Shown here piece by piece: positions 1 to 64,000 of a stretch of 64,000 nt of DNA. The position numbers were made by a program, and so were the translations under genes. Positions within the stretch are counted from its first letter, which is position 1; every line of letters starts with the position of its first letter. Origin of the DNA: a bacterium (GTDB lineage Bacteria > Zhuqueibacterota > Zhuqueibacteria > Residuimicrobiales > Krinioviventaceae); assembly GCA_963693055.1 (NCBI GenBank), contig OY843751.1, positions 2,464,001 to 2,528,000 of the forward strand. Reading direction: 5' to 3'. The notes beneath the pieces are model-generated. The model ran no database searches. It saw only the letters and a list, made by a program, of their open reading frames with translations, and was not told the DNA's origin.

Positions 1-1
1 A

Positions 2-286
2 AACCGTTATACTGAATTAGGAATTGCTGATGTTGATACTACTCGGTTTTATAAATATGAGAATGAGATCTATAATCGTATTTTACATGAAAAACACTTG
101 CAGGAAATAAATAATAAACTTGATGGGTTAAAAAAACAATATCCAATAGTAATTCATTATAATGTTTTAGACACATTAAACCTGAATGAAGGGAAAAAAG
201 AAAAGTTTCCTTTTTTTCTAAGAAATAATTTTTCAGGTGAAGCTGTTGCACCTACAGTTGATTTAAAATGGTTATACTATAATTAG
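2..286 (+). CDS. 3' end of a gene entering from the left edge; hypothetical protein
   Basis: The frame of ORF 98..286 is open back to position 2 (NRYTELGIADVDTTRFYKYENEIYNRILHEKHLQEINNKL...), with a stop at 284-286. Function not assignable. Confidence 0.7.
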   Translation, partial: NRYTELGIADVDTTRFYKYENEIYNRILHEKHLQEINNKLDGLKKQYPIVIHYNVLDTLNLNEGKKEKFPFFLRNNFSGEAVAPTVDLKWLYYN

Positions 287-342
287 AGTTAGTTACCACC
301 TAATAAATAAACCAGTCACAATCACTTAATTAAGGAGGAACC

Positions 343-2433
343 ATGATGAAACACTTGGCTATTGTTCTTGTACTATTAAGCATGTGTGCTTTCAGTACAG
401 CAGTATTCGCCGATTATATGATTATGGATGGCGATAGCTCAGATTGGGCTATGGATCCAATTCAAATCGTTGGCGAAGACAATGTAGACGGTTTGTTCCC
501 GGCAGAAGTCGGTGCAGCAATCACGGATAATGTTGATGTTAAACATGTTCGTGCAAAAATCGTTGACAACGTTGCTTATACTTTTATTCGTTTTCAAGGC
601 GGCCCGGCTTGGCCAAATGAAGCTGACAAAGGCGAATACGAAGGTGTACCAGTGCAACGTTCACGTGGTTATTATCATCTAATGTTGGACCTTGATAATG
701 ATCCTTCAACCGGTTGGAATTCCGGTTACTATGAAGCTCATTATACCCCGGTTGGTTATCTTGAAAGCCAGGGCGTTGAAGGTCAGGAACATATTGGTGC
801 TGAAGCTGTTATTGGTACAGGTTTCTACACATACCGCAGTGCTCCAGATCCGGACAGTGCTGGTATTAAAAACTCTGGTATCAAATCTGTTAGCTATTTT
901 GCAGCTGATGTTTCTGAATATGATGCAGTTTCAGATGGTGGAACTGATTATGAAATTTTCGATACTGAAGTCAATGATCCCGACTCTGCTAAATCATTTC
1001 AGTGGAGTGGTGCATTACAGATCGGAAGTAGTGATCTTGAAGGTCTTGCAGAAGACAAATACTACCATATGGCCCATGCATGGGGCGAAGACTGGATCGA
1101 GTTTGCAATGGAATTGACTCCATTGAAACATTGGTTTGCAAGCAAAGGCAAGAGTTATTTCCAGGAAGGTGATGTTATTGGTATCACTGCAATGATTGAA
1201 ACTCCTGCTGATGATTGGGGTACTGACATTCCAACACGTGGCGAAATGGTTTGTCCTGCAATGCCTATGCGTCCAAATGCTATTAATTTTGATGGTGACG
1301 AATCTGATTGGGCAGGTATGCAACCAATCATTACTGCTATTGACAATGTTGATGGTCTGTATCCTGCTGATGTTGGTGCAGCTGTTACTGATAATGTTGA
1401 TATCAAAGAAGTTAAAGCTTTTTATCAGACTGATACAGAAGTTTTGTATTGGAATCTGAAAATGTGGGGCGGTCCTGTATGGCCCAACGAAGCTGATAAA
1501 GGCGACTATGAAGGTGTTCCAGTTCAGCGTTCACGTGGTTATTACCATGTATTATTGGATTTTGACAATGATCCTACTACTGGTTGGAATTCTCATTACT
1601 ATGAAGGTCACTATACTCCGGTTGGTTACCTTGCAAGCCAGGGTGCTGAAAATACTGATCCTATCGGAACTGAACTTTGGGTAGAATTTGGTGCACGTAC
1701 CTATAAATCAGCTCCAGATCCAGACAGTGCTGGAATCAAAAATTCTGGTGTTGCTGCAGTTAACTGGTGGTTGGCTGATTGGTCACAGTATGTTGGTGAA
1801 AATGATGGTGGTACCACCTGGGAATTCACTGATGCTGATGTAACTGATCCTGATTCTGCTGCTGCAATGAAATTTGATGCTTACCTTGCAAATGGCGGTG
1901 ATTTTGAAACAGGTAAAGTATTCTGGAATGCACATGCTTGGGGCGATGACTTTTTAGAAGTTGGTACAAGCATGACTATTGCTAAAATGTGGTGGATGGA
2001 ACAATATAACCAGGAAATATTGAAACCTGGTGATGTTGTTGGTATTGCTGGTTTTAATGAAACTCCTGCTGATGACTGGGGTTGTGATATGACTGCACGT
2101 GGCGAAATTGTAATTGCTGAAGCTACAGGCATTGCTGACGGTGCTGCAGTTGTTGAAGGTTACAAATTGAGTGACAACTATCCAAACCCATTCAACCCAA
2201 CAACTTCTATTAGCTACACTGTTCCACAATCTGCTGACGTAAGTATTGAAATTTTTAATACATTAGGTCAAAAAATCCGTACTTTGGTAGATGGCAAAAT
2301 GGCTGCTGGTGAACATACTGTTAATTGGAATGGTATGAACGATGCTGGCCAATCTGTATCCAGTGGTATCTATTTCTACCGCATGGTTTCAGATCAAATG
2401 ACTGTTACCAAAAATATGGTTCTCTTGAAATAA
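343..2433 (+). CDS. Secreted T9SS type A sorting (FlgD-Ig CTD) protein with two tandem ~288-aa repeats, possibly CBM9/DOMON-like
   Basis: AAGGAGG RBS; signal peptide; each repeat has DGDxSDW and LDxDNDPxTG motifs; C-terminal NYPNPFNPTTSISY...SSGIYFYRM...KNMVLLK. Confidence 0.85.
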   Translation: MMKHLAIVLVLLSMCAFSTAVFADYMIMDGDSSDWAMDPIQIVGEDNVDGLFPAEVGAAITDNVDVKHVRAKIVDNVAYTFIRFQGGPAWPNEADKGEYEGVPVQRSRGYYHLMLDLDNDPSTGWNSGYYEAHYTPVGYLESQGVEGQEHIGAEAVIGTGFYTYRSAPDPDSAGIKNSGIKSVSYFAADVSEYDAVSDGGTDYEIFDTEVNDPDSAKSFQWSGALQIGSSDLEGLAEDKYYHMAHAWGEDWIEFAMELTPLKHWFASKGKSYFQEGDVIGITAMIETPADDWGTDIPTRGEMVCPAMPMRPNAINFDGDESDWAGMQPIITAIDNVDGLYPADVGAAVTDNVDIKEVKAFYQTDTEVLYWNLKMWGGPVWPNEADKGDYEGVPVQRSRGYYHVLLDFDNDPTTGWNSHYYEGHYTPVGYLASQGAENTDPIGTELWVEFGARTYKSAPDPDSAGIKNSGVAAVNWWLADWSQYVGENDGGTTWEFTDADVTDPDSAAAMKFDAYLANGGDFETGKVFWNAHAWGDDFLEVGTSMTIAKMWWMEQYNQEILKPGDVVGIAGFNETPADDWGCDMTARGEIVIAEATGIADGAAVVEGYKLSDNYPNPFNPTTSISYTVPQSADVSIEIFNTLGQKIRTLVDGKMAAGEHTVNWNGMNDAGQSVSSGIYFYRMVSDQMTVTKNMVLLK
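427..2112 (+). repeat. Intragenic tandem duplication (unit ~864 nt; copies ~427-1251 and ~1291-2112)
   Basis: WPNEADKGxYEGVPVQRSRGYYH, HYTPVGYL, SAPDPDSAGIKNSG and ETPADDWG each occur twice; DNA is also similar (e.g. tcacgtggttatta at 661 and 1531). Confidence 0.9.
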
Positions 2434-2453
2434 TCATTTTTTCTGATTATATT

Positions 2454-2490
2454 AGATGGGATTGTCATTCCGACAGTCCCATCTTTTTTT
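2454..2490 (+). terminator. Rho-independent terminator
   Basis: AGATGGGAtTGTC/GACAGTCCCATCT stem followed by a T-run, just after the stop at 2433. Confidence 0.85.
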
Positions 2491-2511
2491 ATGTAAAACA
2501 GGATAGGTGAA

Positions 2512-3921
2512 ATGCTCAAATTGAAACTTTTTTTATTGTTGTCTTTTTCTATTTTAATCTTTTCTTGTTCAGAAAATACCTCAACCAATATTGCAATCTT
2601 TGATGGTGGTTCAATTACAATTGATGATTATGTAAATCACTTTCTTGAAAGCACCCGTTATAAACCCAATTTTGTTCCTAATGAACAAAATCTTGAGGAT
2701 ATTGTTCACAAATTAGCTATTACAAAATTATCAGTAGCAGAAGGATTTGCTACCCAGATAGATTCTGATACTGCTTTTATTGAACTTTACAATAAAAACA
2801 ATAGCAGAATACTGTTTCATGAATATATGAGAAAAATGATCATAGATTCTGTTATTACAGACAGTCTTATTCAAAAATATTATGCAGAATTTTCACCTCA
2901 ATATCATATGTATTATATTATGCGACCGGTACCCAAAACTTCAACTCGTGAGTTTGACCGATCTCAAAAAAAAGTAATTGAACAAGTTTATTCCAAACTT
3001 GAAAAAGGGGAGGATTTCCACAAGCTTGCTGAAACTTTTTCTCAGGATATAACTACCAATAAAAAGGGCGGAGATTTAGGTTGGATTATTCGTGAATCCT
3101 TGGGTGATAAAGTTTTACGTGCTGTTATGGATACTTTAAAACAGGGACATTATTCCGCTCCTGTCAAAGGTTATGAAGGCTGGTATGTTGTATTTAAAGG
3201 AGAAATTCGGAATGTACCTGTCCCATCCTTTCAAGATGCAGAAAATAAAATATGGAAAAGTTTGTACAATTCCCGAAAGCATGTAATGCAGGAAATTCTT
3301 GACGAGAAATTTAGCAGTGTTAAAGATAAATATGAGCTTGAAATACATTATGATAATATAAATAAAATTGTAAAAACAACGGGCTCAGATACAACAATGC
3401 CCTATAAATTTATGGACTTTTCCCATTTCCCACCTGAAAATTTTGAGCTGGTTTTAGCCACTTTTAAAGGTGGACACATTGTTGCAGGTGAAGTTATACG
3501 AAGCATTAAAAAATCTCCGGATAATTATAAAGAATTTCAAAAACGTTTTAAATCTTTATGTGAACAACATATTATGGCAGAATTTTCCAAAACTTTGGGT
3601 TTTGAACAAGACCCTAAAGTTGTTCAAGAGAGTGATAATTATAAACAATTATTGATGAAAAATTTGGTATACCAAAAAAATGTTCGTGATAAAGCCATTG
3701 CCAAAGTTGATGAACTAAAGACAGAACTTGAAAAATCGACAAATCCGGCAGATTTATCTAAAGTGCTTAGTGCGCACCAGGTACGTTTTGAAAATGAGTT
3801 GAATAAAGAATTTGAAGAACATTTATTTAATAAATATAATTTACAAATAGTGAAAAGTAATATCCCACGTGCTTTAAAAATTGCTGAAAAAATGAAAAAG
3901 GAACAAGAAGAGAAAAAGTAA
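2512..3921 (+). CDS. PpiC/parvulin-type peptidyl-prolyl isomerase lipoprotein (SurA/PrsA-like foldase)
   Basis: Lipobox IFSC; rotamase motif GEDFHKLAETFSQD...KGGDLGW...L..G..SAPVKGYEGWYVV. Confidence 0.85.
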   Translation: MLKLKLFLLLSFSILIFSCSENTSTNIAIFDGGSITIDDYVNHFLESTRYKPNFVPNEQNLEDIVHKLAITKLSVAEGFATQIDSDTAFIELYNKNNSRILFHEYMRKMIIDSVITDSLIQKYYAEFSPQYHMYYIMRPVPKTSTREFDRSQKKVIEQVYSKLEKGEDFHKLAETFSQDITTNKKGGDLGWIIRESLGDKVLRAVMDTLKQGHYSAPVKGYEGWYVVFKGEIRNVPVPSFQDAENKIWKSLYNSRKHVMQEILDEKFSSVKDKYELEIHYDNINKIVKTTGSDTTMPYKFMDFSHFPPENFELVLATFKGGHIVAGEVIRSIKKSPDNYKEFQKRFKSLCEQHIMAEFSKTLGFEQDPKVVQESDNYKQLLMKNLVYQKNVRDKAIAKVDELKTELEKSTNPADLSKVLSAHQVRFENELNKEFEEHLFNKYNLQIVKSNIPRALKIAEKMKKEQEEKK

Positions 3922-3962
3922 TTGATGTTTAAAAAATTATAATAAATTATATTGGGGGAATT

Positions 3963-6900
3963 ATGAAAAAGTTAATTGCTTTTGTTATTATATATTTTGT
4001 ATCAAGCTTATCTCTGGCTTTGGGAAAGCCAGAGATTCAAAATATCGCTCAAAATTTTTTAGATAACTCTTTCATTCATAAATCTCTTGATCAAACACAT
4101 ATCAATATCAGCTCAATCGAAACGTTAACTGATTTTACAGTCCCTGTTTACATTGTTCATTTGTCTCCTCAGGGATTTCTGGTATTTGTGGATAACCAGC
4201 ACCTTGAAAGGCCTGTCGCGTATTCTGTGAATTCAAACTGGGAGCCGGATTCACAGAATCCATTTAGAGCTTTTCTGAAAAATGATCTACAGTATTTCTA
4301 TACTACTAATTTAAATCCTGTTGAAACATCACCTGATAATAATAACCATGTGAATGATCTGGAATCCTGGCCACCTCTGGGTTCTACATCCACTGGAGGG
4401 TGGATAGAGACCACATGGCACCAGAAAAATCCATATAATCAGTTTTGCCCAATAGATACCTATACTAATAAAAGATCTATTACAGGGTGTGTGGCAACTG
4501 CAATGGCACAGATTGTACAATATCATCGTTTTATTGGTGATTTTCAATTTTCTCAGGTAGACCGATATATTACCGGTTATAGAAAAATGCGTATTGATCA
4601 GGATAGTGAAATCCTGGATTTTAAAGGTTTTTCAACTTTGAATACGTTTCTCAATGAGATTCAATCCTGTTATGAAACCGGTGTTGATTTGACTAGTGAT
4701 CAAATTGCTGCTTTGAATTTTGTTTGTGGAATTCTTGTTCATATGGATTTTACTTCAGATGTGTCAGGTGCTGCACTTGCTGACGTAGATTCTGCTCTAA
4801 TAAATAAATTCGACTATTCTTCTGCAATTTTTTCCAGGTATTCAGATGTGCGCTTTTATGACCAGTTAATTGAACACATGATGAATGCGTTGCCTGTACC
4901 CATAAGTTTGGGGGCTCATATTGCAGTTGTTGATGGATATAATACAGATGGTTTTTTTCATATGAATTTTGGATGGGGTTCCGGTACACCTACACAAATT
5001 CAACAATGCTGGTATCTGTTACCAGACGGTATGCCATATCAATATGATAAAATCTATTCTGCTGTATTTAATATTAAACCTTCTTTTGCAGCAAATTCTA
5101 CATTATCAGTAAGTGATAGCCTCTTGTATTTTGATACAACCTTGTTAAATACTGAATCTAATGTGATGAATTTTAATATTATAAATTCAGGTGATGAAAT
5201 AGTTAAAATTGATAAAATTACTTCTTCTGATTATTTTCAGATCAGTTTAGATTCTAATACTTTTTCTACCTTAATTAGCGAGTTTTCTATTCCTCCATTA
5301 CAAAATATAGAATTATATGTACGTTGCATACCAGATAGCTTTGGTATTTTTGAGGGGAAAATTGAAATATTATCAACAGAAAATAGTTTAAATCGATATA
5401 AAACAGTTGATCTTGCTTGCTATGGAGTACCAGACAATCGAAATGTGATTTATACAGGAAACATAAATGGTGTATGGGAAAAGGACTCGCATCAATATAT
5501 TATTGGTGATCTTGACATAATTCCCGGAGATTCATTGATTATTGAACCTGGAGTTAAAGTTGAGTTTCAAGGTCCATATAAGATAAATGTTAGTTCAGAT
5601 GCAAAGATTATTGCAAGAGGAACCGAATTTGATCCCATTAATTTTTTTTCAGAGAATGAACAAATAGGATGGAAAGGTATAAATTTACTTTCTTCGGCTG
5701 ACGATGATAGTTTTTCTTTTTGTGATTTTCAATTTTCAAAGAACAAAGATGATAATGGGGGAGCTGTATACCTTGATTCTTCAAATACTTTTTTCAGCAA
5801 TTGTAATTTTTCAAATAATACTGCTGAAAATGGTGGTGCATTTTATTGCAGTTATTCTAAACCTGAATTTTATCAGTGTTCATTTATTAACAATACAGCC
5901 AAATTAGGTGGAGCCATTTATTCTGAATTTTCAAATATTAATATTCATCAAACATTAATTTGTGATAATTCAGTTACAATTAATGGTGGTGGAATATTTT
6001 CTTATGAATCGGATTTATCTTTAGTAAATGTTACCATTTCTCACAATAATGCTGGTCAAAGAGGTGGTGGATTAACTATAGATGGTGGAGAAAAAATATT
6101 TATAAATAATACTATTTTATTTAGTAACAATGCTTCAGATTTGGGGCATAATCTTTATCTCCTAGATAATCATTGGAATAGCACTGTTATTGAATTTGGA
6201 TTTAGCAATATTGACAGGCATTCTGAATCTTCATTTTATGAATATACTTATTATAATAATATTATTATAAAATGGAATTATGGTAATATTGATGTTGAAC
6301 CATTATTTGTTGATCCTGAAAATTATAATTTTCATTTGCAATCAATTTCACAATGTATTGATGCTGGTGATCCTTCAATTGATGTTGGAGAAGAGCCATT
6401 TCCTCACGGGTATTGTACGAATCTAGGTGCTTATGGGGGAACAGATCAAGCAACAACAACTGATTCACCTAGACTTGCTGTTAATCCCTTTCCAGCCTTG
6501 TTTGATAACGTTAAAATTGATTCCTTGAATTTTTTAAAAGTCTATTTAAAAAATGGTTGTAATGAAAATCTTGTTATAAATAATATTTCTAACAATAATA
6601 CAGATATTTATTCACTTTCTTTACCTCAGGAATATATTGATAATGGAAAATTAATAATTCAATCAGGCAGCATTGATAGCTTGATTTTAACATTAGATTT
6701 ATCTGATTCGACTTTAATATCAGTTGATGATTCTGTTTTTATTCAGCTCGAAAATGCGCCTAATGTATCTGTTCCTGTATTCTGCAATTCTTTTCTAGCT
6801 ACAACAATAGATAGTGGTCAAGTTTCCGGTGTTTGGACTCTTGAAAATAGCCCTTATATAATTAACGATTACATATTTGTTAAACAAAATGATTCTTTAA

Positions 6901-9518
6901 AAATTGAACCTGGTGTAACTGTTTATTTTTCCAGCAAGGCTTCTTTTCATGTTTTACAAAATTCCAAATTGATTGCAAATGGGACAACCGGATTGCCCAT
7001 TACTTTTACTGCTTTAGATAGTTCATTAGGTTGGAACGGTTTGTGTTTCCGTAATAGTGATTGTGATGATAGTCTGACATTTTGTAATATTTCTAATATA
7101 AGATGGGATTATGCAGATATATCTCAATTTTATTATAGACATGGTGCAATGTCTATTCTTAATTCAAAGCCCTTTATATCGCATTGTAATTTTTTTAAAA
7201 ACAAGTCAGATTTTTTTGGTCTTATTTATATTGATCAGGATTCATTTTCATTTAATTATTGTCGCATTTATGACAATTTTTCTTCTTCTCAATTATTTAC
7301 CAATATGCATTCTACATTATTATTTAATCATGTTTTAATCTACAATAATTCTATTAAAATGGTTTTTTATGATCAAACGGGTAATTTTCTGCTAAATAAT
7401 TGTGTAATAACAAAAAACTTTGGTGAGGGTTCATTTAACAATTCATCACAAACATTGAATTATAATTCAATTGTAATCAAAAATTCTATCATTTGGAATA
7501 ATATTGAATTGCCTATTATTAATCCAGGTAATCGTGATACGGTTTTAGTAGAATATTCTTGTGTTGATACCAGTTTTTCTGATTGGATTCTTATTCCTGT
7601 TCAATATCATTCGGATAGCCGAAACATAGTATGGGGAAAAGGTAATGTTTTCACTGATCCTTTATTTATTGATCCTGAATACAATGATTTTCGGTTACAA
7701 CAAGCATCACCAGGTATTGATGGAGGAGACCCGGCGGATGATCATGGAGATGAACCTTTTCCTCATGGCTACAGAATAAATATGGGGTTTTGGGGGGGGA
7801 CAGACTATGCAGCCAATACTCAAGGTCCTTTTCTTACTGCTGCTCCAGACCCAATACATTTTAATCGAGTTGATCCTTCTTATGAACACCAGAAAAATCT
7901 ATATTTGAAAAATGGCAGCGAGTATGATATACAAATCACTGATCTGGCACTTTTAGATACAACTTTTTTTCGATTAACTGATGATTGGGGTAGTACGGAT
8001 TTTTCAACAAATTTCACTTTACATTCCGGTGATATTGATAGTTTTTCTGTAATTTTTAATTCTATGGATGAATCTGAATTTAGTTGTTCAAGTGAAATTT
8101 ATCTTAGTTCCGTTGAATGTGGTAATGATACAGTAGATCTTTTGGCAGAAACTTTGTTTGGTAGTAAAATCTCTAATAAATATGTTTCTGGTATTTGGAC
8201 CCAGGACAATTCTCCATATAATATATTAACAGATATTGAAATACCAGATAGCTCGAAATTGGTAATAGAACCCGGAGTAATAGTCAAGTTTTTAGGACCA
8301 TTTTCACTGACAATAAATAAAGAATCTCAACTTTTAGCCAAAGGCATACCTGATAATAAAATTGTTTTTTTACAAACTGATTCACTGATTCAAAAAAATT
8401 GCTTTAAATTTTTAAACAGTGGTGTTGATGATACACTTGAATATTGCACTTTTAAAAAATTTGCATATAATGCTCCACAATACAATGCTCTATTTTATTT
8501 ATATCAAACCGGTACCGTTTTTAAAAATGTAGATTTTATTAAAAATTACAGCAATACTTCAAATGGATTGATTTGTTGTGATAAATCTGATGCCATTTTT
8601 TTAAATTGCAAGTTTATTGATAACAAATCAGAACTCAAAGGTATTATCTATGCTAATAGTGCAAATATTTTGCTGAAAAATACTCTATTTAATAATAATT
8701 ATTGTTATGAAACCGGTGGTGTAGCCTATTCAAATAATTCTAATTTCGATTTTATAAATTGTACAATATATAACAATGGCGCCAAAGGGTTGGGGGGAGT
8801 TGTGCATTGTAATTTAAAGAATAGTTTAAATTTCCAAAATTCAATTATTTGGAATAATTATGCTTCAAAAGGATCCTTTGTCTATTCTAATGCCACGACA
8901 GAACTGAATACAAATTTTTGTTGTATCGATTCAAGTGCAAAACTTGTAGACGCCATAGGTAGCAATTGGGGGCAATTGAATTGGGGAGAGGGTAATATAT
9001 ATTGTGATCCACTATTTACCAATGCAGAAAATAATGACTTTGTTTTATCTAATACCTCTCCATGTATTGATGCAGGTGATCCGGATTTATTGAGTAATGA
9101 TCTTGAGGATCCATCTACTGATGGTATGGCCCTTTGGCCAGCCATGGGTACCATTCGCAACGATATTGGAATGTATGGAGGGAATCCTAAAGCTTATATT
9201 GCAACGGATATTTCTATAGACGATTTTTCTGTTCCGGTGAAATTTGTTTTAATGCAAAACTATCCCAATCCGTTTAATGGGCATACAGTAATTGAATTTC
9301 ATTTACCCAAATCCGGTGACCTGCGTATCGAAATCTTTAATACGCTTGGTCAAAAAGTTACCACATTGGCAGATACTCGTTATGATATCGGTATTCACAA
9401 ATTAACCTGGGATGGTACAAATGATAACGGTGTTATGGTTTCGTCGGGTATATATCTATACAGGGTAGTCCTGGATGATAATCAATCCATTATAAAACGA
9501 TTAGTGTTTTTAAAATAG
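3963..9518 (+). CDS. C10 (streptopain-like) cysteine peptidase with 3x [Ig-like + right-handed beta-helix] modules and T9SS CTD
   Basis: Signal and pro-region; WHQKNPYN, TGCVATAMAQ (catalytic Cys), HIAVVDGY...HMNFGWG (catalytic His); repeated IEPGV, GGA and PLF..P...F.L...S..ID.GDP motifs; NYPNPFN CTD. Confidence 0.88.
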   Translation: MKKLIAFVIIYFVSSLSLALGKPEIQNIAQNFLDNSFIHKSLDQTHINISSIETLTDFTVPVYIVHLSPQGFLVFVDNQHLERPVAYSVNSNWEPDSQNPFRAFLKNDLQYFYTTNLNPVETSPDNNNHVNDLESWPPLGSTSTGGWIETTWHQKNPYNQFCPIDTYTNKRSITGCVATAMAQIVQYHRFIGDFQFSQVDRYITGYRKMRIDQDSEILDFKGFSTLNTFLNEIQSCYETGVDLTSDQIAALNFVCGILVHMDFTSDVSGAALADVDSALINKFDYSSAIFSRYSDVRFYDQLIEHMMNALPVPISLGAHIAVVDGYNTDGFFHMNFGWGSGTPTQIQQCWYLLPDGMPYQYDKIYSAVFNIKPSFAANSTLSVSDSLLYFDTTLLNTESNVMNFNIINSGDEIVKIDKITSSDYFQISLDSNTFSTLISEFSIPPLQNIELYVRCIPDSFGIFEGKIEILSTENSLNRYKTVDLACYGVPDNRNVIYTGNINGVWEKDSHQYIIGDLDIIPGDSLIIEPGVKVEFQGPYKINVSSDAKIIARGTEFDPINFFSENEQIGWKGINLLSSADDDSFSFCDFQFSKNKDDNGGAVYLDSSNTFFSNCNFSNNTAENGGAFYCSYSKPEFYQCSFINNTAKLGGAIYSEFSNINIHQTLICDNSVTINGGGIFSYESDLSLVNVTISHNNAGQRGGGLTIDGGEKIFINNTILFSNNASDLGHNLYLLDNHWNSTVIEFGFSNIDRHSESSFYEYTYYNNIIIKWNYGNIDVEPLFVDPENYNFHLQSISQCIDAGDPSIDVGEEPFPHGYCTNLGAYGGTDQATTTDSPRLAVNPFPALFDNVKIDSLNFLKVYLKNGCNENLVINNISNNNTDIYSLSLPQEYIDNGKLIIQSGSIDSLILTLDLSDSTLISVDDSVFIQLENAPNVSVPVFCNSFLATTIDSGQVSGVWTLENSPYIINDYIFVKQNDSLKIEPGVTVYFSSKASFHVLQNSKLIANGTTGLPITFTALDSSLGWNGLCFRNSDCDDSLTFCNISNIRWDYADISQFYYRHGAMSILNSKPFISHCNFFKNKSDFFGLIYIDQDSFSFNYCRIYDNFSSSQLFTNMHSTLLFNHVLIYNNSIKMVFYDQTGNFLLNNCVITKNFGEGSFNNSSQTLNYNSIVIKNSIIWNNIELPIINPGNRDTVLVEYSCVDTSFSDWILIPVQYHSDSRNIVWGKGNVFTDPLFIDPEYNDFRLQQASPGIDGGDPADDHGDEPFPHGYRINMGFWGGTDYAANTQGPFLTAAPDPIHFNRVDPSYEHQKNLYLKNGSEYDIQITDLALLDTTFFRLTDDWGSTDFSTNFTLHSGDIDSFSVIFNSMDESEFSCSSEIYLSSVECGNDTVDLLAETLFGSKISNKYVSGIWTQDNSPYNILTDIEIPDSSKLVIEPGVIVKFLGPFSLTINKESQLLAKGIPDNKIVFLQTDSLIQKNCFKFLNSGVDDTLEYCTFKKFAYNAPQYNALFYLYQTGTVFKNVDFIKNYSNTSNGLICCDKSDAIFLNCKFIDNKSELKGIIYANSANILLKNTLFNNNYCYETGGVAYSNNSNFDFINCTIYNNGAKGLGGVVHCNLKNSLNFQNSIIWNNYASKGSFVYSNATTELNTNFCCIDSSAKLVDAIGSNWGQLNWGEGNIYCDPLFTNAENNDFVLSNTSPCIDAGDPDLLSNDLEDPSTDGMALWPAMGTIRNDIGMYGGNPKAYIATDISIDDFSVPVKFVLMQNYPNPFNGHTVIEFHLPKSGDLRIEIFNTLGQKVTTLADTRYDIGIHKLTWDGTNDNGVMVSSGIYLYRVVLDDNQSIIKRLVFLK

Positions 9519-9644
9519 GTTGATAATTATATAGATTTTAACTAGTTTTTAAAAATAATAATCAATATTGGGGGTGTAATTCCAGTTTAAATTCGGAATT
9601 ATTCACTCTTGCAATTCAAATTCTAAAACTCGAGGGGTGTGATT

Positions 9645-12600
9645 ATGCTTAAAAAAGAATTGTATAGAGTAATTCTTTTAACGTTATTTTTTACAACAAT
9701 TGGTTTTACTCAAACCAATATTGAATCGGTTGTTAACGATTTTATTCAAAAGTCAAAATCTAATGATAAAATTATTGATAATATCATTTATTCAATCAAA
9801 AAAGTCGAATCTTTTTCATCATTATTTCCCAATGTATATATTGTAAACCTTAATCCTTCTGGTTTTATTGTAATATCCACTGATGAAAATCTGCCTGAAA
9901 TCTTGGCTTATTCTTTTGATCAAAATTGGACTTTTGATTCTGAGCATCCTTTAGTTAAAATATTATCCAGTGATCTTGAAAAGATTTACTACAGTAATGC
10001 GTACAAGAACATTACTGACCAGTCCAATATGCTTGGTTCAATTTTGGGTACTGATGATTTTCAACAATGGCCACCTGAAAACAGTACCAAAACAGGTGGT
10101 TGGATAGAATCCACATGGCATCAAAATAGCCCTTTTAACGATTTTTGTCCAATGGATGATTTTTTGAAAAATAGATCGTTAGCAGGATGTATTCCAGTAG
10201 CTTTTGCTCAATTGGTAAATTATCATCATTATATTGGCGATTTAAAAGTGAGTCAGCAAGACAGTTATAAAACCCGAACTCGTGGTCTTTTGATAGATCA
10301 ATATAGCGATTCGCTTGATTATCCTGACTTTGAAATGTTGAATTCATATCTTTCAACTATACAGACAAATTATAATAATTTTAATTATTTAACTGACTCT
10401 GAGATTGCGGCCCTAATGTTTGCTTGTGGTTTGATAATTCAAACTGATTACACATATGCATCATCAGGTGCCGTGTTAGCTGATATTGTACCTGTTTTAA
10501 TAGAAAGAATGGGATACAAAAATGCCGATATTATATACGCTTCCGATGATAATTTTTATGAACAGTTGAAACAAAATGCTATAAATGCTTTACCTGTTCT
10601 TTTATCTATGGAAACACATGTGGCAATTGTTGATGGATACAATACTAATGGATACTTTCATTTGAATTTTGGTTGGGGAGATAATTCTCCAAATGCAATA
10701 CAGCAATGTTGGTATTTGTTGCCTTCAGATTTACCATATCAATATCGTGATATATACAGAGGTATATTTAATATTTCACCTTCCCATAAAAATATGCATG
10801 GTCTTAACCCAAGTTGCTACGAGTTACAATTATCTGCTTCAAAAATTCAGAATTATTCAGATTCACAATCTTTTTATATTTATAATAATTATGATATAGA
10901 TGTTGTCGTTGATTCTATTATTACATCCCCAAATTTTTATACAAGCTTGACTAATGACAGCTATGTGCAAAAGTTGACTGATATAACAATTAAGGCTGGT
11001 GATTCCTTAAAGATTTTTGTTAATTGTATGCCAGACACTCTAGGTTTAGTAAAAGGATCGATCAAAGTCGTTGCTATGAATGATGATTTGAAACGATTTA
11101 TAACTTTGGAATTATTTGGATACGGTGTTGAAAATACGGGTTCTGTTGTATATGGTGGAGAAACAAGTGGGATATGGACCAAAGAAAATTCACCTTATTA
11201 TATAATAGATGATATCAGTATAAAGCCTAATAGTAATTTATTAATTGAACCTGGAGTTACAGTATTATTCAAAGGGCCTTATACATTTAATGTTGATAAA
11301 TCTTGTGAATTATTGGCAAAGGGGACAGAATCTGATTCAATAAAGTTTATCTCTCTTAATGATACTGAAAATTGGGCAGGATTTAAAATCTATTATAGTG
11401 GTGATGATGACTCGCTTTTGTTTTGCAATTTTACCGATTTTAAAAATGAAGAAGCTGCCGGTGGAGTGTTTTTTATTAGTAACAGTTCTCCAATTTTCAA
11501 ATCTTGCAAGTTTATAAACAATAGTGCAAATTTAGGCGGCGCCGTTTATTTTACTTCAAGTACCCCCGAGTTTATTCAAACGCATTTTATTAATAATAAT
11601 GCTCCATATGGAGGAGCAGTATATGCACATAATTCTACATCAATATTTTTCCAATCTTTATTCACCAGAAATGTTTCACTTAAAAGAGGTGCTGCTATTT
11701 ATGCCAAAAGTTCATATTTAACTTTGTCAAATGTAACAATTAGTAATAATGTGGCAAGTTATAAATCTGGAAATTCTGGCGTGTTGCATTTAATTGGACC
11801 TGGAAATACATCTATACTTAATTCTATTTTTACATCAAATTATAATATTCATGGAAGCGGACCATTTCATATAACTTTGGAGCAATCTAATTCTCATGAG
11901 AAAAGTACAGTAGCGTTGAATTTTAATTGTTTTGATTCAATTGATGAAGATGCAATTGATCCGGATGTCAACTTGGGGCAACCCGGGAACGATATAATTT
12001 GGGGGTTAGGTAATATAACTGCTGATCCACTGTTTGTTACTCAAACAGGACAAGATTTTCATTTGCAGATTGAATCACCTTGTATTGATGCAGGAGATCC
12101 TGATTCTGATTTTTTGGATGAACCATTCCCACATGGTTTTTGTATTAATATGGGAGCATATGGTGGAACAAAGAGTGCTACAGAGCAACATCACCCCAGA
12201 TTAACGTCTTTACCCAATGCTATTTATTTTACTCAACTATCAAATACTTTTAGAGATAAGAAAAAAATTAATATTGTTAACGGTACAGATAAACTTTTGA
12301 AAATTACTGATTTTGTTTTATCAGATAGTACACATTTTCAAATTAAAAATATAAATGAGCAATATATTAAGAATTCTGAATATATATTGCCTCCCGGTGT
12401 TCAGGACGATTTTAATTTGATAATTGATTTGAATCATACTGATTTGATGGAATTACATGAAACATTAACCATTTCCATTGAGGATGGTGATGATTGTATT
12501 ATCCCTATAGATATTAATTCTATATCAGGAACGAATATTGATTCTCAATTGGTAAGTGGAGTATGGACAAAAGATAAAAGTCCGTATGTTATTAATAATA

Positions 12601-15242
12601 ATATTAAAATTCCTGCTAATGAGACGTTGATAATTGAACCTGGTGTTTCTGTTGTTTTTAACGGTAACTTGAAATTTGATATTTCTGAAAATGCCCAGTT
12701 GATTGCAAACGGTACAGTGAATGATTCAATACGTTTTATTGCCCAAAATGCTGATCTGGGTTGGCGTGGAATATATTTTTACAAGTCAAGCAATGATGAT
12801 ACATTGAAATTTTGTCATATTTCAGGGATAAAAATTCAAAACTCTAGTTATTCAAACAATTATGGTGTGCTTGTAATTAATCAATCGAGTCCGTTAATAG
12901 AAAATTGTTTATTTACTAATAATGATAAAGTGTCTAATATAAATCTAATAAATATTATTCATAGTGATGCACAAATAAAATTTATTAAAGTAACATATAA
13001 CAACAATTTTACCAGTTTATTTAATTTTGATCAATCTAGTAATGTTATTCTTGAACATATAACAGTATCAAATAATACATGTAATACCATTTTTAATTCC
13101 CAAAAATCTAATTTCCAATTAAATAATTCCGTGATATATGGTAATTCATTATGTGGTAAATTATCAGATAATACTGATACTTATCGGCATTTTAACTCAA
13201 TTCACATAAAGAATTCAATAATATACAATAATGTTGATTTATATGTTTTTGATACGGGTTATCTTGATACCTTATCAGTAAGTTATTCTGCATTAGACCT
13301 CAGAGAAATTGAACTAGGTCACCAGGGTAACAAGTCTGGACAAATAAGAAATTTAGTTGTTTGGGGAAAGGGTAATATAAACTCTAACCCATTATTCGTA
13401 GGTCCTGAAAAAGGTAATTTTACTTTAAATCCTGCATCACCATGTATAGATGCAGGCGATCCTGATGATTTTTTTGATAAAGAACCCATGCCAAATGGAT
13501 ATCGTATCAATATGGGGATTTATGGAGGTACTGAATCTGCTAAATATTCAAGTAAGACAAAACTGACTGTTTCACCCGGTAAGATTAGTTTTGGTAAAAT
13601 TAATTTAAATTTTGATAAATCAGAAAAAATATATTTAAAAAATGGTAGCCCTAATAATATAAACATCAATAGCATAAAGCTGACGGATTCAACACTGTTC
13701 AAATTAAAAGAATTTAACGGGGGATTGTTCAATAACAATTCCAGGTTATTACTTCCAGGACAGATTGACAGTTTTCTTGTGGTTTTCAAATCTGTTAATA
13801 TTGAAGGTGATTTTGATAACCAATTATTTATTAAATATAACAACGATAAATCGGACTATGTAAATATTACTGCCAGTACTTATTTAGGAACTAAAATTAC
13901 TGCTCTAGATTCTTCCGATATATGGACCTTATCCAATTCGCCATATAATATATATAATGATATTTATATTTATAATGGTACATCGTTACAAATTAATCCT
14001 GGGGTTACTGTTCGATTTATGGGAAATAGTACTATATTTGTCAGAGATGCAGGGAAATTAGTAGCAAACGGCACTAAAGATGAAATGATCAAGTTTGTTA
14101 CTTTGAATAATGATTCAGCATTTAGAAATTTTGAATTTATTAATTCAGGTAACGATGATAGTCTATTTTTCTATGATTTCTCTAATTTAAATTTAAAAGA
14201 AACTCTTTTTAAATTAAATCAAACATCACCTTTTTTCTATTCTTCTATATTTAATAATAATGCCATACCTGAAGAAACTGTTTTATTTTATTGTGTTGAT
14301 GCTAATCCTGTTTTCCAAAAATGTCAATTTCAAAATAATATTGCAAGCGGGAAAGGACTTTATGATTTTTTCAATTCAAATTCAACTTTTAAAAATTGTT
14401 TGATCAGTGATAATATCACAGATCAAAGTGGTGGTTTAATTTTTAGTTTACATTCAAAATTTAATTTTAAAAATTGTACAATATATAACAATTTTTCAGA
14501 AAGACTTGGTGGAATAATATATTGTGGTGGTATCAATAATTCAATTAAATTTATGAATTCTATTTTATGGCAAAACTTTAGTAGCAATAAGGATATAGTG
14601 TATTCAAGTGGTACTGCTGAAGTCACTTTTCAATATTGTTGTATTGATACAACCAATCCTTTTTATGTCACCTCTCTTGCAGGAATTCAGGGAAAAGTTA
14701 ATTGGGGTAAAGGAAATTTCTATTCTGATCCACTCTTGATTTCACCTGAGAACGGGGATTTTACTTTGTCTGATCTATCACCTTGTATAGATGCTGGTAA
14801 TCCTGAGGTATCATATAATGATATTGAGGATCCAGTTAATCCCGGTAGAGCAAATTTACCTGCCAAAGGAACGGTACGTAATGATATGGGGTATTATGGT
14901 GGAAATCCTTATTTTAATATTACAACTGCAATTGAGGATGAAGATGAATCAACAATACCGGATAAATTTGCATTAATGCAAAACTATCCAAATCCATTTA
15001 ATGGAAACACATTGATAGAATTTCATTTACCGGTTTCAGGTAATGTTGAAATTAACGTTTATAATATTCAGGGACAAAAAGTAAAAACGATTACTGAATC
15101 ACGTTATTCCAATGGAGTCCATACATTACTTTGGGATGGTACCAGCGATAGCGGTACACTGGTTTCGTCAGGTATATATTTATACCGGATATTGCTTGAT
15201 AACAACCAATCCATTACAAAACGGTTGGTGTTTATAAAATAA
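9645..15242 (+). CDS. Second C10 peptidase / beta-helix repeat / T9SS CTD protein, paralogue of 3963..9518
   Basis: WHQNSPFN, AGCIPVAFAQ, HVAIVDGYNTNGYFHLNFGWG; same module order and very similar CTD. Start is ATG 9645 after GAGGGG (alternative GTG 9639). Confidence 0.88.
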   Translation: MLKKELYRVILLTLFFTTIGFTQTNIESVVNDFIQKSKSNDKIIDNIIYSIKKVESFSSLFPNVYIVNLNPSGFIVISTDENLPEILAYSFDQNWTFDSEHPLVKILSSDLEKIYYSNAYKNITDQSNMLGSILGTDDFQQWPPENSTKTGGWIESTWHQNSPFNDFCPMDDFLKNRSLAGCIPVAFAQLVNYHHYIGDLKVSQQDSYKTRTRGLLIDQYSDSLDYPDFEMLNSYLSTIQTNYNNFNYLTDSEIAALMFACGLIIQTDYTYASSGAVLADIVPVLIERMGYKNADIIYASDDNFYEQLKQNAINALPVLLSMETHVAIVDGYNTNGYFHLNFGWGDNSPNAIQQCWYLLPSDLPYQYRDIYRGIFNISPSHKNMHGLNPSCYELQLSASKIQNYSDSQSFYIYNNYDIDVVVDSIITSPNFYTSLTNDSYVQKLTDITIKAGDSLKIFVNCMPDTLGLVKGSIKVVAMNDDLKRFITLELFGYGVENTGSVVYGGETSGIWTKENSPYYIIDDISIKPNSNLLIEPGVTVLFKGPYTFNVDKSCELLAKGTESDSIKFISLNDTENWAGFKIYYSGDDDSLLFCNFTDFKNEEAAGGVFFISNSSPIFKSCKFINNSANLGGAVYFTSSTPEFIQTHFINNNAPYGGAVYAHNSTSIFFQSLFTRNVSLKRGAAIYAKSSYLTLSNVTISNNVASYKSGNSGVLHLIGPGNTSILNSIFTSNYNIHGSGPFHITLEQSNSHEKSTVALNFNCFDSIDEDAIDPDVNLGQPGNDIIWGLGNITADPLFVTQTGQDFHLQIESPCIDAGDPDSDFLDEPFPHGFCINMGAYGGTKSATEQHHPRLTSLPNAIYFTQLSNTFRDKKKINIVNGTDKLLKITDFVLSDSTHFQIKNINEQYIKNSEYILPPGVQDDFNLIIDLNHTDLMELHETLTISIEDGDDCIIPIDINSISGTNIDSQLVSGVWTKDKSPYVINNNIKIPANETLIIEPGVSVVFNGNLKFDISENAQLIANGTVNDSIRFIAQNADLGWRGIYFYKSSNDDTLKFCHISGIKIQNSSYSNNYGVLVINQSSPLIENCLFTNNDKVSNINLINIIHSDAQIKFIKVTYNNNFTSLFNFDQSSNVILEHITVSNNTCNTIFNSQKSNFQLNNSVIYGNSLCGKLSDNTDTYRHFNSIHIKNSIIYNNVDLYVFDTGYLDTLSVSYSALDLREIELGHQGNKSGQIRNLVVWGKGNINSNPLFVGPEKGNFTLNPASPCIDAGDPDDFFDKEPMPNGYRINMGIYGGTESAKYSSKTKLTVSPGKISFGKINLNFDKSEKIYLKNGSPNNININSIKLTDSTLFKLKEFNGGLFNNNSRLLLPGQIDSFLVVFKSVNIEGDFDNQLFIKYNNDKSDYVNITASTYLGTKITALDSSDIWTLSNSPYNIYNDIYIYNGTSLQINPGVTVRFMGNSTIFVRDAGKLVANGTKDEMIKFVTLNNDSAFRNFEFINSGNDDSLFFYDFSNLNLKETLFKLNQTSPFFYSSIFNNNAIPEETVLFYCVDANPVFQKCQFQNNIASGKGLYDFFNSNSTFKNCLISDNITDQSGGLIFSLHSKFNFKNCTIYNNFSERLGGIIYCGGINNSIKFMNSILWQNFSSNKDIVYSSGTAEVTFQYCCIDTTNPFYVTSLAGIQGKVNWGKGNFYSDPLLISPENGDFTLSDLSPCIDAGNPEVSYNDIEDPVNPGRANLPAKGTVRNDMGYYGGNPYFNITTAIEDEDESTIPDKFALMQNYPNPFNGNTLIEFHLPVSGNVEINVYNIQGQKVKTITESRYSNGVHTLLWDGTSDSGTLVSSGIYLYRILLDNNQSITKRLVFIK

Positions 15243-15276
15243 TTTCTTACACTCTGGAGTCAATAGAGAGGAAGAG

Positions 15277-16563
15277 ATGAAAAACTTGAAATTCATAATT
15301 TGGATATTAATTGTTTTTAATACTAATAGTTTTGCTGGTACGTTAAAAGCAGGTATTGCTTCCGAAAAATTAACTCCACCTCTTGAAATGCAATTTGCTC
15401 TGGGCGGTTATGGAGCCCGGATGAGTAAACCTGCCGAGGCAGTGCATGATGATATTTGGGTAAAATCATTGGTTATTAAGGATGCAGAAAAAGAATTTGC
15501 ACTCGTTACATTAGATATTCTTGCCTTGCCTCCTAATGTTAAAACTCAGGTTATAGATGCTTTAGGTTCATCCCGCTGGTCAATGGAGAATGTTTTGCTG
15601 TTGCCAAGCCATTCTCATACTAGCCTGGATATGACCGCGTTGAATGATAAAAATATACTCAACAGTCCACAAATTGGGATTTATCAACCCGAGCTATTAA
15701 AATTTGTCATTGATGTTATTGTAAATTGTATCAAAAGTGCCGGTAGTGAATTGCAACCTGTCAAGGTTGGTACGGGTAGGGTGCAACTGGATGGTTTGAA
15801 TCGTAACCGCCGCCATGATGAAATGATTGACCCGGATTTGACTGTTACACGTATCGACCTGTTAAATGGTAATCCTCTTGCGGTACTGGTGAACTGGACT
15901 GCTCATCCCACATTTATGGATGAGAATGATATGTGGGTGTCTGCTGGCTGGCCCGGTTATTTGCAGCGAGAACTTGAAGCCTGGATAGGACATGGAGTTA
16001 CTGCCATGTATTACAATGGTGCCCAGGGTGATTTGTCTCCTGTTGAAAAATTTGGAGCAAGTCATTATGAAAAGGCTGAACGTTATGGCAGAACCATAGC
16101 AAAGCATGCTTTTCAATTACATCAATCCATTTATCCTCATGCTGACATAGTTTTTGATTATTATGCTGATGCTTTCGAATTGCCGGAGCGTAGTGCCCAT
16201 CCCAAATTCGCTCAAACAGGAGGGGGGGAATATGCCATTGATGATCAGGTAATGAAAATAATTTTGGATATCATGAGTCCTGAAAAAGTGGTTCTCAATT
16301 CATTACGACTAGGGGATTTGATTATCGCAGGTACACCCGGTGAATTAATCTGTGAACTGGGTTTAAAAGTTAAATCTGAACTACGAGCCAGAGTAAAATA
16401 TCCTGTCATTGGTGGTTTGGCTAATGAATGGATCAGTTACATTCTAAGCGAAAAGGAATATCATCAGTCAGGTTATGAAACCAGTGTTAGTTTTTATGGC
16501 CCTTTTCTTGGAGATATAATTGTTAATGCAATGATCAAAAACGCTCTTGAATTAACAAAATGA
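15277..16563 (+). CDS. Neutral/alkaline ceramidase N-terminal domain family hydrolase, secreted
   Basis: Signal peptide; GGYGAR...HDDIWVKSLV, SHSHTS, NRNRR, NWTAHPT, GAQGD, PGEL and GLANEWISY motifs. Confidence 0.8.
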   Translation: MKNLKFIIWILIVFNTNSFAGTLKAGIASEKLTPPLEMQFALGGYGARMSKPAEAVHDDIWVKSLVIKDAEKEFALVTLDILALPPNVKTQVIDALGSSRWSMENVLLLPSHSHTSLDMTALNDKNILNSPQIGIYQPELLKFVIDVIVNCIKSAGSELQPVKVGTGRVQLDGLNRNRRHDEMIDPDLTVTRIDLLNGNPLAVLVNWTAHPTFMDENDMWVSAGWPGYLQRELEAWIGHGVTAMYYNGAQGDLSPVEKFGASHYEKAERYGRTIAKHAFQLHQSIYPHADIVFDYYADAFELPERSAHPKFAQTGGGEYAIDDQVMKIILDIMSPEKVVLNSLRLGDLIIAGTPGELICELGLKVKSELRARVKYPVIGGLANEWISYILSEKEYHQSGYETSVSFYGPFLGDIIVNAMIKNALELTK

Positions 16564-16773
16564 GATGATTTGTTGAAATTGATCTTATTTTTAACTTGCT
16601 TTTTAAGATTGTAGCAATTATTTTTATTTATATACCTTTCATCTTGAATATGATTATGCCTTCTCAGTTCTTATCCAGATCGACTTGCCAGTTCCTTACA
16701 ATAGATACCGATTAATACTTTACATCATGATTTTTGAAATTTGTTATTTAAAAATATAAATAATGATGTGATC

Positions 16774-18816
16774 ATGAATCCGGTTCCCGTTGTTACGACT
16801 ATTGAACACAAGTGTAAACGCTGTTATTCATGCGTTAGGAATTGTCCTGCCAAAGCTATCAAAGTTGAAAACGGTCAAGCTAAAGTTATGGCCGAACGAT
16901 GTATTGCTTGCGGTTATTGTGTTCGTGTTTGTTCACAAAATGCTAAACAAATTCGAGATGATCTTGCACCAACTTTAGATTTTTTAAAAAATAATACTCC
17001 TGTTGTTGCTATCCTAGCACCATCTTTTCCTGCTGCTTTTCCAGAAAATAATCCAGATACAATTATTTCAGCATTAGCTGAAGCAGGCTTTTCCAAAATA
17101 TTCCCAGTCGCTTTGGGTGCAGACATTGTAAGCTATGAATATCAACTGCTTTATCAATCTAAGGTTATGCCAGTTATTATCTCTTCTCCTTGTCCTGCAA
17201 TTGTGAATTATATAGAGAAATATGATCCTGCTTTGACATTGTGCCTGGCTCCTGTTGTATCACCTATGATCGCTACCGGTCGTTTTCTCAAACAAGCATT
17301 AGGAGAATCTACCCGTATAGTTTTTATTGGTCCTTGCATTGCCAAAAAAAAGGAAATGACAGACAAGAACGTTGCGGGCGTAATTGATGCAGTATTGACT
17401 TTTGAAGAAGTAAAAGCGCTATTTTATCGAATGCATATTGATCCTACAGAATTGCCCCCTCGAGAGTTTGATGGCCCTGAAGTAAATTGGGGAAGGTTGT
17501 TTCCTATATCCGGTGGATTATTGAAAAGTGCTGATCTGCAATCAGATATTATGGATAATGATGTTATCATTACCGAAGGTCGGGACAGGGTTATGGAAAT
17601 TCTTCAAAAATCATCCAATGGTGAAATTGAAGCCAAATTCCTTGATCTTTTATTTTGTGAAGGTTGTATCAATGGACCTAAAATTGACACTCCACTTTCT
17701 GTTTTTGTAAAAAAAGACAAGATTGTTAATTACATTAAAAAGAAGCAGAGTAAAAAGGGTTTTAAAAATTTTATATATCCTATAGATTGTAAACGCAGGT
17801 TCAGTAACGATTATCAGCTAATGCCAGCACCAACACAAAAAGAAATTCAAAATATTTTATATTTCACAGGTAAGCGAAAACCAAATGATGAATTGAACTG
17901 TGGTGCTTGCGGATATAATTCTTGTCGTGAAAAAGCAATTGCAGTTTTTCAGGGACTTGCAGAAGCTGAAATGTGTTTACCCTTTCTTGTAGAAAAACTA
18001 GAAACAATACAGAATAAGCTGGAAACCAATAACAAGGAACTAAATTCTTCAATTGAAGCACTTCAACGCACGCAGGAACAACTTGTGCAATCTGAAAAAA
18101 TGGCCTCGGTTGGTCAACTTGCAGCGGGTGTTGCCCACGAGTTGAATAATCCACTGGGTGGGATTATGGTTTTTGCGAATTTACTGCTTGAGCAAAAAGA
18201 CAAAAATGACCCTGATCTTTCTGATTTGACCCGAATCATTCACGAAGCTGAGAGGTGTAAAGCAATTATCTATGGATTGCTCGATTTTTCACGACAATCG
18301 CACTTGCAAGCTGCTATTGTAAATTTGAATAAAATTATTCTTAGTACTTTGGATCTGGTCAAGCACCAATCATTATTTCAAAAAATAGATATGAAAATTG
18401 AACTCAATCCTACTATTGGTCAAATATTTGCCGATGTGGGGCTTTTACAGCAAATATTTCTGAATATCATTTTCAATGCAGCCGAGGCAATGGAAGGAGA
18501 TGGATGTTTTATTGTTTCGTCTTATATGAGTCAAGATCATAAATATGTCATAGCAGAATTTACTGACACAGGCCCTGGTATGTCTAATGAAATTGTTAAA
18601 CGTATTTTTGATCCTTTTTTTACAACAAAGCCCCCGGGTCAGGGTACCGGTTTGGGATTATCCATGTGCTACAGTATTATCAAGCGTCACAAAGGGGAAA
18701 TCAAAGTGTCCAGCCAGTTGGGAGTAGGCACTACTATAATTATACAATTACCCAATTCAATTGAAATTGAAAAAGATATAACAGAATTATACCCCCATAA
18801 AATTTATTCACTTTAA
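16774..18816 (+). CDS. Sensory (group C-like) [FeFe]-hydrogenase domain fused to an NtrB-type histidine kinase
   Basis: 2x[4Fe-4S] (CKRCYSCVRNCP, CIACGYCVRVC); H-cluster motifs SSPCPAI, GPCIAKKKE, LLFCEGCING; FeS domain NCGACGYNSC...MCLP; H-box AHELNNPL; N, G1, F and G2 boxes (NAAEA, DTGPG, FDPFFTTK, GTGLGL). Alternative TTG start at 16741. Confidence 0.88.
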   Translation: MNPVPVVTTIEHKCKRCYSCVRNCPAKAIKVENGQAKVMAERCIACGYCVRVCSQNAKQIRDDLAPTLDFLKNNTPVVAILAPSFPAAFPENNPDTIISALAEAGFSKIFPVALGADIVSYEYQLLYQSKVMPVIISSPCPAIVNYIEKYDPALTLCLAPVVSPMIATGRFLKQALGESTRIVFIGPCIAKKKEMTDKNVAGVIDAVLTFEEVKALFYRMHIDPTELPPREFDGPEVNWGRLFPISGGLLKSADLQSDIMDNDVIITEGRDRVMEILQKSSNGEIEAKFLDLLFCEGCINGPKIDTPLSVFVKKDKIVNYIKKKQSKKGFKNFIYPIDCKRRFSNDYQLMPAPTQKEIQNILYFTGKRKPNDELNCGACGYNSCREKAIAVFQGLAEAEMCLPFLVEKLETIQNKLETNNKELNSSIEALQRTQEQLVQSEKMASVGQLAAGVAHELNNPLGGIMVFANLLLEQKDKNDPDLSDLTRIIHEAERCKAIIYGLLDFSRQSHLQAAIVNLNKIILSTLDLVKHQSLFQKIDMKIELNPTIGQIFADVGLLQQIFLNIIFNAAEAMEGDGCFIVSSYMSQDHKYVIAEFTDTGPGMSNEIVKRIFDPFFTTKPPGQGTGLGLSMCYSIIKRHKGEIKVSSQLGVGTTIIIQLPNSIEIEKDITELYPHKIYSL

Positions 18817-18868
18817 TACCACTTAAAACTTACTTTAATGATTTTTAATTAGTATATTTTGTAATTAT

Positions 18869-18886
18869 CTGTGAAAAAAATCACAA
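18869..18886. promoter_or_regulatory. Rex/CRP-type operator 1 (CTGTGAAAAAAATCACAA)
   Basis: 12/14 match to the Rex consensus TTGTGAA-N4-TTCACAA and an exact TGTGA-N6-TCACA; just upstream of the -35 box. Confidence 0.65.
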
Positions 18887-18902
18887 ATTTTACAAAAAAT
18901 AC

Positions 18903-18931
18903 TTGCTTTTCTGATATTGATTTCTTATTAT
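18903..18931 (+). promoter_or_regulatory. Sigma70-type promoter of the hydrogenase operon
   Basis: TTGCTT (18903)-17 nt-TATTAT (18926), between two operator palindromes. Confidence 0.6.
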
Positions 18932-18940
18932 TTATTAGAG

Positions 18941-18958
18941 TTGTGAAAAAAATTACAA
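18941..18958. promoter_or_regulatory. Rex/CRP-type operator 2 (TTGTGAAAAAAATTACAA)
   Basis: 12/14 match to the Rex consensus; just downstream of the predicted +1, a repressor position. Confidence 0.65.
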
Positions 18959-19177
18959 CTTGTCCTTTCTTATTCTAACACTCTACTATTTCTTTTGGGG
19001 CCACGGTCAACCATCCTCAAATTTTGGCCCATTCCAATACTTGCGACTTGTGTGTATTGCAAAAGCACGGTGTGGATATATACTATTGGAACTGAACTGA
19101 TCGGTATTTAAAAATTCATTACTCTGATTTTGATTATTGTATTTCGATCTAGAGCCACTATTATGCTTTGAGGATTG

Positions 19178-19345
19178 ATGATGCACTTTGATTTGAAGTC
19201 TATTCGGGACAATTTTTTTACATCACTCCGGTTGAATATTATTCCGGTATTCAGGAATTCTCATATTCAGAACTTTTTTAATTTTATTCGTGATTTAATT
19301 TTGAGATCTTTAGCCTTTGTAATTTTATTGGAGGCAATAAAATGA
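19178..19345 (+). CDS. Putative 55-aa leader/small protein, not in the ORF track
   Basis: GAGGA at 19170, ATGATG at 19178, open frame MMHFDLKSIRDNFF...VILLEAIK; the stop overlaps the next start as ATGA (19342-19345). Confidence 0.35.
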   Translation: MMHFDLKSIRDNFFTSLRLNIIPVFRNSHIQNFFNFIRDLILRSLAFVILLEAIK

Positions 19346-20409
19346 TTGTAAATGCTGATGATTTTATCAAGTTTTTAAAAACTTGTCAGGAATCAAAATT
19401 GTTAGGATACGAACAGGCAATTGTACCTGTTGTATCGGCTAATCCTAAAAACAAAGAACTTGTTTTTTCTCCTGTTAATACTGAACGCACTATTGAACTC
19501 GATACCACCCGGACCATTGATCCTTTGAAAAATCTGTATTATGTTCCTCGGGAAAAAATTTATCCAACTGAATTCAAGAATATCAAACGAATAATCGCCG
19601 GTGTCAAAGCATGTGATTTAAAAGCCATTTCAATACTCGATAAAGCATTATTGTTAGACAATTTTGTTGATCCTTCTTATGAGCATTGGCGCAATAATAC
19701 ATTGATTATTTCTACAGACTGTTCAGAACCCTCACCTGCATGTCATTGTACTTTAATGGATGGTTCTCCATATCCTAACGCGGGTTTTGATATTAATCTC
19801 TCAAGAGTATTGGGCAATTATCATATAACTGTAGGATCCGATAGAGGAAAACAATTTGTTGAACACATGGCTATGGAAGTAGAGATTGTTGATGCTTTAC
19901 CTGATGTTAAGGATCAGGTTGAAGCAAATCGAAATAAAATGGAAAGATTGATTGAGCAGCTTAACCAGGATTTTGTACGAACTACTGACTATGAAGAAAT
20001 AAGACATGACAGTATTAATGTATGGCAGCAAAGATCAAAGGCTTGCGTTGGCTGCGGTGCTTGTACGAATATTTGTCCTACCTGTTATTGTCTTATATTA
20101 AATGACGAGTCCAAAGCCGAACAGTTTATCAAAGTCAGATCACAGGATTCCTGTCAGTTAAATGGGTACGCTCGTGTTGCAGGAGGTGGGACTCCACGTC
20201 CGCAAATGTTTTCCAGGTTTCGAAATAGATATCTGTGCAAACTTTTATTTATGAAATCAAATTTTGGAGAGATCGGCTGTACAGGTTGTGGACGATGTAC
20301 TGAAGCTTGCCCTGCTCAAATTGATTACCGTCAAGTTGTAGAGGACATTGGTCATGAAACAGCATTTGAAAAAGTTTCTCAGGATAAATTAGAGGGAGAT
20401 GAGTTATGA
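19342..20409 (+). CDS. AsrA/HydB (sulfhydrogenase beta)/FlxB-like 4Fe-4S dicluster protein
   Basis: GVKACD, DCSEPSPACHC, CVGCGACTNICPTCYC, RxxDSC, RFRNR and CTGCGRCTEACP. Confidence 0.85.
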   Translation: MIVNADDFIKFLKTCQESKLLGYEQAIVPVVSANPKNKELVFSPVNTERTIELDTTRTIDPLKNLYYVPREKIYPTEFKNIKRIIAGVKACDLKAISILDKALLLDNFVDPSYEHWRNNTLIISTDCSEPSPACHCTLMDGSPYPNAGFDINLSRVLGNYHITVGSDRGKQFVEHMAMEVEIVDALPDVKDQVEANRNKMERLIEQLNQDFVRTTDYEEIRHDSINVWQQRSKACVGCGACTNICPTCYCLILNDESKAEQFIKVRSQDSCQLNGYARVAGGGTPRPQMFSRFRNRYLCKLLFMKSNFGEIGCTGCGRCTEACPAQIDYRQVVEDIGHETAFEKVSQDKLEGDEL

Positions 20410-21227
20410 GTAATCCGTATGAGGTTATCCCGGCAGTTGTCTATGATGTGATCCAGGAATCTCCACTCATTCGGACATTAAGGGTAAAACCTGAAAAAGC
20501 AATCCCTTTTAAAACCGGTCAATTTATTGAATTGTCCATTCCTGGTATTGGTGAGGGTCCATTTACACCATCTTCATCACATTATATTAATGAAGAAATG
20601 GATATTACTATAATGAAAACAGGCTTTGTTACTGAATATGTTCATCAGGCCCAGATAGGTGATCGTGTAGGATTACGTGGCCCTTATGGTTCCAGCTATC
20701 CGTTAGATAAATTTGAAAACAAAGATTTACTCATTCTGGGTGGTGGTTGTGGTTTAGCACCTTTACGATCCCTTTTTCTGACATTACTGCATGACGTTGA
20801 AAGATACAAGAGTATTACATTTTTTGCAGGGGCTAAAACTCCTCAGGACTGTATTTATAAGGATTCTGTAACTGAATGGAACAAATATGATAATGTCCGC
20901 TTTGTTCGTTCGGTTGATGTTGTGCCGGATGGAGAGGATTGGGATGAAAATGTGGGCCTGGTTACTACATTGTTAGAACGACTCGATTTAACACCGGATG
21001 GGAATCCTGCCGTTGTATGTGGACCTCCCATTATGATGCGTTTTGGTACAATGGATTTATTGAATTATGGATTTAAAGAAGAAAATATCTATTTATCGAT
21101 GGAAAAAAAAATGTATTGTGGTTTTGGACAGTGTCGTCATTGTGTAATGGGCGGCTATTATGCCTGCAAAGATGGCCCCGTATTTTCTTATGCTGATATA
21201 AAGAATGAGGAGGACATTTGGGAATGA
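20406..21227 (+). CDS. AsrB/HydG (sulfhydrogenase gamma)/FlxA-like FAD/NAD(P)-binding [2Fe-2S] oxidoreductase
   Basis: GQF, RGPYG, GGGCGLAPLRS, CGPPIMM, EKKMYCGFGQCRHC...CKDGPVF. Confidence 0.9.
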   Translation: MSNPYEVIPAVVYDVIQESPLIRTLRVKPEKAIPFKTGQFIELSIPGIGEGPFTPSSSHYINEEMDITIMKTGFVTEYVHQAQIGDRVGLRGPYGSSYPLDKFENKDLLILGGGCGLAPLRSLFLTLLHDVERYKSITFFAGAKTPQDCIYKDSVTEWNKYDNVRFVRSVDVVPDGEDWDENVGLVTTLLERLDLTPDGNPAVVCGPPIMMRFGTMDLLNYGFKEENIYLSMEKKMYCGFGQCRHCVMGGYYACKDGPVFSYADIKNEEDIWE

Positions 21228-21727
21228 AACGTCTTTTTATTGATGTGCCCGGCCTGCTGGATGCCAATGTTTCGGCAGAGTCAATAGATTGTGAATACAT
21301 GTTTCATCGTTATAACCATGGAGCATTTTCATTACTTGAAGTTGCGGAATTTGCTTCTTATTGCCGCCAATGTACCGAATCGTTTTGTGTAAATGCTTGT
21401 CCGGTTGAAGCTCTTGAACGTCAACCCTCAGGAACAATTAAACGTTTCAATATGAGATGTGTTGGCTGTAAAAGCTGTATTTTAGCTTGTCCTTTTGGGA
21501 CTATATTCCCCGAAGTTATTAATTACATAACAGCAAGATGTGATTATTGTTTGAACCAGTTAGAGGCTGATCCGAATTATCAACCGGCATGTGTCAAATC
21601 GGCTCCGCACGATACTTTTGTGATGAAAGACATTGAACAAGAGAATCCGAAAGAACATGTCTATCTATACGGAGAACACCTGGCCGTTAAAAGTCCAAGC
21701 TGGCGTTATAAGGAGGGATTGGTATGA
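21224..21727 (+). CDS. HycB/CooF/DmsB-like 4Fe-4S electron-transfer protein
   Basis: CRQCTESFCVNACP, CVGCKSCILACPFG, RCDYC...PACV; ATGA overlaps at both ends. Confidence 0.85.
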   Translation: MKRLFIDVPGLLDANVSAESIDCEYMFHRYNHGAFSLLEVAEFASYCRQCTESFCVNACPVEALERQPSGTIKRFNMRCVGCKSCILACPFGTIFPEVINYITARCDYCLNQLEADPNYQPACVKSAPHDTFVMKDIEQENPKEHVYLYGEHLAVKSPSWRYKEGLV

Positions 21728-22653
21728 ATCTGGAATTGATTTTCTTTTTGTTGATATTCCCCGGCTTTTTATTTACCAGCATTCTGGGGATGACTGTTGG
21801 TTGGATTGATCGCAAAGTCTCTGCAAGATTTCAATATCGTGTTGGCCCTCCATTTTTACAGAACTTTAATGACTTTTTCAAATTACTGGGTAAGGAAACC
21901 ATTATTGTTAAAGACAGTGTGCACTCCCTTTTCATCTCTGCACCGTTTATTGCGTTTGCTGTGTTGGTGTTATTGTCTACCATCATAGGTGTTGCTTTAT
22001 TTTTTAATCAGGGCTTTGGCGGTGATTTGTTTGTTATCATGTATCTCTTGATGGTTTTTTCTGTTATGGTTGTATTGGGTGGTTCTGCAACCGGTAATGT
22101 CTATTCAAGTATTGGAGCTGGCAGAGAGATAAAATTATTGCTGGCTGATGAACTGGTTTTCATTCTAATCTGTTTGGTACCTGTCATTAAATCCGGTTAT
22201 CAACTTGATCTCCTGGGAATACTTACCGCCCAAGCACAAAGTGGAGTTTTTATCAATTCATTTTCTGGTGCAATTGCCTTTGTATTAGGTCTATTGTGCA
22301 TACAAGCCAAAATGACACTGCCGCCATTTCATATACCCGAAGCTGAAACTGAAATAGTTGAAGGACCCTTTATGGAATACAGCGGTCCACCACTTGCTTT
22401 CTGGAAATTGAACCATTTTCTCATGTGGGTGATTTTACCATTTTTACTGGTACTTTTGTTTATGGGTGGCTTTAATCTGCAAGGAATGGGTATCCTTTGG
22501 GCAGTACTCAAATATCTGCTTATCGTTGTTTTGATGATTATCATTAAAAATACAAACCCCCGTATCAAAATAGATACAGCATTAAACTTTTTCTGGAAAT
22601 ATGCTACCCCCTTGGGACTCGTTGCAATCATTTTAGCCGTGTTAGGAGTGTAA
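21724..22653 (+). CDS. Membrane-bound hydrogenase subunit, complex I subunit 1 family (NuoH/HycD/MbhM-like)
   Basis: DRKVSARFQYRVGPP...DFFKLLGKE and PFHIPEAETEIVEGPFMEYSG; multi-TM. Confidence 0.9.
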   Translation: MNLELIFFLLIFPGFLFTSILGMTVGWIDRKVSARFQYRVGPPFLQNFNDFFKLLGKETIIVKDSVHSLFISAPFIAFAVLVLLSTIIGVALFFNQGFGGDLFVIMYLLMVFSVMVVLGGSATGNVYSSIGAGREIKLLLADELVFILICLVPVIKSGYQLDLLGILTAQAQSGVFINSFSGAIAFVLGLLCIQAKMTLPPFHIPEAETEIVEGPFMEYSGPPLAFWKLNHFLMWVILPFLLVLLFMGGFNLQGMGILWAVLKYLLIVVLMIIIKNTNPRIKIDTALNFFWKYATPLGLVAIILAVLGV

Positions 22654-22655
22654 AT

Positions 22656-23075
22656 ATGGGATGGTATAATAAACGTCTTGCCAAATCGATATGGGTGTTT
22701 CATGTGAGCGCATCACCCTGTAATAATTGTGATATAGAAGTATTGGATCTGTTGACACCCAAATATGATCTTGAACGATTAGGGATCAAGCTGGTAGGCT
22801 CGGTACGTCATGCTGATGTTTTGCTGTTGAGTGGTATTATTAATCAAAAAGTGGCACCACGGGTAAAGCAGCTATATGACCAGGCTCCTAAACCCGTATT
22901 TGTAGTGGGAGTCGGTACCTGCCCATCCGGAGGCAGTTGCTTCAATAACAGTTACAATAAAGTCATGTCACGAGAAGATGTAATTCCCATTGATCTCTAT
23001 ATCCCCGGATGTCCTCCCAAACCGGAGGCTATGATTGAAGGTGTTGCAAAGCTTTTGGAGGTGCTGAATGCCTGA
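22656..23075 (+). CDS. Group 4 [NiFe]-hydrogenase small subunit (NuoB/HycG/MbhJ-like)
   Basis: CNNCDIE, RHADVLL, GTC and IPGCPPKPEA (single 4Fe-4S). Confidence 0.92.
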   Translation: MGWYNKRLAKSIWVFHVSASPCNNCDIEVLDLLTPKYDLERLGIKLVGSVRHADVLLLSGIINQKVAPRVKQLYDQAPKPVFVVGVGTCPSGGSCFNNSYNKVMSREDVIPIDLYIPGCPPKPEAMIEGVAKLLEVLNA

Positions 23076-23499
23076 TGTGAAATCTTTTATCGATAAAATG
23101 GGTGATCGAATAACCAATACGGTTGAAAAACCATTGCGTCTCTATTTTGAGGTTCCTGCTGAACATGTCAAAGAAGTAACGGGTTATCTGTTTAATGAAC
23201 TAGGGTGCCGGTTATCAACAGCAACAGCTACCGAAGTATATAGGGGAATTGAAGTATTGTATCATTTTTCTGATGATGAAACCGGTCAGTATTACTGTCC
23301 CCGAGTTGTTATGACAGACAAAGATAGTCCCACAATGCCTTCAATAACTCCTATTGTTCAGGGTGCGGAATGGATTGAAAGAGAGATGAACGAGTTTTGG
23401 GGAGTAATTTTTACAGACCATCCTAAACCAGAACGCCTTTTGTCAAAAGACCATCCCGAAAATCTGGATAAACCCTTACGCTTCAGGAGGCTGTCATGA
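23068..23499 (+). CDS. NuoC/MbhK-like hydrogenase subunit
   Basis: LYHFS...PSITP...AEWIEREMNEFWGVIFTDHP. Confidence 0.88.
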   Translation: MPDVKSFIDKMGDRITNTVEKPLRLYFEVPAEHVKEVTGYLFNELGCRLSTATATEVYRGIEVLYHFSDDETGQYYCPRVVMTDKDSPTMPSITPIVQGAEWIEREMNEFWGVIFTDHPKPERLLSKDHPENLDKPLRFRRLS

Positions 23500-24695
23500 A
23501 TGTTAATGGAACCACCAATACTGTTCCGGTAGGTCCTTTTCATCCGCTTTTGGAAGAAGCTGAATACTTTAATATCGTTGTTGATGGTGAAACCATTGTT
23601 GACATTGATATTGATATAGGCTGGATGCACAGAGGCCATGAGTATCTTTCTGAACAACGCACATTTACCCAGTCCATTTACCTGGTTGAACGTATATGTG
23701 GAATTTGTTCCACTTCGCACCCCCTTGCATGTGTGCATGCTATTGAGGATATAGACAATATTGAAATCCCATTGAGGGCACGTTATATTCGCACCTTGGT
23801 TGGCGAATTGGAACGTATACACAGTCATTTGTTGTGGCTGGGTCTGGCCGGTCATTTTATTGGTTATGATACATTGTGGATGTGGTCATGGAAATACCGA
23901 GAGCCTATTTTGCAAATGTTTGAGATTATCTCCGGTAACCGCAACCATTATGGAATGATGCGGGTAGGAGGCGTTGCACAGGATGTGGATCCGGATAAAA
24001 TACCCATCTTGATTGATCATATGGATGAAATTGCTCAAAAGATGGACATGATTGCCAAAGCTGCCAATGATGATCCGGTTTTAAAATCACGTCTTGTCGG
24101 AGTTGGTGTGCTTACTCATGAAGATGCGATCAATTATTGCGCGGTAGGTCCAACGTCACGCGCATCGGGTGTACCTGCGGATGTACGTAAATCAGAGGAT
24201 ACTGACGCTTATTCTTTGATCGATTGGAATGTCATCGTCCTTGAGCATGGTGATGTTTATGACAAGCTGGTCGTTCGTGTATTGGAAACCGTTGAATCGA
24301 TCAAGATCTGCAAAATCTGTCTGGAAAAGCTCAAAACCGTGCAAGGTCCGATTCTAAATAAAGTTAAGGAAATTTCACCTGGGGAGGGTATTGGTAGATA
24401 TGAAGCTCCACGTGGTGAAGTTTTTCATTATATTCGTTCAGATGGCACTAACAGGCCTATTCGCCACAAGGTACGTGCCCCGAGTTTTGTTAATATTCCA
24501 ACCTTTGCTGCAACATGCAAAGGCGCTTCACTTGCAGATGCATTAATTACTACTGCTTCTGTTGATCCGTGTTATTGTTGTACAGAACGATCCTTACGTG
24601 TCAAAGATACAGGTTCAAATGTTCTGGATGTGGATTTACTGGAACTTTCCCGAATAAAGACCAATGAAATCAGGAGGGAGATCCATGGAGTTTAA
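23496..24695 (+). CDS. Group 4 [NiFe]-hydrogenase large subunit (MbhL/HycE-like)
   Basis: GPFHP, GWMHRGHE, L1 ERICGICS, ELERIHSHLLW, EAPRGE, L2 DPCYCCTER followed by a ~34-aa C-terminal extension. Confidence 0.95.
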   Translation: MNVNGTTNTVPVGPFHPLLEEAEYFNIVVDGETIVDIDIDIGWMHRGHEYLSEQRTFTQSIYLVERICGICSTSHPLACVHAIEDIDNIEIPLRARYIRTLVGELERIHSHLLWLGLAGHFIGYDTLWMWSWKYREPILQMFEIISGNRNHYGMMRVGGVAQDVDPDKIPILIDHMDEIAQKMDMIAKAANDDPVLKSRLVGVGVLTHEDAINYCAVGPTSRASGVPADVRKSEDTDAYSLIDWNVIVLEHGDVYDKLVVRVLETVESIKICKICLEKLKTVQGPILNKVKEISPGEGIGRYEAPRGEVFHYIRSDGTNRPIRHKVRAPSFVNIPTFAATCKGASLADALITTASVDPCYCCTERSLRVKDTGSNVLDVDLLELSRIKTNEIRREIHGV

Positions 24696-26496
24696 TACGC
24701 TGGTTTTACTTGTTACTGTCCCTCTGGGGATTGCTGTACTGAATCTGGTTTTACCCACATTACTACAAAAACTGTCAATGGTTGTGGGGACATTGAGTTT
24801 AATGTGGTTTTCTTTTTTGCTCTATAAAAGCGGCAATATGGTTTGGGATATGAATGATCAGGTGTTTTTACAAACTACACCCTTGTCGGTTTTATGTATT
24901 GTATTTGTTCAAATTATTTCCTTTATCATTCTGCTATTTGCGATAAAAGGTATGAATCCTGATCTTGAGCACAGGTTTTTCATTTTGTTTCCATTAACTA
25001 TTGCCTTAAGTAATGGTGCGTTGGCGAGTGATCATAGTATCTTTTTTCTCATATTTTGGGGGTTTTCAGGTGTGTTGCTTTATCTGTTTGGTGTAATGTC
25101 CGGAAATGGAGATGCATCTCAATCTGCTAAAAAGACATTCATGATTATTGGTGGTAGCGATGCATTTTTAATTATGGGCTTTGCTATTTTGTGGACCCTG
25201 CAGCCCGGTTCCAACTGGTCTTTAAACGCATTAAATGTTCCTCTCGATAGTGGCATGTCATGGTTGGCATTGATATTTTTACTTTTGGCTGCTTTTGCCA
25301 AAGCTGGATGTTTTCCTTTCCATACCTGGGTGCCGGATTACAGTCGGGATACGCATGTAGAAGCCGTAGTTTTGCTGCCTGCATCGATTGACAAACTTTT
25401 GGGTATTTACCTGTTGGCCATGATTGTAACTGTATTTTTTCAAGCCACTTTGTTACTGCACATGATACTGATCACTGTAGGTGCGGTTTCTATTATTACC
25501 GCGGTTATGATGGCGTTAACACAGCATGATGGTCGTCGTTTGCTAGGTTACCATGCTGTTAGTCAGGTTGGATATATGGTGCTGGGTGTTGGCAGCGGCA
25601 ATTTGATTGCTTTTGCAGGTGGGTTGTTCCACATGATCAATAATGTGTTATACAAAAGCGGATTGTTTCTTTCTATGGGTGCGGTTGAGAAAAAGACCGG
25701 TACACATGATCTTGATAAACTTGGTGGACTAGCTCGCTGTATGCCTTTAACATTCATAATGGCTTTGGTAGCAGCGTTATCTATTTCAGGAATTCCTCCT
25801 TTTAATGGATTTTTCTCCAAATGGATGATTTACCAGGGATTGGTTGAAATGGCTGGTTCCATGGCACCGGGCTATCAGCTTTGGTTATTGTTGTGTTTAA
25901 TTCTGGCTGTCTTTGGTAGCGCATTAACCCTTGCCAGTTTTCTGAAATTTATCCATGCTGTATTTCTGGGCAAACGTCCTGAAAAATACAACAATGTTGA
26001 TGAAGCACCAGCTAATCAATGGCTTTCAACCGGAGTTCTGGCATTATTATGTTTGGTTTTCGGATTATTTGCTATACAGGTTCCGCTAAAACTTTTTATA
26101 CTTCCCATTGCGGGTGTTTCTATAGAGTCCCTGCCATTTATTGGATTATATCAGCCGGTTATTATTTCTATACTATTTTTAATAATGCTAATCTTTGGTT
26201 TATTGATATATCGTACTGCCCGCACTGTTCGGTATGATCAAAATTATATTGGTGGCATGCCGGCCCATGAAAAATACCGCGTTTCCGGTACCGGATTTTA
26301 TAACGAAATACGTCGCATGTCTCCGCTCAAAGCATTGTATGATGCTGCTGAGAAAAAGATATTTGATATTTATAATCAGGGAGCCGGTATTACCAATGGT
26401 TTTGCGGCCTTGTTCCAAAAAGCCCATCCGGGTCAGTTACAGTTGTACCTGTTGTATATGATAATCGGTTTGTTGATTTTTATTTTCCTTATTTAG
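24685..26496 (+). CDS. Antiporter-like subunit (MrpA N-terminal part/NuoL/MbsH'-like) with C-terminal lateral helix
   Basis: AGGAGG before ATG 24685; KAGCFPFHTWVP, RRLLGYHAVSQVGY, HMINNVLYKSGLFL and GIPPFNGFFSKW; hydrophilic tail then a final TM helix. Confidence 0.88.
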   Translation: MEFNTLVLLVTVPLGIAVLNLVLPTLLQKLSMVVGTLSLMWFSFLLYKSGNMVWDMNDQVFLQTTPLSVLCIVFVQIISFIILLFAIKGMNPDLEHRFFILFPLTIALSNGALASDHSIFFLIFWGFSGVLLYLFGVMSGNGDASQSAKKTFMIIGGSDAFLIMGFAILWTLQPGSNWSLNALNVPLDSGMSWLALIFLLLAAFAKAGCFPFHTWVPDYSRDTHVEAVVLLPASIDKLLGIYLLAMIVTVFFQATLLLHMILITVGAVSIITAVMMALTQHDGRRLLGYHAVSQVGYMVLGVGSGNLIAFAGGLFHMINNVLYKSGLFLSMGAVEKKTGTHDLDKLGGLARCMPLTFIMALVAALSISGIPPFNGFFSKWMIYQGLVEMAGSMAPGYQLWLLLCLILAVFGSALTLASFLKFIHAVFLGKRPEKYNNVDEAPANQWLSTGVLALLCLVFGLFAIQVPLKLFILPIAGVSIESLPFIGLYQPVIISILFLIMLIFGLLIYRTARTVRYDQNYIGGMPAHEKYRVSGTGFYNEIRRMSPLKALYDAAEKKIFDIYNQGAGITNGFAALFQKAHPGQLQLYLLYMIIGLLIFIFLI

Positions 26497-26520
26497 TCAT
26501 ACAGGAGCATGGAGGATACT

Positions 26521-27072
26521 ATGCCTGTTGAAACATGGTTGACATTTACATTAGGATTTATGGTTATTGGATCCATTGTAGCGTTGGAAATCAAAGACAT
26601 TCTTTCTTCAATTATTGCCATTGGCATTGTGGGCCTGGCTGTATCGGTTTCATTCCTGTTTTTGCAGGCCCCTGATCTTGCGATTGTTCAATTTTTATTT
26701 GAGATATTTGCTTTAATCATTCTGGTGCGTGCGTTTATATCCAAAGAAAACCACGAGATGGAACCCGTCAAGGCTGGTAAAATGATAACTGCAATATCAA
26801 TCCTCGTATTAATTGCTATTTTTGCCGGCAGTATCCAGTTCTTTCGCTTAATGCCGGCTTTTGGTGATCCGATTTTGGGAACAGCAGCTCACTATTTGGA
26901 AAACGGTGCAGTTGAGACGGGCGCAGCAAATCTGGTTAGCTCAATAATTTTAGATTATCGTGCTTATGATACACTGGGTGAGGTTACCGTTTTGTTTACC
27001 GCTATATTGGGAACCATAACTATTTTAAGAATACGGACAAATTCAAAACAGACAGGAGGTACCGAGTCATGA
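26521..27072 (+). CDS. MbhD+MbhE fusion (DUF4040 + MrpA C-terminal part)
   Basis: LQAPDLAIVQ and NLVSSIILDYRAYDTLGEVTVL motifs. Alternative start 26509. Confidence 0.88.
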   Translation: MPVETWLTFTLGFMVIGSIVALEIKDILSSIIAIGIVGLAVSVSFLFLQAPDLAIVQFLFEIFALIILVRAFISKENHEMEPVKAGKMITAISILVLIAIFAGSIQFFRLMPAFGDPILGTAAHYLENGAVETGAANLVSSIILDYRAYDTLGEVTVLFTAILGTITILRIRTNSKQTGGTES

Positions 27073-27518
27073 ATGATAAGAAAGGAATGACATTGATAGT
27101 AAAAACAGTCTCTCGTCTCTCTGTTTGGTTAATTCTACTGTATGGTATGTATATCATTTTGCATGGACATCTAACTCCGGGTGGAGGCTTTGGTGGAGGC
27201 GTAATCATCGCTTTGGCATTTTTAAACATACTGCTTGCCTATGGTAAAGACTTTACTCAGTCCTGGATCAATATTCATGCATTTGAGCGATTTGAAAGTT
27301 TAAGCGCACTATTGTTCCTCATTATTGGTATCGTTGGTATTGCAACAGGTGTTTCGTTCCTGTTTAATTTTCTTCAACATGGTTCGCTGTTTCATTTGTT
27401 AAGTGCCGGTACAATTCCGGTTTTAAATATTATTATTGGCATCAAAGTATCATTGTCACTGTTTCTTGTGATTTGGGTTTTGGCCGGTATTAAAATAGCC
27501 AAAGGAGACAACGCATGA
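27069..27518 (+). CDS. mnhB: Mrp/Mnh antiporter subunit B (MbhF-like)
   Basis: HGHLTPGGGFGGG signature. Confidence 0.9.
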   Translation: MNDKKGMTLIVKTVSRLSVWLILLYGMYIILHGHLTPGGGFGGGVIIALAFLNILLAYGKDFTQSWINIHAFERFESLSALLFLIIGIVGIATGVSFLFNFLQHGSLFHLLSAGTIPVLNIIIGIKVSLSLFLVIWVLAGIKIAKGDNA

Positions 27519-27853
27519 TCATCTATTATTTGTGTTTTGCGCTCTTTCTTGTGGGAGTGTATGGAGTATTAACAAAACGGGATTTAATTAAAATCATTCT
27601 CTCGGTTGCAATTATGGGGTATGCAGCAAATATGTTTTTAATCCTGTTTGCTTATAAAAAGGATGCCATTTATCCCATTCTCACAAGTACAGAAAATATT
27701 AAAGCCATGGTAGATCCTTTACCTCAGGCGCTAGTTTTAACGTCTATTGTTATTGAGCTGGGTACAACTGCGTTACTGGTAGCACTAGCAGTTAAATTGT
27801 TTGAAAAATATAAAACCTTTGATATTACCAAAATAAGGAGATTGCACGGATGA
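27515..27853 (+). CDS. mnhC: Mrp/Mnh antiporter subunit C (MbhG-like)
   Basis: DPLPQALVLTSIVI signature; 3 TM. Confidence 0.92.
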   Translation: MIIYYLCFALFLVGVYGVLTKRDLIKIILSVAIMGYAANMFLILFAYKKDAIYPILTSTENIKAMVDPLPQALVLTSIVIELGTTALLVALAVKLFEKYKTFDITKIRRLHG

Positions 27854-29325
27854 TTCTACCGACTTTTATTGTCATCCCCCTGGCGGCTGCCTTTCTTATT
27901 ACCCTTATTGCAGGTAAAAAAGATATCTGGGGAATTGCCATTGCACTGGTTGCTACACTAGCGTTACTGATTCTATCCGTTTCCGAATTTATAACATTGG
28001 ATGGTGAAACTCAAACATATGAAATGGGAGGGTGGATTGTTCCAATCGGAATTGTGTTGGTCAAAGACGCATTAACCTGTTTTATGCTTATTATCAGCAG
28101 TTTGATAGCCTTTACATCTTTATTGTATTCCATACAATATATCCGTCATCTTTCAATGGATTGGAAATACTATGCATTGTTTATGCTGCTGCTTGCAGGA
28201 ATGAATGGTGTAACTATTACCGGTGATTTGTTTAATCTTTTTGTCTTTATGGAAGTAGCATTACTGGCCGCTTTTTCACTTGTTGCTTATGGAGGCAGAG
28301 CAGAAGAGTTTGAAGCTTCGTTCAAATACGCTGTAATGGGTGCCGTTTCATCCAGTATTGTGCTTATTGGTATTGCGGTAACATATACCACCACTTCTAC
28401 TCTGACATTGGCTGGTATTGCCAAAGCACTGCATGCTGCTGATCCCGCACTTGCATTATGGATTGGTGCTATATTCCTTGCCGGATTTGGGCTCAAAGCT
28501 GCTGCCATGCCGTTTCATGCATGGCTGCCGGATGCACACTCTTCTGCACCCGCGCCAATATCTTCAATGTTGTCAGGAGTATTGATAAAGGTTTTAGGAA
28601 TCTATGTACTGGTTAGGATATTTTTCAATGTATTGGGAGCGCCGCAACTTTTTATGACTCTGTTCCTGATCATTGGTGGAATATCGGTTGTGATCAGCGG
28701 ATTGCTATCCGTTGGACAATGGGATATAAAACGATTGCTTGCTTATAGCAGTATCAGCCAGATTGGTTATATTTTGCTGGGTTTGGGTTTGGCAACCCCT
28801 TTGGGCATATTGGGGGCGGTTTTCCATATGTTTAATCATGCCGTATTCAAAGCCTTATTGTTTTATAATGCGGGCAGTGTTGAAATGATAACCGGCACCC
28901 GTGATCTCCACAAGATGGGAAACCTGGGCAAGCTGATGCCTGTAACCTCGGCTACTTCATTAATTGCATCACTAGCGATTTCGGGAATTCCTCCTTTTAA
29001 TGGATTTTTTAGCAAGCTTTTAATCATTATTGCGCTTGTACAGGCCGGGCATCCCGTATATGCTATTATTGCTATTGCGGGCAGTTTGTTGACTCTTGCC
29101 GCCTTGATGAAAGTACAACGTCATGGCTTTCACGGAGATGCTGAAATGGTTGAGCCTAAAGAAAAAATTGGCTGGAACATGAATTTAGCCATGATTGTAC
29201 TTGCTGTAATCTGTGTTGTTTCCAGCTTGTTGCTGCTACCCGGCATCAAAGAAGTAACCCTTGATCCTGTTGTGACAGTCATTGTTGAAAATGCAAAATA
29301 TACCCAGTTTGTTATGGGGAGGTAG
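27850..29325 (+). CDS. mnhD: Mrp/Mnh antiporter subunit D (MbhH-like)
   Basis: TGDLFNLFVFMEV, KAAAMPFHAWLPDAH, KRLLAYSSISQIGY, NHAVFKALLF. Confidence 0.92.
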   Translation: MILPTFIVIPLAAAFLITLIAGKKDIWGIAIALVATLALLILSVSEFITLDGETQTYEMGGWIVPIGIVLVKDALTCFMLIISSLIAFTSLLYSIQYIRHLSMDWKYYALFMLLLAGMNGVTITGDLFNLFVFMEVALLAAFSLVAYGGRAEEFEASFKYAVMGAVSSSIVLIGIAVTYTTTSTLTLAGIAKALHAADPALALWIGAIFLAGFGLKAAAMPFHAWLPDAHSSAPAPISSMLSGVLIKVLGIYVLVRIFFNVLGAPQLFMTLFLIIGGISVVISGLLSVGQWDIKRLLAYSSISQIGYILLGLGLATPLGILGAVFHMFNHAVFKALLFYNAGSVEMITGTRDLHKMGNLGKLMPVTSATSLIASLAISGIPPFNGFFSKLLIIIALVQAGHPVYAIIAIAGSLLTLAALMKVQRHGFHGDAEMVEPKEKIGWNMNLAMIVLAVICVVSSLLLLPGIKEVTLDPVVTVIVENAKYTQFVMGR

Positions 29326-29327
29326 GC

Positions 29328-29834
29328 ATGAATTTAAAATTAAAAAGTCGCATTATTGTTTTTATCTTGTCTTTCCTGGTTTGGATTGCGTTAACAAGCT
29401 ATAAAGATGTTCAGGAGATTGTTGCCGGATTGATTGTCGCGTTCATAGTATCCTGGGCTGCCGGACATTTCTTTATCACTACTGAAAAACAGCATGGTAC
29501 AATTAGGCGAATATTTGCAGCCATTCGATATATGTTTAAATTCTTGTTTGAAATGATTCGGGCCAATTTGCATGTAGCCTATATTGTTGTGCATCCTAAT
29601 TTACCTATCAAGCCGGGTATTGTAAAAATAAAATCTAATCTTACCAAAGATTCAGCATTGACCATACTGACAAATTCAATCACACTTACACCAGGAACAT
29701 TAACCATTGATATCAATCCTGATACCAAAGAGATTTATATTCACTGGATTGATGTTTTATCCACAAAAATTGAAGAAAATACCCAAAACATCGGACAACG
29801 TTTTGAACCCTTGTTGATGGAGGTGTTTGAATGA
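29328..29834 (+). CDS. mnhE: Mrp/Mnh antiporter subunit E (MbhA-like)
   Basis: PGIVKI...LTNSITLTPGTLT...YIHWI. Confidence 0.92.
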   Translation: MNLKLKSRIIVFILSFLVWIALTSYKDVQEIVAGLIVAFIVSWAAGHFFITTEKQHGTIRRIFAAIRYMFKFLFEMIRANLHVAYIVVHPNLPIKPGIVKIKSNLTKDSALTILTNSITLTPGTLTIDINPDTKEIYIHWIDVLSTKIEENTQNIGQRFEPLLMEVFE

Positions 29835-30169
29835 GAATCTTGAGATGGATTGTTGGATTCATTCTGATAACAGCTTTTTTTGTATACAATTTTGTTTTTT
29901 ATGATGGCCTTTTGCTCTTTAAACTGATCAATGTCAGTCTGTTTTGTACGTTGTTTGTGCTTTATAGAGTAATTGTAGGGCCTACACCAGCTGACCGAAT
30001 TGTTGCTGTTGATATTTTGGGTGTATTGATTGTGGGTATGCTTGCTATTCTTGGTATGTATTATGATCAAAATTTTTTCCTGGATATAGCCTTGATTTGG
30101 GCGTTATTGAGTTTTATTGCATCACTGGCTTTTTCAAAAATCCTTGAAGGGAGGCAGTTGGATGATTAG
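29831..30169 (+). CDS. mnhF: Mrp/Mnh antiporter subunit F (MbhB-like)
   Basis: RVIVGPTPADRIVAVD...DIALIWALLSFI. Confidence 0.9.
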   Translation: MRILRWIVGFILITAFFVYNFVFYDGLLLFKLINVSLFCTLFVLYRVIVGPTPADRIVAVDILGVLIVGMLAILGMYYDQNFFLDIALIWALLSFIASLAFSKILEGRQLDD

Positions 30170-30500
30170 AGAAAATATAGGCATGGTTTTTATTTTTATC
30201 GGCATTGCTTTTGATTTCTTTGGTGTGTTGGGACTCGTACGATTGCCGGATGTTTATAATCGGCTGCAAGCAGCAACAAAATGCGTAACCTTTGGATCAG
30301 CTGGTATATTGTTTGGCGTGTTTCTGATCTATGGATTTAACAATTTTGGATTCAAAGCTATATTGGGAATTATATTTATCTTTTTAACATCACCCGTTGC
30401 CGCGCATGTCATTTCACGAGCAGCACATCGCAGTGGAATTCCGTTAACCCCGGAAACAGTTATTGACGAGTATCAGAACGATAATGAATTAAAAGATTAA
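30162..30500 (+). CDS. mnhG: Mrp/Mnh antiporter subunit G (MbhC-like)
   Basis: GLVRLPDVYNRLQAATK and TSPVAAHVISRAA; ATG 30162 after GGAGG. Confidence 0.92.
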   Translation: MIRENIGMVFIFIGIAFDFFGVLGLVRLPDVYNRLQAATKCVTFGSAGILFGVFLIYGFNNFGFKAILGIIFIFLTSPVAAHVISRAAHRSGIPLTPETVIDEYQNDNELKD

Positions 30501-30530
30501 TTAAACATTAACCTCTTTTGGAGACGTTAT

Positions 30531-31133
30531 ATGTTTTTACCCAAATTACGTGAAATCAAAGAAGCGCTGACTTCCTTTTTCAGTGCGCCATATACAACAA
30601 AATTCCCGGCAGAACCGTTTACCGCGGCCAAAGAATATAGAGGTCATCCCCGCTATAATGCTGAATTTTGTATTGGTTGTGGTACTTGCTCTCAGGTATG
30701 CCCTTCAGGTGCCATATCATTTGAGGATGATATTAAAAATGCCACCCGAACTTTGACAGTGGATTATAATGTTTGTATAAATTGTGGGCAATGCCAGGAG
30801 CATTGTATTACTGAACGCGGCATAACTCTGACCAATGAGCACTCGCTGGCTTATATGGATAAAACAGTTCCTGAATCTAAAGAATCTTTGGAACGAGAGT
30901 TGGCAATCTGTGAAAGCTGTGGTAAAGTAGTTGCCTGTAAGAGTCATTTGGTTTGGATTAAAGAACGGCTTGGAGCCAAAGCATATGCGCACCCCAATTT
31001 TATACTGCAAACCCAGGAACAGTTTTTTAATCTTGATCCATATCATGTCAAAAGCCAGATCAGACGTGAAGACCAGTTTAAAATGGTTTGCGCAAAATGC
31101 AGGAATATGATTGTGGTTGTAGATGAATTTTAA
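30531..31133 (+). CDS. NuoI/HycF/MbhN-like 2x[4Fe-4S] hydrogenase subunit
   Basis: PYTTKFP...RG, CIGCGTCSQVCP, CINCGQCQEHC, plus extra CESC and CAKC pairs as in HycF. Confidence 0.9.
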   Translation: MFLPKLREIKEALTSFFSAPYTTKFPAEPFTAAKEYRGHPRYNAEFCIGCGTCSQVCPSGAISFEDDIKNATRTLTVDYNVCINCGQCQEHCITERGITLTNEHSLAYMDKTVPESKESLERELAICESCGKVVACKSHLVWIKERLGAKAYAHPNFILQTQEQFFNLDPYHVKSQIRREDQFKMVCAKCRNMIVVVDEF

Positions 31134-31596
31134 TGATTTAAAAACAGCGTTATCACCTTATTATCCCTCAGATATTGTATTTCTTGCCCTGGGCAATACT
31201 TTTAGAGGTGATGATGGTGTGGGAATTATTTTTACTCAATACTTGCAAAATACTCAAGAGTTTAGTTGTGCTAATTTTATCTTTGCATATACTACACCTG
31301 AAAATTATTTACAGCAGATTATTGAAATAAAGCCCAAATTGATTGTTTGTATTGACTCGGCCCGGATGGGGAGCGGGCCGGGGGATATTCAGTGGTTGTC
31401 TCCTTCAATGCTGGATTCATTCAGAATCAGCACTCATGCATTTTCAATTTTAATGATAGAAACGTATCTGAAAAATTTTACCCAGTCTCATTTTTTTTAT
31501 ATTGGGATTGAACCGCAACAAACCCTGCCGGATCAAGGCTTATCTCATATTGTAGAAAATCAATTGGCCCTTTTTTTTAAAACAGTTCTTGTATGA
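31123..31596 (+). CDS. Hydrogenase maturation endopeptidase (HycI-like)
   Basis: LGNTFRGDDGVG, TPEN, IDS, STH and GIEP; last gene of the operon. Confidence 0.9.
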   Translation: MNFNDLKTALSPYYPSDIVFLALGNTFRGDDGVGIIFTQYLQNTQEFSCANFIFAYTTPENYLQQIIEIKPKLIVCIDSARMGSGPGDIQWLSPSMLDSFRISTHAFSILMIETYLKNFTQSHFFYIGIEPQQTLPDQGLSHIVENQLALFFKTVLV

Positions 31597-31672
31597 TTTT
31601 TTTGCTGTTGATTAAGTGTTTTTCATGTTGTACATTTATTAATATAATCAAATTTTAAAAATTCCTTTAATT

Positions 31673-32473
31673 ATGAAATATCCCAACTCTACAATTTTCA
31701 CCATTGTCATGATTTTAGTAAATCTGCTTCTGGCTGGAGAAAAGAATACACATACAATTCTCCAGGAATGGCAGCTTATTTACAAGGAAAATAATGCTCA
31801 GGGTATTACGATTGTATATGATTTAAATAATGATCAGTATTATTATAATGATACAATTAGGGCCAGGAAACAATATTTACCTGCCTCAACATTCAAATTA
31901 CTCAACTCTTTAATTGCGCTTGAAACCGGTGCAATTAAAGATGAAAATGAAGTAATTAAATGGGATGGAGTGGATCGCGGAATTCCTCAATGGAACCAGG
32001 ACCATTGTTTAAAAACCGCCTTTTCCAATTCCGTTGTCTGGTTTTATCAGGAATTGAGTAGACGTATTGGTCGTAAACGCATGCAGCAATATGTAAAATT
32101 GTCAGATTATGGTAACCATGAAATAAACGGAGCATTAGATAGTTTTTGGCTTGATGGACAATTGCGAATAACTCCGCTTGAGCAAATTGAATTTCTAAAA
32201 CGGCTCTATTTTGAGCAATTACCTTTTTCCAAAAGAAATTTAGAAATTGTTAAAAGAATCAGTATTGTTGAACAAACCAATTCTTATACATTGCATGCCA
32301 AGGCGGGGTGGGCAACCAGTGTGTTTCCAAATGTTGGCTGGTGGGTGGGATATCTGGAGCAAGATAATAATGTATATTTTTTTGCTACAGAAATAGATAT
32401 ACTCGATCCACCGGATAGGGATAAAAGAGAAAAAATAACCCGGGAAATTTTAAAATCTATGAATCTTTTTTAA
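31673..32473 (+). CDS. blaOXA: Class D (OXA-like) beta-lactamase
   Basis: Signal peptide; PASTFK, SVVW, YGN, FWLDG, KAG (normally KTG), GWWVGY. Confidence 0.82.
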   Translation: MKYPNSTIFTIVMILVNLLLAGEKNTHTILQEWQLIYKENNAQGITIVYDLNNDQYYYNDTIRARKQYLPASTFKLLNSLIALETGAIKDENEVIKWDGVDRGIPQWNQDHCLKTAFSNSVVWFYQELSRRIGRKRMQQYVKLSDYGNHEINGALDSFWLDGQLRITPLEQIEFLKRLYFEQLPFSKRNLEIVKRISIVEQTNSYTLHAKAGWATSVFPNVGWWVGYLEQDNNVYFFATEIDILDPPDRDKREKITREILKSMNLF

Positions 32474-32520
32474 TAGATTTATGTTTAATAATATATACTT
32501 TATACATAGGGGAGTTTATC

Positions 32521-32967
32521 ATGTGCCGTTTTTTAATCTGCAGTATTGTCATTTCTTTGTTTTTCATTTCCTGTTCAGACAATGTTACCGATAAAGAAGA
32601 GGTGGGTGTTGATTTTGAATATCTGGGTATGCAAAATTCCGGGTGTCTCAAGCATGGATTGGAAAAGACAAACTCTGATCAAGTCTTTTTAAAAGATTGG
32701 TTTTATTCTCAAGGAGTTCTTGATCTATCAATTTACCATCTAGCCAATTGTTGTACGGATTTTCGTGATAGTGTTAATGTTAAGTCGAATACAATCGAAT
32801 TGTATTTACAAGATGTTCACCCAAATTGTCGCTGTATATGTGATTATACTACAGATTACTCGTTCCGGTTACCTGCGCCATCTGTATATAAAATTGAATT
32901 TTATTACAAAGGTTATCTGGCAGAAACCTATACCTGCACATTAGATACTATAATTCATGTTCAGTAA
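32521..32967 (+). CDS. Cys-rich lipoprotein, paralogue 1
   Basis: Lipobox FISC; YLGMQNSGCL, ANCC, CRCIC. Confidence 0.8.
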   Translation: MCRFLICSIVISLFFISCSDNVTDKEEVGVDFEYLGMQNSGCLKHGLEKTNSDQVFLKDWFYSQGVLDLSIYHLANCCTDFRDSVNVKSNTIELYLQDVHPNCRCICDYTTDYSFRLPAPSVYKIEFYYKGYLAETYTCTLDTIIHVQ

Positions 32968-33006
32968 GGTAAACCATTTTTAACTACTAGTTAATTGGGA
33001 TATAAT

Positions 33007-33453
33007 ATGTTAAGATCATATTTCTTCATGGCAGGCTTGACACTGCTCTTGTTTACAGAGTGTTCCAATATTGTGGATGATAATGAAACCCAAAAGTCTG
33101 TTGAATATTTGGGGATGCAGAATTCCGGATGCCTGCCAAATAGGCTTAATAAAACTGCTTTTAATGAGCCCTGTGTCTACGAATGGGATTATTTAAATGG
33201 TATTTTAAATCTCGGTATTTATCATTCTTCCAATTGCTGTCCAGATTTCCATGACAGTGTTGCTGTGAATGGCCGGCAGATTGAAATGTATTTAAGAGAT
33301 GATCTTGGGAATTGTTTGTGTATCTGCGAATATCATACGGATTATTCTTTTCAACTGACAGATTTGGGAGAGTATCGCATTTTGTTTTATTTTAAAAATA
33401 AAGCACAGCCTCATTATACTGCTTTAATTGATACTTTATTACACGTTAATTAG
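33007..33453 (+). CDS. Cys-rich lipoprotein, paralogue 2
   Basis: Lipobox-like FTEC; YLGMQNSGCL, SNCC, CLCIC. Confidence 0.8.
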   Translation: MLRSYFFMAGLTLLLFTECSNIVDDNETQKSVEYLGMQNSGCLPNRLNKTAFNEPCVYEWDYLNGILNLGIYHSSNCCPDFHDSVAVNGRQIEMYLRDDLGNCLCICEYHTDYSFQLTDLGEYRILFYFKNKAQPHYTALIDTLLHVN

Positions 33454-33481
33454 TTTTATTTTCAATTCAAAGGGTGTTGCC

Positions 33482-33931
33482 ATGTATAAAAAATTATTAT
33501 TTTTAGGCATAATGGGATTACTTTACTGGAGTTGTTCCGATATACTGGACAATGATAATGAAAAAAAGACAGTAACACAGTATCTGGGAATGCAGCATTC
33601 CGGATGTCTGAATGATGTTTTGAAAAAAACGACAAACCAGAAATTTTATCTTGGTGATTGGGATTATAATAAAGGTTTGCTTGTATTGGATATCAATTAC
33701 TATGCAAATTGTTGCTTAACATCATTTATTGATAGTGTGGATATGGATGAAAATGTCATTAATTTGTTTTTACGAGTGGAAGGCCAGGGTTGTTATTGTA
33801 CCTGCCCCTATACTATAGAGTATGCGTTTCAAAATACCAAATCTTTACCTTATAAAGTTTTGTTCCATTTGCAGGATCTTGGTAAAAAAGAATACACAAC
33901 CTTTATTGATACTTTGATATATGTGAAATAA
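33482..33931 (+). CDS. Cys-rich lipoprotein, paralogue 3
   Basis: Lipobox YWSC; YLGMQHSGCL, ANCC, CYCTC. Confidence 0.8.
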   Translation: MYKKLLFLGIMGLLYWSCSDILDNDNEKKTVTQYLGMQHSGCLNDVLKKTTNQKFYLGDWDYNKGLLVLDINYYANCCLTSFIDSVDMDENVINLFLRVEGQGCYCTCPYTIEYAFQNTKSLPYKVLFHLQDLGKKEYTTFIDTLIYVK

Positions 33932-34569
33932 TGAAAACAAGTAAATTATATTTTATTTTTGCTTTACTCTTGCTGATTTGCATTCCTTCGTTTGCACTTG
34001 AACCTGTTTCGGGGAAGGATTTTTCAAACAAGGTACTTTTTGAATTAAATCATGTTAGACAGAATCCTCAGGATTATATTCAATATCTTGAAGCTGTGAA
34101 AAAAAAATACAAGGGCATGTTTGTGCAAAAAGATGGAATTCTTTTCAAAACGCAGGAAGGCATTCAAGCTGTTACTGAAGCTATCAAATTTTTGCAAGCT
34201 GCAAAGCCTTTGCCGCCGCTTTTACTTTCAAATGGATTGTCAAGAGCAGCATTAGATCATGTTATACAACAGGGGATGGTAGGGCAAACGGGTCATACGG
34301 GTAATGATGGACTTACACCTGATAAACGAATACAAAAGTATGGATCCTGGCTTTATACTATGGGTGAGAATATTTCTTATGGCAGCAAAACACCCCGTAA
34401 AGTTGTACTTGATTTAATTATTGATGATGGGGTACCAAACCGTGGCCATCGGGCAAATATTTTTAATCAGGATTTCAAATTAACTGGTATTGCCTATGGA
34501 CCGCATACCCGTTATGATACTATTTGTGTTATAACATTTGCCGGAGGATTTGTAGAAACCTCTAAATAA
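33931..34569 (+). CDS. CAP/SCP-domain secreted protein
   Basis: ELNHVRQNP, LSRAALDH...GHTG, GENISYG, LIIDDGVPNRGHRANIFN. Confidence 0.88.
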   Translation: MKTSKLYFIFALLLLICIPSFALEPVSGKDFSNKVLFELNHVRQNPQDYIQYLEAVKKKYKGMFVQKDGILFKTQEGIQAVTEAIKFLQAAKPLPPLLLSNGLSRAALDHVIQQGMVGQTGHTGNDGLTPDKRIQKYGSWLYTMGENISYGSKTPRKVVLDLIIDDGVPNRGHRANIFNQDFKLTGIAYGPHTRYDTICVITFAGGFVETSK

Positions 34570-34598
34570 AAAAAGGCCGGTACGAAATGTCCGGCCTT
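34567..34598 (-). terminator. Intrinsic terminator with U-tract on the minus strand; may also serve the CAP gene
   Basis: A-run, then AAGGCCGG...CCGGCCTT hairpin. Confidence 0.75.
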
Positions 34599-34807
34599 AT
34601 CTATATAAAAATCATTGTCGGTGATATTGTTTGAATTCATCTCGCTAGCAACTTTGCGAATTCATTCAGGAAAAGGAGAAGGGAGTGCAGTATTTTTTAT
34701 TTTATCACCTAACTAACCAGCTTTCACATGTTATGTATGTCCACCGAACAATGATCAGGATTTTTTTATAACCTTTTTTTTATTTTCCTCCTGCTTTTAT
34801 TTTTATA

Positions 34808-34832
34808 ACGCATTAAATGCAGTCTTGTTTCA
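34808..34832 (-). promoter_or_regulatory. ECF sigma-type promoter (TGAAAC-N16-CGT)
   Basis: Minus strand reads TGAAAC AAGACTGCATTTAATG CGTTAT; AGGAGG follows at 34792-34787. Confidence 0.5.
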
Positions 34833-34941
34833 TAATTTTGTGTAAACTATTGTATAATTGGGAAATCGTGTTTTTAAATTCCGAATAATTAATTAATTGC
34901 GGTTTTATTCAAAAGCATTGCACAGGAATTGTTTTACATTT

Positions 34942-34985
34942 AAAAAAAGATCCATACAATGCAAGATCACAGTGTATGGATCTTT
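34942..34985 (-). terminator. Intrinsic terminator after the pseudogene
   Basis: AAAGATCCATAC...GTATGGATCTTT hairpin with a minus-strand T-run, directly after the stop at 34988. Confidence 0.75.
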
Positions 34986-34987
34986 AT

Positions 34988-35382
34988 TTATTGTTCACTT
35001 GATAGCACAAGAGAGCTGTAAAGATTATTAAAGAATTCCCTGTGGTCAGGAGCAGTTATGGATACTGTGCTCTCTTTTGGATTTTCTTTCATATTTGTTT
35101 TTACGAGATTGGCATTGATGCGAATAATTGAGGAATTGTTGTTTTTTCAAGTTTGGCATTTTCTTTTTCAACTTTAGCCATGTTCTAATCGGGATATTGG
35201 AATTTAAATTTTGTAAGTTGAAACATTGCGCTGTTTTTTAAACCGATATTGTCTGACTCTAATGCTTAAAGTAATTTACTTACTGCCATCTCTACCCGAG
35301 GGTTGGGGGCCGGTTTGGGTTAAGCGTATAAAATGCCGGTAAACAGAATACACACCATTGAAAAAATTACAATTTTCTTCAT
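34988..35382 (-). pseudogene. Decayed paralogue of the 131-aa secreted protein 36408..36803
   Basis: Translates as MKKIVIFSMVCILFTGILYA*PKPAPNPRVEMAVSKLL*ALESDNIGLKNSAMFQLTKFKFQYPD*NMAKVEKENAKLE/fs/KNNNSSIIRINANLVKT...EFFNNLYSS. This aligns with SLKSDNAGVRNSALYQ, QYPDYDLSKVEKE, IVRVNANLV and EFFTDLYNS. Three stops and one frameshift. Confidence 0.9.
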
Positions 35383-35440
35383 GATGCTTTCCTTTATATT
35401 GATAAAACAAATGATGCTGATGATGTTCTCATTATATTAG

Positions 35441-35465
35441 ACGGATTAATTTAAAAAATGTTACA
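35441..35465 (-). promoter_or_regulatory. ECF sigma-type promoter (TGTAAC-N16-CGT) of the pseudogene
   Basis: Minus strand TGTAAC ATTTTTTAAATTAATC CGTCTAA, ~60 nt before the ATG. Confidence 0.5.
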
Positions 35466-35484
35466 TTCAATAAATATTGCAATG

Positions 35485-35513
35485 TTGCCTTTTTTTCTAA
35501 ATTAGTGTATATT
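35485..35513 (+). promoter_or_regulatory. Possible sigma70 promoter of the acid phosphatase gene
   Basis: TTGCCT-17 nt-TATATT upstream of the GAGGTG RBS. Confidence 0.4.
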
Positions 35514-35540
35514 AGAAAAATTTATGTGTGAGGTGTTTTG

Positions 35541-36368
35541 ATGCGTTATTATAGCGGCCCTTTAATTGTACTAATTTTGTTTCTTTTTCTCAATATCTCT
35601 TGTCAAAAGTTGGATGTTTCTGCTACATTTGGTAAGGATGAGAATCCTAGTAATTTTATTGAAAGTTCTGTGTTATGGATACAACGCTCTGCTGAAGCAC
35701 GTGCATTGTATTATCAGACATTTGCTTTGGCAAAAATGCAGCTTGTTAACAGCCTTTCAACTTTTCACGGCAGCAAACCACCCGCTGTAATTGTTGATGT
35801 GGATGAAACTGTTCTTGACAATTCACCTTATGAAGCCATGTTGATAATTGATGATAAAGAGTATCCTAAATATTGGGATGATTGGATCGATTTAGCCGTA
35901 GCTAAACCTGTTCCCGGTGCTTTAGAATTTTTGTTATTTGCTGATTCAATGGGAGTAGATGTATTCTATATTACCAATAGAAATGAATCTCAAAAAAAAG
36001 GTACACTTTTAAATCTTATTCGTGTTGGCTTTCCTGATGCTGTGAGTGAACATCTTTTGGTAAAAACTGAAAGCAGCGATAAAACATCCCGTCGTCAAGT
36101 AGTTAGCCAGTCACATGAAATACTGTTGTTATGTGGAGATAATTTAGGTGATTTTGATCAGATTTTTCAGGAGAAATCTGTAACTGAACGTTCTGCAACA
36201 GTCGACAGTCTGAAACGCATGTTTGGAACTCGATTCATTATTTTACCGAATCCCATGTATGGAGATTGGATCGGTGCGGCTTATAACTATGATTATAGAA
36301 TTGAAAACAGCAAGAAAATTCAAATGAGGCAAAAGTTGCTGGATGTATATTCAAGGCCTATAAAATAA
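35541..36368 (+). CDS. 5'-nucleotidase, lipoprotein e(P4) family (class C acid phosphatase, HAD)
   Basis: Lipobox NISC; WIQRSAEARAL, DVDETVLDNSPY, YITNR, GDNLGDF, LPNPMYGDW. Confidence 0.92.
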   Translation: MRYYSGPLIVLILFLFLNISCQKLDVSATFGKDENPSNFIESSVLWIQRSAEARALYYQTFALAKMQLVNSLSTFHGSKPPAVIVDVDETVLDNSPYEAMLIIDDKEYPKYWDDWIDLAVAKPVPGALEFLLFADSMGVDVFYITNRNESQKKGTLLNLIRVGFPDAVSEHLLVKTESSDKTSRRQVVSQSHEILLLCGDNLGDFDQIFQEKSVTERSATVDSLKRMFGTRFIILPNPMYGDWIGAAYNYDYRIENSKKIQMRQKLLDVYSRPIK

Positions 36369-36399
36369 AAAAAGCCTGGTTTTTAAACCGGGCTTTTTT
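36367..36399. terminator. Bidirectional terminator between convergent genes
   Basis: AAAAAAAGCCTGGTTT/AAACCGGGCTTTTTT. Confidence 0.85.
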
Positions 36400-36407
36400 A
36401 TGATATT

Positions 36408-36803
36408 TTAAAAATCTTTATCGGGATAATAAATCGAATTATACAGATCAGTGAAAAATTCCTGAGGCTCAGCCGCTGCAAGATTTACCTGACTTTCTGC
36501 TACTTTGTCATTTAGAACAGTATCTACAAGATTAGCATTAACGCGTACAATAGCAGATTTGTCTTTTTGGGCTACTTTTTCAACTTCTTTTTCAACTTTG
36601 CTTAAATCATAATCCGGATATTGTGCCCTGATTTTAGCGATCTGATAGAGTGCACTGTTTCTTACGCCGGCATTGTCAGATTTTAGAGACATTAATAGAT
36701 TCTTTGCTGCAATATCTAATTGTGAACTCTTTGGGGCATCTTTTGCAAAAGATAAACCTGTTGCTAGCAATGTTACGATTAATACAATAAAAAGCTTTTT
36801 CAT
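36408..36803 (-). CDS. Small secreted helical (HEAT-like) hypothetical protein
   Basis: AGGAG RBS, signal peptide, LKSDNAGVRNSALYQ and DKSAIVRVNA HEAT-like patterns. Confidence 0.85.
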   Translation of the reverse strand: MKKLFIVLIVTLLATGLSFAKDAPKSSQLDIAAKNLLMSLKSDNAGVRNSALYQIAKIRAQYPDYDLSKVEKEVEKVAQKDKSAIVRVNANLVDTVLNDKVAESQVNLAAAEPQEFFTDLYNSIYYPDKDF

Positions 36804-36860
36804 GATGTTCTCCTATATGTTAGTTTTATTAATACATTTTGATGTTCTCTAACCGAATTA

Positions 36861-36885
36861 ACGTACAACCATTGAAAAAGTTGCT
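36861..36885 (-). promoter_or_regulatory. ECF sigma-type promoter (AGCAAC-N16-CGT)
   Basis: Minus strand AGCAAC TTTTTCAATGGTTGTA CGTTAA, ~60 nt before ATG 36803. Confidence 0.5.
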
Positions 36886-37087
36886 ATAATTTATGTAAAA
36901 CAATGTATCTGTAATTGAAAACAAGTATGTGTTTATTTTTGATTTGTACAATGTATTGATAAATATGGAATTACGATTGAATGAGTGGGGGGGAGATTTG
37001 ATTTTATTTTACAATTTACTTACATTTAATTTACCAAGGCAAGATAACAGAATGCTATTTGGGGTAAATGGATCGTGAACAATTTGT

Positions 37088-37119
37088 AAAGAATACCGGA
37101 TATTAATCCGGTATTCTTT
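37088..37119 (-). terminator. Intrinsic terminator after the DUF2892 gene
   Basis: Perfect 13-bp stem AAAGAATACCGGA/TCCGGTATTCTTT. Confidence 0.8.
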
Positions 37120-37316
37120 TAGGCAGCACCAGTATTTTTACGAATTGTAGAAAGTTTGAAAATCTTATATAGTGGGCAAACGTGGACAAGGCCGGTCAAG
37201 AGAGGTACAAGGCCTAAAAGGCCCCACCAGTTTTGGTAAAAAATACCTAGAGTTAGAATGATTGTACCTAAAACCAATCTAAATATCCTGTCTGTTGTAC
37301 CAATATTTTTATTCAT
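37119..37316 (-). CDS. DUF2892 (YgaP-like) small membrane protein
   Basis: NIGTTDRIFR...WWGLLGLVPLLTG...CPLY; AAGGAG RBS. Confidence 0.9.
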   Translation of the reverse strand: MNKNIGTTDRIFRLVLGTIILTLGIFYQNWWGLLGLVPLLTGLVHVCPLYKIFKLSTIRKNTGAA

Positions 37317-37447
37317 GTCAACTCCTTTCCGAATTTATTAAAATAACACATGAAAAACTTAAATATTCCCTCAAAATATCACAGAGAAATCATACAGTAG
37401 CATATTACTTGTTTATGAAAGAATTGTGAAATTTTAATGAAAATAAC

Positions 37448-37476
37448 TTGACATTTTATCAAAGATTTGTTAATAT
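37448..37476 (+). promoter_or_regulatory. Sigma70 promoter of the glycan locus
   Basis: TTGACA-17 nt-TAATAT with extended TG. Confidence 0.75.
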
Positions 37477-37490
37477 TCACTAACGGAGGT

Positions 37491-37504
37491 TGGAAGCGCT
37501 TCCA
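37491..37504. promoter_or_regulatory. LacI-family operator TGGAAGCGCTTCCA
   Basis: Perfect 14-bp palindrome with a central CG, just after the predicted +1 and upstream of a LacI gene. Confidence 0.8.
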
Positions 37505-37530
37505 CTGTTATCATAAAACAGGAAGCTATA

Positions 37531-38595
37531 TTGTCTATAACAATTTATGATGTTGCCCGCAAGGCAGGTGTAGGCATTGCGACTGTTTCGCGTGCCTTTA
37601 ATGACAGTTCGTTAATTCGAGAGGAAACGAAAAAGCGGATTCTTGAAATAGCGGATGAATTAAATTATCAACCACATGGTTTGGCCCGTGGTTTAGCTCG
37701 CAAACAAACCCATACTATTGCTACAGTTGTTCCCTTCTTTTTTAATTATTTCTTTTTGAATTTGCTTAAAAACGTTCAATATTCACTGTCTAAAAAGAAT
37801 TATGACATGTTTTTATACAGTGTTGATAATCTTGAGCATAAAGAAAACATGTTTGACAAGGTTTTGTATGAAAGAAAATGTGATGGGGTAATGCTTTTTT
37901 CACTTACACTTGATGAAGAATATGCTGAGAAATTTATCAAATCTAATGTACCTGTTATTATTGTAGATAATTATCATTCAAGCCTTGACTCCATTACAAT
38001 CTCTAACAAGAGGGGTGCCAAAGATGCTGTTAATCATTTGATTAGCTTGGGGCACAAAAAAATTGCAATGATTAATGGAAACCTTTCCAGTTTTCCTGCC
38101 AAAGTTAGATTGGAAGGTTTTAAAGAAGCTTTAATGGAAAATAATATTATCAAGAATCCCCGTTACATTATAAATGCTGATCTGGATTTGGGTGAAGATG
38201 GATTTAATGAGATGGCCGGATATCGTGCTATGAAACAATTGGCATCTCTTGGAAAAAACCGACCTACAGCTATATTTATTTCGTCTGATATTCAGGCAAT
38301 TGGGGCCCTTCGTGCTGCTAAAGAAGAGGGAATTAGTGTACCTGATGACTGTGCTATTGTAGGATTTGATGATATTGATTTTGCAAAATATGTTGGCCTT
38401 TCTACTATGCGTCAACCTGTTCATACCATGGCTGAACTTGCCGTGAATCGACTTTTAAGAAGAATTGACAATAAAACCCGTGATAAATTTCAGGTAGAAC
38501 TTTCAGCTGAACTCATTATTCGCGAAAGTTGTGGTGCCCGAAATGTAACGACACACCTTGGTGATATTAGTAGCAACGATGCAATTTTCCTGTAA
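37531..38595 (+). CDS. LacI-family transcriptional regulator
   Basis: TIYDVARKAGVGIATVSRAFN HTH, YQPHGLARGL hinge, IVGFDDI; TTG start after AGGA. Confidence 0.95.
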   Translation: MSITIYDVARKAGVGIATVSRAFNDSSLIREETKKRILEIADELNYQPHGLARGLARKQTHTIATVVPFFFNYFFLNLLKNVQYSLSKKNYDMFLYSVDNLEHKENMFDKVLYERKCDGVMLFSLTLDEEYAEKFIKSNVPVIIVDNYHSSLDSITISNKRGAKDAVNHLISLGHKKIAMINGNLSSFPAKVRLEGFKEALMENNIIKNPRYIINADLDLGEDGFNEMAGYRAMKQLASLGKNRPTAIFISSDIQAIGALRAAKEEGISVPDDCAIVGFDDIDFAKYVGLSTMRQPVHTMAELAVNRLLRRIDNKTRDKFQVELSAELIIRESCGARNVTTHLGDISSNDAIFL

Positions 38596-38609
38596 ACTTG
38601 GATTGTTTT

Positions 38610-40418
38610 ATGAAAAAAAATCTAATTTTCATTGTATTATTTATGTCTGTATCACTTTTTGCTCAAACTCCTTCCATCAATTATAGTGTACCAGAATGGA
38701 GTAAAAACGTCATTTGGTATCAGATTTTCCCTGAACGTTTTTGCAATAGTGATCAAAGTAATGGTCCCTTTTTCCATGATATTTTTGGTTCCTGGCCGCA
38801 TGATACTACAAGTGCCTGGGGACTTTCAAACTGGACTGGTGATTGGTATGCTCTGGAAAGGTGGGAAACTGATGGACAGGGATTTTATCATCATGTTCAA
38901 AGACGCAGGTATGGCGGCGATTTGCAGGGGATTATCGATAAACTCGATTATTTACAGGAACTGGGTATAAATGCCATCTATCTAAATCCTGTGTTTGAAG
39001 CTCCATCTATGCACAAATATGATGCTTCTTCATATCATCACATTGATGATAATTTTGGCCCTGACCCCGAATACGATAGAAAACTCATTGCTACTGAAAT
39101 TCCCCATGATCCTGCAACCTGGAAAATGACATCTGCGGATTCACTGTTTTTTGAACTTGTTAAGCAAGTTCATAACCGGGATATGCGCATTATCATCGAT
39201 GGTGTTTGGAACCACGTTGGTATGACATTCTGGGCATTTAGAGATGTTGTTAAAAATCAGGAATCCTCTTTATATAAAGATTGGTTTATCATTAAAGCTT
39301 TTGATAATCCCGCAACACCCGAAAATGAATTCGATTACAAGGGCTGGTGGGACGTAAGAGAGCTTCCTGAGTTGATGGAAGATGAAAACGGATTTAATCC
39401 TGATTTTTGGCAATATGTTAAAAATTCAGTTTCAAAATGGATGGATCCCAATGGTGATGGAGATCCATCAGATGGCATTGATGGCTGGCGTTTGGATGTT
39501 GCTGCAGAGGTGGGTTTTCCTGTATGGCGCAGATTCAGAGACCATGTTCGTACCATTAATCCTGAAGCGTATTTGTCTGGAGAAATTTGGTTCGATGAGG
39601 GAATTGACAAGTGGCTGCAGGGTGATATTTATGACGCGGTTATGAATTATCGCTTTGCTCAAAGTTGTGTTCGTTTCTTTATGGATACGGAAAAGCCTTT
39701 TGCTTTTTCTCCATCTGAATTTGATGATGCATTGCTCGAAATGAGAAATACTTATCCTCACGATGCTCAATATGTATTACAGAACTTGATGGACAGTCAC
39801 GATACAGACCGTATGCCGTCTATGATTATCAATAACAACCGAAATTATGGTTCTGATCATCGTTTGGTAGATAATCCTGATTATGATGTACGTAAACCCA
39901 ACTCACTTGAACGAGATATCCAAAAGCTGATTGTACTTGTGCAAATGACATACATCGGCGCACCTATGGTTTATTATGGAGATGAAGCGGGAATGTGGGG
40001 TGCTTCTGATCCTGATGAGAGAAAACCCATGTTGTGGAAAGAGTTGAAATATGATGATGAAGCTACGCATCCTTTGGGTAAACCCCGCACTATTGATAAG
40101 AATGTTTTTGATCCCGAATTGTTTGCATACTATCAGAATCTGATCAAAACCCGTTTAAAATATGACGCATTGCGAACAGGTGAATATAAAACGCTGATCA
40201 AAGATGATGATAAAAATCTGTTTATATTTAGTCGTAAAGATTCTAAAGATGAATTTATTATTGTAATGAATAATTCTTTTGATGAGCAAACTGTAAAAAT
40301 TAAAGTCGCTGGTAATTCAGCAAAGGATATAATTACTGGTAAAACTGAGACAATCTTGAATAACGAGTTGTCACTGTTATTAGGTCCAAAACAAGGTATG
40401 CTTTTACATATTCATTAA
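38610..40418 (+). CDS. GH13 alpha-amylase family enzyme (neopullulanase/cyclomaltodextrinase-like), exported
   Basis: Signal peptide; YQIFPERF, GGDLQGI, DGVWNH, GWRLDVA, GEIW, DSHD. Confidence 0.92.
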   Translation: MKKNLIFIVLFMSVSLFAQTPSINYSVPEWSKNVIWYQIFPERFCNSDQSNGPFFHDIFGSWPHDTTSAWGLSNWTGDWYALERWETDGQGFYHHVQRRRYGGDLQGIIDKLDYLQELGINAIYLNPVFEAPSMHKYDASSYHHIDDNFGPDPEYDRKLIATEIPHDPATWKMTSADSLFFELVKQVHNRDMRIIIDGVWNHVGMTFWAFRDVVKNQESSLYKDWFIIKAFDNPATPENEFDYKGWWDVRELPELMEDENGFNPDFWQYVKNSVSKWMDPNGDGDPSDGIDGWRLDVAAEVGFPVWRRFRDHVRTINPEAYLSGEIWFDEGIDKWLQGDIYDAVMNYRFAQSCVRFFMDTEKPFAFSPSEFDDALLEMRNTYPHDAQYVLQNLMDSHDTDRMPSMIINNNRNYGSDHRLVDNPDYDVRKPNSLERDIQKLIVLVQMTYIGAPMVYYGDEAGMWGASDPDERKPMLWKELKYDDEATHPLGKPRTIDKNVFDPELFAYYQNLIKTRLKYDALRTGEYKTLIKDDDKNLFIFSRKDSKDEFIIVMNNSFDEQTVKIKVAGNSAKDIITGKTETILNNELSLLLGPKQGMLLHIH

Positions 40419-40435
40419 GCCTTTGGAGTTTATTA

Positions 40436-43400
40436 ATGAAAAAGCTTGAAATTTTATTGGTTTTAATTTTATTCGCACAATTTTCCGGGCTGTATGCTGG
40501 AACTACCGGCAAGATAGCCGGTGTTATTGTTGATGCGAATACCGGTGATGCATTGCCCGGCACCAATGTTATAATTGATGGCTCTCGAATGGGTGCTGCT
40601 ACTGATCTTCAGGGACATTATTCCATTTTAAATGTTCCACCCGGCACATATGTACTTAGAGCTAGTATGATTGGTTACAATGAAACAAAGGTGACTAATG
40701 TTGTCGTTTCCATTGATCTTACCACAGAGATCAATTTTCAGTTATCAGAAACGGTTCTTGATGCCGGTGAAACGGTTACAATCGTTGCAGAACGTCCTCA
40801 GGTTGTTAAAGATTTAACAGCTACAACCGCAATTGTTGGTTCTGAAGAAATGGAAACGCTTCCGGTAACCGAAGTGAGTGAAGCTATCGAGTTGCAAGCT
40901 GGTCTGATCAGAGATGCGGGTGGCGGTTTACATGCCCGTGGCGGACGTTCAGGTGAGGTAAGTTACTGGGTAGATGGTATACCGGTTACCGACGTTTATG
41001 ATGGTGGAACCGTTGTAGATATCAACAAAAATATGGTTCAAGAGCTCCAGGTAGTTACCGGTGCTTTTAATGCTGAATACGGTCAGGCGATGTCTGGTAT
41101 TGTAAATATTGCTACCAAAGATGGTGATAATAATTTCGGAGGAAGTTTTTCAACTTATTTTGGCGATTATCTCAGTAATCACACTGAACAGTTTTCAAAT
41201 ATTGATGAGATCAATCCCGCAGCTATTCGTAATGGAGAATTTAGTCTGCATGGTGCTATTATTAAAGACAAGTTGTATTATTATGTTAATGGACGTGCAA
41301 TTCATTTCGATGGATGGCAGGCAGGACAGCGACGCTTTACTCCACAATCTGTTACCGGCACATTATTTCTAGAAGAAGATTATCTCAGAAATAATGCGCC
41401 TGAATACCTCGAATTTGCCAGAGAATTAGAAGACAATGAATATGGTATTGAATATGTAGTTGGTTCAAATGCTTCCATTGATTCCATGATTATGCCTTAT
41501 ATTTATGGAATGGACATTATCAGTGATCCTGATTCTTTTGCTTATTATTATCAAAATCTTCGTAGTGTTCATGCCGGTGCTAAAGGTGATGGTGAATACG
41601 TTTCCATGAATTGGAATGAAAAACTTTACGGGCAGGTAAAATTGATTTATAATTTGACCCCGTCATTTAAAATCGCATACAATGCTATCTATGATGATGT
41701 TGATTACCAGGATTATGATCAAAATTACTATTTGAATCCTGATGGTAATTTAAAACGATTTAGAACAGGTTTAACCAATATTCTCAAGATTACTCATGTA
41801 CTTAATCAGTCAACTTTTTATGACCTTGGAATTTCCCAGTTCAATAAAGAATATAAACATTATGTTTATGAAGATATGTACGATTCCCGTTATGTGCATC
41901 CCGATATGGGTGAACAACAGCCGTATAGTTTTAAAACCGCAGGTAATGATTTGGCAAATTACAAACGCCAAACCACAACTCAACTTGCCAAATTGGATAT
42001 CACCAGTCAAGTTACCAGCCGTCAGCAGTTAAAAGCTGGTGTTGAATACCGACAGCATAAAGTCTTTATGCGTGATATCTCTCTACGGCCTGTTGATGAA
42101 GATTTTAGTATTGATGTAGTTGACGATGGACCTTATATCCGTACCCGTGTAACTCCTGTTAGTGATATTTACCACAGTACCTATGAACACAAACCCGTAG
42201 AATTTTCTGCATACTTGCAAGACAAGCTTGAATTCAAAAGCATGATTGTTAATGTTGGTGTTCGTATGGATTATTTTGATCCTGATGGTATTGTTTTAAC
42301 AGATGAAACAGATCCCACTATTTACAATCCAATCCGTCCTGAAAATCGCTATCACGACTGGGGTACCGATGGTATTGAAGGTACATATGATGCTGATGGT
42401 TCCGAAGGTAATGGCATTCAGGATGCTGGCGAGCCGGATGTTACTCTTGAAGAACGTCAAAGTTACTGGTATAAAGACACTACCACAAAAATGAATGTCA
42501 GTCCCCGTTTGGGTGTTTCTTTTCCGGTTACTGAACGTGGTGTATTCCATTTTTCTTATGGTCACTTTTTTCAGGTTCCTCGTTTTGAACGTTTATATCA
42601 AAATCCCGACTTTGAACTTGAACAAGGTACAGGTAATATTGGTGTAATTGGAAATTCTGATCTTGAACCTGAGCAAACCGTAAGTGGCGAAGTTGGTTTA
42701 CAACAGCAAATAACGGATGATGTTACCATTGAAATCAATGCTTATTTCAGAGATGTTAGAAATCTGGCTGGTACCCGTGCTGAAGAAATTGAACTTTATG
42801 GTGGTTCTTCCACTTATTCAAAATTTGTCAACAGTGACTTTGGTTTAACAAAGGGATTGACCCTTGCAGTTTCCAAACGTTTTAGTGGCGGTTTGTCTGC
42901 TTCTTTTGACTATACTTTGCAGCAGGCCAAAGGTACCAGCTCTGATCCCGAGCAGGCTAGAAATGCTATTGATGGTGGTGCGCAGCCTGAAGTACAAATG
43001 ACAGCTCTGGATTGGGACCAGTTTCAAACCGTAAATTTTTCATTAAATTATCGCGGTTCAAACTGGGGTGGAAGTGCAATTGGTCAATGGGGTAGTGGAC
43101 TACCTTACACGCCACGAAGTTCTGTAGATATTTCAGAACTTTTGACCAACAGTCAACGCAAACCTTCTTATTCAAATCTTGATGTTCGTGGATATTATGA
43201 TTTTCGTTTTGGAACAACGACTTTGACCTTGTTTGCACGGGTGTTAAACCTGTTTGATACTTTGAACGAGGTGAATGTTTATGATACTACCGGCCGTGCC
43301 GGATTTACACTTGATCAGCGAATTGCTGAAGCAACAAATCCCGATGAAATTATCAACTCTCTGGACCAATGGTTTACAAACCCAACCCATTATTCAGAGC

Positions 43401-43438
43401 CACGTCGTATAGAGTTGGGTGTAACATATACATTTTGA
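40436..43438 (+). CDS. TonB-dependent receptor with N-terminal carboxypeptidase-regulatory-like domain (non-SusC type)
   Basis: GKIAGVIVDANTGDALPGTNV, plug HARGGR...VDGIPV...TGAFNAEYG, GNSDLEPEQT, C-terminal PRRIELGVTYTF. Confidence 0.93.
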   Translation: MKKLEILLVLILFAQFSGLYAGTTGKIAGVIVDANTGDALPGTNVIIDGSRMGAATDLQGHYSILNVPPGTYVLRASMIGYNETKVTNVVVSIDLTTEINFQLSETVLDAGETVTIVAERPQVVKDLTATTAIVGSEEMETLPVTEVSEAIELQAGLIRDAGGGLHARGGRSGEVSYWVDGIPVTDVYDGGTVVDINKNMVQELQVVTGAFNAEYGQAMSGIVNIATKDGDNNFGGSFSTYFGDYLSNHTEQFSNIDEINPAAIRNGEFSLHGAIIKDKLYYYVNGRAIHFDGWQAGQRRFTPQSVTGTLFLEEDYLRNNAPEYLEFARELEDNEYGIEYVVGSNASIDSMIMPYIYGMDIISDPDSFAYYYQNLRSVHAGAKGDGEYVSMNWNEKLYGQVKLIYNLTPSFKIAYNAIYDDVDYQDYDQNYYLNPDGNLKRFRTGLTNILKITHVLNQSTFYDLGISQFNKEYKHYVYEDMYDSRYVHPDMGEQQPYSFKTAGNDLANYKRQTTTQLAKLDITSQVTSRQQLKAGVEYRQHKVFMRDISLRPVDEDFSIDVVDDGPYIRTRVTPVSDIYHSTYEHKPVEFSAYLQDKLEFKSMIVNVGVRMDYFDPDGIVLTDETDPTIYNPIRPENRYHDWGTDGIEGTYDADGSEGNGIQDAGEPDVTLEERQSYWYKDTTTKMNVSPRLGVSFPVTERGVFHFSYGHFFQVPRFERLYQNPDFELEQGTGNIGVIGNSDLEPEQTVSGEVGLQQQITDDVTIEINAYFRDVRNLAGTRAEEIELYGGSSTYSKFVNSDFGLTKGLTLAVSKRFSGGLSASFDYTLQQAKGTSSDPEQARNAIDGGAQPEVQMTALDWDQFQTVNFSLNYRGSNWGGSAIGQWGSGLPYTPRSSVDISELLTNSQRKPSYSNLDVRGYYDFRFGTTTLTLFARVLNLFDTLNEVNVYDTTGRAGFTLDQRIAEATNPDEIINSLDQWFTNPTHYSEPRRIELGVTYTF

Positions 43439-43470
43439 TAGTTCTTTAGCCTTGAATTCAGGAGCTTAAA

Positions 43471-46400
43471 ATGAAAAAACTAATTTACTATACTTTTATT
43501 CTGGTTTCAATTGTCCCCTTTTTGATCTATGCCCAAAGCGGACGAGAGTACCGTCGTTCTTCTATTATGCGCGGTAATCTGGTTAAAACTGTTTTCGGCA
43601 ACTGGGGTGTTATTGGGCAGCCTGCGCAAAAAGGTGCGCGTGGTGCATGGATTTATGAAAACAATGGATACATTGGTGATGTGAGTTTGATGGTTGGAGC
43701 TGAAGTAAAATCGGATGATAAAACCTTTCATTCGGTTGTTATCAGCCCGGTTGATCGTCCTACAACTCGTCAGGAATTATCACCAACCGGTAGTTGGTGG
43801 TCATGGGAGCCTGTTGGTGGTTATTTTAATGAGAATCAGGAAGGTATTGCCTTGTATAGCGATCCTGATTCATGGCCATCGCTCTGGCCAGATAAAATGT
43901 CTGATCTCAATGATCCGGGTTGGTCAGGTTCCTGGGATGGATTTTTTGGCAAGGAAACTACCGCATCAGAAGAATCATTTTTTGTTATGGATGATAACAA
44001 TGATACCGAGTTTAATGAAGCATCAAACAATATCTGGAATGTGGATTTTAAACCGGATTCAACCAACCCTTCCAGAAACGGTTTGGGCCTTGAAGTTAAA
44101 GTAAGAGGTATGCAGTGGTCAGATTTTCTTGCTCAGGATTGTATATTTTGGTTATACGAAATTACCAACAATAGCACAACCGATTATGATAAAGTTGTAT
44201 TCGGCATGCTTGTAGGAACTTATGTGGGAGTAACCTCTACAGAAAATTACAGCGAGTATGATGATGACTATTCATTTTTCGATGTTGAAAAAGATTTAAC
44301 CTATACCGGTGATTTTGATGATAATGCACGTCGTAATCCTCGCTGGACGGGTGATGTTGGTGCGGTTGGTTATGCGTTTTTGGAAAGTCCTGGTAATCCT
44401 TTTGATGGAATTGACAATGATGGTGATGCTCAGGAATACCCGAATGTACCTACATCAGCAGCGCTTTTTACTCCAGAAGATTTTCAGGAGAAAATTGTCA
44501 GAGCTGGTGATGAAATTGTTTTAATTGATAACAACTATAATCGTACGGTTGTAACTGTTCCTGCAGAGGAAACCGTTTTTAAAACCCGTGGTGCAGAAAT
44601 AACAATTGTTCCGGGGGTTACAAGACTTTCAGAAGGTAACCTGGTTCTCAAAGATGGTCGTAATGAAGTTAACACCAATGCTTATGATGGTATAGATAAT
44701 GACCTTGATGGATTGATCGATGAAAACTATTATCTGCATTATCGCCAGATTCGTAAAGATCAGAATGATAATATTATTTTTGACAAATTGAATCCTGTTG
44801 CTTATGTAAATTATTTTACCGGGGCTGGTATTGATGATGCTTTGATTGATGAACGTCGTGATGATGGTATTGACAATGACGGTGACTGGAATCCATTGTT
44901 CGATGATGTGGGTGCCGATGGTGTTACAGGAACCAATGATTATGGTGAAGGAGATGGCGTACCCACTTCTGGTGAGCCCAATTTCGATAAAACAGATGTT
45001 GATGAATCTGATCAAATTGGTTTGACAAGTTTTGAATACTTTACACCTGCACGAGAATTTTCAATGGCAGATGATGAAGACTTGTGGGACCGTTTGTCAC
45101 CCGGATTTTTCAAAGTTCCCGAATCTATTGAAAATAATAAACCCACAAAAGGTGAAGATGGTGACTTTATTTATGGTTCAGGATATTTCCCGTTACCTGC
45201 TGGTGCAACCCGTCGTATTTCACTTGCATTGGTTTATGGTGAAGGCGGTGGCCCTGAGGTTGAAATTACCGATTTGTTAAAAAATCGTGAAACCGTGCAG
45301 GAAATTTATGATAATGATTATCGTTTCCCACCTGCACCCAATAAACCCAAGCTGACTGCAATTCCCGGTGATGGTAAAGTTACTTTGCATTGGGACAGAC
45401 TTGCTGAAAAATCCTTTGATCCTGTATTGCAGACTTATGATTTTGAAGGCTATAAAATTTATCGTGCAACCGATTACGAATTTAACGAAGTGTTTAGTAT
45501 TACTGATGCTGACGGAACACCTATCGCTTATGAACCGATTGCACAGTTTGATCTGGATAATGAATATGAAGGTTATTTTAGAGCTGGGCCGGATCTGTTT
45601 CAACAGGGTAGAGGCGCTTCATTTTTCCTTGGTGACAACACAGGATTACAGCATACCTTTGTTGATTCCAGTGTTGAAAATGGTCGGCGTTATTTTTACG
45701 CTTTGGTTGCCTATGACCGGGGAGATGAAGATGTTGATATCTATCCCAAAGAAAATGATAAACGTATTGATATTTTACCCAATGGAGAGATTCGAACATT
45801 TCAAAATACTGCTGTTGTAACGCCCAACGCTGCTGTTTCAGGATATGTTCCTCCTGAAAACAGTGTGCAATTGCAGGCAACACAATCTCCGGTCGGATCA
45901 GGACAAATATATTACAAGGTTATTGATGAACAAAAAGTAACCGGACATGATTATAGATTGGAATTTCTTGATTATTCCAATGACGGTATTGATAATAATA
46001 ATAACTGGACATCTCCTCAGGATGACGTAGGTTCTGATGGTATTGCTGAAACCAATGATCCGGATGGTACTGAATTAAATGGAATCCCTGATCCGGGAGA
46101 ACCCAATCTCGACGAGAATGATGTCGAAGAATTTATCCGTCCTATTACAACCAGTTATTCGGTACGTGATTTAACTGGTATTACAGAGACTTTTTTCTCC
46201 AAAGATACGCTATATGTTTCATTATCAAAAACACACCAGATACCGGAAACCATAAAAATTACAGATGAAGATGGTAATGTTATTCCTGCTGATAAATATT
46301 TAATAAATACCGAGTTTGGTAAAATCAGAGGTGCTAATTCCGGTGATCTGGCTTATGGTACCGGTTACAATATTAGTTACGAATATTATCCGGTTTATAA

Positions 46401-47313
46401 CAGTCCCTACATTCAGGGCAATCCTGTTGAAGATGAAACCAAAGATACAGACAACTTTGACGGTATTCAAATTTATTTCAATAATAAGTGGAAAGTCACG
46501 TTAGACTCTACACTTTCAGGATGGTCAAATCCTCAAAAAGATATAGGCTTTAATATCTTTAAAACTATAAGTTATAATCCTGATGGATCAATTTTTGTTT
46601 TGGGTTATGAAAATATTAGTGATTATCAAATTATTTTCGATGATGATATTGTCGATAGTACGGCAAATTTACCAGAGTACTATTCAACACCACAACCAGT
46701 TAATTTTAGAATAAAAAATGTAACGAATAATCAATTTATTGATTTCATATATCTTGATAATGATAGAAGTAAAGGTATATCATCTCTTGATGAATTATTT
46801 TTTGTCGAAAAAGATTTTAATGGTGAAATTGTTTTTACATGGGATATTACATTTGTTTCAACTCAAGATACCGTATTTAATTATGGTACAGGGGATGTGC
46901 TTGATATCATTCTTAAAAAACCATTTCGTAAAGGCGATACATTTGAATTCTCTGCAGAACAACCTGATATAAGTACTAGTGCCGGCAAAGATCTGCTCAA
47001 GGATATTAAGGTATATCCCAATCCCTATGTTGCAGCATCTACACATGAACGTCCATTACCGCCCGCAATAACAACTGGTCGTGGTGTGCGGGAAGTAACG
47101 TTTACCCATTTACCACTTGATGCCAAGATCCACATTTTTACTTCACGTGGTGAGCACGTTATAACAAAAGAACATGAAGGTTCAATGTTCGATGGAACCA
47201 TTAACTGGGACCTGAAGACAAAAGAAAATCTGGATGTTGCTGCAGGTGTATATTTTTACATTGTTGAATCATCTGTAGGTAAAAAAGAAGGTAAACTGGC
47301 TATTATCAAATAA
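43471..47313 (+). CDS. Large secreted TBDR-associated protein with acidic DGIDND repeats, Fn3-like domain and divergent T9SS-like CTD
   Basis: Signal peptide; DGIDN x4; PPAPNKP...GDGKVTLHWD...FEGYKIYR; C-terminal IKVYPNPY...WDL...AGVYFY...KLAIIK. Confidence 0.82.
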   Translation: MKKLIYYTFILVSIVPFLIYAQSGREYRRSSIMRGNLVKTVFGNWGVIGQPAQKGARGAWIYENNGYIGDVSLMVGAEVKSDDKTFHSVVISPVDRPTTRQELSPTGSWWSWEPVGGYFNENQEGIALYSDPDSWPSLWPDKMSDLNDPGWSGSWDGFFGKETTASEESFFVMDDNNDTEFNEASNNIWNVDFKPDSTNPSRNGLGLEVKVRGMQWSDFLAQDCIFWLYEITNNSTTDYDKVVFGMLVGTYVGVTSTENYSEYDDDYSFFDVEKDLTYTGDFDDNARRNPRWTGDVGAVGYAFLESPGNPFDGIDNDGDAQEYPNVPTSAALFTPEDFQEKIVRAGDEIVLIDNNYNRTVVTVPAEETVFKTRGAEITIVPGVTRLSEGNLVLKDGRNEVNTNAYDGIDNDLDGLIDENYYLHYRQIRKDQNDNIIFDKLNPVAYVNYFTGAGIDDALIDERRDDGIDNDGDWNPLFDDVGADGVTGTNDYGEGDGVPTSGEPNFDKTDVDESDQIGLTSFEYFTPAREFSMADDEDLWDRLSPGFFKVPESIENNKPTKGEDGDFIYGSGYFPLPAGATRRISLALVYGEGGGPEVEITDLLKNRETVQEIYDNDYRFPPAPNKPKLTAIPGDGKVTLHWDRLAEKSFDPVLQTYDFEGYKIYRATDYEFNEVFSITDADGTPIAYEPIAQFDLDNEYEGYFRAGPDLFQQGRGASFFLGDNTGLQHTFVDSSVENGRRYFYALVAYDRGDEDVDIYPKENDKRIDILPNGEIRTFQNTAVVTPNAAVSGYVPPENSVQLQATQSPVGSGQIYYKVIDEQKVTGHDYRLEFLDYSNDGIDNNNNWTSPQDDVGSDGIAETNDPDGTELNGIPDPGEPNLDENDVEEFIRPITTSYSVRDLTGITETFFSKDTLYVSLSKTHQIPETIKITDEDGNVIPADKYLINTEFGKIRGANSGDLAYGTGYNISYEYYPVYNSPYIQGNPVEDETKDTDNFDGIQIYFNNKWKVTLDSTLSGWSNPQKDIGFNIFKTISYNPDGSIFVLGYENISDYQIIFDDDIVDSTANLPEYYSTPQPVNFRIKNVTNNQFIDFIYLDNDRSKGISSLDELFFVEKDFNGEIVFTWDITFVSTQDTVFNYGTGDVLDIILKKPFRKGDTFEFSAEQPDISTSAGKDLLKDIKVYPNPYVAASTHERPLPPAITTGRGVREVTFTHLPLDAKIHIFTSRGEHVITKEHEGSMFDGTINWDLKTKENLDVAAGVYFYIVESSVGKKEGKLAIIK

Positions 47314-47339
47314 TTTGATTATAACTATCGGAGTCATCG

Positions 47340-48365
47340 ATGCTTAATAAAGAGTATTTTAAAATAATATGGGTTGCGATTTTATTACTCGCTTTGGCAG
47401 GTGCCGGCAGCGCACAGGACAAGGTGGGTACAACCTCGGCACCGTTTTTAGGTATCAGTATTGCTCCCCGGGCAACAGCAATGGGTGGAGCTTTTACTGC
47501 AGTTGCAGATGACGCAACGGCACTTTATTATAATCCTGGTGCAATCTCTCAAATGTCTTCATCGCAGGCACTTGTTTCTCATACCGAATGGCTGGTGGGC
47601 ACAGGTTTAAACTGGGTTGGATTTGTTTTAAACCTTGATGGTTCGAATGCAATTGGTGTGAGTTTTACAAACCTGGACTATGGTGAAGAAGAAGTGACAA
47701 CAGAGTCACAACAGGAAGGAACCGGTGAAATGTGGTCCGCTTCTGATATCTCTATAGGTTTATCGTATGCGCGAAGCTTTACAGACCGTTTTTCAATTGG
47801 TGGTAGTGTTAAATATATTGAACAAAAGATTTGGCATGAAAAATCAACTGCTTTTGCCGCAGATGTGGGTTTGATTTTTACCACTGCTTTTAATGATATG
47901 AAATTGGGTATGAGTATTTCCAATTTTGGTAATGAAATGCGTATGGAAGGTGAAGATCTGTTACGCAAGATTGATATTGATGATGAAACAATTGGACACA
48001 ATGAAACTATTGTAGGAAATCTCAAAACAGATAAATGGCCTTTACCATTATTCTTTCGTGTTGGATTATCTATGTATGTTTTGGAAACAACATTCACCAA
48101 AATGCTGGTTGCGGTTGATGCTGTTCGCCCCACAGATAATAGTGAAATTATTAATGTCGGTGGAGAGTTTTCAGTATATGATATTTTGTTTTTGCGTGCA
48201 GGTTACAAATCTCTATTCAGAGATGAAAGTGAAGAAGGCCTTACATTTGGTATGGGTTTAAATATTTCCCAGGTAGGAGGAGTTGCCTGGAAATTTGATT
48301 ATACTTATGCTGATTTTGGGATTTTAGACTATATCCAAATGTATTCACTGAGTGTCAGCTTTTAG
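47340..48365 (+). CDS. PorV/PorQ-family (UPF0164) outer-membrane beta-barrel
   Basis: FLGISIAPRATAMGGAFTAVADDATALYYNPGA, LRAGY, terminal aromatic residue (SVSF). Confidence 0.9.
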   Translation: MLNKEYFKIIWVAILLLALAGAGSAQDKVGTTSAPFLGISIAPRATAMGGAFTAVADDATALYYNPGAISQMSSSQALVSHTEWLVGTGLNWVGFVLNLDGSNAIGVSFTNLDYGEEEVTTESQQEGTGEMWSASDISIGLSYARSFTDRFSIGGSVKYIEQKIWHEKSTAFAADVGLIFTTAFNDMKLGMSISNFGNEMRMEGEDLLRKIDIDDETIGHNETIVGNLKTDKWPLPLFFRVGLSMYVLETTFTKMLVAVDAVRPTDNSEIINVGGEFSVYDILFLRAGYKSLFRDESEEGLTFGMGLNISQVGGVAWKFDYTYADFGILDYIQMYSLSVSF

Positions 48366-48476
48366 GAAGGTATTTATTAATTTAAATAATTAAAATTTAA
48401 TTTAAAAAAAGGAGGTGGTTTAAAAATAATTTGTTTATTAAGGGTAAATTAAAAATAATTTTAACGGAGGAATGAA

Positions 48477-50534
48477 ATGAAATTAAAGTCATTTTTAGTA
48501 TTTGCACTAGCTTTTATGCTTTTTACCAGTGCAGCTCAGGCTGTTCAGGTAACTTTTCTTGCCAATACCGCTGCAGTTCCAGATACTATGCAGGAAACAT
48601 CAACAGTTCAAATGCGTGGTGATACCGCACCCTTGACCTGGGATGGTGCATCCGATGCAATTTTTGAAAACATTGGTGGTGATTACTGGCAAGTTACTCT
48701 CGACTTTGTAGCGGGAGACACAGTAAATTATAAATTCTACACCCATGCAAATGATACCGTTTATGCTGGTGTTGAATGGGAACATGCTGGTTGGGAAGCT
48801 GATGTTGCAACCGGTAATCGTCAATTGATCGTTGGTGATGCTGATACGACTTTGCCTCTTCAGTTTGTAAATGGATGGCAAGGTGGCGTTGAACAATATG
48901 AAGCTCCTTATACAACAAACGACTCTTCTTTTGTATTTTACGTACGCGTAAACATGCAGGGATGGGATGATTTTAATCCTGCTACTCATGTTGTTGGTCT
49001 TCGTGGTTCTAATACTGATGACTGGGGACAAACCGGTGAATTGTCCTGGGGACCCACTTATCCGTTGACTCAGGAAGGCAATCATCCTAATGGTGGCAGC
49101 CAACAGTACAATGGTACCAATTTTTACAGTGGTGCAGTTCATGTACCTAACAAATATGCCGGCAAAGGTGTACAATTCAAAGTTGTAGTTCATAATGCTG
49201 GTGCTGACCTGGGTGAAGACTGGGGTAACATGGTTTATAATCCCAGCCTCGAAATGAACATTCCGGTTACTGGTGCAGATACCACTATTCATTGGTTCTG
49301 GTATGATAATTTACGTCCGGTTTCAGTAGATCATCAGGATACTGTGATTGTTACTTTTAATGCAGACATGTCAGATGCTATCCTGAATAAAGGTTTCTCA
49401 CATGGTGATACCGTTCAGGTTCGTTCCGGTTACTATGGAACATCTGCTGAAACCCGTACAAAACAAATGTTCCGTCAGGGTTTTAGCAATGTTTATAGTG
49501 CAACAGATACAATTGTTACCACACTGGGTGAACGCTTGACTTATCAATACTATACAATTATTGATGGTGTTGAATATCGTGAAGTTTATTACAATTTCTA
49601 TTACGATGGCGATAATCTGGGTGAAGCTGAACGACGTGTTTATGAATCTCTTGAAGCAAATGAAGTAACTATTGCCGATGATCTTGCAAGTGCAAGTGAA
49701 GTACATCGTATGCCATTGTTCCGCAATGTTAGTGTTGTTCAGCAAGAAGTATTGCTGACATTAACTTGTGATATTCGTCCAGCCATTTACCAGGTATTGG
49801 CCGGTGATACACTTTTTGATATCCAGTCTACCCGTGAAGTAAACGTTGCAGACAGCATTCTTGCCTGGGGTGTTGCTGTTAACGGTCCATTAAGTGGTGG
49901 CTGGGGTACCTGGGGCATTAACCTCCAGGACGAAGAAGGTAGAAATGAAGCTGTAAGAAGAATGTTTGATGATGGTACCAATGGTGATGCTGTTGCCGGT
50001 GACAGCATCTTTACAATTCAATATACATTCTATCCTGACAGTGGTGATGTTGTTGGTCAGGAATTTAAATTCGGTATTGGCGGTGGAGACAATGAAGGTG
50101 GTTTTGGAAATAACCATATCGAAAATATTGATGATTCTAATCCTAATGCTACAATCAATGCTCAATTTGGTAGCATTGACCCCTTGTTCTACTCTGCATG
50201 GGATTTTGATAATCAAGGTCCGGCAACCGCAATTGAAGATTTGAATGTAACTCCATTGACTTTTGAATTGGCTCAAAACTATCCGAACCCTTTTAACCCC
50301 ACTACTCATATTCAGTATCAATTGCCAAAAGCAAGTGATGTAAAACTGACTGTATTTAATGTTTTGGGTAAAGAGATCGTAACTCTTGTTAACCAAAAAC
50401 AAAATGCAGGCACTTATCAGTTGACATGGGATGGAACAAATAATGCCGGTTTGCAGGTAAGCTCTGGTGTTTATTTCTACAAAATTGAAGCTGGTGATTT
50501 TACGAAAATTAATAAAATGATGTTCATTAAATAA
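48477..50534 (+). CDS. T9SS-sorted non-catalytic protein with ~4 tandem CBM20-like/Ig domains
   Basis: Signal peptide; recurring VTF..N/D-M...V.xRG...W...Y/F-K-F pattern; MFDDGTNGDAVAGDSIFT motif; NYPNPFNP CTD. Confidence 0.78.
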   Translation: MKLKSFLVFALAFMLFTSAAQAVQVTFLANTAAVPDTMQETSTVQMRGDTAPLTWDGASDAIFENIGGDYWQVTLDFVAGDTVNYKFYTHANDTVYAGVEWEHAGWEADVATGNRQLIVGDADTTLPLQFVNGWQGGVEQYEAPYTTNDSSFVFYVRVNMQGWDDFNPATHVVGLRGSNTDDWGQTGELSWGPTYPLTQEGNHPNGGSQQYNGTNFYSGAVHVPNKYAGKGVQFKVVVHNAGADLGEDWGNMVYNPSLEMNIPVTGADTTIHWFWYDNLRPVSVDHQDTVIVTFNADMSDAILNKGFSHGDTVQVRSGYYGTSAETRTKQMFRQGFSNVYSATDTIVTTLGERLTYQYYTIIDGVEYREVYYNFYYDGDNLGEAERRVYESLEANEVTIADDLASASEVHRMPLFRNVSVVQQEVLLTLTCDIRPAIYQVLAGDTLFDIQSTREVNVADSILAWGVAVNGPLSGGWGTWGINLQDEEGRNEAVRRMFDDGTNGDAVAGDSIFTIQYTFYPDSGDVVGQEFKFGIGGGDNEGGFGNNHIENIDDSNPNATINAQFGSIDPLFYSAWDFDNQGPATAIEDLNVTPLTFELAQNYPNPFNPTTHIQYQLPKASDVKLTVFNVLGKEIVTLVNQKQNAGTYQLTWDGTNNAGLQVSSGVYFYKIEAGDFTKINKMMFIK

Positions 50535-50540
50535 TTTTTT

Positions 50541-50573
50541 AAGGGACCGGTGTAATAACCGGCCCCTTTTTTT
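50541..50573 (+). terminator. Rho-independent terminator
   Basis: AAGGGACCGGT...ACCGGCCCCTT followed by a T-run. Confidence 0.8.
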
Positions 50574-50593
50574 ATCTTATGGGTTATTTTAAT

Positions 50594-53362
50594 ATGCGAA
50601 TCTTTTACTTTATTTTATTTTCTGTTACTTTATCATTTGGTCAGGCCCTTACTTGGGATCCTCTTTTTCCAACCGATAACGATACAATAACAATTACCTA
50701 TAACGCAAATGAAGGTAATAAAGCCCTTGAAGGCGTATCACCTATATGGGCACATACTGGTGTTATAACTGATAAAAGTCCTAATCCCAATTATTGGCTA
50801 TATACAATTGCCGAGTGGGAGACTAATTTGCCAAAAGCCCAAATGACCAATATTGGTACTGACTCTTGGCAAATTCGTTTTCATGTGCGTTCTTTTTATG
50901 GTGTACCCGCAGGTGAAACCATACAACAATTGGCTTTTGTATTTCGAAATGCCAGTGGCACCAAAGTTGGAAAAACAGCAGACAATCAGGACTTTTTTAT
51001 CCCCATATATCAGCAAGGTGTTAATATATCCCTTGTAAACCCCACTACAAATACATTTATCGCTGAAATGGGTGATGAAATACCCATCATCACAAAGACC
51101 ACATCTGCAATTAAGCAGGAATTGTTTTTAAATAATCAGTTATTAACCGAAACAACTGATGATAGCCTTTACTATCTTTTTACTCCTCAGGATTATGGAT
51201 TTTATCAATTCACTGCAATTGCTACAGACGCCCAAAACAATACCGAGCAAACTGAATTTACAATTGTTGTAAATACCCCGGTAAATATTGCAGACTTGCC
51301 AAGCGGAGTTCGTGATGGTATTAATCGTACCGGAAGTAATTCAGCTACATTGGTTTTGACCGCTCCTCTTAAAGAATTTGTTTATGTCATTGGTTCATTT
51401 AATAATTGGGAAATGAGTCAGGATTATTATATGAATAAAACCCCGGATGGTAATCGTTATTGGTTAGAGATTGACGGTCTGGATCCGGAGACAGAATACA
51501 CCTTTCAATACCTGGTTGATGGCAGCATTCGAATTGCAGATCCGTATTCCGATAAAATTTTGGATCCTACTCATGATAAAAACATCACGGATGATACCTA
51601 TCCTGACCTGACACCATATCCCATTGGTGAAACCACTGAAGCGATAACTGCTTTTAAAATCAATCAGGATGAATTTACTTTTACTGCATCAGATTATGAA
51701 AAACCACAGATAAAAAATCTTGTTATATACGAGTTATTAATCAGGGATTTTATTCAAGAACATGATTATAAAACGTTAACTGATTCTTTAGCATATTTCA
51801 AACGCCTGGGTATTAATGCAATTGAATTGATGCCTATAAATGAATTTGAAGGGAATGAGAGCTGGGGTTACAATCCGTCTTTTTATTTTGCTCCCGATAA
51901 ATATTATGGTCCTGCTAATGATTTGAAAACATTGATTGATGAAGCACATAAACTTGGAATTGCAATAATTCAGGATATTGTATTAAATCATGCATATGGT
52001 CAGTGTCCATGGGTAAGACTTTACGGTGATCAAATGGACCAAAATCCATGGTTTAATGAAAAATCCCCCAACACATCTTATGCGTGGGGATATGATTTTA
52101 ATCATGAGAGTGAATACACTAGAGCATTTGTAGATAGTGTTTTAAGCTACTGGATGACAGAGTTTAAAGTAGATGGCTTTCGTTTTGATTTTACCAAAGG
52201 TCTTACAAATACCCCTGGAGACGGTTGGGAGTATGATCCTGCCCGTATAACCATTTTAAAACGCATTGCTGATCATGTCTGGTCTGTTGATTCTACAGCA
52301 TATGTAATACTTGAACACTTTGCCGCAAATAGTGAAGAAAAGGAATTGTCAGCTTATGGTATGATGTTGTGGGGAAATATAAATACGCCTTTTACCCAAT
52401 CTGCAATGGGGTATACCAACGATTCAAATATTTCCGGAATTTCTGCATCATACAGAGGATGGACCGAACATCATTTGGTTGGTTATATGGAAAGTCATGA
52501 TGAAGAACGAATGATGTACAAGAACCTGCAATGGGGTAATTCTGCAGGAACCTATCACATTTACGATCTTCAAACTGCGCTTGAACGTGTTCAATTATCA
52601 GCTGCTTTCTTTTTAACTGTTCCCGGTCCCAAAATGATTTGGCAATTTGGAGAATTGGGTTATGATTATTCTATTGATTATAATAATCGTGTAGGCAACA
52701 AGCCCATTCGGTGGGATTACTACCAGGATGCTGACAGACGTCAACTCTATGATGTTTTTGCCGCTCTTGCACACTTTAGAAAATTAAAAGCATTTCAGGA
52801 AGGTTCGTTTAATTTTAATCTGAGTACTTTTTTAAGAACTGTTCGTATATCACATGATAGTATGAATACGGTCATTATTGGTAATTTTAATGTAACTGAA
52901 AGCTATATAATACCCAATTTTCAACATACAGGCTTGTGGTATGATTACCTTGATGGTAATCATATCGATATAAGTCAAACACAGCAGGCAATACTGCTGC
53001 GGCCCGGTGAATTTCATGTTTTTACCGATGTACAATTGGAAAAACCGTTTATAACTAAAATTGATGAAAATGAACTTGCACCCGTTACTTTCAAATTGTA
53101 CGACAACCATCCGAATCCATTTAACGCATCAACGCGAATCGATTTTGAATTGGAAAAATCAGATCATATCTGCCTTGATGTATTCAATATTACAGGACAA
53201 CATATTGTAACCCTTGTTGACAACCAACTTGAACAGGGAAGGCATTCATTTGTCTGGAATGGTAAAGACTCTAATGATAATATTATGAGTACAGGTGTAT
53301 ATCTTTATGTAATCGCTTCAAGTACCACTCGATACAGTAAAAAGATGCTGTTGTTAAAGTAA
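50594..53362 (+). CDS. T9SS-sorted GH13 alpha-amylase family enzyme with N-terminal CBM/CBM48 domains
   Basis: Signal peptide; IADPYS, IYELLIRDF, SWGYNP, DIVLNH, GFRFDF, LEHF, SHDEER; NHPNPFN CTD. Confidence 0.92.
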   Translation: MRIFYFILFSVTLSFGQALTWDPLFPTDNDTITITYNANEGNKALEGVSPIWAHTGVITDKSPNPNYWLYTIAEWETNLPKAQMTNIGTDSWQIRFHVRSFYGVPAGETIQQLAFVFRNASGTKVGKTADNQDFFIPIYQQGVNISLVNPTTNTFIAEMGDEIPIITKTTSAIKQELFLNNQLLTETTDDSLYYLFTPQDYGFYQFTAIATDAQNNTEQTEFTIVVNTPVNIADLPSGVRDGINRTGSNSATLVLTAPLKEFVYVIGSFNNWEMSQDYYMNKTPDGNRYWLEIDGLDPETEYTFQYLVDGSIRIADPYSDKILDPTHDKNITDDTYPDLTPYPIGETTEAITAFKINQDEFTFTASDYEKPQIKNLVIYELLIRDFIQEHDYKTLTDSLAYFKRLGINAIELMPINEFEGNESWGYNPSFYFAPDKYYGPANDLKTLIDEAHKLGIAIIQDIVLNHAYGQCPWVRLYGDQMDQNPWFNEKSPNTSYAWGYDFNHESEYTRAFVDSVLSYWMTEFKVDGFRFDFTKGLTNTPGDGWEYDPARITILKRIADHVWSVDSTAYVILEHFAANSEEKELSAYGMMLWGNINTPFTQSAMGYTNDSNISGISASYRGWTEHHLVGYMESHDEERMMYKNLQWGNSAGTYHIYDLQTALERVQLSAAFFLTVPGPKMIWQFGELGYDYSIDYNNRVGNKPIRWDYYQDADRRQLYDVFAALAHFRKLKAFQEGSFNFNLSTFLRTVRISHDSMNTVIIGNFNVTESYIIPNFQHTGLWYDYLDGNHIDISQTQQAILLRPGEFHVFTDVQLEKPFITKIDENELAPVTFKLYDNHPNPFNASTRIDFELEKSDHICLDVFNITGQHIVTLVDNQLEQGRHSFVWNGKDSNDNIMSTGVYLYVIASSTTRYSKKMLLLK

Positions 53363-53391
53363 AGTTTAACTTAACAAAACAGGAGATAAAC

Positions 53392-55203
53392 GTGACAGTA
53401 TTTGATTATTCCATTATTTTTGTATATCTCTCTTCAATTATCCTGGTTGGGCTTTTGGCCCAAAAACGTGCAAAGCAGGGTATAGATTCTTATTTCCTGG
53501 GTGACAGATCATTACCCTGGTGGGCTTTGGGTGCTTCGGGAATGGCATCAAATATGGATGTTAGTGGTACAATGCTGAATACAGCTTTTATTTTTGCACT
53601 GGGAGCTACCGGTTTTTTTATCGAGATTCGCGGTGGTGTTACTTTGTTAATGGCTTTTCTTATGATTTTTATGGGAAAATGGAACCGCCGTGCTCATGTT
53701 ATGACCCTTGCCGAGTGGATGCACCTACGTTTTGGTAAAGGTAAAGAGGGAGATATTGCACGTTTAATTGCTGCTATTTCTTCAATTATTATGACTATAG
53801 CAATGATTACCTATTTTGCAATAGGTGCGGGAAAATTTATTGGCGAATTTTTAGGTATACCTTCATTTCTCGGTCTTTCTCCTGAATTTTGGGCTGCAAC
53901 ACTCATGATCACTTTGGCTATGATTTATACGGTTCTAAGTGGATTATATGGTGTTGTTGCCACGGATGTTTTTCAGGGATTTATAATTTTTGGCACTATA
54001 ATTTATATTTGCTTTCTGGCAATTACCAAATATGCGCTTCCTGAGAGTTTTATCATCTCTGTACCTATGAAAGATGGCACCTTTATGGCTATGGAAACAA
54101 CGCGAAATGCATGGACCAGTATCATCCCCTCGTGGAGTCTTGACCTCCCGGAGGCCAGTGCCTATTCAATTTATAACCTCCTGGGAATAGCTATAATCTT
54201 TTATTTATTTAAAGTAACAATTGAAGGTAGCGGTGGTACTGGTAACTATATGCTACAGCGTTATATGGCAGCTAAAAGCGATCGTGATACCGGTTTGCTC
54301 TCACTTTTTTGGACTTTTTTACTTTCTTTCCGTTGGCCATTTATTGCAGCCATTGCAATGATGGGCGTTGCATTTAGCACCCAGGGTGGAACTGCACTAG
54401 ATCCTGAAAAGATTTTACCAACAGTTATTAATGAACTGGTTCCTGTTGGAATCAAAGGTTTGTTGATTGCCGGCCTTATGGCTGCAGCCATGTCTACTTT
54501 TGACTCTACTGTGAATGCCGGTGCGGCATATTGGGTCAAGGATATTTATCAGGCTTATCTCAATCCCAAAGCCAGTAAACAACAACTCATGCTGCACAGT
54601 CGCTGGTCATCTATTATTATTGTATTGTTTGGACTGATTTTTACAATCTTCATCAAGAATATTAATGAAATCTGGGGTTGGATTACTATGGGAATTGGTG
54701 CCGGTCTATTAATTCCCATGCTCATGCGCTGGTACTGGTGGCGGCTTAATGGTTATGGCTTTGCCTGGGGTACAATTGGTGGTATGGTTGCGGCATTTAT
54801 TCAAAAAGGATTTTTCCCTGATATACCTGAATATATTGCATTTACTGTTGCATCAGGGGCATCTTTGCTTGCACTCATAATTGGTACCTATTTAACACCT
54901 GCAACAGACAAAAAAGTTTTGATGGAATTCTACAAACGTACCCGTCCTTTTGGATTCTGGAAGCCTGTTACACAGGATATTCCTGAAAAGACAATGACGG
55001 CTATCAATTCAGAGAATACAAGAGATCGAATTGCTACATTTTTTGCCGTTCCCTGGCAGCTTGTATTGTTCCTGTTTATGATGATGATTGTTATGGGGCG
55101 TTTTGATAATTTGTTATGGTTATCCATTTTATTGGTTTTTCTATCAATCGGCTTATATCATTTCTGGTTTAAGCACTTGTCCACAGAAGTCAAGATGGAT
55201 TAA
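53392..55203 (+). CDS. Sodium:solute symporter (likely sugar)
   Basis: YFLGDRSLPWW, SGLYGVVATDVFQ, QRYMAAK, AAAMSTFDS; GTG start after AGGAG. Confidence 0.92.
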   Translation: MTVFDYSIIFVYLSSIILVGLLAQKRAKQGIDSYFLGDRSLPWWALGASGMASNMDVSGTMLNTAFIFALGATGFFIEIRGGVTLLMAFLMIFMGKWNRRAHVMTLAEWMHLRFGKGKEGDIARLIAAISSIIMTIAMITYFAIGAGKFIGEFLGIPSFLGLSPEFWAATLMITLAMIYTVLSGLYGVVATDVFQGFIIFGTIIYICFLAITKYALPESFIISVPMKDGTFMAMETTRNAWTSIIPSWSLDLPEASAYSIYNLLGIAIIFYLFKVTIEGSGGTGNYMLQRYMAAKSDRDTGLLSLFWTFLLSFRWPFIAAIAMMGVAFSTQGGTALDPEKILPTVINELVPVGIKGLLIAGLMAAAMSTFDSTVNAGAAYWVKDIYQAYLNPKASKQQLMLHSRWSSIIIVLFGLIFTIFIKNINEIWGWITMGIGAGLLIPMLMRWYWWRLNGYGFAWGTIGGMVAAFIQKGFFPDIPEYIAFTVASGASLLALIIGTYLTPATDKKVLMEFYKRTRPFGFWKPVTQDIPEKTMTAINSENTRDRIATFFAVPWQLVLFLFMMMIVMGRFDNLLWLSILLVFLSIGLYHFWFKHLSTEVKMD

Positions 55204-55221
55204 TAAAAAATATGAAAATTC

Positions 55222-55256
55222 AAGGTCCGGTTTTAATTTATACCGGACCTTTTTTT
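55222..55256 (+). terminator. Rho-independent terminator ending the glycan locus
   Basis: AAGGTCCGGT/ACCGGACCTT followed by a T-run. Confidence 0.85.
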
Positions 55257-55420
55257 GTTTTAAAATAAAAAAAAAGACTGGAAATCCTGTTTCTCTTTGT
55301 TTATATTAAAAAATCAGGAATTAAAATTCCTTGTTTTAACTGCTTTTAACAGTAAAATTCAGTTTACTGCATCCACAATATTTTACGTTAATGCAATTTT
55401 TATTTTTTTGGAGGAAAGGA

Positions 55421-57175
55421 ATGACCACATTACATCCATTAGACTGGGTTGTTATTGCCCTTTATTTTTCCATTATCCTTGGGCTTGCCTGGTGGGTTAT
55501 TAGACAAAAAAACGAAAACACAACAGATTATTTCCTTGCAGGACGTCATCTGGGTTGGTTTATTGTTGGTGCGTCAATTTTTGCATCTAATATTGGTTCT
55601 GAACACCTTGTTGGGCTGGCAGGCTCAGGTGCAACTGATGGTGTTGCTATGGCTCACTATGAATTACACGCCTGGTGTTTACTCGTTTTAGGCTGGATAA
55701 TGGTGCCTTTTTATATGCGTTCTCAGGTTTTTACCATGCCTGAATTTCTAGAGCGTCGTTTTTCACCTGCTGCACGAACTGTATTGTCCGTTATTTCTCT
55801 TGTAGCTTATGTTTTAACCAAAATTGCTGTTGGTATTTTTGCCGGTGGTATTGTGTTTAGCGTTTTAATGCCAGACATTAACTTTTTAGGTTTAAACAGC
55901 TTTTGGATTGGTTCTATCCTTGTAATCTTGTTTACCGGTGTTTATACTGTTTTGGGTGGTATGCGTGCTGTTGCTTATACCGAAGCTCTGCAAACTGTTG
56001 TTTTAATTTTTGGTTCTATTCTGGTAACTATCTTTGGTTTAAAAGCCCTCGGTGGTTGGGGAGAGCTAAGAGCAATTGCTGGTTCTGAAATGTTTAATCT
56101 CTGGAAACCTATGGTCCCTGCAGGTATTGAAAGTACCTGGGCACCGGTTAAAGAAGCCGGCCGTATGGCTTGGTACTTTAATGATAACTATCCCTGGTTG
56201 GGTATGTTGCTATGTGCTCCAATCATTGGTTTGTGGTACTGGACCACGGATCAGTATATAGTTCAACGTGCACTGGGCGCACCCAATGAAAAAGAAGCCC
56301 GTCGCGGTACCATTGCTGCATCTTTTCTGAAATTATTGCCCGTTTTTATATTTATCATTCCAGGTATGATTGCTTTTGCTTTGGCAAAATCAGGACAGGT
56401 TGCACCAATTGCCACTGAATTGTTTGATGCAAATGGAGAATTGATTCGAGATAATGCTCAAAAAGCTTTTCCATTATTGGTAGCTCATGTACTGCCTATA
56501 GGTGTTAGAGGTATTGTAGTTGCAGGATTACTGGCAGCATTGATGAGTTCCTTGGCCGGTGTGTTTAATGCTTCATCAACTTTGTTTACTATTGATTTTT
56601 ATTCCAGACTTCGTCCACAGGCAACTGAGAAGCAACTGGTTTGGACCGGTAGAATGGCTACTGTTGTTATGGTTGTAATAGGTTTATTGTGGATTCCCGT
56701 TATCCAGGGTGGAAGAGGATTGTATGATTATTTACAGGGAGTTCAAGCTTATCTGGCACCACCAATTTTTGTTGTTTTCTTTTTGGGTGTATTCTGGAAA
56801 CGTTTAAATGCAAAGGGATGCCTGGCTGCATTGATTACTGGTTTTTCATTGGGAATTATTCGTTTGGCTATTGATACACCTGTAAAATTAGGTGAAAATT
56901 TTGCGTATTCTCAGGGCTCATTTTTATGGGTTATAAATAATATTTTCTTTCAGTATTATAGTTTGTTGATTTTTATTGTTAGTATTGTTGTAATGATTGC
57001 GGTTAGTTATATGACAAAAGAACCGGATTATGCACAAATTAGTGGTTTAACTTTTGGTACAACAACAGATGAACATCGTAAAGAATCTCGTTCAAGCTGG
57101 ACATCACTGGATGTTGTATTCTCTGGATTACTTGTTGTGTTAATCCTGGTAGCATATATGTATTTTAAAGGTTAA
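55421..57175 (+). CDS. Sodium:sugar symporter (SGLT-like SSS)
   Basis: YFLAGR, ASNIGSEHLVGLAG, TMPEFLERRF, WYWTTDQYIVQR, AALMSSL. Confidence 0.93.
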   Translation: MTTLHPLDWVVIALYFSIILGLAWWVIRQKNENTTDYFLAGRHLGWFIVGASIFASNIGSEHLVGLAGSGATDGVAMAHYELHAWCLLVLGWIMVPFYMRSQVFTMPEFLERRFSPAARTVLSVISLVAYVLTKIAVGIFAGGIVFSVLMPDINFLGLNSFWIGSILVILFTGVYTVLGGMRAVAYTEALQTVVLIFGSILVTIFGLKALGGWGELRAIAGSEMFNLWKPMVPAGIESTWAPVKEAGRMAWYFNDNYPWLGMLLCAPIIGLWYWTTDQYIVQRALGAPNEKEARRGTIAASFLKLLPVFIFIIPGMIAFALAKSGQVAPIATELFDANGELIRDNAQKAFPLLVAHVLPIGVRGIVVAGLLAALMSSLAGVFNASSTLFTIDFYSRLRPQATEKQLVWTGRMATVVMVVIGLLWIPVIQGGRGLYDYLQGVQAYLAPPIFVVFFLGVFWKRLNAKGCLAALITGFSLGIIRLAIDTPVKLGENFAYSQGSFLWVINNIFFQYYSLLIFIVSIVVMIAVSYMTKEPDYAQISGLTFGTTTDEHRKESRSSWTSLDVVFSGLLVVLILVAYMYFKG

Positions 57176-57196
57176 TAAAGGATATTGAGGATAACT

Positions 57197-58882
57197 ATGA
57201 ATAAATATGCAATAGGGTTGGATTACGGTACAAATTCTTGTCGTTCTTTGATTGTTGATATCTCTAATGGTAAAGAACTGGCGAGCCATGTTTTTAACTA
57301 TCCCACCGGTGAAGCGGGAATTATTGTTGATCCCGCTGATCCTAACCTGGCACGTCAAAATCCTGCGGATTATATTGAAGGCATTGAGGTTTGTATTAAA
57401 AATGCTATCGATAAAGCTGCAAAAGTCGATTCTGATTTTTCTGCTGAAAAGATTGTCGGTATTGGTGTTGATACAACAGGAAGCAGCCCAATGCCTGTTG
57501 ACAGTGATGGACAACCGTTATGTTTCAAACCTGAATTTAAAGATAATCCCGCTGCTATGGTCTGGTTATGGAAAGATCATACCAGCTATAAAGAAGCACA
57601 AGCGATTACTGAACAAGCTGCTAAATCAAGACCGCAATACCTTGCAAAAATTGGTGGTGTTTACTCTTCAGAATGGTTCTGGAGCAAAGCCTGGAATTGT
57701 CTCAAAACATCTCCTGATGTTTTTAAAGCGGCTTTTGGTTTTGTTGAAGTGTGTGATTGGATTCCTGCTGTTTTAGTTGGGGATGTAACCCCCCAACATT
57801 TAAAACCAAGTGTTTGTGCAGCCGGTCACAAGGCAATGTATAGTCAGGAATGGGGAGGATTGCCAGATAAAGAATTTCTCAGTTCTCTTGCACCTGAATT
57901 AGGTGACATGCGTGAAAATCTTTATGATGTTGCGTATCCCTCAGAACAGCTTGCAGGAACTCTTTCTGCTGAATGGGCTGAAAAACTGGGTTTGCCGACA
58001 AACGTAGCCGTTGCCGTAGGTGCTTTTGATGCGCATATGGGTGCCGTAGGTGCTGGCGTAAGTGAAGGCACTCTGGTTAAAATTCTGGGTACAAGTACCT
58101 GTGATATAATGGTTTGGCCTAATGATGAAAAAATGGCTGATATTCCAGGTGTTTGTGGAATTGTTGACGGATCTGTTAAAGGCGGCTATTTTGGTATTGA
58201 AGCCGGCCAATCAGCTGTTGGTGATATTTTTCTTTGGTTTGTCAATAACCTTGTTCCTGAAAAATATGGCAAAACCATGGATGAAAAGTTTGAGAATCTT
58301 GAAAAAGCTGCCACAGCTATGAAACCTGGTGAATCCGGTTTAATGGCACTCGACTGGAACAATGGTAATCGTACCGTTCTGGTTGATGTACGGTTAACAG
58401 GGTTATTGTTGGGCCAAACATTGCATACTGAAGCGCATGAAGTTTATCGTGCATTGATTGAAGCTACCGCTTTTGGTGCATTGGCTATTATTGACCGTAT
58501 TGCTGAGAATGGTGTTGCCATTGAACAGGTTGTGAATTGTGGTGGTTTGGCCATCAAGAATTCGCTTTTAATGCAAATCTATGCCGATATTACCGGTCGT
58601 CCTATGAAGGTTTCACGCAGCGAACAAACTCCTGCACTGGGTGCTGCTATATTTGGTGCTGTTGCTGCTGGTATTTATGATAGTGTGGAATCAGCTCAAA
58701 AGGCAATGACTGGTGTTGATAAAGTATATGAACCCATCCCCGAAAATCAGGAAATCTATAAAAAGCTATATGCTTTATACAAACAACTTCATGATGAATT
58801 TGGAATACGAAATAATAATGGTAATCTTTACAATGTCATGAAAGATTTGTTGACTATAAGGGATGAGATAAGAAATAGCTAA
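57197..58882 (+). CDS. araB: Ribulokinase (FGGY family)
   Basis: IGLDYGTNSCR, GVDTTGS, WKDHT, GGVYSSEWFWSK, AAGHKA, AFDAH, EAGQSAVGD, LDWNNGNR, EATAFG. Confidence 0.9.
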   Translation: MNKYAIGLDYGTNSCRSLIVDISNGKELASHVFNYPTGEAGIIVDPADPNLARQNPADYIEGIEVCIKNAIDKAAKVDSDFSAEKIVGIGVDTTGSSPMPVDSDGQPLCFKPEFKDNPAAMVWLWKDHTSYKEAQAITEQAAKSRPQYLAKIGGVYSSEWFWSKAWNCLKTSPDVFKAAFGFVEVCDWIPAVLVGDVTPQHLKPSVCAAGHKAMYSQEWGGLPDKEFLSSLAPELGDMRENLYDVAYPSEQLAGTLSAEWAEKLGLPTNVAVAVGAFDAHMGAVGAGVSEGTLVKILGTSTCDIMVWPNDEKMADIPGVCGIVDGSVKGGYFGIEAGQSAVGDIFLWFVNNLVPEKYGKTMDEKFENLEKAATAMKPGESGLMALDWNNGNRTVLVDVRLTGLLLGQTLHTEAHEVYRALIEATAFGALAIIDRIAENGVAIEQVVNCGGLAIKNSLLMQIYADITGRPMKVSRSEQTPALGAAIFGAVAAGIYDSVESAQKAMTGVDKVYEPIPENQEIYKKLYALYKQLHDEFGIRNNNGNLYNVMKDLLTIRDEIRNS

Positions 58883-58887
58883 AATTC

Positions 58888-58919
58888 AAGCCCTGTCGAT
58901 TTTTCGACGGGGCTTTTTT
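58888..58919 (+). terminator. Rho-independent terminator
   Basis: AAGCCCTGTCGA/TCGACGGGGCTT followed by a T-run. Confidence 0.85.
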
Positions 58920-58955
58920 GTATGATCCAAATATTTTGAATGATGGGAGATATAT

Positions 58956-60827
58956 ATGTGTAGCAAATATGTTAACTCTATTATTTTATTAATCGCTGCA
59001 TTGGCTCTCCAAATCGATGCGCAAGGTGATTCAAATTTTTTAGTTTACCCATATTTGCAATTTGCTACAGATAGCAGCATCACCGTAATGTGGGAAACCC
59101 AATCAAAAACCTCAACCAAAGTATACTATTCTCAAGATACTCCTCTTGCTCATGAAATTTCTATCCCGGGAATGTTAACCATGCATGAGGTTGTCATTTC
59201 CAATCTTGACCCGGCTGCAAAATACTTTTACCAGGTTGAATCGGTTAATGACGAAGGGGATACACTGAAAAGTGAATTACTAACCTTTTCTACCGCAGTT
59301 GATGAAAACACACCCGTTAGCTTTGCAATAGTGAGTGACACACAAACCAATCCACCTGTTTGGGGCAAAATATCAGATCTTGTATGGCGTGAACGTCCGC
59401 AATTTGTACTCCATGGTGGGGATATTGTAGGTACCGGTCGAAATAAAGATCAATGGGTTAATCATTTTTTTGCACCGGCTAAAGACCTGATGTCAAGAAT
59501 ACCCATATATACTGTTTTGGGAAATCATGACGGTGATGATGTGAATTATTACCGGTATATGCACAACCCTGATCCGGAATATTATTACACATTTCATTAT
59601 GGAAATGTTCAGTTTTTCATGATTGATACAAATCATGATTATTTTGAATCAAGTGATCAATATGTTAGGTTAGAGTGGGATTTGGCTAATTCTAAATCTT
59701 TATGGAAAGTTGTTGTTCATCATCATTCACCTTTCTCTTCTGATGAAAATGATTTTGGAGATTCATTTAACGAAAAAGCAGATATGGGTGAAGTGGAATT
59801 ACTGCCACTTGTCAAGCTTTATGAAAAGTATGGTGTAGATATGGTTTTCTGTGGTCACATTCATGATTATGAACGCAGCTGGCCAATATATGAAAATACA
59901 ATTGATCAGAAAAAGGGAGTGATCTATGTTCAAACCGGAGGTGCAGGAGGGGGATTGGAAAATTATGCACCTACCCGGTCATGGTTTACTGCCAAAGTCC
60001 ACCGTGATCATCATTTTTGTCTTGTCAATATATTTGACGGTACTTTAAATTTTCAGGCAATTGATCAGGATTGGCATTTGTTTGATCACTTTTCAATAAC
60101 CCAAAAACAACCCAAAATCAAATCAGCTGAACTTGATCCTCCTGCGCCCTTGCTTGCACCTAAAAAACAGGTTTTTCTCAATAACACAACGGTTGAAATT
60201 AAAAGTGCGTATAAAGATGCTATAATATATTACACACTAGATGGTTCTGAACCCAATGAAAATTCACACATTTATACTCAACCAATCAAAATATCAAATA
60301 CTATTACTTTAAAAGCTTGTGTGGTTTATAATGATAAAAAAAGTCAAATAGTATCTGGATATTATGAAAAAGCTGAATTTACTAAATCGGTAAAAAAGAA
60401 ATCTTTGAGTAAAGGTCTGGAATACAAATATTATGAAGGTCAATGGCAGTACCTTCCGGATTTTAAATCCCTTAATGTAGTAAATAGTGGAATTTCTGAT
60501 GATCTGGATCTTGATAAAATAAAGCAGCGTGATGACTATTGGGGCGTTGTATTCAATGGTTTTATTCATATTCCCGCAAAAGGTATTTATACTTTTGCTA
60601 CCAATTCCGATGATGGTACGCGTTTATATATTGCTGATAAATTGGTAGTAGATAATGATGGCCCGCACTCGCCAAGAAGTATATCCGGACAAATTGCTCT
60701 GGAAAAGGGAGTTCATCCATTCAAGCTTGAATATTTTGATGATTACGGCGGCGAAGTACTATTGGTATGGATAATTGGCCCTGATTTTGAAAAACAATTA
60801 TTACCTCTGGATTTATTAGTTCATTAG
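58956..60827 (+). CDS. Secreted purple-acid-phosphatase-like metallophosphoesterase with Fn3-like and PA14 domains
   Basis: SDTQ, GGDIV, GNHD, HH and GHIHDYER metal motifs; IYYTLDGSEP; YTFATNSDDGTRLYI...DNDG.H (PA14). Confidence 0.88.
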   Translation: MCSKYVNSIILLIAALALQIDAQGDSNFLVYPYLQFATDSSITVMWETQSKTSTKVYYSQDTPLAHEISIPGMLTMHEVVISNLDPAAKYFYQVESVNDEGDTLKSELLTFSTAVDENTPVSFAIVSDTQTNPPVWGKISDLVWRERPQFVLHGGDIVGTGRNKDQWVNHFFAPAKDLMSRIPIYTVLGNHDGDDVNYYRYMHNPDPEYYYTFHYGNVQFFMIDTNHDYFESSDQYVRLEWDLANSKSLWKVVVHHHSPFSSDENDFGDSFNEKADMGEVELLPLVKLYEKYGVDMVFCGHIHDYERSWPIYENTIDQKKGVIYVQTGGAGGGLENYAPTRSWFTAKVHRDHHFCLVNIFDGTLNFQAIDQDWHLFDHFSITQKQPKIKSAELDPPAPLLAPKKQVFLNNTTVEIKSAYKDAIIYYTLDGSEPNENSHIYTQPIKISNTITLKACVVYNDKKSQIVSGYYEKAEFTKSVKKKSLSKGLEYKYYEGQWQYLPDFKSLNVVNSGISDDLDLDKIKQRDDYWGVVFNGFIHIPAKGIYTFATNSDDGTRLYIADKLVVDNDGPHSPRSISGQIALEKGVHPFKLEYFDDYGGEVLLVWIIGPDFEKQLLPLDLLVH

Positions 60828-60958
60828 TCAGTAAGATTTAAGAGATGAAACCATGTTTTCATTATACAATTTATATATCAATTGTCATTTCAGTTGAGTC
60901 TGACTTTTGTATGTAACTTTAATAAATTAAAATATTTTACAATACCTGCAATGGATTC

Positions 60959-62701
60959 TTGATTATAGTGAAAAAGTTTGCCCTGGGATTACATCATTTA
61001 AACATTGCCTATGTTGCCGGTGATTATAACTCTTATCATCGCCAGGTAACAGAATCAGTTATTCCCTTGTTGGATTTGCTAGGGCGCCATTCTTCCTGGT
61101 GTTTCAATATAGAGTTGAGTGGGTATTCTATCGAGTTTATTGCAAAACATTACCCCATTGTATTAAACCGATTAAAAATTCTCATCGAGTCTAAACAGAT
61201 CCATCTCATTTCTGCTGAATATGCTCCAAGAATTTGGTTTTCTTTTCCCCGTAAAGATATGCTTAAATCAATAGAAATGAATGTTCAAATTTTGAATAAA
61301 TATGATTTAAAAGCCAGTCGCATATATTTTGCTCAGGAAAATTTTTTTGGTCCAGGGATTAGCTCTTTGGAAGATTGGTTTGATACTGCAATTATCAAAG
61401 ATGATTACTTTTACCATCTTTATCCCAATTTAATCAAGGATGATATGCAACCCCCATATTATAAATTAAATAAACAAAAACTTGTAATAGGATGGGGGCA
61501 TATACTTGAAGAAATGGCAGGAAAAGTTTTCAAATCAAACGAACATATAAATTCTGAATATGCTCATTGGCCTGAAAATAGATTAAATCTGCTTGGAAAA
61601 GCATTAACAGGCAGACTGTTTGCAAGTAAAGTGCCATTTCAATCTCAAACTTGGAATGAAATAGAATGGACCTGGTATCATTTTGGCTCCAGTGAGAGGT
61701 TTTCAAAATTTTGGACGGATCCTTCTGATCCTGATCGATATAAGTTTGAACCGCAATGGATCTCTGTTGCTGAAAAGTGTCTGGAGACATATGAAGAGCA
61801 AGGCTTTGAAATATCAGCTATTGATGATTTTGTAAATGCAATTGAGACAAACGGATTTAATGCTCCTATAGCTCCTGCTTTAGTTGAAGGCTCCTGGAAT
61901 ATGAAGAAAAGCAGAGGGGGATTTGTTTGGATGGGGCAGAATAGCAATGATTTTCATAATGCTCTTGAAATACGTAATCAGAATTCAATTACCCGTAAAC
62001 AAATTATGGAACTGGAACAAAGTTTGGTGATTGAAAAGAAGCCAAAACTCTTGAATTATCTTTGGAAATTGCAGCTCCTTTCTGAAACCAGTGATTCTAC
62101 CGGCTGGCTGCCAAAACCTTGTGAAGTCGAATTCAGCCTCTCAAAGTCCAAGAGAATTCATCATATTTATGATCTTTTGATGAACCAGACAAATGTTAAG
62201 CCTCAAACCTTTTCATGGTCAAAATTTTTCAATGGAAAAGAGATTTCTTTTGATGAATTGTATGTTAAATGCTTTAAAGTTTATGGAGTTGTTGCAAAAT
62301 CAGAGTTCTTTCAGATCAATTCCAAAACTCAATTTATTAGAATAGAATTTTCTACAAGTAAGAATTTTGCCGGTGTTGGATTTAATTTAACAGAGAATAA
62401 TGTGCGATATTCACCGGCGTTACTTGAACAAGCAATTAATAAGATAAATCTTGATGCTTTAGCTCCTAAACAATTATGCCTGCCATTAACCAATGGCTTA
62501 ATATCAATTGATAATAATTTGCATGTAATTAAAAATAATGATTTATTTAATCTTTGTTGTATTGTTGATAAAGAGATGAAAAGTCTAAAGTTTGTTGTGG
62601 AGAAAGAAAAGACAAAACCTTTTGTCTGTGAATTTCTCTTGTTTCAAGGGGAAATAAATGATGCTTTAAAATTAGCAAACCAATTAAACCGGGCTGTTTA
62701 A
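60959..62701 (+). CDS. Divergent GH57-like protein
   Basis: HHLN, ELSG, FAQEN, SSERF, EGSW and SETSDSTGW follow the order of the GH57 conserved regions. Start uncertain (TTG 60959 or GTG 60968). Confidence 0.6.
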   Translation: MIIVKKFALGLHHLNIAYVAGDYNSYHRQVTESVIPLLDLLGRHSSWCFNIELSGYSIEFIAKHYPIVLNRLKILIESKQIHLISAEYAPRIWFSFPRKDMLKSIEMNVQILNKYDLKASRIYFAQENFFGPGISSLEDWFDTAIIKDDYFYHLYPNLIKDDMQPPYYKLNKQKLVIGWGHILEEMAGKVFKSNEHINSEYAHWPENRLNLLGKALTGRLFASKVPFQSQTWNEIEWTWYHFGSSERFSKFWTDPSDPDRYKFEPQWISVAEKCLETYEEQGFEISAIDDFVNAIETNGFNAPIAPALVEGSWNMKKSRGGFVWMGQNSNDFHNALEIRNQNSITRKQIMELEQSLVIEKKPKLLNYLWKLQLLSETSDSTGWLPKPCEVEFSLSKSKRIHHIYDLLMNQTNVKPQTFSWSKFFNGKEISFDELYVKCFKVYGVVAKSEFFQINSKTQFIRIEFSTSKNFAGVGFNLTENNVRYSPALLEQAINKINLDALAPKQLCLPLTNGLISIDNNLHVIKNNDLFNLCCIVDKEMKSLKFVVEKEKTKPFVCEFLLFQGEINDALKLANQLNRAV

Positions 62702-62716
62702 AACAACCCGGTTTAA
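62684..62716. terminator. Bidirectional hairpin between convergent genes
   Basis: TTAAACCGGGcTGTTT/AAACAACCCGGTTTAA, overlapping the stop at 62701. Confidence 0.7.
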
Positions 62717-62721
62717 AAAAA

Positions 62722-63303
62722 TTATTTTAAATCCGTTAATTTGTTAATCACTTTTCCGGCGAGTCCGTACTCTATGGCTTCTTCTGCATTCATCCAATAG
62801 TTGCGGTCTGTATCTTCGGCAATACGTTCATAAGGTTGACCGGTTCTGTCTGCAAAAATCCGGTTCAATCGTTCACGCATTTTTATAATCTCCCGGGCTT
62901 CAATACTAATATCAGAAGCCATACCGCCAACACCACCACTGGGCTGATGTAGCATAAAACGAGTGTTTGGCAAGCAGAAACGTTGTTCTTTAGGAGGCGC
63001 AGAATAAATTAATGCACCTGCACTTGCAACCCAACCGGTACCAATAATGTCAACCATGGGTTCAACAAAACGGATCATATCGTGAATGGTATCTCCAGCT
63101 TCAACGTGTCCACCCTGTGAATTGATAAAGATTTTAATTTTTTCATCAGAATCATTTGCCAATACCAGGATCTTTTCAGAAACTTCTTGTGCAACTTTTT
63201 GGTTAATTTCGCCAAAAATCATAATTGTACGTGTATCCAGGAGCTTTCCGGAAATTACATTGTTGAACATGTTTTCCGGTTTATTGTCTTTTTCTTTAGC
63301 CAT
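62722..63303 (-). CDS. clpP: ATP-dependent Clp protease proteolytic subunit
   Basis: FINSQGG, GWVASAG (Ser), RFMLHQPSGG (His), DTDRNYW (Asp), EAIEYGL. Confidence 0.95.
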   Translation of the reverse strand: MAKEKDNKPENMFNNVISGKLLDTRTIMIFGEINQKVAQEVSEKILVLANDSDEKIKIFINSQGGHVEAGDTIHDMIRFVEPMVDIIGTGWVASAGALIYSAPPKEQRFCLPNTRFMLHQPSGGVGGMASDISIEAREIIKMRERLNRIFADRTGQPYERIAEDTDRNYWMNAEEAIEYGLAGKVINKLTDLK

Positions 63304-63391
63304 TCTTAACCTTTCGTGATGTATACGTCATTTCTTGTACATACAAACTACAAAATTATTCAAATAATTTCAATAATTTATTCAATTCTTA

Positions 63392-64000
63392 TTATTGTTG
63401 CTTTTCCACAAACAGATCAAAAAACATTGGAATACAATTATCAGCAAGAGGGGATGCCGCATTCATCAAAACTACTATACCAATATTTCTGTAAAGGTCC
63501 AGGGCAATTTCTGCTCTAAATCCTTGTACATAACCGCCGTGGTAAACTAAAATATGATCATCAAATTCAAAAATGCGCCAACCTAATCCATACCAGGTTT
63601 GTCCCAGATTGTCCCATTTTCCAAAATAGCGTGACGCCTTTGCTGTTGGTATATGGGCTTTCATTATTTCTTTTCTTGTATTATTCGGAATAATGTCCGG
63701 GTACCCACCCAACATGGCTTTTACCCAGATGATCATATCATTTATGCTGGCGTTTATCCCGGCAGCGGGAGGGATATTATAGTACGAAGGTTTAACTGTT
63801 GTGGGAATCCACATACTATCTGCTTTAATATGGGGAAATGCATGATTGTGTTCCTGGAGATAAGCATCCATACCTATTGATGCATGCCTTAAATTTAAGG
63901 GATTGAAGATATATTCTTTCAAGAGTTTTTCAAAGGATTGATTGGTAATTCCAGCAAGTATGTCACCAGTTAAACTGAAAACCACATTTTGATAGTTGTA
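63392..64000 (-). CDS. Serine hydrolase, beta-lactamase class C/PBP family; 5' part lies beyond the window
   Basis: Frame open to the edge: YNYQN (YxN motif), IFNPLNL, PAAGINAS..DM, YGLGW, HGG...GF. Confidence 0.88.
   Translation of the reverse strand, partial: YNYQNVVFSLTGDILAGITNQSFEKLLKEYIFNPLNLRHASIGMDAYLQEHNHAFPHIKADSMWIPTTVKPSYYNIPPAAGINASINDMIIWVKAMLGGYPDIIPNNTRKEIMKAHIPTAKASRYFGKWDNLGQTWYGLGWRIFEFDDHILVYHGGYVQGFRAEIALDLYRNIGIVVLMNAASPLADNCIPMFFDLFVEKQQ

Follow-up and report, generated by a model that had tools for sequence, protein, structure and literature searches.

The window, as we call the whole 64 kb stretch of DNA analysed here, carries a gene in which a [FeFe]-hydrogenase-type sensor is fused to a histidine kinase, in a genome where the maturase genes hydE, hydF and hydG were not found. 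The question that this locus raises is what the kinase senses: H2, if the protein is matured, or redox state, if it is loaded only with Fe-S clusters. The first-pass annotation had put the choice in these terms, and we judge it to be the right one. For the HydS proteins studied to date, no enzymatic output is described and the interaction partners are still to be identified (PMC13104023).

Structure and classification of the sensor kinase

The ORF starts with ATG and encodes 680 aa (Table 1), the length of its closest homologue, which is matched with 100% coverage; an alternative upstream TTG at 16741 would give 691 aa. Pfam models placed a Fer4 dicluster domain at aa 11–57, Fe_hyd_lg_C (PF02906) at aa 76–302 (E = 1.2e-48), an FeS domain (PF04060) at aa 374–403, HisKA at aa 447–508 and HATPase_c at aa 554–661, and no PAS domain was found by Pfam at E≤0.001. 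In the AlphaFold2 (AF2) model (mean pLDDT 87.4, pTM 0.65), a single helix is predicted to span residues 402–474, from the last Fe-S cysteine to the phosphorylated histidine. Foldseek matched one half of this model to [FeFe]-hydrogenases (E about 2e-19) and the other to ZraS (9e-20) and also to CckA; among the matches listed, none spans both halves. The key kinase residues H455, N564, D598, G600, G626 and G628 are all present. Thus, the reading of a PAS-less protein in which an FeS domain and a coiled coil lead directly into an intact kinase was borne out.

Table 1. Positions of the sensor kinase, its motifs, the adjacent operon and the candidate partner genes (window coordinates, except where marked genome)
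Feature	Position	Strand	Basis or remark
[FeFe]-hydrogenase-type sensor fused to histidine kinase, putative HydDB C1 type, 680 aa	16774..18816	+	Pfam, AF2, Foldseek
N-terminal 2x[4Fe-4S] ferredoxin-like domain (C14, C17, C20, C24, C43, C46, C49, C53)	16813..16932	+	Pfam Fer4
H-domain: APS 82-84, P1 137-141, SP 163-164, P2 186-194, P3 291-298	16999..17679	+	Pfam, alignments
P1 SSPCP (S137-S-P139-C140-P)	17182-17196	+
P2 GPCxxKxxE (G186-P-C188-x2-K191-x2-E194)	17329-17355	+
P3 DLLFCEGC (D291-L-L293-F-C295-E-G-C298)	17644-17667	+
C-terminal Cx2Cx4Cx16C Fe-S motif (C376, C379, C384, C401)	17899..17976	+	PF04060; typical of HydS groups C and D (PMC8163306)
Predicted coiled-coil signalling helix, running on into the DHp helix; no PAS	17977..18111	+	AF2 helix 402-474, Pfam
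HisKA and HATPase_c with N, G1, F and G2 boxes; H455 at 18136-18138	18112..18756	+	Pfam, alignment
Two Rex-like palindromes 5′ of the [NiFe] operon	18869-18886, 18941-18958	.	Two mismatches each to Rex consensus
Membrane-bound group-4-type [NiFe] hydrogenase operon	19342..31596	+	Pfam/NCBIfam; labels for 26509-31133 by eye
[NiFe] large subunit, both CxxC motifs	23496-24695	+
HycI protease	31123-31596	+
Host REC and REC-PAS-HK genes, hydABC head	genome 3328674-3330556 (REC-PAS-HK 3328674-3330143)

The eight cysteines of the N-terminal dicluster are invariant across homologues (8/8 Cys in 67/67 sequences). All four H-cluster cysteines (C140, C188, C295 and C298) were located by Pfam and alignment, and they lie in the sensory variants of the motifs that the first-pass annotation had named, SSPCP, GPC and LLFC-EGC. 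Compared with CpI, P139 occupies the position of the proton-transfer cysteine C299, G186 that of M353 and L293 that of M497. P3 is one residue shorter than in the solved group A enzymes, with C295 and C298 spaced as CxxC, not CxxxC. A82-P83-S84, S163-P164 and K191 align with CpI A230-P231-S232, S323-P324 and K358, which we take to line the [2Fe] site and to bind cyanide.

The 2x[4Fe-4S] domain, the Cx2Cx4Cx16C motif and the replacement of the proton-transfer cysteine and framing methionines are all features of HydS-type proteins (groups C and D). With its H-domain and kinase, the protein appears to fit HydDB group C1, which is listed as 'histidine kinase-linked (putative)' (PMC5037454), in agreement with its initial description as a kinase-linked, group C or HydS-like protein. 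Two other placements were rejected. Catalytic group A would have TSCCP or TSCSP, MPC and ExMAC in place of SSPCP, GPC and DLLFC, together with the proton-transfer set E279/E282/R286; the NCBIfam A and B1 models scored far under their cut-offs (98.9 bits against 405.95 for TIGR02512, group A). Group C in the sense of the biochemical literature (M2f) has a C-terminal PAS domain, where Pfam found none and AF2 predicts a continuous helix.

When homologues were searched for, 3665 clusters were returned at E≤1e-100 among 8000 scored candidates. The best 120 of these 3665 all have the H-domain, the FeS domain and the two kinase domains, with a KSB1 label on several. The hydrogenase-kinase fusion is a catalogued and abundant kind of putative function, and is less rare than the first-pass annotation implied. 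In a tree of 67 kinases, made by a quick method and rooted at the midpoint, there are three clades: kinases within hydABC (26 sequences), the window's clade (32 sequences, SH-aLRT 95) and a tandem partner (nine sequences).

The adjacent [NiFe] hydrogenase operon

A [NiFe] hydrogenase operon that had been overlooked in the first reading starts 525 bp 3′ of the kinase gene and is co-oriented with it. It includes genes for sulfhydrogenase beta/gamma-like subunits, a ferredoxin, NuoH/B/C-like proteins, the large subunit, antiporter-like proteins and HycI, and the large subunit is the sole PF00374 match in the host genome. The leading AsrA/AsrB-like and ferredoxin genes (19342-21727) are kept in family relatives, and suggest a NAD(P)H-linked input to an Mbh-like complex. 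The hypA-F genes, hypD among them, are elsewhere (genome 2122402-2139839), where they adjoin heme O synthase-like and alternative complex III-like genes, labelled by eye, and heme-copper oxidase subunit I. As a heme-copper oxidase is encoded, the host is probably facultative.

Kinases of the window's clade adjoin [NiFe] structural or hyp genes in 28/32 loci (27/31 relatives and the host). In three of these loci only hyp genes are seen, and six are on short contigs with just one or two operon genes. Two of the four remaining loci end at a contig edge, one heads hydABC and one precedes an NtrC-type gene. Some Hyf-type group 4 large subunits encoded beside these kinases have an in-frame stop at the second cysteine of the N-terminal CxxC (L022, at 413-415, where it is TGA, L027, L028, L033, L034, L040 and L057). 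This is a selenocysteine variant that has already been described, KSB1 included (PMC13582414).

Two Rex-like palindromes lie between the kinase and the operon. The Rex consensus used also resembles a CRP/FNR box. The host genome has two such pairs at ≤2 mismatches, the other being 5′ of a rex paralogue at 1309366, and a near-identical box is found approximately 60 bp 5′ of rex at genome 4395747. Among the loci scanned, paired 2-mismatch sites at this operon were otherwise seen only in the same-genus genome; at ≤3 mismatches no enrichment of the pattern was seen across the window (13 against 9.5). The paired boxes suggest NADH/NAD+ control of the operon. No sigma-54 (-24/-12) site was found 5′ of the [NiFe] operon, the sensor kinase or the hydABC head, though RpoN is encoded in the genome, and we therefore do not claim that an NtrC activator drives the operon. 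Scans for sigma-70 promoters and terminators gave counts at chance (15 against 13.7 and 3 against 1.8). As no sigma-54 promoter was found and Rex-like boxes are present, direct control of the operon by the kinase pathway is putative.

Elsewhere in the window, two tandem secreted paralogues of approximately 1850 aa (3963-15242) have a cysteine-protease-like N-terminus (GCVATAM and GCIPVAF), which we take to be peptidase C10-like, beta-rich repeats and a C-terminal sorting-type domain. Three tandem lipoprotein-like paralogues of approximately 150 aa (32521-33931) keep their cysteine motifs (NCC...CxCxC). A carbohydrate-utilization region (37531-60827) has, by eye, a LacI-type regulator, amylase-like glycoside hydrolases, TonB-dependent receptor-like genes, sodium:solute symporters and a ribulokinase-like gene.

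Candidate partners of the kinase

The first-pass annotation had found neither a response regulator nor hydEFG in the window, and no REC-domain or hydEFG gene was identified among its ORFs, which were read by eye and scanned in part. In 24/31 relatives' loci the kinase is followed by one or more REC genes and a REC-PAS-HisKA-HATPase (REC-PAS-HK) gene, and in several the order is kinase, REC, REC-PAS-HK, rex and the same [NiFe] operon. In the host and in G001, G005, G014 and G017, the REC/REC-PAS-HK pair lies instead at the hydABC head, where it follows an NtrC-type sigma-54 activator; it was found in this position in 0/13 other same-order hydABC loci checked. In G004, it is the window-clade kinase itself that stands at the hydABC head. 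The host REC-PAS-HK nests within the kinase-adjacent copies in a FastTree phylogeny, and the neighbouring REC proteins have no DNA-binding domain. The REC gene of the host pair is at genome 3330140 and the NtrC gene at 3331130; further REC genes are at 3330573, 3322023 and 3321604, a second REC-PAS-HK gene at 3320136 and the paralogue kinase at 3322430. A protein of approximately 120 aa, which we take to be DRTGG-like, had no match at the strict thresholds used.

As the usual follower genes were found 0.85 Mb away, at the hydABC head, the kinase is probably not an orphan, and its likely cognates, judged from gene order and phylogeny, are this REC and REC-PAS-HK. We found no paper that joins group C1, [NiFe], a kinase and a response regulator.

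H-domain genes and missing maturases

The host genome is a single contig of 6.54 Mb, is 100% complete and has seven H-domain genes. Two of these encode the HydA proteins of a double hydABC cluster and two encode kinase fusions; the others are for an MCP fusion, a short enzyme of group-B-like type and a PAS-type HydS next to rex. This full set of [FeFe] types, from the double HydABC and second kinase fusion to the MCP fusion, group-B-like enzyme and rex, lies without hydEFG at genome 814390-816549, 3313927-3328647 and 4390229-4395747. A gene labelled by eye as SpoIIE-like accompanies the PAS-type HydS, which together with the group-B-like enzyme and rex makes up a set that we take to resemble the hfs arrangement.

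The HydG, HydE, BATS and HydF_dimer models had no match anywhere in the complete host genome, and control genomes were positive as expected. Even at E≤0.001 the HydG and HydE models returned nothing from the host, though they match paralogues in the control genomes, and the HydF model returned only GTPase-domain matches far under its cut-off. When HydE, HydF and HydG from two relatives were used as tblastn queries against the host genome, no maturase was found, and HydE and HydG gave nothing at E≤0.01. No ORF with a radical-SAM motif lies beside any host H-domain gene, and no candidate for a substitute maturase adjoins any of them, in a survey of gene neighbourhoods rather than of genome-wide co-occurrence. 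As hydE, hydF and hydG are missing from its genome, the sensor kinase was not classed as a canonically matured [FeFe]-hydrogenase.

H-domain genes are present in 41/41 same-order genomes, host included. HydG and HydF exceeded their cut-offs in the same 5/41 (2/29 of the high-quality ones), and canonical hydEFG is present in 5/41 close relatives. In a sample of 113 genomes from the phylum, each at least 90% complete, HydG was found in seven and HydF in six. A HydA match at E≤1e-150 was returned from 46 of these genomes, and HydG was found in six of the 46 but not in the other 40, a count taken over mostly draft assemblies from kin that are not independent.

Outside the phylum, 23 genomes were picked for a full-length or near-full-length relative of the kinase; HydF exceeded its cut-off in 14/23 and HydG in 12/23 of these genomes, whose completeness is not established. 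Maturase genes adjoin the kinase in 6/23 non-KSB1 loci. In one locus, L108, a kinase with the motif set TTPCP, GPC and DVLFCEGC is encoded in one operon with hydE/G/F, and five of the ten non-KSB1 kinases with an LFCxGC motif are from HydF-positive genomes. Four Ignavibacteria-related records (L099, L101, L103 and L107) have the same hydCBA-kinase-REC-REC/PAS/HK layout, and neither HydG nor HydF was found in them, their completeness again not being established; the maturase gap may extend beyond the host phylum.

Archaea and protists are reported to have [FeFe] enzymes that are active although maturases are missing, and Greening et al., who found full maturases in 5/130 archaeal genomes, proposed an alternative pathway (PMC11216029). 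Our search of a mostly open-access literature returned no description of maturase-free [FeFe] hydrogenases in a bacterial order, and the passages on maturation in the Zhuqueibacterota paper concern [NiFe] hydrogenases.

Conservation of the [2Fe] pocket without maturases

We compared 59 kinases from 33 genomes without a HydG or HydF match, pooling the three paralogue clades and dropping fragments with <80% coverage. A82, P83, C140, S163, P164, P187, C188, K191, E194, C295 and C298 are identical in 59/59, S84 is S in 57 and T in two, and position 139 is P, S or A, never C; the background is 40/227 invariant H-domain columns. The motifs are alike in kinases from maturase-positive and maturase-negative genomes.

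HydA sequences were treated in the same way, using 50 from 31 genomes without a HydG or HydF match and leaving out three of a third HydA type. E280, E283, S320, M354, K359 and M498 (CpI E279, E282, S319, M353, K358 and M497) are kept in 50/50 and R287 (CpI R286) in 49/50, against a background in which 40/119 polar columns reach 98%. P1 in these HydA is TSCSP, as in A. woodii HydA1. An apo protein has no known need of the proton-transfer residues, and so their retention without maturases favours real H-cluster chemistry in vivo, with structural constraint as a possible cause.

What the kinase may sense

From the observed anatomy, conservation, maturase gene absence and synteny, we infer the cofactor loading, ligand, partner and target. 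Our preferred explanation, to which we give an even chance, is that the sensor kinase detects H2 through an H-cluster obtained without the help of HydEFG. It would be a soluble histidine kinase with a HydS-type [FeFe]-hydrogenase module, carrying the full H-cluster, as its input half. H2 would reduce the H-cluster, slow for want of the proton-transfer cysteine, and the N-terminal clusters; a conformational change passing through the C-terminal Fe-S domain to helix 402–474 would then switch autophosphorylation at H455. The phosphoryl group would go to the stand-alone REC and the REC-PAS-kinase encoded at the hydABC head, and the output would adjust enzymes that evolve H2 or balance redox, the adjacent [NiFe] complex and HydABC being the most plausible targets.

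The H2-sensor explanation is favoured by the pocket residues kept in kinases and HydA without maturases, and by the same motif set beside hydE/G/F in L108. Thermoanaerobacter mathranii HydS (TamHydS), although without C299 and M353, is reported to bind [2Fe], and it and Thermotoga maritima HydS (TmHydS) to turn over H2 slowly (PMC8163306, PMC10407848). As the C-terminal cluster of TamHydS is reported not to be reduced by H2 (PMC13104023), electrons are unlikely to be simply relayed to the helix, and by analogy the C-terminal cluster of the sensor kinase is probably structural. Against an H2 sensor stand the lack of any hydE, hydF, hydG or BATS-domain gene and the P3 motif, one residue short of that in group A, and the conserved pocket residues could be structural. 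We know of no protein with a shortened P3 that has been shown to bind [2Fe].

The main alternative, though rather unlikely, is that the protein binds four [4Fe-4S] clusters only, responds to the ferredoxin/NADH poise or to damage by O2 and controls the [NiFe] complex, with HydABC serving as electron-transfer modules without H2 turnover. The H-domain fold is used in this way, with Fe-S clusters only, in Nar1. An apo sensor would suit the shortened P3, a probably facultative host and the absence of maturases from the host and from 36/41 same-order genomes; the sole hydrogenase that can be matured canonically is the adjacent [NiFe] enzyme, given HypD, and it is to [NiFe] or hyp genes that the clade is tied. 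However, the [2Fe] pocket and the proton-transfer residues of HydA show little or no variation in genomes without maturases, the motifs do not differ with maturase status and half of the non-KSB1 LFCxGC kinases come from HydF-positive genomes. The first-pass annotation had held that a genome without maturases, together with no cofactor binding, would speak against a hydrogenase-based sensor. Maturases are indeed missing from the complete genome, but this does not refute cofactor binding, because the catalytic HydA are also without maturases and yet keep [2Fe]-specific residues.

It is considerably more doubtful that maturases are present but too divergent or unrelated to detect, or that the finished [2Fe] unit is taken from community members, which would make the sensor a canonical HydS. 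This is a form of the H2-sensor explanation without new chemistry. The full conservation of the pocket agrees with it, and the canonical hydEFG of a few close relatives implies a pathway compatible with these enzymes, but the profile searches, which match paralogues in the controls, and the tblastn searches returned no HydE or HydG, and no radical-SAM ORF lies beside the H-domain genes. Most improbable, and disfavoured, is a relic: after a recent loss of hydEFG, the [FeFe] genes would be in decay and the kinase either constitutive or no longer used. Maturases are patchy in the order and the partner genes have been lost from the kinase locus in the host genus, but dN/dS against the same-genus orthologue is 0.051 overall and 0.068 in the H-domain, the HydA-bearing genomes without HydG span many families, and the HydG of G004 and G021 are 43% identical where the HydA_II of each is 79–82% identical to that of the host, which would fit separate gains better than recent losses.

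Implications

It is possible, though we would stop short of calling it probable, that the H-cluster is made or taken up without HydEFG throughout a bacterial order, in which a kinase with an [FeFe]-type H2 sensor controls a [NiFe] hydrogenase. If so, it would offer a closed bacterial genome in which to find alternative H-cluster maturation, so far proposed only for archaea and protists, and a single-chain HydS giving a direct enzymatic read-out of sensing. Signal transfer in sensory [FeFe]-hydrogenases becomes testable, as the fusion can be read out by autophosphorylation and candidate partners are provided by comparative genomics. So do H-clusters without HydEFG, in a lineage where selection maintains catalytic HydABC alongside as many as four sensor types and in which no maturase genes were found in most genomes. 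Either a maturation or uptake route is not yet described, or the number of [FeFe] genes in such genomes suggests more H2 metabolism than there is. The kind of protein is familiar; its maturase-free, [NiFe]-linked setting with displaced partners is new.

Comparison with known systems

HydDB C1 proteins, described as proposed H2 sensors, likewise tie a group C-type H-domain to a histidine kinase (PMC5037454). Here, the kinase is fused in frame without PAS, the clade is tied to [NiFe] operons and the host is without hydEFG. TmHydS (group C, M2f) and TamHydS (group D, M2e) share the 2x[4Fe-4S] domain, the H-domain and the Cx2Cx4Cx16C motif with the sensor kinase (PMC8163306). C299 is replaced in all three (PMC8163306, PMC10407848), M353 by Gly here as in TmHydS and M497 by Leu here as in TamHydS (PMC8163306). 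While the C-terminus of TmHydS is a PAS domain and TamHydS is without an output domain, the Fe-S domain here passes straight into the DHp helix. At the C299 position the sensor kinase has Pro and its relatives have Ser or Ala, and the likeness to TmHydS and TamHydS is drawn from their published description rather than their sequences.

The regulatory [NiFe] hydrogenase-HoxJ-HoxA system (HydDB group 2b) also couples an H2-sensing hydrogenase to a histidine kinase, and there the kinase governs [NiFe] hydrogenase expression. Here, by contrast, an [FeFe]-type sensor and the kinase form one chain, which probably signals to a stand-alone REC and a REC-PAS-HK, and the search for a sigma-54 site at the [NiFe] operon was negative.

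Maturase-free archaea and protists are reported to have H-domain enzymes in genomes without HydEFG (PMC11216029), as here. In contrast, the lineage described here is bacterial and free-standing, and its genomes have as many as eight H-domain genes each, in a set that includes bifurcating-type HydABC together with kinase, PAS and MCP sensors.

Follow-up and report, generated by a model that had tools for sequence, protein, structure and literature searches.

A group C1-type [FeFe] putative sensor kinase gene linked to group 4 [NiFe]-hydrogenase operons across a bacterial order

Introduction

In HydDB, [FeFe] group C1 consists of histidine kinase-linked putative sensors (available text of PMC5037454), and the entry for the group lists its role as undetermined. 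Kinase-fused examples are described from Hydrogenedentota (PMC11406978) and Elusimicrobia (10.1101/765248), and the accessible part of the former reports that the standard H-cluster motifs are hardly findable in group C1 proteins. Such proteins are abundant: among 8,000 candidates scored here, 7,962 are matches at E 1e-50 or better, though many of these will match via the kinase part. In the [NiFe] world the analogous role belongs to the group 2b regulatory hydrogenases, whose components are HoxBC-HoxJ-HoxA or HupUV-HupT.

Described here is a group C1-type gene, S1, that lies directly ahead of a group 4 [NiFe]-hydrogenase operon. The window, i.e., the whole stretch of DNA analysed, is 64,000 nt long and comes from a 6.5-Mb, single-contig, 100%-complete genome with seven [FeFe]-domain genes. 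The host group consists of uncultured bacteria. The group C1 protein class is already published; no paper was found that ties a group C1 sensor to a group 4 operon, although supplementary gene-context figures could show such a case.

Results and Discussion

The sensor gene

16774..18816, plus strand: sensor S1, group C1-type (start ATG at 16774, stop at 18816), defined by Pfam, motifs and structure model

The Pfam domains of S1 are Fer4, Fe_hyd_lg_C (E 1e-48), FeS, HisKA and HATPase_c. They correspond to a 2x[4Fe-4S] ferredoxin part, an [FeFe] H-domain, an FeS domain with the motif Cx2Cx4Cx16C, and a kinase whose HisKA and HATPase parts are fused in one chain, with the His box intact. Homology of the H-domain to [FeFe]-hydrogenases is seen in the PF02906 match (E 1e-48) and in fold matches at TM about 0.67 of a structure predicted with pLDDT 90. 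The H-cluster motifs are P1 SSPCP, P2 GPCIAKK and a shortened P3, FCEGCING. All four candidate H-cluster Cys ligands are present and are invariant in 94 homologues, but P3 is one residue short (CxxC vs CxxxC). The protein carries a sensory signature, in which C299 is replaced by Pro, M353 by Gly and M497 by Leu, together with the C-terminal Cx2Cx4Cx16C, and it lacks the proton-relay Cys. By its predicted architecture, S1 is of HydDB [FeFe] group C1 type, a histidine kinase-linked putative sensor.

The [NiFe] operon

Eighteen genes, with intergenic gaps of -11 to +30 nt, form the operon at 19342-31596:

19342..20409, plus strand: AsrA / sulfhydrogenase-beta-like FeS subunit
20406..21227, plus strand: AsrB / sulfhydrogenase-gamma-like FAD, NAD(P)-binding subunit
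21218..21727, plus strand: HydN/DmsB-like polyferredoxin
21724..22653, plus strand: NuoH-like membrane anchor
22656..23075, plus strand: [NiFe] small subunit, NuoB-like
23068..23499, plus strand: NuoC-like subunit
23496..24695, plus strand: group 4 [NiFe] large subunit; has both CxxC motifs, and its tail is cleavable
24685..26496, plus strand: MrpA/NuoL-like antiporter subunit
26509..30500, plus strand: Mrp module (MbhDE, MnhB, MnhC, MnhD, MnhE, MnhF, MnhG)
30531..31133, plus strand: NuoI-like ferredoxin
31123..31596, plus strand: HycI-type [NiFe] maturation protease

Both Ni-binding CxxC motifs, CGIC and DPCYCC, are intact in the large subunit, which has a C-terminal extension and finds its best PDB match in 6CFW_L, a membrane-bound hydrogenase alpha subunit. 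The operon encodes an Mbh/Mrp-type group 4 [NiFe]-hydrogenase with an AsrAB-like module, for which 4d and 4g are the candidate subgroups in view of this match and the Mrp linkage. The two CxxC motifs, the maturation protease and the presence of hyp genes mark it as a group 4 [NiFe]-hydrogenase and not an Ehr or Mbx complex. The hypA, B, F, C, D and E genes are found in the source genome but away from the operon; hypD was identified by family search, and the other five were named from position and motifs. An initial sequence-only reading had placed the sensor on the same strand, 525 nt ahead of the operon, and this is borne out: the stretch between them, 18817-19341, measures exactly 525 nt.

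Conservation of the linkage

All 81 sensor matches in the 43 genomes of the order were examined. The tree separates three clades, S1, S3 and S2 (SH-aLRT 98, 99 and 99, respectively), and the last batch of sensors was placed into them by best BLAST match. The sequence-only reading would have fallen if homologous operons lacked the sensor and sensor orthologues sat beside unrelated genes. It withstands the comparison: among 36 genomes with such an operon the sensor adjoins in 30, contig breaks intervene in two and the sensor is absent in four, and 40 of the 49 S1/S3 genes are no more than 5 kb away from genes of a group 4 operon, with eight cut by contig ends and one elsewhere, although these counts reflect few events because the genomes are kin and not independent. 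Thus a dedicated link is supported, and the earlier reading, in which nothing but adjacency spoke for it, is superseded by the synteny conserved across the order. The window-type operon is without an adjacent sensor in 4 of 17 genomes (G001, G020, G026 and G027). The S2 genes behave differently, 29 of 30 being directly after [FeFe] hydA and one being contig-limited.

S1 is linked to two non-orthologous operon types, the Cys-type of the window and a CGI-stop (Sec-type) operon with another gene order. Large-subunit identity to the window is 75-81% in Cys-type operons outside the genus and about 40% in the CGI-stop (Sec-type). S1 stands upstream of one type and downstream of the other, and in five further genomes, from two other families, the sensor follows the small subunit. 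These neighbourhoods show that the S1 lineage keeps company with group 4 [NiFe] operons and that the paralogues are specialised by hydrogenase class. A single-protein search of genome contigs returned a same-genus relative as the only match. Outside the phylum, kinase-fused homologues come after hydA in 4 of 40 metagenome loci, and none in these 40 is beside a group 4 operon.

Relay partners and regulators

In relatives, a REC protein and a REC-PAS-kinase come after S1. In the source genome S1 is an orphan, and these partners head the [FeFe] cluster 0.85 Mb away, at genome position 3.33 Mb. REC proteins are encoded at genome positions 3330140, 3322023 and 3321604, REC-PAS kinases at 3328674 and 3320136, and an NtrC-type regulator at 3331130; synteny suggests 3330140 and 3328674 as the partners of S1. 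The “hydrogen island” of the sequence-only reading is real as a pairing of S1 and operon but is not self-contained in this genome, where the genes for the relay, Rex and the Hyp proteins lie scattered.

The orthologue of the partner kinase is upstream of [FeFe] hydCBA in the source genome and in its sister genus. In G010, the [NiFe] operon, S3, S1, a sigma-54 regulator, REC genes and [FeFe] hydCBA form one apparent run with one contig break; in G001 the [NiFe] and [FeFe] operons are back to back and S1 is elsewhere. Because of these arrangements, inherited clustering could explain the adjacency, which would then be the relic of an ancestral hydrogen super-cluster; the signal of S1 would go to the [FeFe] operon or to genes of general fermentation, and S1 would only hitchhike with the [NiFe] operon. 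A candidate promoter within the 525-nt gap, which makes co-transcription with S1 unnecessary, is also consistent with this. However, in 29 of 30 cases the [FeFe] cluster comes with a sensor of its own, S2; S1 has stayed with [NiFe] genes, upstream of one operon type and downstream of another; and hypABF(D) come next after the S1 cassette in the g15/g14 genomes. We consider the relic explanation rather unlikely.

Stand-alone REC, REC-PAS-kinase and DRTGG genes are all that most S1 cassettes offer, with no DNA-binding regulator among them. At the source operon neither a DNA-binding regulator nor a sigma-54 promoter was found, and none of 13 asrA regions scanned has a sigma-54 promoter at 9 of 12 or more. 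In 61 upstream regions the sigma-54 scan gave two 9-of-12 matches, both ahead of S1 genes; the background rate across the genome is 0.13 per kb. Such features would suit a relay that acts post-translationally on hydrogenase activity or assembly, through the REC-only and DRTGG proteins, with Rex as the only transcriptional input. This is improbable in our judgement, since a sigma-54 regulator is directly after S1 in G010 and G001 and after the S3 cassettes in G089-G091 and G070, and rpoN is present. The proposal that an [FeFe] sensor may control a [NiFe] complex is thus supported in part, by the evidence for a dedicated link.

The 525-nt intergenic region

18869..18886, no strand: Rex-like box 1, two mismatches; also fits a CRP/FNR-type consensus, TGTGA-N6-TCACA
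18903..18931, plus strand: candidate sigma-70-type promoter TTGCTT-17-TATTAT, between the Rex-like boxes and under the 9-of-12 threshold of the scan
18941..18958, no strand: Rex-like box 2, two mismatches; just 3′ of the candidate -10

A TACTTGC...TATAAT-like stretch of the candidate promoter aligns in G011, G007, G008 and G009. No terminator is predicted between sensor and operon, thus read-through from S1 into the operon is possible; co-transcription is not required, because the gap has its own candidate promoter. An Rfam scan of 16400-19500 gave no credible family and one chance snoRNA match.

The boxes were compared with the Rex consensus TTGTGAA-N4-TTCACAA (available text of PMC5317091). 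The source genome has two rex genes, rex1 and rex2, and boxes at the candidate operon promoter, as expected for a Rex regulon; a Rex-like box pair is also ahead of rex1, and Rex2 is directly 5′ of asrA in 10 relatives. Sites with two or fewer mismatches number only 69 in the whole 6.5-Mb genome. Two CRP-family genes are present. Both boxes are kept in G011 and box 2 partly in G007, and the other asrA leaders scanned have no Rex-like boxes at three or fewer mismatches. Rex-like boxes are thus plausible as sites but largely confined to the genus: those cited for the suggested parallel NADH sensing are real as sequences, but barely conserved beyond the genus.

Maturases and the cofactor pocket

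The HydE, HydF and HydG expected in the host of a functional H2-sensing [FeFe] protein were not found in the source genome, nor was any BATS-domain protein. Thus H2 sensing via a normal H-cluster is not assured. A disguised HydE or HydG was sought and rejected: 28 radical-SAM matches are present, none with a BATS domain, and of 15 candidate ORFs scanned eight are named otherwise and seven have no match at 1e-40. The scarcity is wide: HydG exceeds the cut-off in five of the order's 43 genomes, and HydF is found in 6 of 113 phylum genomes. The notion that sensors alone explain the retention of hydEFG in maturase-positive genomes was also rejected, because four of five carry catalytic [FeFe] genes as well; in the maturase-positive G091 only a sensor is seen, but its assembly consists of 700 contigs.

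S1 could accordingly be read as [NiFe]-linked but sensing redox or O2 through FeS clusters only, its di-iron site being empty and H2 not being sensed directly, a reading that fits the missing maturases, the shortened P3 and the lost proton-relay Cys. Against it, the residues of the di-iron pocket are conserved to the same degree whether or not maturases are present: the equivalents of A230, P231, P324 and K358 and the four cluster Cys are invariant in 40 of 40 NiFe-linked sensors, 32 of which are from genomes without maturase matches. A separate four-member sensor clade has lost K358 and A230. The same genomes have intact catalytic HydA/HndD, and active maturase-less [FeFe] enzymes are described from archaea and protists (PMC11216029, in the text available). 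We regard the FeS-only reading as unlikely, though worth keeping in view. Maturase-negative genomes supplied 25 HydA/HndD proteins, in which 14 of 14 catalytic positions are invariant, thus H-cluster chemistry appears to be still under selection. Degeneracy of the catalytic HydA, proposed from its P1 TSCSP, was rejected, because PDB 7Q4V carries that motif too.

A proposed mechanism

On balance we lean slightly towards S1 as a kinase-fused [FeFe]-hydrogenase-like protein that reports H2 or cytoplasmic redox and controls the adjoining membrane [NiFe] hydrogenase. H2 would reduce an H-cluster made slow by the missing proton-relay Cys and the Met-to-Gly and Met-to-Leu changes, and the signal would pass from the C-terminal FeS cluster through a coiled coil to the kinase. 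Phosphate would then move to the REC protein and REC-PAS-kinase at 3.33 Mb; the sole DNA-binding candidate for the final output is an NtrC-type regulator. In the source genus, Rex may add NADH-dependent repression via the two boxes. Because hydEFG are missing, the cofactor would have to be supplied by some other route.

More tentatively, the order may operate one [FeFe]-type sensor for each hydrogenase class: S1/S3 would report H2 for a membrane [NiFe] or [NiFeSe] complex, S2 would do so for the bifurcating [FeFe] enzyme, and each sensor would receive an H-cluster-like cofactor by a HydEFG-independent route shared by most of the phylum. The paralogue trio, sorted by hydrogenase class, offers named kinase-receiver pairs and target operons for testing H2 sensing, and lets regulation of one metal class by the other be tested. 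Because hydEFG are missing from almost the whole phylum while catalytic and sensory [FeFe] genes are intact, maturase-independent H-cluster supply becomes testable in bacteria.

Comparison with known systems

Like S1, the group 2b regulatory [NiFe]-hydrogenase of HydDB pairs a hydrogenase-type sensor with a histidine kinase near a [NiFe] operon; however, S1 has the unrelated [FeFe] fold, with the kinase in one chain. The window operon has the group 4 large and small subunits and the Mrp module in common with the P. furiosus-type MBH of PDB 6CFW.

The Mbh-Mrp-oxidoreductase group 4 complexes of Saganbacteria and Elusimicrobia (PMC6349859, 10.1101/765248) share with it the group 4 subunits, the Mrp module, and asrA/asrB-like and CooF/HydN-like genes, as far as the available text describes them. 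The window operon differs in lacking a molybdopterin subunit, and no sensor is described with those complexes in these texts.

TmHydS (group C, M2f) and TamHydS (group D, M2e), in the accessible text of PMC8163306, resemble S1 in the N-terminal 2x[4Fe-4S], the C-terminal Cx2Cx4Cx16C, and an H-domain without C299 and with M353 changed to Gly and M497 to Leu. Unlike in these two, in S1 the kinase is fused directly, a PAS domain is missing, Pro occupies the C299 position and the third motif reads CxxC; the TamHydS gene, unlike S1, is upstream of a bifurcating [FeFe] enzyme. With the published C1 proteins, as far as their sources describe them, S1 shares the H-domain with HATPase kinase, non-standard H-cluster motifs and regulatory neighbours including Rex. 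Those proteins are beside group A3 [FeFe] genes or are given without context, whereas S1 is tied to a group 4 [NiFe] operon, in a host without hydEFG.

Sensor gene and [NiFe] operon

The sequence-only reading placed an [FeFe]-type sensor 525 nt upstream of a [NiFe] operon, and the open reading frame, domains and gap are confirmed. The operon is tightly packed (18 genes, intergenic gaps of -11 to +30 nt).

16774-18816 (+), sensor S1: ferredoxin, [FeFe] H-domain, FeS domain, HisKA and HATPase, in this order
18869 and 18941, Rex-like boxes between sensor and operon
19342-31596 (+), group 4 operon, asrA to hycI: AsrAB-like NAD(P) module, polyferredoxin, group 4 core, Mrp module, NuoI, HycI

The S1 product is a soluble protein of 680 aa. 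An AlphaFold model of residues 1-420 has a pLDDT of 90 and a TM-score of ~0.67 against solved [FeFe]-hydrogenases. The H-cluster-type motifs are SSPCP (P1), GPCIAKKKE (P2) and FCEGCING (P3); across 94 aligned homologues, neither the four Cys nor the P2 Lys varies. Equivalents of C299, M353 and M497 (CpI numbering, mapped partly by motif) are absent and a Cx2Cx4Cx16C motif is present; both traits match the putative sensory [FeFe] enzymes described in PMC8163306. Most of the closest named homologues are labeled candidate division KSB1. In two assemblies S1 is split into two frames (L045:4345-6587 from G002, L162:6832-9000 from G032), which may reflect an error or a pseudogene.

The operon encodes the window genome's sole group 4 large subunit, which keeps both CxxC motifs and has MBH as its closest solved structure; a hyp cluster is at 2.12 Mb. 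Directly 3′ of the operon is a penicillin-binding/transpeptidase-domain gene resembling class D beta-lactamase (31673-32473), with its own candidate promoter. Upstream, 3963-15242 contains two tandem ORFs of ~1,850 aa each, the second of which appears to encode a secreted cysteine peptidase bearing repeats and a C-terminal sorting domain; its G011 counterpart has half the length.

Conservation of the linkage

A group 4 large subunit (E 1e-60 or better) is present in 36 of 43 genomes of the order, and the sensor type in 40, with 81 matches, all of which were inspected for gene context. The window-type operon is found in 17 genomes; the sensor is contiguous in 11, two are broken at contig ends, and four (G001, G020, G026, G027) show no sensor link. 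The usual contiguous order is sensor, REC, REC-PAS-kinase, DRTGG, Rex2, asrA; G007 and G008 have only sensor-DRTGG-asrA, and the window genome (G000) and G011 only sensor-asrA. A second operon, type II, with ~40% identity, a different gene order and a large subunit interrupted at CGI-stop, is found in 19 genomes; in all 19 a sensor is directly 3′ of the small subunit, in G010 as a contig-end fragment only. Five genomes of two further families were inspected, and all five show this position. The sensor-operon linkage is genuine and conserved.

The stop (TGA) in type II loci, e.g., L020:5230-5520 and L094:3641-3930, replaces the second Cys of the N-terminal CxxC. Judged by sequence, these subunits appear consistent with published CXXU [NiFeSe] variants; Sec-containing group 4 enzymes, KSB1 included, are described in PMC13582414.

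Sensor paralogs

The N-terminal domains of 96 sequences were placed in a tree (quick IQ-TREE run with SH-aLRT as its sole support measure, fragments <560 aa omitted), which displays three clades: S1, that of the window gene (31 rows), S2 (20 rows, 20/20 after [FeFe] hydA) and S3 (15 rows, 15/15 after a small subunit). Order-wide there are 49 S1/S3 genes, of which 40 lie no more than 5 kb from [NiFe] operon genes, eight are contig-limited and one is elsewhere; of 30 S2 genes, 29 follow hydA. Since kin are not independent, these counts represent a few stable events and not 70 trials. The S2 gene of the window genome, 47% identical to S1, sits in an [FeFe] cluster at 3.31-3.33 Mb.

Proposed signal output and regulation

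In the window genome S1 is an orphan, with no relay genes alongside. Relatives have a REC-PAS-kinase gene after S1; by tree and domains, its ortholog here is at 3328674, where it heads the [FeFe] cluster, with an NtrC-type regulator and a REC gene as neighbors. An ancestral hydrogen super-cluster, plausible because the [NiFe] and [FeFe] operons adjoin in G010 and G001, is the main rival to a dedicated [NiFe] sensor. With moderate confidence, S1 is best interpreted as belonging to a known putative sensor class and as dedicated to [NiFe]. Of the proposal that the [FeFe] sensor controls the [NiFe] complex, the linkage stands; regulation of the operon by S1, the S1 ligand and the output regulator are what we infer. 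The genome has rpoN; no sigma-54 promoter was found upstream of asrA or the [FeFe] cluster.

NADH sensing through the Rex-like boxes was also proposed earlier. The boxes flank a candidate promoter, only 69 such sites occur genome-wide, a similar pair precedes rex1, and Rex2 is directly 5′ of asrA in 10 relatives. The boxes are poorly kept beyond the genus and are also compatible with a CRP-type site, and the genome has two CRP-family genes.

Within the ~400-nt asrA leader, a 5-bp helix (18998-19030) is kept in five genomes with one compensatory change. It has no match in Rfam, and might possibly be a leader RNA element.

Maturases and the possible di-iron cofactor

The window genome (single contig, 100% complete) has seven [FeFe]-domain genes, and no HydG, HydE, HydF or BATS domain was found in it; tblastn with maturases of two relatives revealed other GTPases and noise only. 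HydG exceeds the cut-off in 5 of the 43 order genomes. Among 113 genomes of the phylum (completeness at least 90%), HydF is found in 6 and the sensor type in 48.

S1 may accordingly be read as an FeS-only sensor. CpI-numbered residues beyond C299, M353 and M497 are assigned here to the pocket or to catalysis. In maturase-negative genomes, 25 HydA/HndD proteins show no variation at any of 14 catalytic positions, and the di-iron pocket residues of the sensor are alike with and without maturases. Active [FeFe] enzymes without maturases are reported from archaea and protists (PMC11216029). Because these residues are kept and such enzymes are reported, we lean towards cofactor supply by another route, without HydE/F/G.

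A separate four-member sensor-kinase clade has lost K358 and A230 (K358Q, A230D; L101:8981, L103:9176, L109:8795, L110:9145). None is beside a hydrogenase, and the gene before the L101 copy encodes an acetate kinase. These are candidate FeS-only redox sensors.

The window genome also has two intact-looking group A3 [FeFe] operons (hydCBA, hndABCD) and a group B enzyme without hydE/F/G, a situation that persists in most of the phylum sampled and is possibly more important than the sensor linkage itself. With a group C2-like H-domain/chemoreceptor fusion (814390-816549) and a Rex2-HydS-SpoIIE-group B locus (4390229-4395747), all three group C types are present. Elsewhere, a metagenome contig (L064:1294-3516) has a putative [FeFe] H-domain, named from sequence, in fusion with a sigma-54 activator; the gene has hypF on one side and a periplasmic-type [NiFe] small/large pair on the other. 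In genomes of family f4, a Mur-ligase-family gene sits inside the [FeFe] cluster (L120:13169-14329), with similar-sized ORFs in L122, L123 and L127.

Comparison with known systems

By architecture, the S1 class corresponds to HydDB C1, with its role listed as undetermined (PMC5037454); kinase-fused members are reported to adjoin group A3 enzymes (PMC11406978; 10.1101/765248); and individual Cloacimonadota genomes are reported to contain both group 4g and C1, with no linkage stated (PMC8542988). The consulted portions of PMC11683472, PMC8892533, PMC9324843, PMC5317091 and PMC7382037 do not describe a C1 sensor-[NiFe] link. The window operon type is known from PMC6349859. A literature search of main texts found no paper on a C1 sensor tied to a group 4 [NiFe] operon; what is linked here is a protein class and an operon type that are each already known.

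Follow-up and report, generated by a model that had tools for sequence, protein, structure and literature searches.

Fermentation and syntrophy pose a central question: how anaerobes produce H2 from NADH although thermodynamics opposes it. The answers commonly given are bifurcating FeFe hydrogenases, or Rnf together with a ferredoxin-linked hydrogenase. The locus described here, in a 64,000-nucleotide stretch of a bacterial genome (GCA_963693055.1 OY843751.1:2464001-2528000, hereafter the window), raises the question of which donor supplies electrons to a group 4 [NiFe] hydrogenase encoded together with a flavoprotein module.

Gene content and identity

Between positions 19342 and 31596 the plus strand of the window holds 17 ORFs, with gaps of -53 to +30 nt by first-start coordinates (Table 1). 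The sequence points to likelier starts for genes 3, 8 and 15; when likely starts are used, hunA, hunB, hunC and hunD are joined by 4-nt overlaps, and such overlaps make up 8 of the operon's 16 gene junctions. Pfam and NCBIfam models run on the 17 proteins gave, in order, Fer4_22, FAD_binding_6 + NAD_binding_1 + DHODB_Fe-S and Fer4_11 (HycB/DmsB-like) for genes 1-3; NuoH, NuoB, NuoC and Complex1_49kDa + NiFeSe_Hases for genes 4-7; Proton_antipo_M (610 aa), MbhD + MbhE, MnhB, Oxidored_q2 and Proton_antipo_M (491 aa) for genes 8-12; and MNHE, MrpF, MrpG, Fer4 (best model HycF) and HycI for genes 13-17. Together with the ORF calls, these matches bear out the gene count and order given in a preliminary description of this DNA, including the split MrpA with MrpB-G and both Ni-binding motifs; its claim that the operon has no Fdh, CODH, AsrC or Hdr gene also holds, in that no catalytic-subunit model for any of these four matched the 17 proteins. 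The order is not a product of chance, because it recurs across many phyla.

Judged from sequence, the operon is a 16-subunit Hun membrane [NiFe] hydrogenase plus a protease. The letters hunA-P of the published 16-subunit complex (Glass et al., bioRxiv 10.1101/536078) map one-to-one onto the window order, and that account describes the same Asr-like HunAB without AsrC, core HunEFGP, membrane subunits HunD and HunH-O, and CGIC...CYCC motifs. The window copy shows no structural difference from Hun as presented there; it carries the protease and is without the optional molybdopterin-domain gene. Because the cluster is the published complex plus a protease, its architecture was already known, and the window holds an intact 17-gene copy of the previously named, apparently never purified Hun hydrogenase of anaerobic bacteria. 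Clusters with asrA-, asrB- and cooF-like genes, a group 4 core and Mrp subunits have also been presented as an 'enigmatic' group 4 hydrogenase in Saganbacteria RX5A (PMC6349859) and as 'Mbh-Mrp-oxidoreductase' in Elusimicrobia (10.1101/765248); these accounts note the FAD/NAD domains of AsrB and compare it to NuoE/F, and the Saganbacteria cluster differs in containing a molybdopterin oxidoreductase, with no donor assigned. That no example is characterised, as the preliminary description had it, agrees with our literature searches, which had most subscription journals outside their scope and returned no biochemical study of Hun.

Table 1. Genes and predicted operators of the hun locus (window coordinates)
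Feature	Position	Strand	Assignment and remarks
Rex-like operator 1	18869..18886	.	CTGTGAA-AAAA-ATCACAA, 2 mismatches; predicted; genome rank 6 by weight matrix
Rex-like operator 2	18941..18958	.	TTGTGAA-AAAA-ATTACAA, 2 mismatches; predicted; genome rank 5 by weight matrix
hunA	19342..20409	+	SHI-beta/AsrA-like Fe-S subunit; 15 invariant Cys; 9NEZ_B E 1.8e-38
hunB	20406..21227	+	SHI-gamma/AsrB-like FAD/NAD/[2Fe-2S] flavoprotein; Asp171 NADH-type
hunC	21218..21727	+	Fe-S wire resembling HycB/CooF; 12 Cys, the N-terminal cluster having been lost; likely ATG 21224
hunD	21724..22653	+	membrane anchor, NuoH-like
hunE	22656..23075	+	NuoB-like hydrogenase small subunit; invariant C22, C25, C89, C119
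hunF	23068..23499	+	NuoC-like subunit
hunG	23496..24695	+	large subunit of group 4 [NiFe] type; CGIC...CYCC; CTER followed by 34 more residues
hunH	24664..26496	+	MbsH'/MrpA-N-like antiporter subunit; Gly133 replaces TM5 Glu; likely ATG 24685
hunI	26509..27072	+	MbhD + MbhE = MrpA C-terminal part
hunJ	27069..27518	+	MrpB
hunK	27515..27853	+	MrpC
hunL	27850..29325	+	MrpD/MbhH-like antiporter subunit; charged axis intact: E135, K216, K247, H326, K389
hunM	29328..29834	+	MrpE
hunN	29831..30169	+	MrpF
hunO	30117..30500	+	MrpG; above TIGR01300 and PRK12674 cut-offs; likely ATG 30162
hunP	30531..31133	+	NuoI-like; HycF-type C-terminal extension; extra Cys quartet C127, C130, C187, C190
hydrogenase maturation protease	31123..31596	+	HycI-type

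Hydrogenase core and membrane arm

HunG carries the Ni-binding motifs ERICGIC (C68, C71) and DPCYCCTER (C359, C362), and CGIC and CYCC recur in 79 of 79 large-subunit rows, a count that is partly circular because DPCYCCTE was one of six seed patterns for the ortholog search. Model matches make the large subunit complex I-like and not group 3, and its best solved match is that of MBH (6CFW_L, E 5.5e-87). A quick tree of HunG, which takes in only matches from the present search and in which the placement of a group 4b row on a long branch is disregarded, includes members from Thermotogota and Omnitrophota, both phyla already named for Hun. Glass et al. (bioRxiv 10.1101/536078) place HunG in group 4g; that group is reported to be polyphyletic (PMC13582414).

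The membrane arm comprises a full Mrp/Mnh set with two antiporter-like subunits (HunH and HunL) plus the NuoH-like HunD. The alignment of HunH with MbsH' spans nearly the whole length of HunH, and the usual TM5 glutamate is absent in 50 of 52 HunH sequences, so that ion coupling may be reduced. Thirteen rows that looked like MrpD but had Gly at the TM5 position proved to be HunH cross-matches from truncated loci and are not counted as variants of HunL. The Na+ module subunits are shared with the MBH (6CFW) and MBS (6U8Y) of Pyrococcus furiosus, which take electrons from ferredoxin (PMC8165549); the large subunit closest to HunG is MbhL. MBH combines a single antiporter subunit with a short ferredoxin-docking MbhN and has no fixed input module, whereas the two antiporter subunits, the HycF-like HunP and the fixed hunABC input module rule out a group 4d (MBH) identity for Hun; MBS/Mbx is likewise rejected, as MBS is without a Ni site and HunG has all four Ni-binding Cys.

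The electron-input module

The best models for HunA are SHI-beta/AsrA and those for HunB AsrB/SHI-gamma, both below the curated cut-offs of all SHI/Asr equivalog models. The beta and gamma subunits of Pyrococcus soluble hydrogenase I (group 3b; 9NEZ/9NF0) are homologous to HunA and HunB, but that enzyme is soluble, with a group 3 large subunit, an NADP-type residue at the Asp171 position and no ion coupling. We rejected a group 3b identity, since genes 1-2 fall below the HydB/HydG/ShyB/ShyC cut-offs and the large subunit is complex I-like, and also anaerobic sulfite reductase AsrABC, there being no match to the AsrC siroheme subunit among the 17 proteins.

The AlphaFold model of HunB (pLDDT 92.7) has as its top structural match the NADPH-bound SHI gamma 9NF0_C (E 3.9e-30, TM 0.91), and GxGxAP, CGPP and the four [2Fe-2S] Cys are kept in 66 of 66 sequences, invariant across 46% to 78% identity. 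Asp171 is found in all 66 aligned rows and, by pairwise alignment, in 76 of 80 metagenome loci, the remaining 4 having TVD two residues off. It aligns with the Asp of the NAD enzymes PyrK (ATDD) and NqrF (LSDP), the NADP-using SHI gamma having VTRD, although profile alignment sets the SHI residues near this position less cleanly than pairwise alignment. In the FNR family an Asp here disfavours NADP, and the sequence of HunB points to NADH rather than NADPH as its cofactor.

HunP resembles HycF of formate hydrogenlyase (FHL) and not the ferredoxin-docking MbhN: its fold is best matched by HycF (7Z0S_F, TM 0.64 over 194 columns; MbhN 0.39), and it retains the Cys quartet of the HycF extension, which in FHL binds HycB (PMC9474812). 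The E. coli enzyme (7Z0S/7Z0T) shares with Hun the HycB-/HycF-like wire and this quartet but differs in its FdhF input, single antiporter subunit and absence of a Na+ module (PMC9474812); with no formate dehydrogenase in the operon, an FHL identity (4a/4b/4f) was rejected.

These features bear on the published model, in which HunABC accept electrons from reduced ferredoxin, the complex evolves H2 and pumps H+/Na+ outward like MBH, and the HunB flavin is a side branch or relic. Glass et al. (bioRxiv 10.1101/536078) proposed it, assuming ferredoxin input and a Na+-ATP synthase, and ferredoxin is the HydDB default for group 4g; the reaction would be downhill and conserve energy, the nearest solved large subunit is that of MBH, and the host genome has four PFOR-family matches. 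A relic would not, however, keep all FAD and nucleotide motifs invariant over such divergence, the premise that AsrAB draws on ferredoxin conflicts with the FAD/NAD domain content and the NADPH-bound SHI structure, and the HycF-like HunP also speaks against it, so that we regard this model as unlikely.

A branched enzyme, with ferredoxin entering at HunA or HunC and NADH at HunB, for confurcation or for partition between NAD+ and H+, appears very unlikely to us. With its 15 invariant Cys, HunA could bind clusters beyond those required of a simple wire, the 12 Cys of HunC make three clusters and not four, with the N-terminal cluster missing in 48 of 68 sequences (present in 20) and lost in the window's clade, and a branched model has been proposed for the group 4b analogue (PMC13582414). 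Against it, the sole flavoprotein is of the FNR/PyrK type, and no HdrA-, NfnB-, EtfB- or NuoF-type subunit is found in the operon. The FNR/PyrK-type fold is not known to bifurcate.

Linkage of the module to the hydrogenase

In 53 of 55 GTDB loci with enough DNA, hunABC lies directly upstream, and in the other two hunA shares contig and strand with the core and lies past an inserted Mbx-like cluster. Metagenome loci found from HunB have hunA upstream (68/68), hunC downstream (57/62) and the large subunit (34/36), and among 40 relatives close HunG and close HunB occur in the same 17 genomes (17/17); all loci were picked by similarity to the window, and kin are not independent. Thus orthologous operons do contain the first three genes, whose absence the preliminary description had named as a refutation. 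Its proposal of NAD(P)H input gains from this linkage and from the fold and motifs of HunB, with the amendments that the cofactor looks like NADH, not NADPH, and that the cluster had already been named Hun.

Exceptions exist. An Mbx-like cluster is inserted after hunA or hunAB in four Cloacimonadota-like loci (L048 and L034, whose layout was read from GTDB genomes, and the metagenome loci L119 and L122), where the hunA/hunAB module may serve another complex; in L045 (genome G004) a hunA homologue with an internal TAG lies on another contig, followed by unrelated genes; and L136 has hunB but no hunC within 2963 nt downstream. The four insertions, the decayed or displaced hunA/hunAB of L045 and the loose binding of the FHL input subunit itself (PMC9474812) would fit a soluble HunAB module of the NAD(P)H:ferredoxin type, separate from or loosely attached to an Mbh-like hydrogenase and linked to it only by co-regulation. 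We consider this highly improbable given the overlaps from hunA to hunD, the linkage counts and a HunB identity that, at 65-78% for the close clade, comes near the 74-80% of the large subunit.

Regulation, host context and direction

Two predicted Rex operators precede hunA (Table 1), ranked by a weight matrix trained on sites from other genomes. Taken by themselves, the two Rex-like boxes of the window do not reach significance: 3 matches were seen where 0.95 would be expected, and 8 of 100 shuffles gave at least as many. Across loci, such boxes precede hunA in 10 of 52 from GTDB (shuffles 12/2600; within operons 0/379) and 19 of 60 from metagenomes (shuffles 14/3000), and at 2 mismatches none was found in the remaining 42 and 41 upstream regions, respectively. 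In 20 of 80 metagenome and 5 of 80 GTDB loci, hunA has a rex gene as its neighbour. Rex does not identify the electron donor, because in Caldicellulosiruptor a ferredoxin-dependent enzyme, Ech, is likewise under its control (PMC6391272), a point in favour of the ferredoxin model. A sigma-70 promoter scan of 18780-19400 gave 4 sites, the number expected being 3.9, and that stretch had no terminator. A gene for an FeFe sensor kinase of the group C type lies just upstream of the operon.

By its gene content the host resembles a fermenter, with one NiFe hydrogenase, FeFe hydrogenases, two Rnf/Nqr-family loci, the PFOR-family matches and no complex I in its genome; its c subunit is without the Na+ motif. 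No genome among 40 relatives has both Hun and the Sec-containing group 4b cluster, and, on the more tentative reading of Hun given below, relatives from the host's order would seem to have produced the same device twice. The group 4b [NiFeSe] clusters (Takano et al. 2026, PMC13582414) share a co-encoded SHI-beta/gamma module, for which H+/H2-NADP(H) coupling was proposed, but differ in that the membrane arm is of the Hyf type, NuoC and NuoD are fused, the L1 motif contains Sec and a third branch is Fdh-like; identity to HunG is only 40-42%. The in-frame TGA in the group 4 paralogue of the relatives is already published (PMC13582414).

The same wiring could run in reverse: H2 would be taken up to reduce NAD+ (about -18 kJ/mol under standard conditions), around one ion would be pumped out, and the NADH would be re-oxidised, for example, by Nqr. 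By our computation this is downhill above about 100 Pa H2, and the host has Nqr-like genes and the sensor kinase; yet de-repression of Rex at high NADH is the wrong signal for producing NADH, and at the 1-10 Pa H2 of sediments the computed energy yield is nil, which makes this direction distinctly unlikely.

A proposed reversible ion-coupled NADH:H+ oxidoreductase

We favour Hun as a reversible ion-coupled NADH:H+ oxidoreductase that would mainly vent surplus NADH as H2, a reading to which we give an even chance. NADH would pass hydride to the FAD of HunB, and electrons would flow from the HunB [2Fe-2S] cluster through HunA, HunC, HunP and HunE to Ni-Fe in HunG. Forming H2 from NADH would be uphill above roughly 10-100 Pa H2 (a computed cost of about +15 kJ/mol at 1 kPa H2 and NADH/NAD+ of 0.03, or about one ion at 150 mV); therefore ions flowing in across the membrane arm would have to cover this cost, from a gradient made by Rnf, Nqr or ATPase. 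Loss of the HunH TM5 Glu would fit a low ion stoichiometry, and Rex would turn on the operon as NADH/NAD+ rises. Against NADH venting, the host FeFe hydrogenases adjoin NuoF-like genes and could already dispose of NADH, and the Mbx-insert loci, L045, L136 and the many upstream regions without a Rex-like box do not conform. Somewhat more tentatively, and a little short of even, we propose that Hun is a complex I relative joining NADH to the Ni-Fe site via an SHI-type module for reverse electron transport, its low ion stoichiometry deliberate and one of its antiporter subunits detuned by the TM5 Glu loss.

In silico work has already put forward NAD(P) modules for group 4 enzymes (PMC6349859, PMC13582414), and the literature searched, with most subscription journals outside its scope, contained no paper that proposes NADH as the input of Hun itself. 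What the window copy contributes is the setting of a complete genome and two residues open to test, HunB Asp171 and HunH Gly133, not a new system. If the NADH reading is true, a single membrane enzyme driven by ion-motive force would constitute a third route from NADH to H2 and would stand naturally between MBH and NADH-fed complex I. Group 4g genes, for which papers default to ferredoxin, would then be interpreted differently in many metagenome-assembled genomes, and fermenters in many uncultured phyla would have a way of making H2 from NADH without flavin bifurcation.

Identity and gene content of the operon

Seventeen ORFs whose ends overlap or almost touch follow a non-coding gap of 525 nt, in a host genome of 6.54 Mb that forms one contig and is 100% complete. 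Family scans bear out the gene order claimed in the preliminary description: an Fe-S protein like SHI-beta/AsrA (SHI, soluble hydrogenase I of Pyrococcus), a flavoprotein like SHI-gamma/AsrB and a HycB-like Fe-S protein (together the input module, hunABC), then NuoH-, NuoB- and NuoC-like subunits, a group 4 large subunit with the motifs ERICGIC and DPCYCCTER (hunG), a 610-aa antiporter subunit, MbhD/E, MrpB-G, a NuoI-like protein (hunP) and a HycI protease. The large subunit has its nearest named relatives (74-80%) in Marinimicrobia/Fidelibacterota, KSB1, Ignavibacteria and Calditrichota.

The operon encodes the Hun complex that Glass et al. (bioRxiv 10.1101/536078) described, in the accessible part of that work, as 16 subunits with Asr-like HunAB, without AsrC, a Mrp-type arm and a group 4g HunG bearing a CGIC-CYCC signature, with ferredoxin proposed as the electron input; Kosmotoga, which has been cultured, is among the carriers that they name. 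A cluster of this sort was termed enigmatic in Saganbacteria, where AsrB-like FAD/NAD domains were noted and compared to NuoE/F (PMC6349859), and Mbh-Mrp-oxidoreductase, function unknown, in Elusimicrobia (10.1101/765248); two Antarctic-lake papers, in their available text, read 4g plus Mrp as a ferredoxin-driven Mbh. The Hun architecture is already published, and the idea that group 4 enzymes carry an NAD(P) module has been put forward in silico, most explicitly for group 4b (PMC13582414). A literature search, with most subscription journals outside its reach, found neither a biochemical study of Hun nor a paper that makes a case for NADH input to it.

The FeFe-hydrogenase/histidine kinase fusion encoded just 5' of the operon has a 47% paralogue in an FeFe hydrogenase cluster elsewhere in the host genome and close homologues 5' of hun in the loci L001, L025, L040, L073 and L099; such fusions were already noted in 10.1101/765248.

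Coordinates of the hun operon, its neighbours and related features (L, homologous loci; G, genomes, G000 being the host; C, contigs)
Location	Strand	Feature
window 3963-15242	+	two ORFs of ~1850 aa each in a low-GC stretch (29-33%); the second, read by eye, resembles a secreted protein of the peptidase C10 kind that has repeats and ends in a sorting domain
window 16741-18816	+	histidine kinase with a fused FeFe-hydrogenase domain, of the group C sensor type
window 19342-31596	+	hun operon, 17 ORFs
window 31673-32473	+	transpeptidase-domain protein with signal-peptide-like start, directly 3' of the protease gene; presumably akin to class D beta-lactamase/BlaR-type proteins
window 32521-33931	+	three similar tandem ORFs, small, lipoprotein-like, with conserved Cys pairs
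G000:C1:3454619 and 4395808		Rex-like boxes 5' of an NfnA/SudB-like gene and of the second rex gene
L177:1434-15783 (G001:C5)		whole Mbx/MBS-like cluster inside the hun operon
L135:3689-5401		molybdopterin-Fe4S4-domain gene between hunB and hunC
L139:6862-7314		cNMP-binding (CRP-like) gene between hunB and hunC
L059:11218-12630		additional antiporter subunit
L181:1022-11999 (G009:C6)		different group 4 hydrogenase, NuoC/D fused, Hyf-type arm

Linkage of the input module to the hydrogenase

The three-gene input module, singled out earlier for a co-occurrence check, proved conserved: from a GTDB set of 80 large-subunit loci (57-98% identity), 55 have at least 4.7 kb of upstream DNA, and hunA, hunB and hunC all lie upstream of the large subunit in 53 of these, with hunB and hunC in one and hunC only in one. 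In both exceptions hunA stands on the same contig and strand past an inserted Mbx-like cluster, as does hunB in L048. L020, with short upstream DNA, keeps hunABCD as a block on a different contig, while L045 genuinely departs from the pattern: the homologue of hunA there carries an internal TAG and has unrelated neighbours. In the reverse set, 80 metagenome loci retrieved with a HunB alignment, those with enough DNA have hunA upstream (68/68), hunC downstream (57/62) and the large subunit (34/36); the five that lack hunC are two loci with an Mbx insertion and three in which a CRP-like gene follows, and one of these three (L136) runs 2963 nt without hunC. Among 40 relatives, HunG at a level of at least 71% occurs in 17 and HunB at the same level in the identical 17 genomes, and since the linkage sets were picked by similarity and share ancestry, all these counts show conservation, not independent events. 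A soluble module separate from the hydrogenase sits poorly with such conservation and seems to us very improbable.

In the Cloacimonadota-like loci L177, L178, L119 and L122 the Mbx/MBS-like cluster follows hunA or hunAB, giving a two-complex super-operon; the insert holds a Mrp set, a large subunit without Ni ligands and a fusion of NuoI with a GltD-like FAD/NAD(P) domain. The CRP-like gene marks one clade (L139, L142, L152), and the molybdopterin-domain variant was noted by Glass et al. (10.1101/536078).

Electron donor

HunB has SHI gamma as its best sequence match (E 4.9e-51), and its predicted model matches best the NADPH-bound SHI gamma 9NF0 (TM 0.91). PFTPS, GGGxGxAP, CGPP and four [2Fe-2S] Cys are kept in 65-66 of 66 rows and in 80/80 metagenome rows, where CGPP and some Cys, though neither PFTPS nor GGGxGxAP, had served as seed patterns. 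HunB carries S-V-D171 where the strand that senses the adenosine ribose ends, the same as the NAD enzymes PyrK and NqrF, whereas SHI gamma has V-T-R; Asp171 is present in 66/66 rows, and in 80/80 metagenome rows if a two-residue shift is allowed in 4. In the FNR family an Asp at this position favours NADH over NADPH, and by this rule Asp171 would favour NADH in HunB.

HunA has 15 invariant Cys, and HunC has three clusters in the window copy, with a fourth in 20/68 orthologues. The C-terminal extension of HunP keeps a Cys quartet in 47-49 of 49, and its fold is closest to HycF of formate hydrogenlyase (TM 0.64; MbhN 0.39), whose extension binds HycB (PMC9474812). From this likeness we infer that HunC probably fills the entry face of the core, with HunAB standing where formate hydrogenlyase has formate dehydrogenase. 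A branched enzyme taking NADH plus ferredoxin seems to us quite unlikely.

Membrane arm

MBS and Mrp have two antiporter-like subunits, as does Hun, whereas MBH has one (PMC8165549). The charged axis of HunL is intact. HunH aligns almost end to end with MbsH', and Gly133 (Gly in 50/52 rows) stands where MrpA, MbsH' and MbhH carry the TM5 Glu, which is retained in Mbx-type and 4b-type subunits of related loci; all 52 rows have K213, K244, H323 and K386, together with Asp166 as an additional acidic residue. Either the HunH channel may be detuned, or else Asp166 may compensate. The queries used found no Mrp-type genes in the host genome outside the hun operon.

Possible regulation by Rex

Two Rex-like boxes, each with 2 mismatches to the consensus as given in PMC6391272, lie 474 and 402 nt 5' of hunA. 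By themselves they are non-significant (8/100 shuffles); scored across the 6.5 Mb with a weight matrix built from sites of other genomes, they take ranks 5 and 6, and one of the host's two rex genes has a comparable pair 5' of it, at ranks 7 and 24. Such boxes precede hunA in 10/52 GTDB loci (one a near-identical sister genome) versus 12/2600 mononucleotide shuffles and 0/379 in-operon windows, and in 19/60 metagenome loci versus 14/3000 shuffles. Elsewhere in the host, boxes precede an NfnA/SudB-like gene, recognised by its N-terminus, and the second rex gene, which sits in an FeFe hydrogenase cluster.

Rex would thus link the operon to NADH surplus without naming the donor, because ferredoxin-dependent Ech is also under Rex control (PMC6391272). 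Ferredoxin-driven ion pumping, the published model, agrees with this precedent; we regard that model as possible though rather doubtful.

A second group 4 hydrogenase in relatives

The different group 4 hydrogenase of L181 and loci L184-L201 occurs in 18/40 relatives. The codon for the second Cys of its L1 motif is an in-frame TGA (18/18), with a hairpin downstream; selA is present in 17 of the 18. It has its own AsrA/B-like pair upstream, and in 14/18 the AsrB-like gene shares the contig at a distance of ~5 kb; L181 adds a molybdopterin-domain gene. Hun is absent from all 18 of these genomes. The Sec variant is already published (PMC13582414), and the accessible part of that paper makes no mention of mutual exclusion with Hun.

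Host metabolism and energetics

The host genome has a single NiFe large subunit, hypD with hyp-like neighbours, two Rnf/Nqr-family loci (one Rnf and one Nqr as read from the ORFs) and domain or family matches to FeFe hydrogenase (7), NuoF (5) and PFOR (4); complex I was not found in it. Its one F-type c subunit does not carry what we take to be the Na+ motif.

Computed from standard potentials, the step from NADH to H2 takes +18 kJ/mol under standard conditions and +15.5 at 1 kPa H2 and NADH/NAD+ of 0.03; the sign changes at around 1-100 Pa, according to the ratio. This corresponds to roughly one ion at 150 mV, and therefore a low-stoichiometry enzyme could run in either direction. H2 uptake reducing NAD+ is downhill above about 100 Pa H2, and the Rex-like boxes point to NADH surplus; we consider it unlikely. 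With about even confidence, we favour the reading that Hun is a reversible ion-coupled NADH:H+ oxidoreductase, which the organism would use to vent NADH.

Follow-up and report, generated by a model that had tools for sequence, protein, structure and literature searches.

An alpha-glucan operon without SusD

We asked how an uncultured KSB1-type bacterium could capture alpha-glucans such as starch or glycogen at its surface without SusD. The locus lies in a window of 64,000 nucleotides (the whole stretch of DNA analysed), and an earlier note had read positions 37531-55203 as eight genes in which a PorV-like barrel anchors a large secreted protein, here called the partner, as a lid on a TonB-dependent receptor (TBDR). 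All eight genes proved to be real, to lie on the + strand and to occupy that span, with intergenic gaps of 2-111 nt. The features of the operon are as follows.

37448..37476, + strand: sigma-70-like promoter (TTGACA-17-TAATAT, extended -10) at the head of the operon
37491..37504, no strand: putative palindromic LacI-type operator, TGGAAGCGCTTCCA
37531..38595, + strand: LacI-family repressor, 354 aa (PF00356 and PF13377)
38598..40418, + strand: neopullulanase/cyclomaltodextrinase-like GH13, 606 aa (Alpha-amylase family match)
40436..43438, + strand: TBDR, 1000 aa (CarbopepD_reg_2 and Plug)
42356..42436, + strand: acidic DxGxDG...GEP motif within the receptor (residues 641-667), common to the partner
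43471..47313, + strand: secreted partner, 1280 aa (weak family matches, in the tail region only)
46984..47310, + strand: C-terminal domain of the partner (residues ~1172-1280), of a class distinct from type A
47340..48365, + strand: PorV/PorQ-family barrel, 341 aa (NF033709)
48477..50534, + strand: non-catalytic CBM cargo with a C-terminal domain (CTD), 685 aa (type-A T9SS tail)
50541..50574, + strand: hairpin with U-tract between the CBM cargo and the following gene (-16.4 kcal/mol, z -3.9)
50579..53362, + strand: GH13 alpha-amylase with a type-A-like CTD (GH13-CTD), 927 aa (Alpha-amylase family match), apparently near GH13_47
53392..55203, + strand: SSS sodium:solute symporter (SSF), 603 aa (PF00474)
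55222..55257, + strand: intrinsic-terminator-like hairpin closing the operon (-16.6 kcal/mol, z -4.7)

The promoter scored 10/12 and tied for best among 85 sites; as this total is close to the shuffle mean (71.5), its support comes from its placement 55 nt before lacI. The putative operator is the only 14-mer of its pattern in the genome, and 26 of 156 related loci contain its 12-bp core, with 32 occurrences in all where 0.42 were expected; most of these lie 1.1-1.2 kb upstream of the receptor, that is, directly before lacI. Neither hairpin was equalled in stability by any of 200 shuffles. The one at 50541..50574 may be a terminator or an mRNA-stabilising stem, and the terminator-like one at 55222..55257 supports the end of the locus at 55203.

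A role in alpha-glucan use was borne out by the two GH13 enzymes, the CBM20-like cargo and the conserved LacI-type operator. The GH13 enzyme at 38598..40418 has a signal peptide, no CTD and catalytic motifs that give D300, E329 and D402; its closest solved structure is alpha-amylase II (1JF5, E 2e-87). It is likely periplasmic and might play a SusA-like role. The GH13-CTD matched 8XX9 (E 1.6e-169), 8XXA (Rhodothermus RmGH13_47A, E 1.5e-168) and 8DGE (BoGH13ASus, E 5e-111), and its catalytic triad is intact (D537, E579, D641). Its similarity to characterised members, together with the intact triad, suggests that it is close to GH13_47, a subfamily whose members are named in PMC11239784, and it is likely a surface enzyme. 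The 685-aa cargo had been called a multi-CBM protein: its first domain is indeed CBM20-like (Z 12.4), and the support for domains 2 and 3 is weaker (CBM41-like, Z 8.3 and 7.3). The CBM20-like domain is followed by the pair of CBM41-like Ig domains, then by a conserved domain that carries a choice-of-anchor X motif, and last by the CTD; Foldseek gave this cargo weak Ig/FnIII matches only. Both this protein and the GH13-CTD carry type-A-like T9SS tails (148 and 109 bits with a type-A profile from the same genome), and they probably use the general PorV/PorU route of the genome rather than the locus barrel. The symporter would serve inner-membrane sugar uptake.

The absence of SusD was confirmed at the locus and in the complete genome, as PF07980 and PF12771 had no match in either and a Bacteroides control was positive both times. 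The genome does hold SprA, PorU, PorZ, PorV-family genes and TonB, with 12 TonB_C matches; the GldM motor had no match in it, nor in the control genome. A mutual exclusion with SusD was not found across the phylum: of its 151 genomes, 57 gave SusD-like matches, and in many of these 57 there are homologues of the partner as well. The two systems can thus coexist.

Receptor, partner and barrel as a conserved set

The receptor has the features of a TonB-dependent transporter: an N-terminal carboxypeptidase-regulatory-like domain, a TonB-box-like segment (ETVTIVA, residues 112-118), a plug (PF07715) and a predicted C-terminal barrel whose last residue is aromatic, in a genome that encodes TonB. 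The TonB-box-like segment is retained in the 16 orthologous receptors listed, of 46. Profile matches were to Cir, YncD, FepA and SusC. A SusC signature is missing, as had been claimed, since TIGR04056 reached 59.6 bits against a cut-off of 368.25, in the N-terminal part only, and none of its 56 matches in the complete genome was above the cut-off. The acidic motif that the receptor shares with the partner was considered as an essential latch between the two and rejected, because just 6 of 46 orthologous receptors carry it. A related receptor elsewhere in the genome (829 aa, at 212 kb) stands without partner or barrel, and comparison with this one orphan gave no clear receptor signature peculiar to partnered copies.

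The linkage of the three genes was near-invariant. The receptor lay directly upstream of the partner in 70/70 GTDB loci with enough flank and the barrel downstream in 65/66; the counts were 59/59 and 56/58 in metagenome loci, and 95/97 and 82/92 in KSB1 genome stretches, which include paralogues. The three-gene set is conserved across several phyla, contrary to what would have spoken against the reading of the earlier note. This genome alone holds 12 copies, in three gene orders, and the same architecture occurs in starch and in pectin-type loci. In tandem arrays every receptor keeps its own partner and the barrel is shared, as in the KSB1 genomes G100 and G118. One barrel can therefore serve several receptor-partner pairs, and the 'dedicated' barrel of the earlier note is not dedicated in the strict sense. 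The genes around the set vary more: a CBM cargo homologue followed the barrel in 50/56 loci, and among 31 long related loci 23 had GH13 homologues and 13 a symporter homologue.

The three genes also co-diverge, as a comparison of distances among the 12 paralogues confirmed (rho 0.78 for receptor and barrel, 0.60 for receptor and partner body, 0.37 for barrel and tail; p ≤ 0.004), and receptor and barrel did so among orthologues (rho 0.83). The size class of the partner tracks the receptor clade in the 12 paralogues. Covariation was computed from 155 paired receptor-partner rows (Neff ~115). An initial covariance score mostly reflected clade structure. Mean-field DCA gave plausible pairs within each protein; the highest-scoring pair between receptor and partner, S975-S235, had z 12.9, a value that 1 of 12 clade-preserving shuffles also reached (maximum 13.0). 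This pair is not above the null and was therefore left unused.

Several points speak against the explanation given below. Block duplication alone could yield co-divergence of neighbours, and the barrel-tail correlation is the weakest of those listed. The barrel gene shared by tandem pairs, the orphan receptor at 212 kb, the lone partner homologue L278 and the co-occurrence with SusD in the phylum count on the same side.

The fold and tail of the partner

The partner starts with a type I signal peptide, and inspection of the sequences showed no lipobox Cys in any secreted protein that the locus encodes. Its predicted structure (pLDDT 88.5, pTM 0.80) is nearly all beta by DSSP. Residues 23-620 are modelled as a beta-supersandwich domain that carries acidic Dx[DN]xDG insertions, followed by an FnIII-like domain (~620-800, from motifs and weak Foldseek matches) and a variable beta region (800-1170). 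The best VIA match of the fold had Z 19.1, with an rmsd of 3.1 over 254 aligned residues, and the best matches overall (Z 17-19) are GH15/GH94-type enzymes. In those enzymes the supersandwich domain is non-catalytic. As the model contains no catalytic barrel, neither (alpha/alpha)6 nor TIM, the partner is predicted to be a GH15/GH94-type supersandwich minus the catalytic barrel; the shared fold in itself says nothing about the function of the partner, in which no site for sugar binding was located. Single and profile searches against PDB sequences found nothing at E 1, Foldseek with the whole partner gave weak Ig/FnIII matches only, and the ESM Atlas placed residues 23-620 in unnamed clusters only.

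The tail of the partner is divergent and reads VYPNPY, as claimed. It had no match to TIGR04183 or PF18962 (type A CTD) at E 0.01 and scored 21 bits with the type-A profile that gave the cargoes 148 and 109. Its family matches were weak: CHU_C (26.2 bits, cut-off 27) and residues 666-748 of the PorZ model (23 bits). A tail profile built exclusively from other genomes ranked the 12 partners of this genome 1-9 and 11-13, followed by the true PorZ at 14, with all type-A tails lower. These comparisons indicate that the tail belongs to a class distinct from type A that resembles PorZ, closer to it than to types A and B. A type B reading was dropped, as CHU_C stayed under its cut-off with a score no better than that of a type-A cargo and the neighbouring barrel had no PorP/SprF Pfam match at E 0.01. 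The barrel belongs to the PorV family (NF033709, 204.5 bits, cut-off 90), falls below both equivalog cut-offs (PorV, NF033710, 80.1 against 250; PorQ, NF033711, 109.2 against 220) and matched F. johnsoniae PorV (6H3I) at E 7e-6. In the barrel tree, the 12 barrels of the set lay on one side of a branch and 10 other family members on the other (83/87, not starred). The separate class of tail goes together with this separate group of barrels, and the homologue L278, whose tail is of type A, lacks both a receptor and a barrel next to it.

A possible mechanism and its alternatives

We consider it somewhat probable, as an explanation of the whole locus, that the partner sits on the locus barrel and aids the receptor as a sugar-capturing accessory. 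By homology, the GH13_47-like amylase and the CBM20-like cargo almost certainly would exit by the type-A route and cut or hold starch or glycogen at the surface. The partner would very likely pass through SprA and stay uncleaved on the locus barrel, as its tail class, the gene linkage and the precedents of PorZ-PorQ and SprB-SprF suggest; a PorZ-like tail class fits anchoring of the PorZ-PorQ type. The one-to-one pairing with the receptor suggests that the beta-supersandwich probably would bind maltodextrins and hand them to the receptor, and we are slightly doubtful that the partner would cap the receptor directly. TonB-driven import could then be followed by periplasmic hydrolysis by the CTD-less GH13, symporter uptake and derepression at the operator. 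The partner would thus do for the receptor what SusD does in Bacteroides.

Could the partner instead be a free surface glycan-binder or scaffold (SusE/F-like) on its barrel, with the receptor importing lidless as proteobacterial receptors do? Anchoring has both precedent and sequence support, in contrast to a position of the partner on the receptor, for which there is nothing comparable. The partner is a large, acidic protein (10.6% Asp) whose middle region varies, and the homologue L278 (1/97) indicates that the body can exist without a receptor. A free binder would, however, not lead us to expect that tandem arrays have one partner for each receptor but a common barrel, that partner size class follows receptor clade, or that the cargoes vary (50/56) and the receptor-partner pair does not (70/70), and we regard this alternative as unlikely. 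A barrel-tethered enzyme that escaped recognition, with a catalytic supersandwich of mutarotase, lyase or GH174 type, is quite improbable. It draws on lower fold matches to mutarotase-like chains and a GH174 fucanase (Z 12-13.5) and on E168, D175, D265, D266 and E305, which are 99-100% conserved among 155 large-type partners. Yet the best fold matches are to domains that are non-catalytic, the model lacks a catalytic barrel, the residues common to the 12 paralogues are mostly Gly, Pro and Tyr of the FnIII-like domain, and the architecture is identical in starch and pectin-type loci. The predicted fold, and the receptor directly upstream of 95/97 partners, lower the likelihood of a stand-alone enzyme, which the earlier note had named as fatal to its reading.

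An export or assembly-type role has been proposed for the T9SS component PorF, and by analogy the receptor-like protein and the barrel could exist solely to export or assemble the partner, with nothing imported. The tightest correlation is indeed that between receptor and barrel, and GldM had no match here (or in the control). This route is very improbable, as the TonB-box-like segment and the plug are conserved, SprA is present, and the periplasmic GH13 and the inner-membrane symporter need imported oligosaccharide with no other receptor in the operon. The accessory reading that we prefer can be extended, tentatively and with rather more doubt, to an independent second utilisome in the FCB group outside the classical Bacteroidota: an outer-membrane complex of three parts, in which a T9SS-delivered beta-supersandwich would cap the TBDR as its lid and be clamped through its tail to a PorV-family barrel, with a dozen copies of differing specificity per genome. 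On this view KSB1, Marinimicrobia, Calditrichota and Ignavibacteria would take up polymers chiefly by this machine, and it would serve as a substrate marker like susC/susD.

Comparison with known systems

In the P. gingivalis attachment complex, PorZ is described as a CTD protein with a retained tail, which the PorV-family barrel PorQ holds at the surface (PMC5562754). The locus pair would resemble PorZ-PorQ, and also PorU-PorV, in this arrangement; the partner tail groups with the PorZ tail of the genome, and the barrel scores higher with PorQ (109 bits) than with PorV (80). Unlike PorZ-PorQ, it is tied to a TBDR and to nutrient loci and not to LPS attachment; outside the tail the partner shows no relation to PorZ (23 bits, cut-off 260), and a PorZ and a PorU are encoded elsewhere in the genome. 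Type B CTD proteins and their PorP/SprF shuttles (SprB-SprF, PG1035-PorP) are described as adjacent genes with specific pairing and some sharing (PMC9143113; PMC12618676). The locus differs in that its barrel is in PorV_fam, and those accounts do not connect the type B cargoes, which are adhesins or proteins of unknown role, with a receptor. A possible counterpart is the Rhodothermus marinus xylan locus Rmar_1070-1073, where the gene table gives a receptor, a Por-tail hypothetical, a hypothetical and a Por-tail hypothetical after LacI and CTD enzymes (PMC6987092). By this table the order is the same as in our locus; the paper names none of these proteins as a PorV and does not treat them as a unit (PMC6987092). 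In the literature searched we found no published description of the receptor-partner-barrel set.

The locus shares with a SusC/SusD PUL a regulated operon, a TonB importer with a strictly adjacent partner, a surface amylase (here near BoGH13ASus), a starch-binding protein and a periplasmic GH13; in both, a genome holds many paralogous copies, which differ in their enzymes. Co-located CAZymes, a regulator and an inner-membrane transporter are present; a SusD neighbour, a SusC score and a lipoprotein partner are absent. SusD is a lipoprotein of mainly helical, TPR-containing fold, whereas the partner lacks a lipobox, is nearly all beta and more than twice the size of SusD, and ends in a T9SS-type tail. 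In addition, a barrel is the third member of the unit, the accessory proteins carry CTDs and not lipid anchors, and LacI takes the place of SusR. PUL prediction relies on susC/susD pairs, so glycan uptake in abundant uncultured phyla of marine, sediment and digester habitats is largely invisible to it; with a conserved three-gene marker and its neighbouring enzymes, substrates in those phyla would become predictable. If true, our reading accounts for the many PorV paralogues that lack an explanation and ties the T9SS directly to nutrient import. The locus is a good test case: its substrate is clear, the operon is marked by a conserved operator, and some groups with cultured members (Calditrichaceae, Ignavibacteria) have MAGs that contain homologous loci. 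The three-gene set would represent a second way of glycan capture beside SusC/SusD.

A conserved receptor-partner-barrel module in an alpha-glucan operon

The genes for the TonB-dependent receptor, its large secreted partner and the PorV/PorQ-family barrel make up a conserved outer-membrane module that is genuine and apparently new to the literature, within a clear alpha-glucan operon. All eight genes of the earlier note (lacI, GH13, receptor, 1280-aa partner, barrel, 685-aa CBM cargo, GH13 with a C-terminal domain (CTD), symporter) were found in the order claimed, on the + strand and with intergenic gaps of 2-111 nt. Pfam and NCBIfam recognised LacI, two GH13 enzymes, two T9SS tails and a sodium:solute symporter, as well as an N-terminal carboxypeptidase-regulatory-like domain and a plug in the receptor; the barrel belongs to the PorV/PorQ family (204.5 bits against a cut-off of 90), and in the partner the tail alone matched, below threshold. 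The features flanking these genes were:

37448-37476: promoter-like site TTGACA-17-TAATAT; such sites are no more frequent than in shuffled sequence
37491-37504: palindrome TGGAAGCGCTTCCA, 3' of the promoter-like site; the single 14-mer of its kind in the genome
3' of the CBM gene: hairpin and U-tract, z -3.9
3' of the symporter gene: hairpin and U-tract, z -4.7

Across 156 related loci the palindrome core occurred 32 times, in 26 of them (0.42 expected), mostly immediately 5' of lacI. Because a U-tract hairpin follows the symporter gene, the operon likely ends at 55203, where the earlier note had placed its end. Past this terminator lie a second sodium:solute symporter and a ribulokinase above its cut-off (window 55391-58882, +), likely a separate arabinose unit.

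The alpha-glucan role of the operon is clear. The three catalytic motifs are intact in both GH13 enzymes. The 685-aa cargo is well modelled (pLDDT 83.6): its first domain is CBM20-like (Z 12.4, rmsd 2.1, 93 aligned), two others resemble CBM41 more weakly (Z 8.3 and 7.3), and there is one further domain. Of 31 related loci with 6 kb or more of flank on each side, 23 contain a GH13 homologue; among the eight that do not, L046 encodes a cargo that matches CBM_20 strongly. The nearest relatives of the CTD-less GH13 are neopullulanase-type enzymes; those of the CTD-bearing GH13 are Rhodothermus RmGH13_47A and Bacteroides ovatus BoGH13ASus, the two enzymes named as members of subfamily GH13_47 in PMC11239784.

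Conservation and paralogues of the triplet

The GTDB set held 76 loci, from the best 80 of 458 confirmed stretches, in MAGs labelled KSB1, Marinimicrobia, Calditrichaceae, Ignavibacteria, Gemmatimonadota and Bacteroidetes. The triplet was conserved: a receptor gene lay immediately 5' of the partner gene in 70/70 loci with at least 400 nt upstream, and a barrel gene 3' of it in 65/66 with 600 nt or more downstream (adjacent in 62; the exception is L054). These and the following counts come from loci related by descent and are not independent. A CBM-cargo homologue followed in 50 of 56. The 80 metagenome loci gave 59/59 for the receptor and 56/58 for the barrel. Of the phylum's 151 genomes, 139 contain partner homologues (~1,000 matches altogether); among 100 short stretches taken from 150 listed places of this search, some duplicating GTDB loci, the receptor was within 1.7 kb upstream for 95 of 97 partners and the barrel somewhere in the stretch for 82 of 92, directly downstream for 59. 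The partner family is large, with 1,008 clusters at 50% identity (E up to 1e-10).

Some loci varied in layout. An SMP-30/gluconolactonase-family gene separates partner and barrel at L207:7692-8762 and L206:826-1866 (in L041 and L042 too, by position). At L163:3-12772 a partner gene ends immediately 5' of the lacI of a complete cassette, which suggests that two closely related alpha-glucan cassettes arose there by tandem duplication.

The host genome carries 12 receptor-partner-barrel sets, which show three different gene orders and whose partners span 685-1280 aa; Pfam gave no match at E 0.001 for the 11 other partners. GH28/GH43 genes accompany one set, and CTD cargoes or regulators are found close to most of them. 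Pairwise distances among the paralogues correlated for receptor and barrel (rho 0.78), receptor and tail (0.60), receptor and body (0.60) and barrel and body (0.60; p 0.0003, the lowest value that 3,000 permutations can give), and for barrel and tail (rho 0.37, p 0.004). Block duplication by itself can produce this co-divergence. A tree of 22 of the host's barrel-family hits placed the 12 triplet barrels and the 10 others on opposite sides of one branch (support 83/87, not starred). Four of the 12 cassettes cluster here: that of this operon, one just 5' of the window and two more within ~60 kb. The places are:

G000:C1:2441256-2466433 and 2543480-2550049: stretches with the neighbouring cassettes, of which the one just 5' of the window consists of LacI, receptor, barrel and 1212-aa partner
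window 343-2433 (+): first gene of the window, a T9SS type-A CTD protein trailing the cassette just 5' of the window

Secretion and SusC/SusD in the host genome

The host genome is one 6.54-Mb contig with a completeness rating of 100%; the named close homologues of its partner include several from KSB1. Two SusD models, both positive on a Bacteroides control, found no match in it, and 0 of 56 matches exceeded the SusC cut-off, as the earlier reading of a receptor without SusC signatures had it. The description 'SusD-less' applies to this genome and to almost its whole order (SusD-like matches in 1 of 36 other genomes) but not to the phylum (57 of 151). SprA, two PorU copies, PorZ and 12 TonB_C matches above cut-off are present, with about 250 CTD-like proteins; GldM gave no match in a search run without a positive control. 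The two PorU sortase genes are in tandem (G000:C1:6251525-6259890, +), with near-identical scores and identical tails, and three further PorU-like genes lie elsewhere.

Elsewhere in the window we observed:

3963-9518 and 9639-15242 (+): a tandem pair of 1850-aa proteins that combine peptidase C10, beta-helix and type-A CTD domains; GC is low there (about 0.30)
16741-18816 (+): histidine kinase fused to a [FeFe]-hydrogenase-like domain (sensory type); the genes downstream may encode a putative membrane hydrogenase-like complex
31673-32473 (+): secreted protein of 266 aa, with motifs that we take to resemble class D beta-lactamases
32521-33931 (+): three tandem predicted lipoproteins of 148-167 aa with a common GC...CC...C-x-C cysteine pattern

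The partner body and its probable anchoring

Partner residues 23-1170 were modelled with confidence from 137 sequences (pLDDT 88.5, pTM 0.80). Over residues 23-620 the model aligns with the beta-supersandwich found in dextran dextrinase, GH94 phosphorylases and GH15 glucoamylase (Z 19.1-17.9, rmsd 3.0-3.5, 231-263 aligned, 7-10% identity). Acidic Dx[DN]xDG segments interrupt this domain, and the model has no helical or TIM catalytic barrel after the supersandwich. The predicted fold fits a carbohydrate-binding protein, and catalysis is also possible. The partner contains two copies of an acidic DxGxDG...GEP motif and the receptor one; as a required latch between them it was ruled out, since only 6 of 46 orthologous receptors carry it.

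The divergence of the partner CTD described in the earlier note was borne out. Among 250 CTD-like tails in the host genome, 236 favoured the type-A profile and 14 a profile built from the 12 host partners, which is circular for those 12. A profile from other-genome orthologues alone ranked the host partners 1-9 and 11-13, a 1398-aa protein 10 and the host PorZ 14, with all type-A tails below. In P. gingivalis, PorZ is described as keeping its tail and being held by PorQ (parts of PMC5562754 and PMC11285876), and type B cargoes as held by cognate PorP/SprF barrels, some of them shared (parts of PMC9143113 and PMC12618676). At L278:3857-7156 (G047:C45), a 1100-aa partner-body homologue (37% identical over 849 aligned positions) has a type-A tail and neither receptor nor barrel adjoining, which fits a partner-type tail that goes with a barrel. 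From the tail class, these precedents and L278, we infer that the partner is likely anchored on the locus barrel.

Cognate cargo-barrel pairing looks general in the host genome. PorV-family genes lie directly 3' of large atypical-tail proteins (493-3157 aa), with no receptor, at six sites:

G000:C1:3292239-3297017
G000:C1:4294942-4300802
G000:C1:5256418-5263920
G000:C1:5994833-6006332
G000:C1:6146637-6153236
G000:C1:6301281-6304664

The partner as a possible lid on the receptor

The best argument for the partner as a SusD-like lid is genetic and comes from the gene content of tandem arrays in two other genomes, at L232 and L240 (G100:C27) and L274 (G118:C11). Every receptor in these arrays has a partner of its own, but barrel genes are fewer than pairs, with one standing among several pairs, so receptor and partner are the fixed unit. 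This suggests that one barrel can serve several partners, and that the 'dedicated' barrel of the earlier note is not strictly so. Two loci count against the lid: L278, with a partner body and no receptor, and a lone 829-aa receptor of the same class in the host genome, without partner and barrel (G000:C1:212341-214830, -). Two genes for predicted lipoproteins come after it and could be a lipid-anchored alternative. Receptor-partner covariation did not exceed the null.

Comparison with known systems

In the full text of the papers searched, among which were few subscription journals, we found no description of a TonB receptor alongside a PorV paralogue and a CTD partner. PorV and T9SS are absent as terms from a 2026 glycoside-transporter review (PMC13543919), as are TonB, SusD and PorV from a KSB1 genomics paper (PMC9012183). 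Growth of Caldithrix abyssi on starch is shown in PMC5317091, in a section that does not name the module, and part of PMC12611786 reports SprA and SusCD across FCB phyla. A Rhodothermus xylan locus is tabulated, uninterpreted in that part of the paper, with the same apparent gene order (PMC6987092). The cassette works similarly in logic to a SusC/SusD locus and would resemble PorZ-PorQ in its anchoring, but it is a member of neither.
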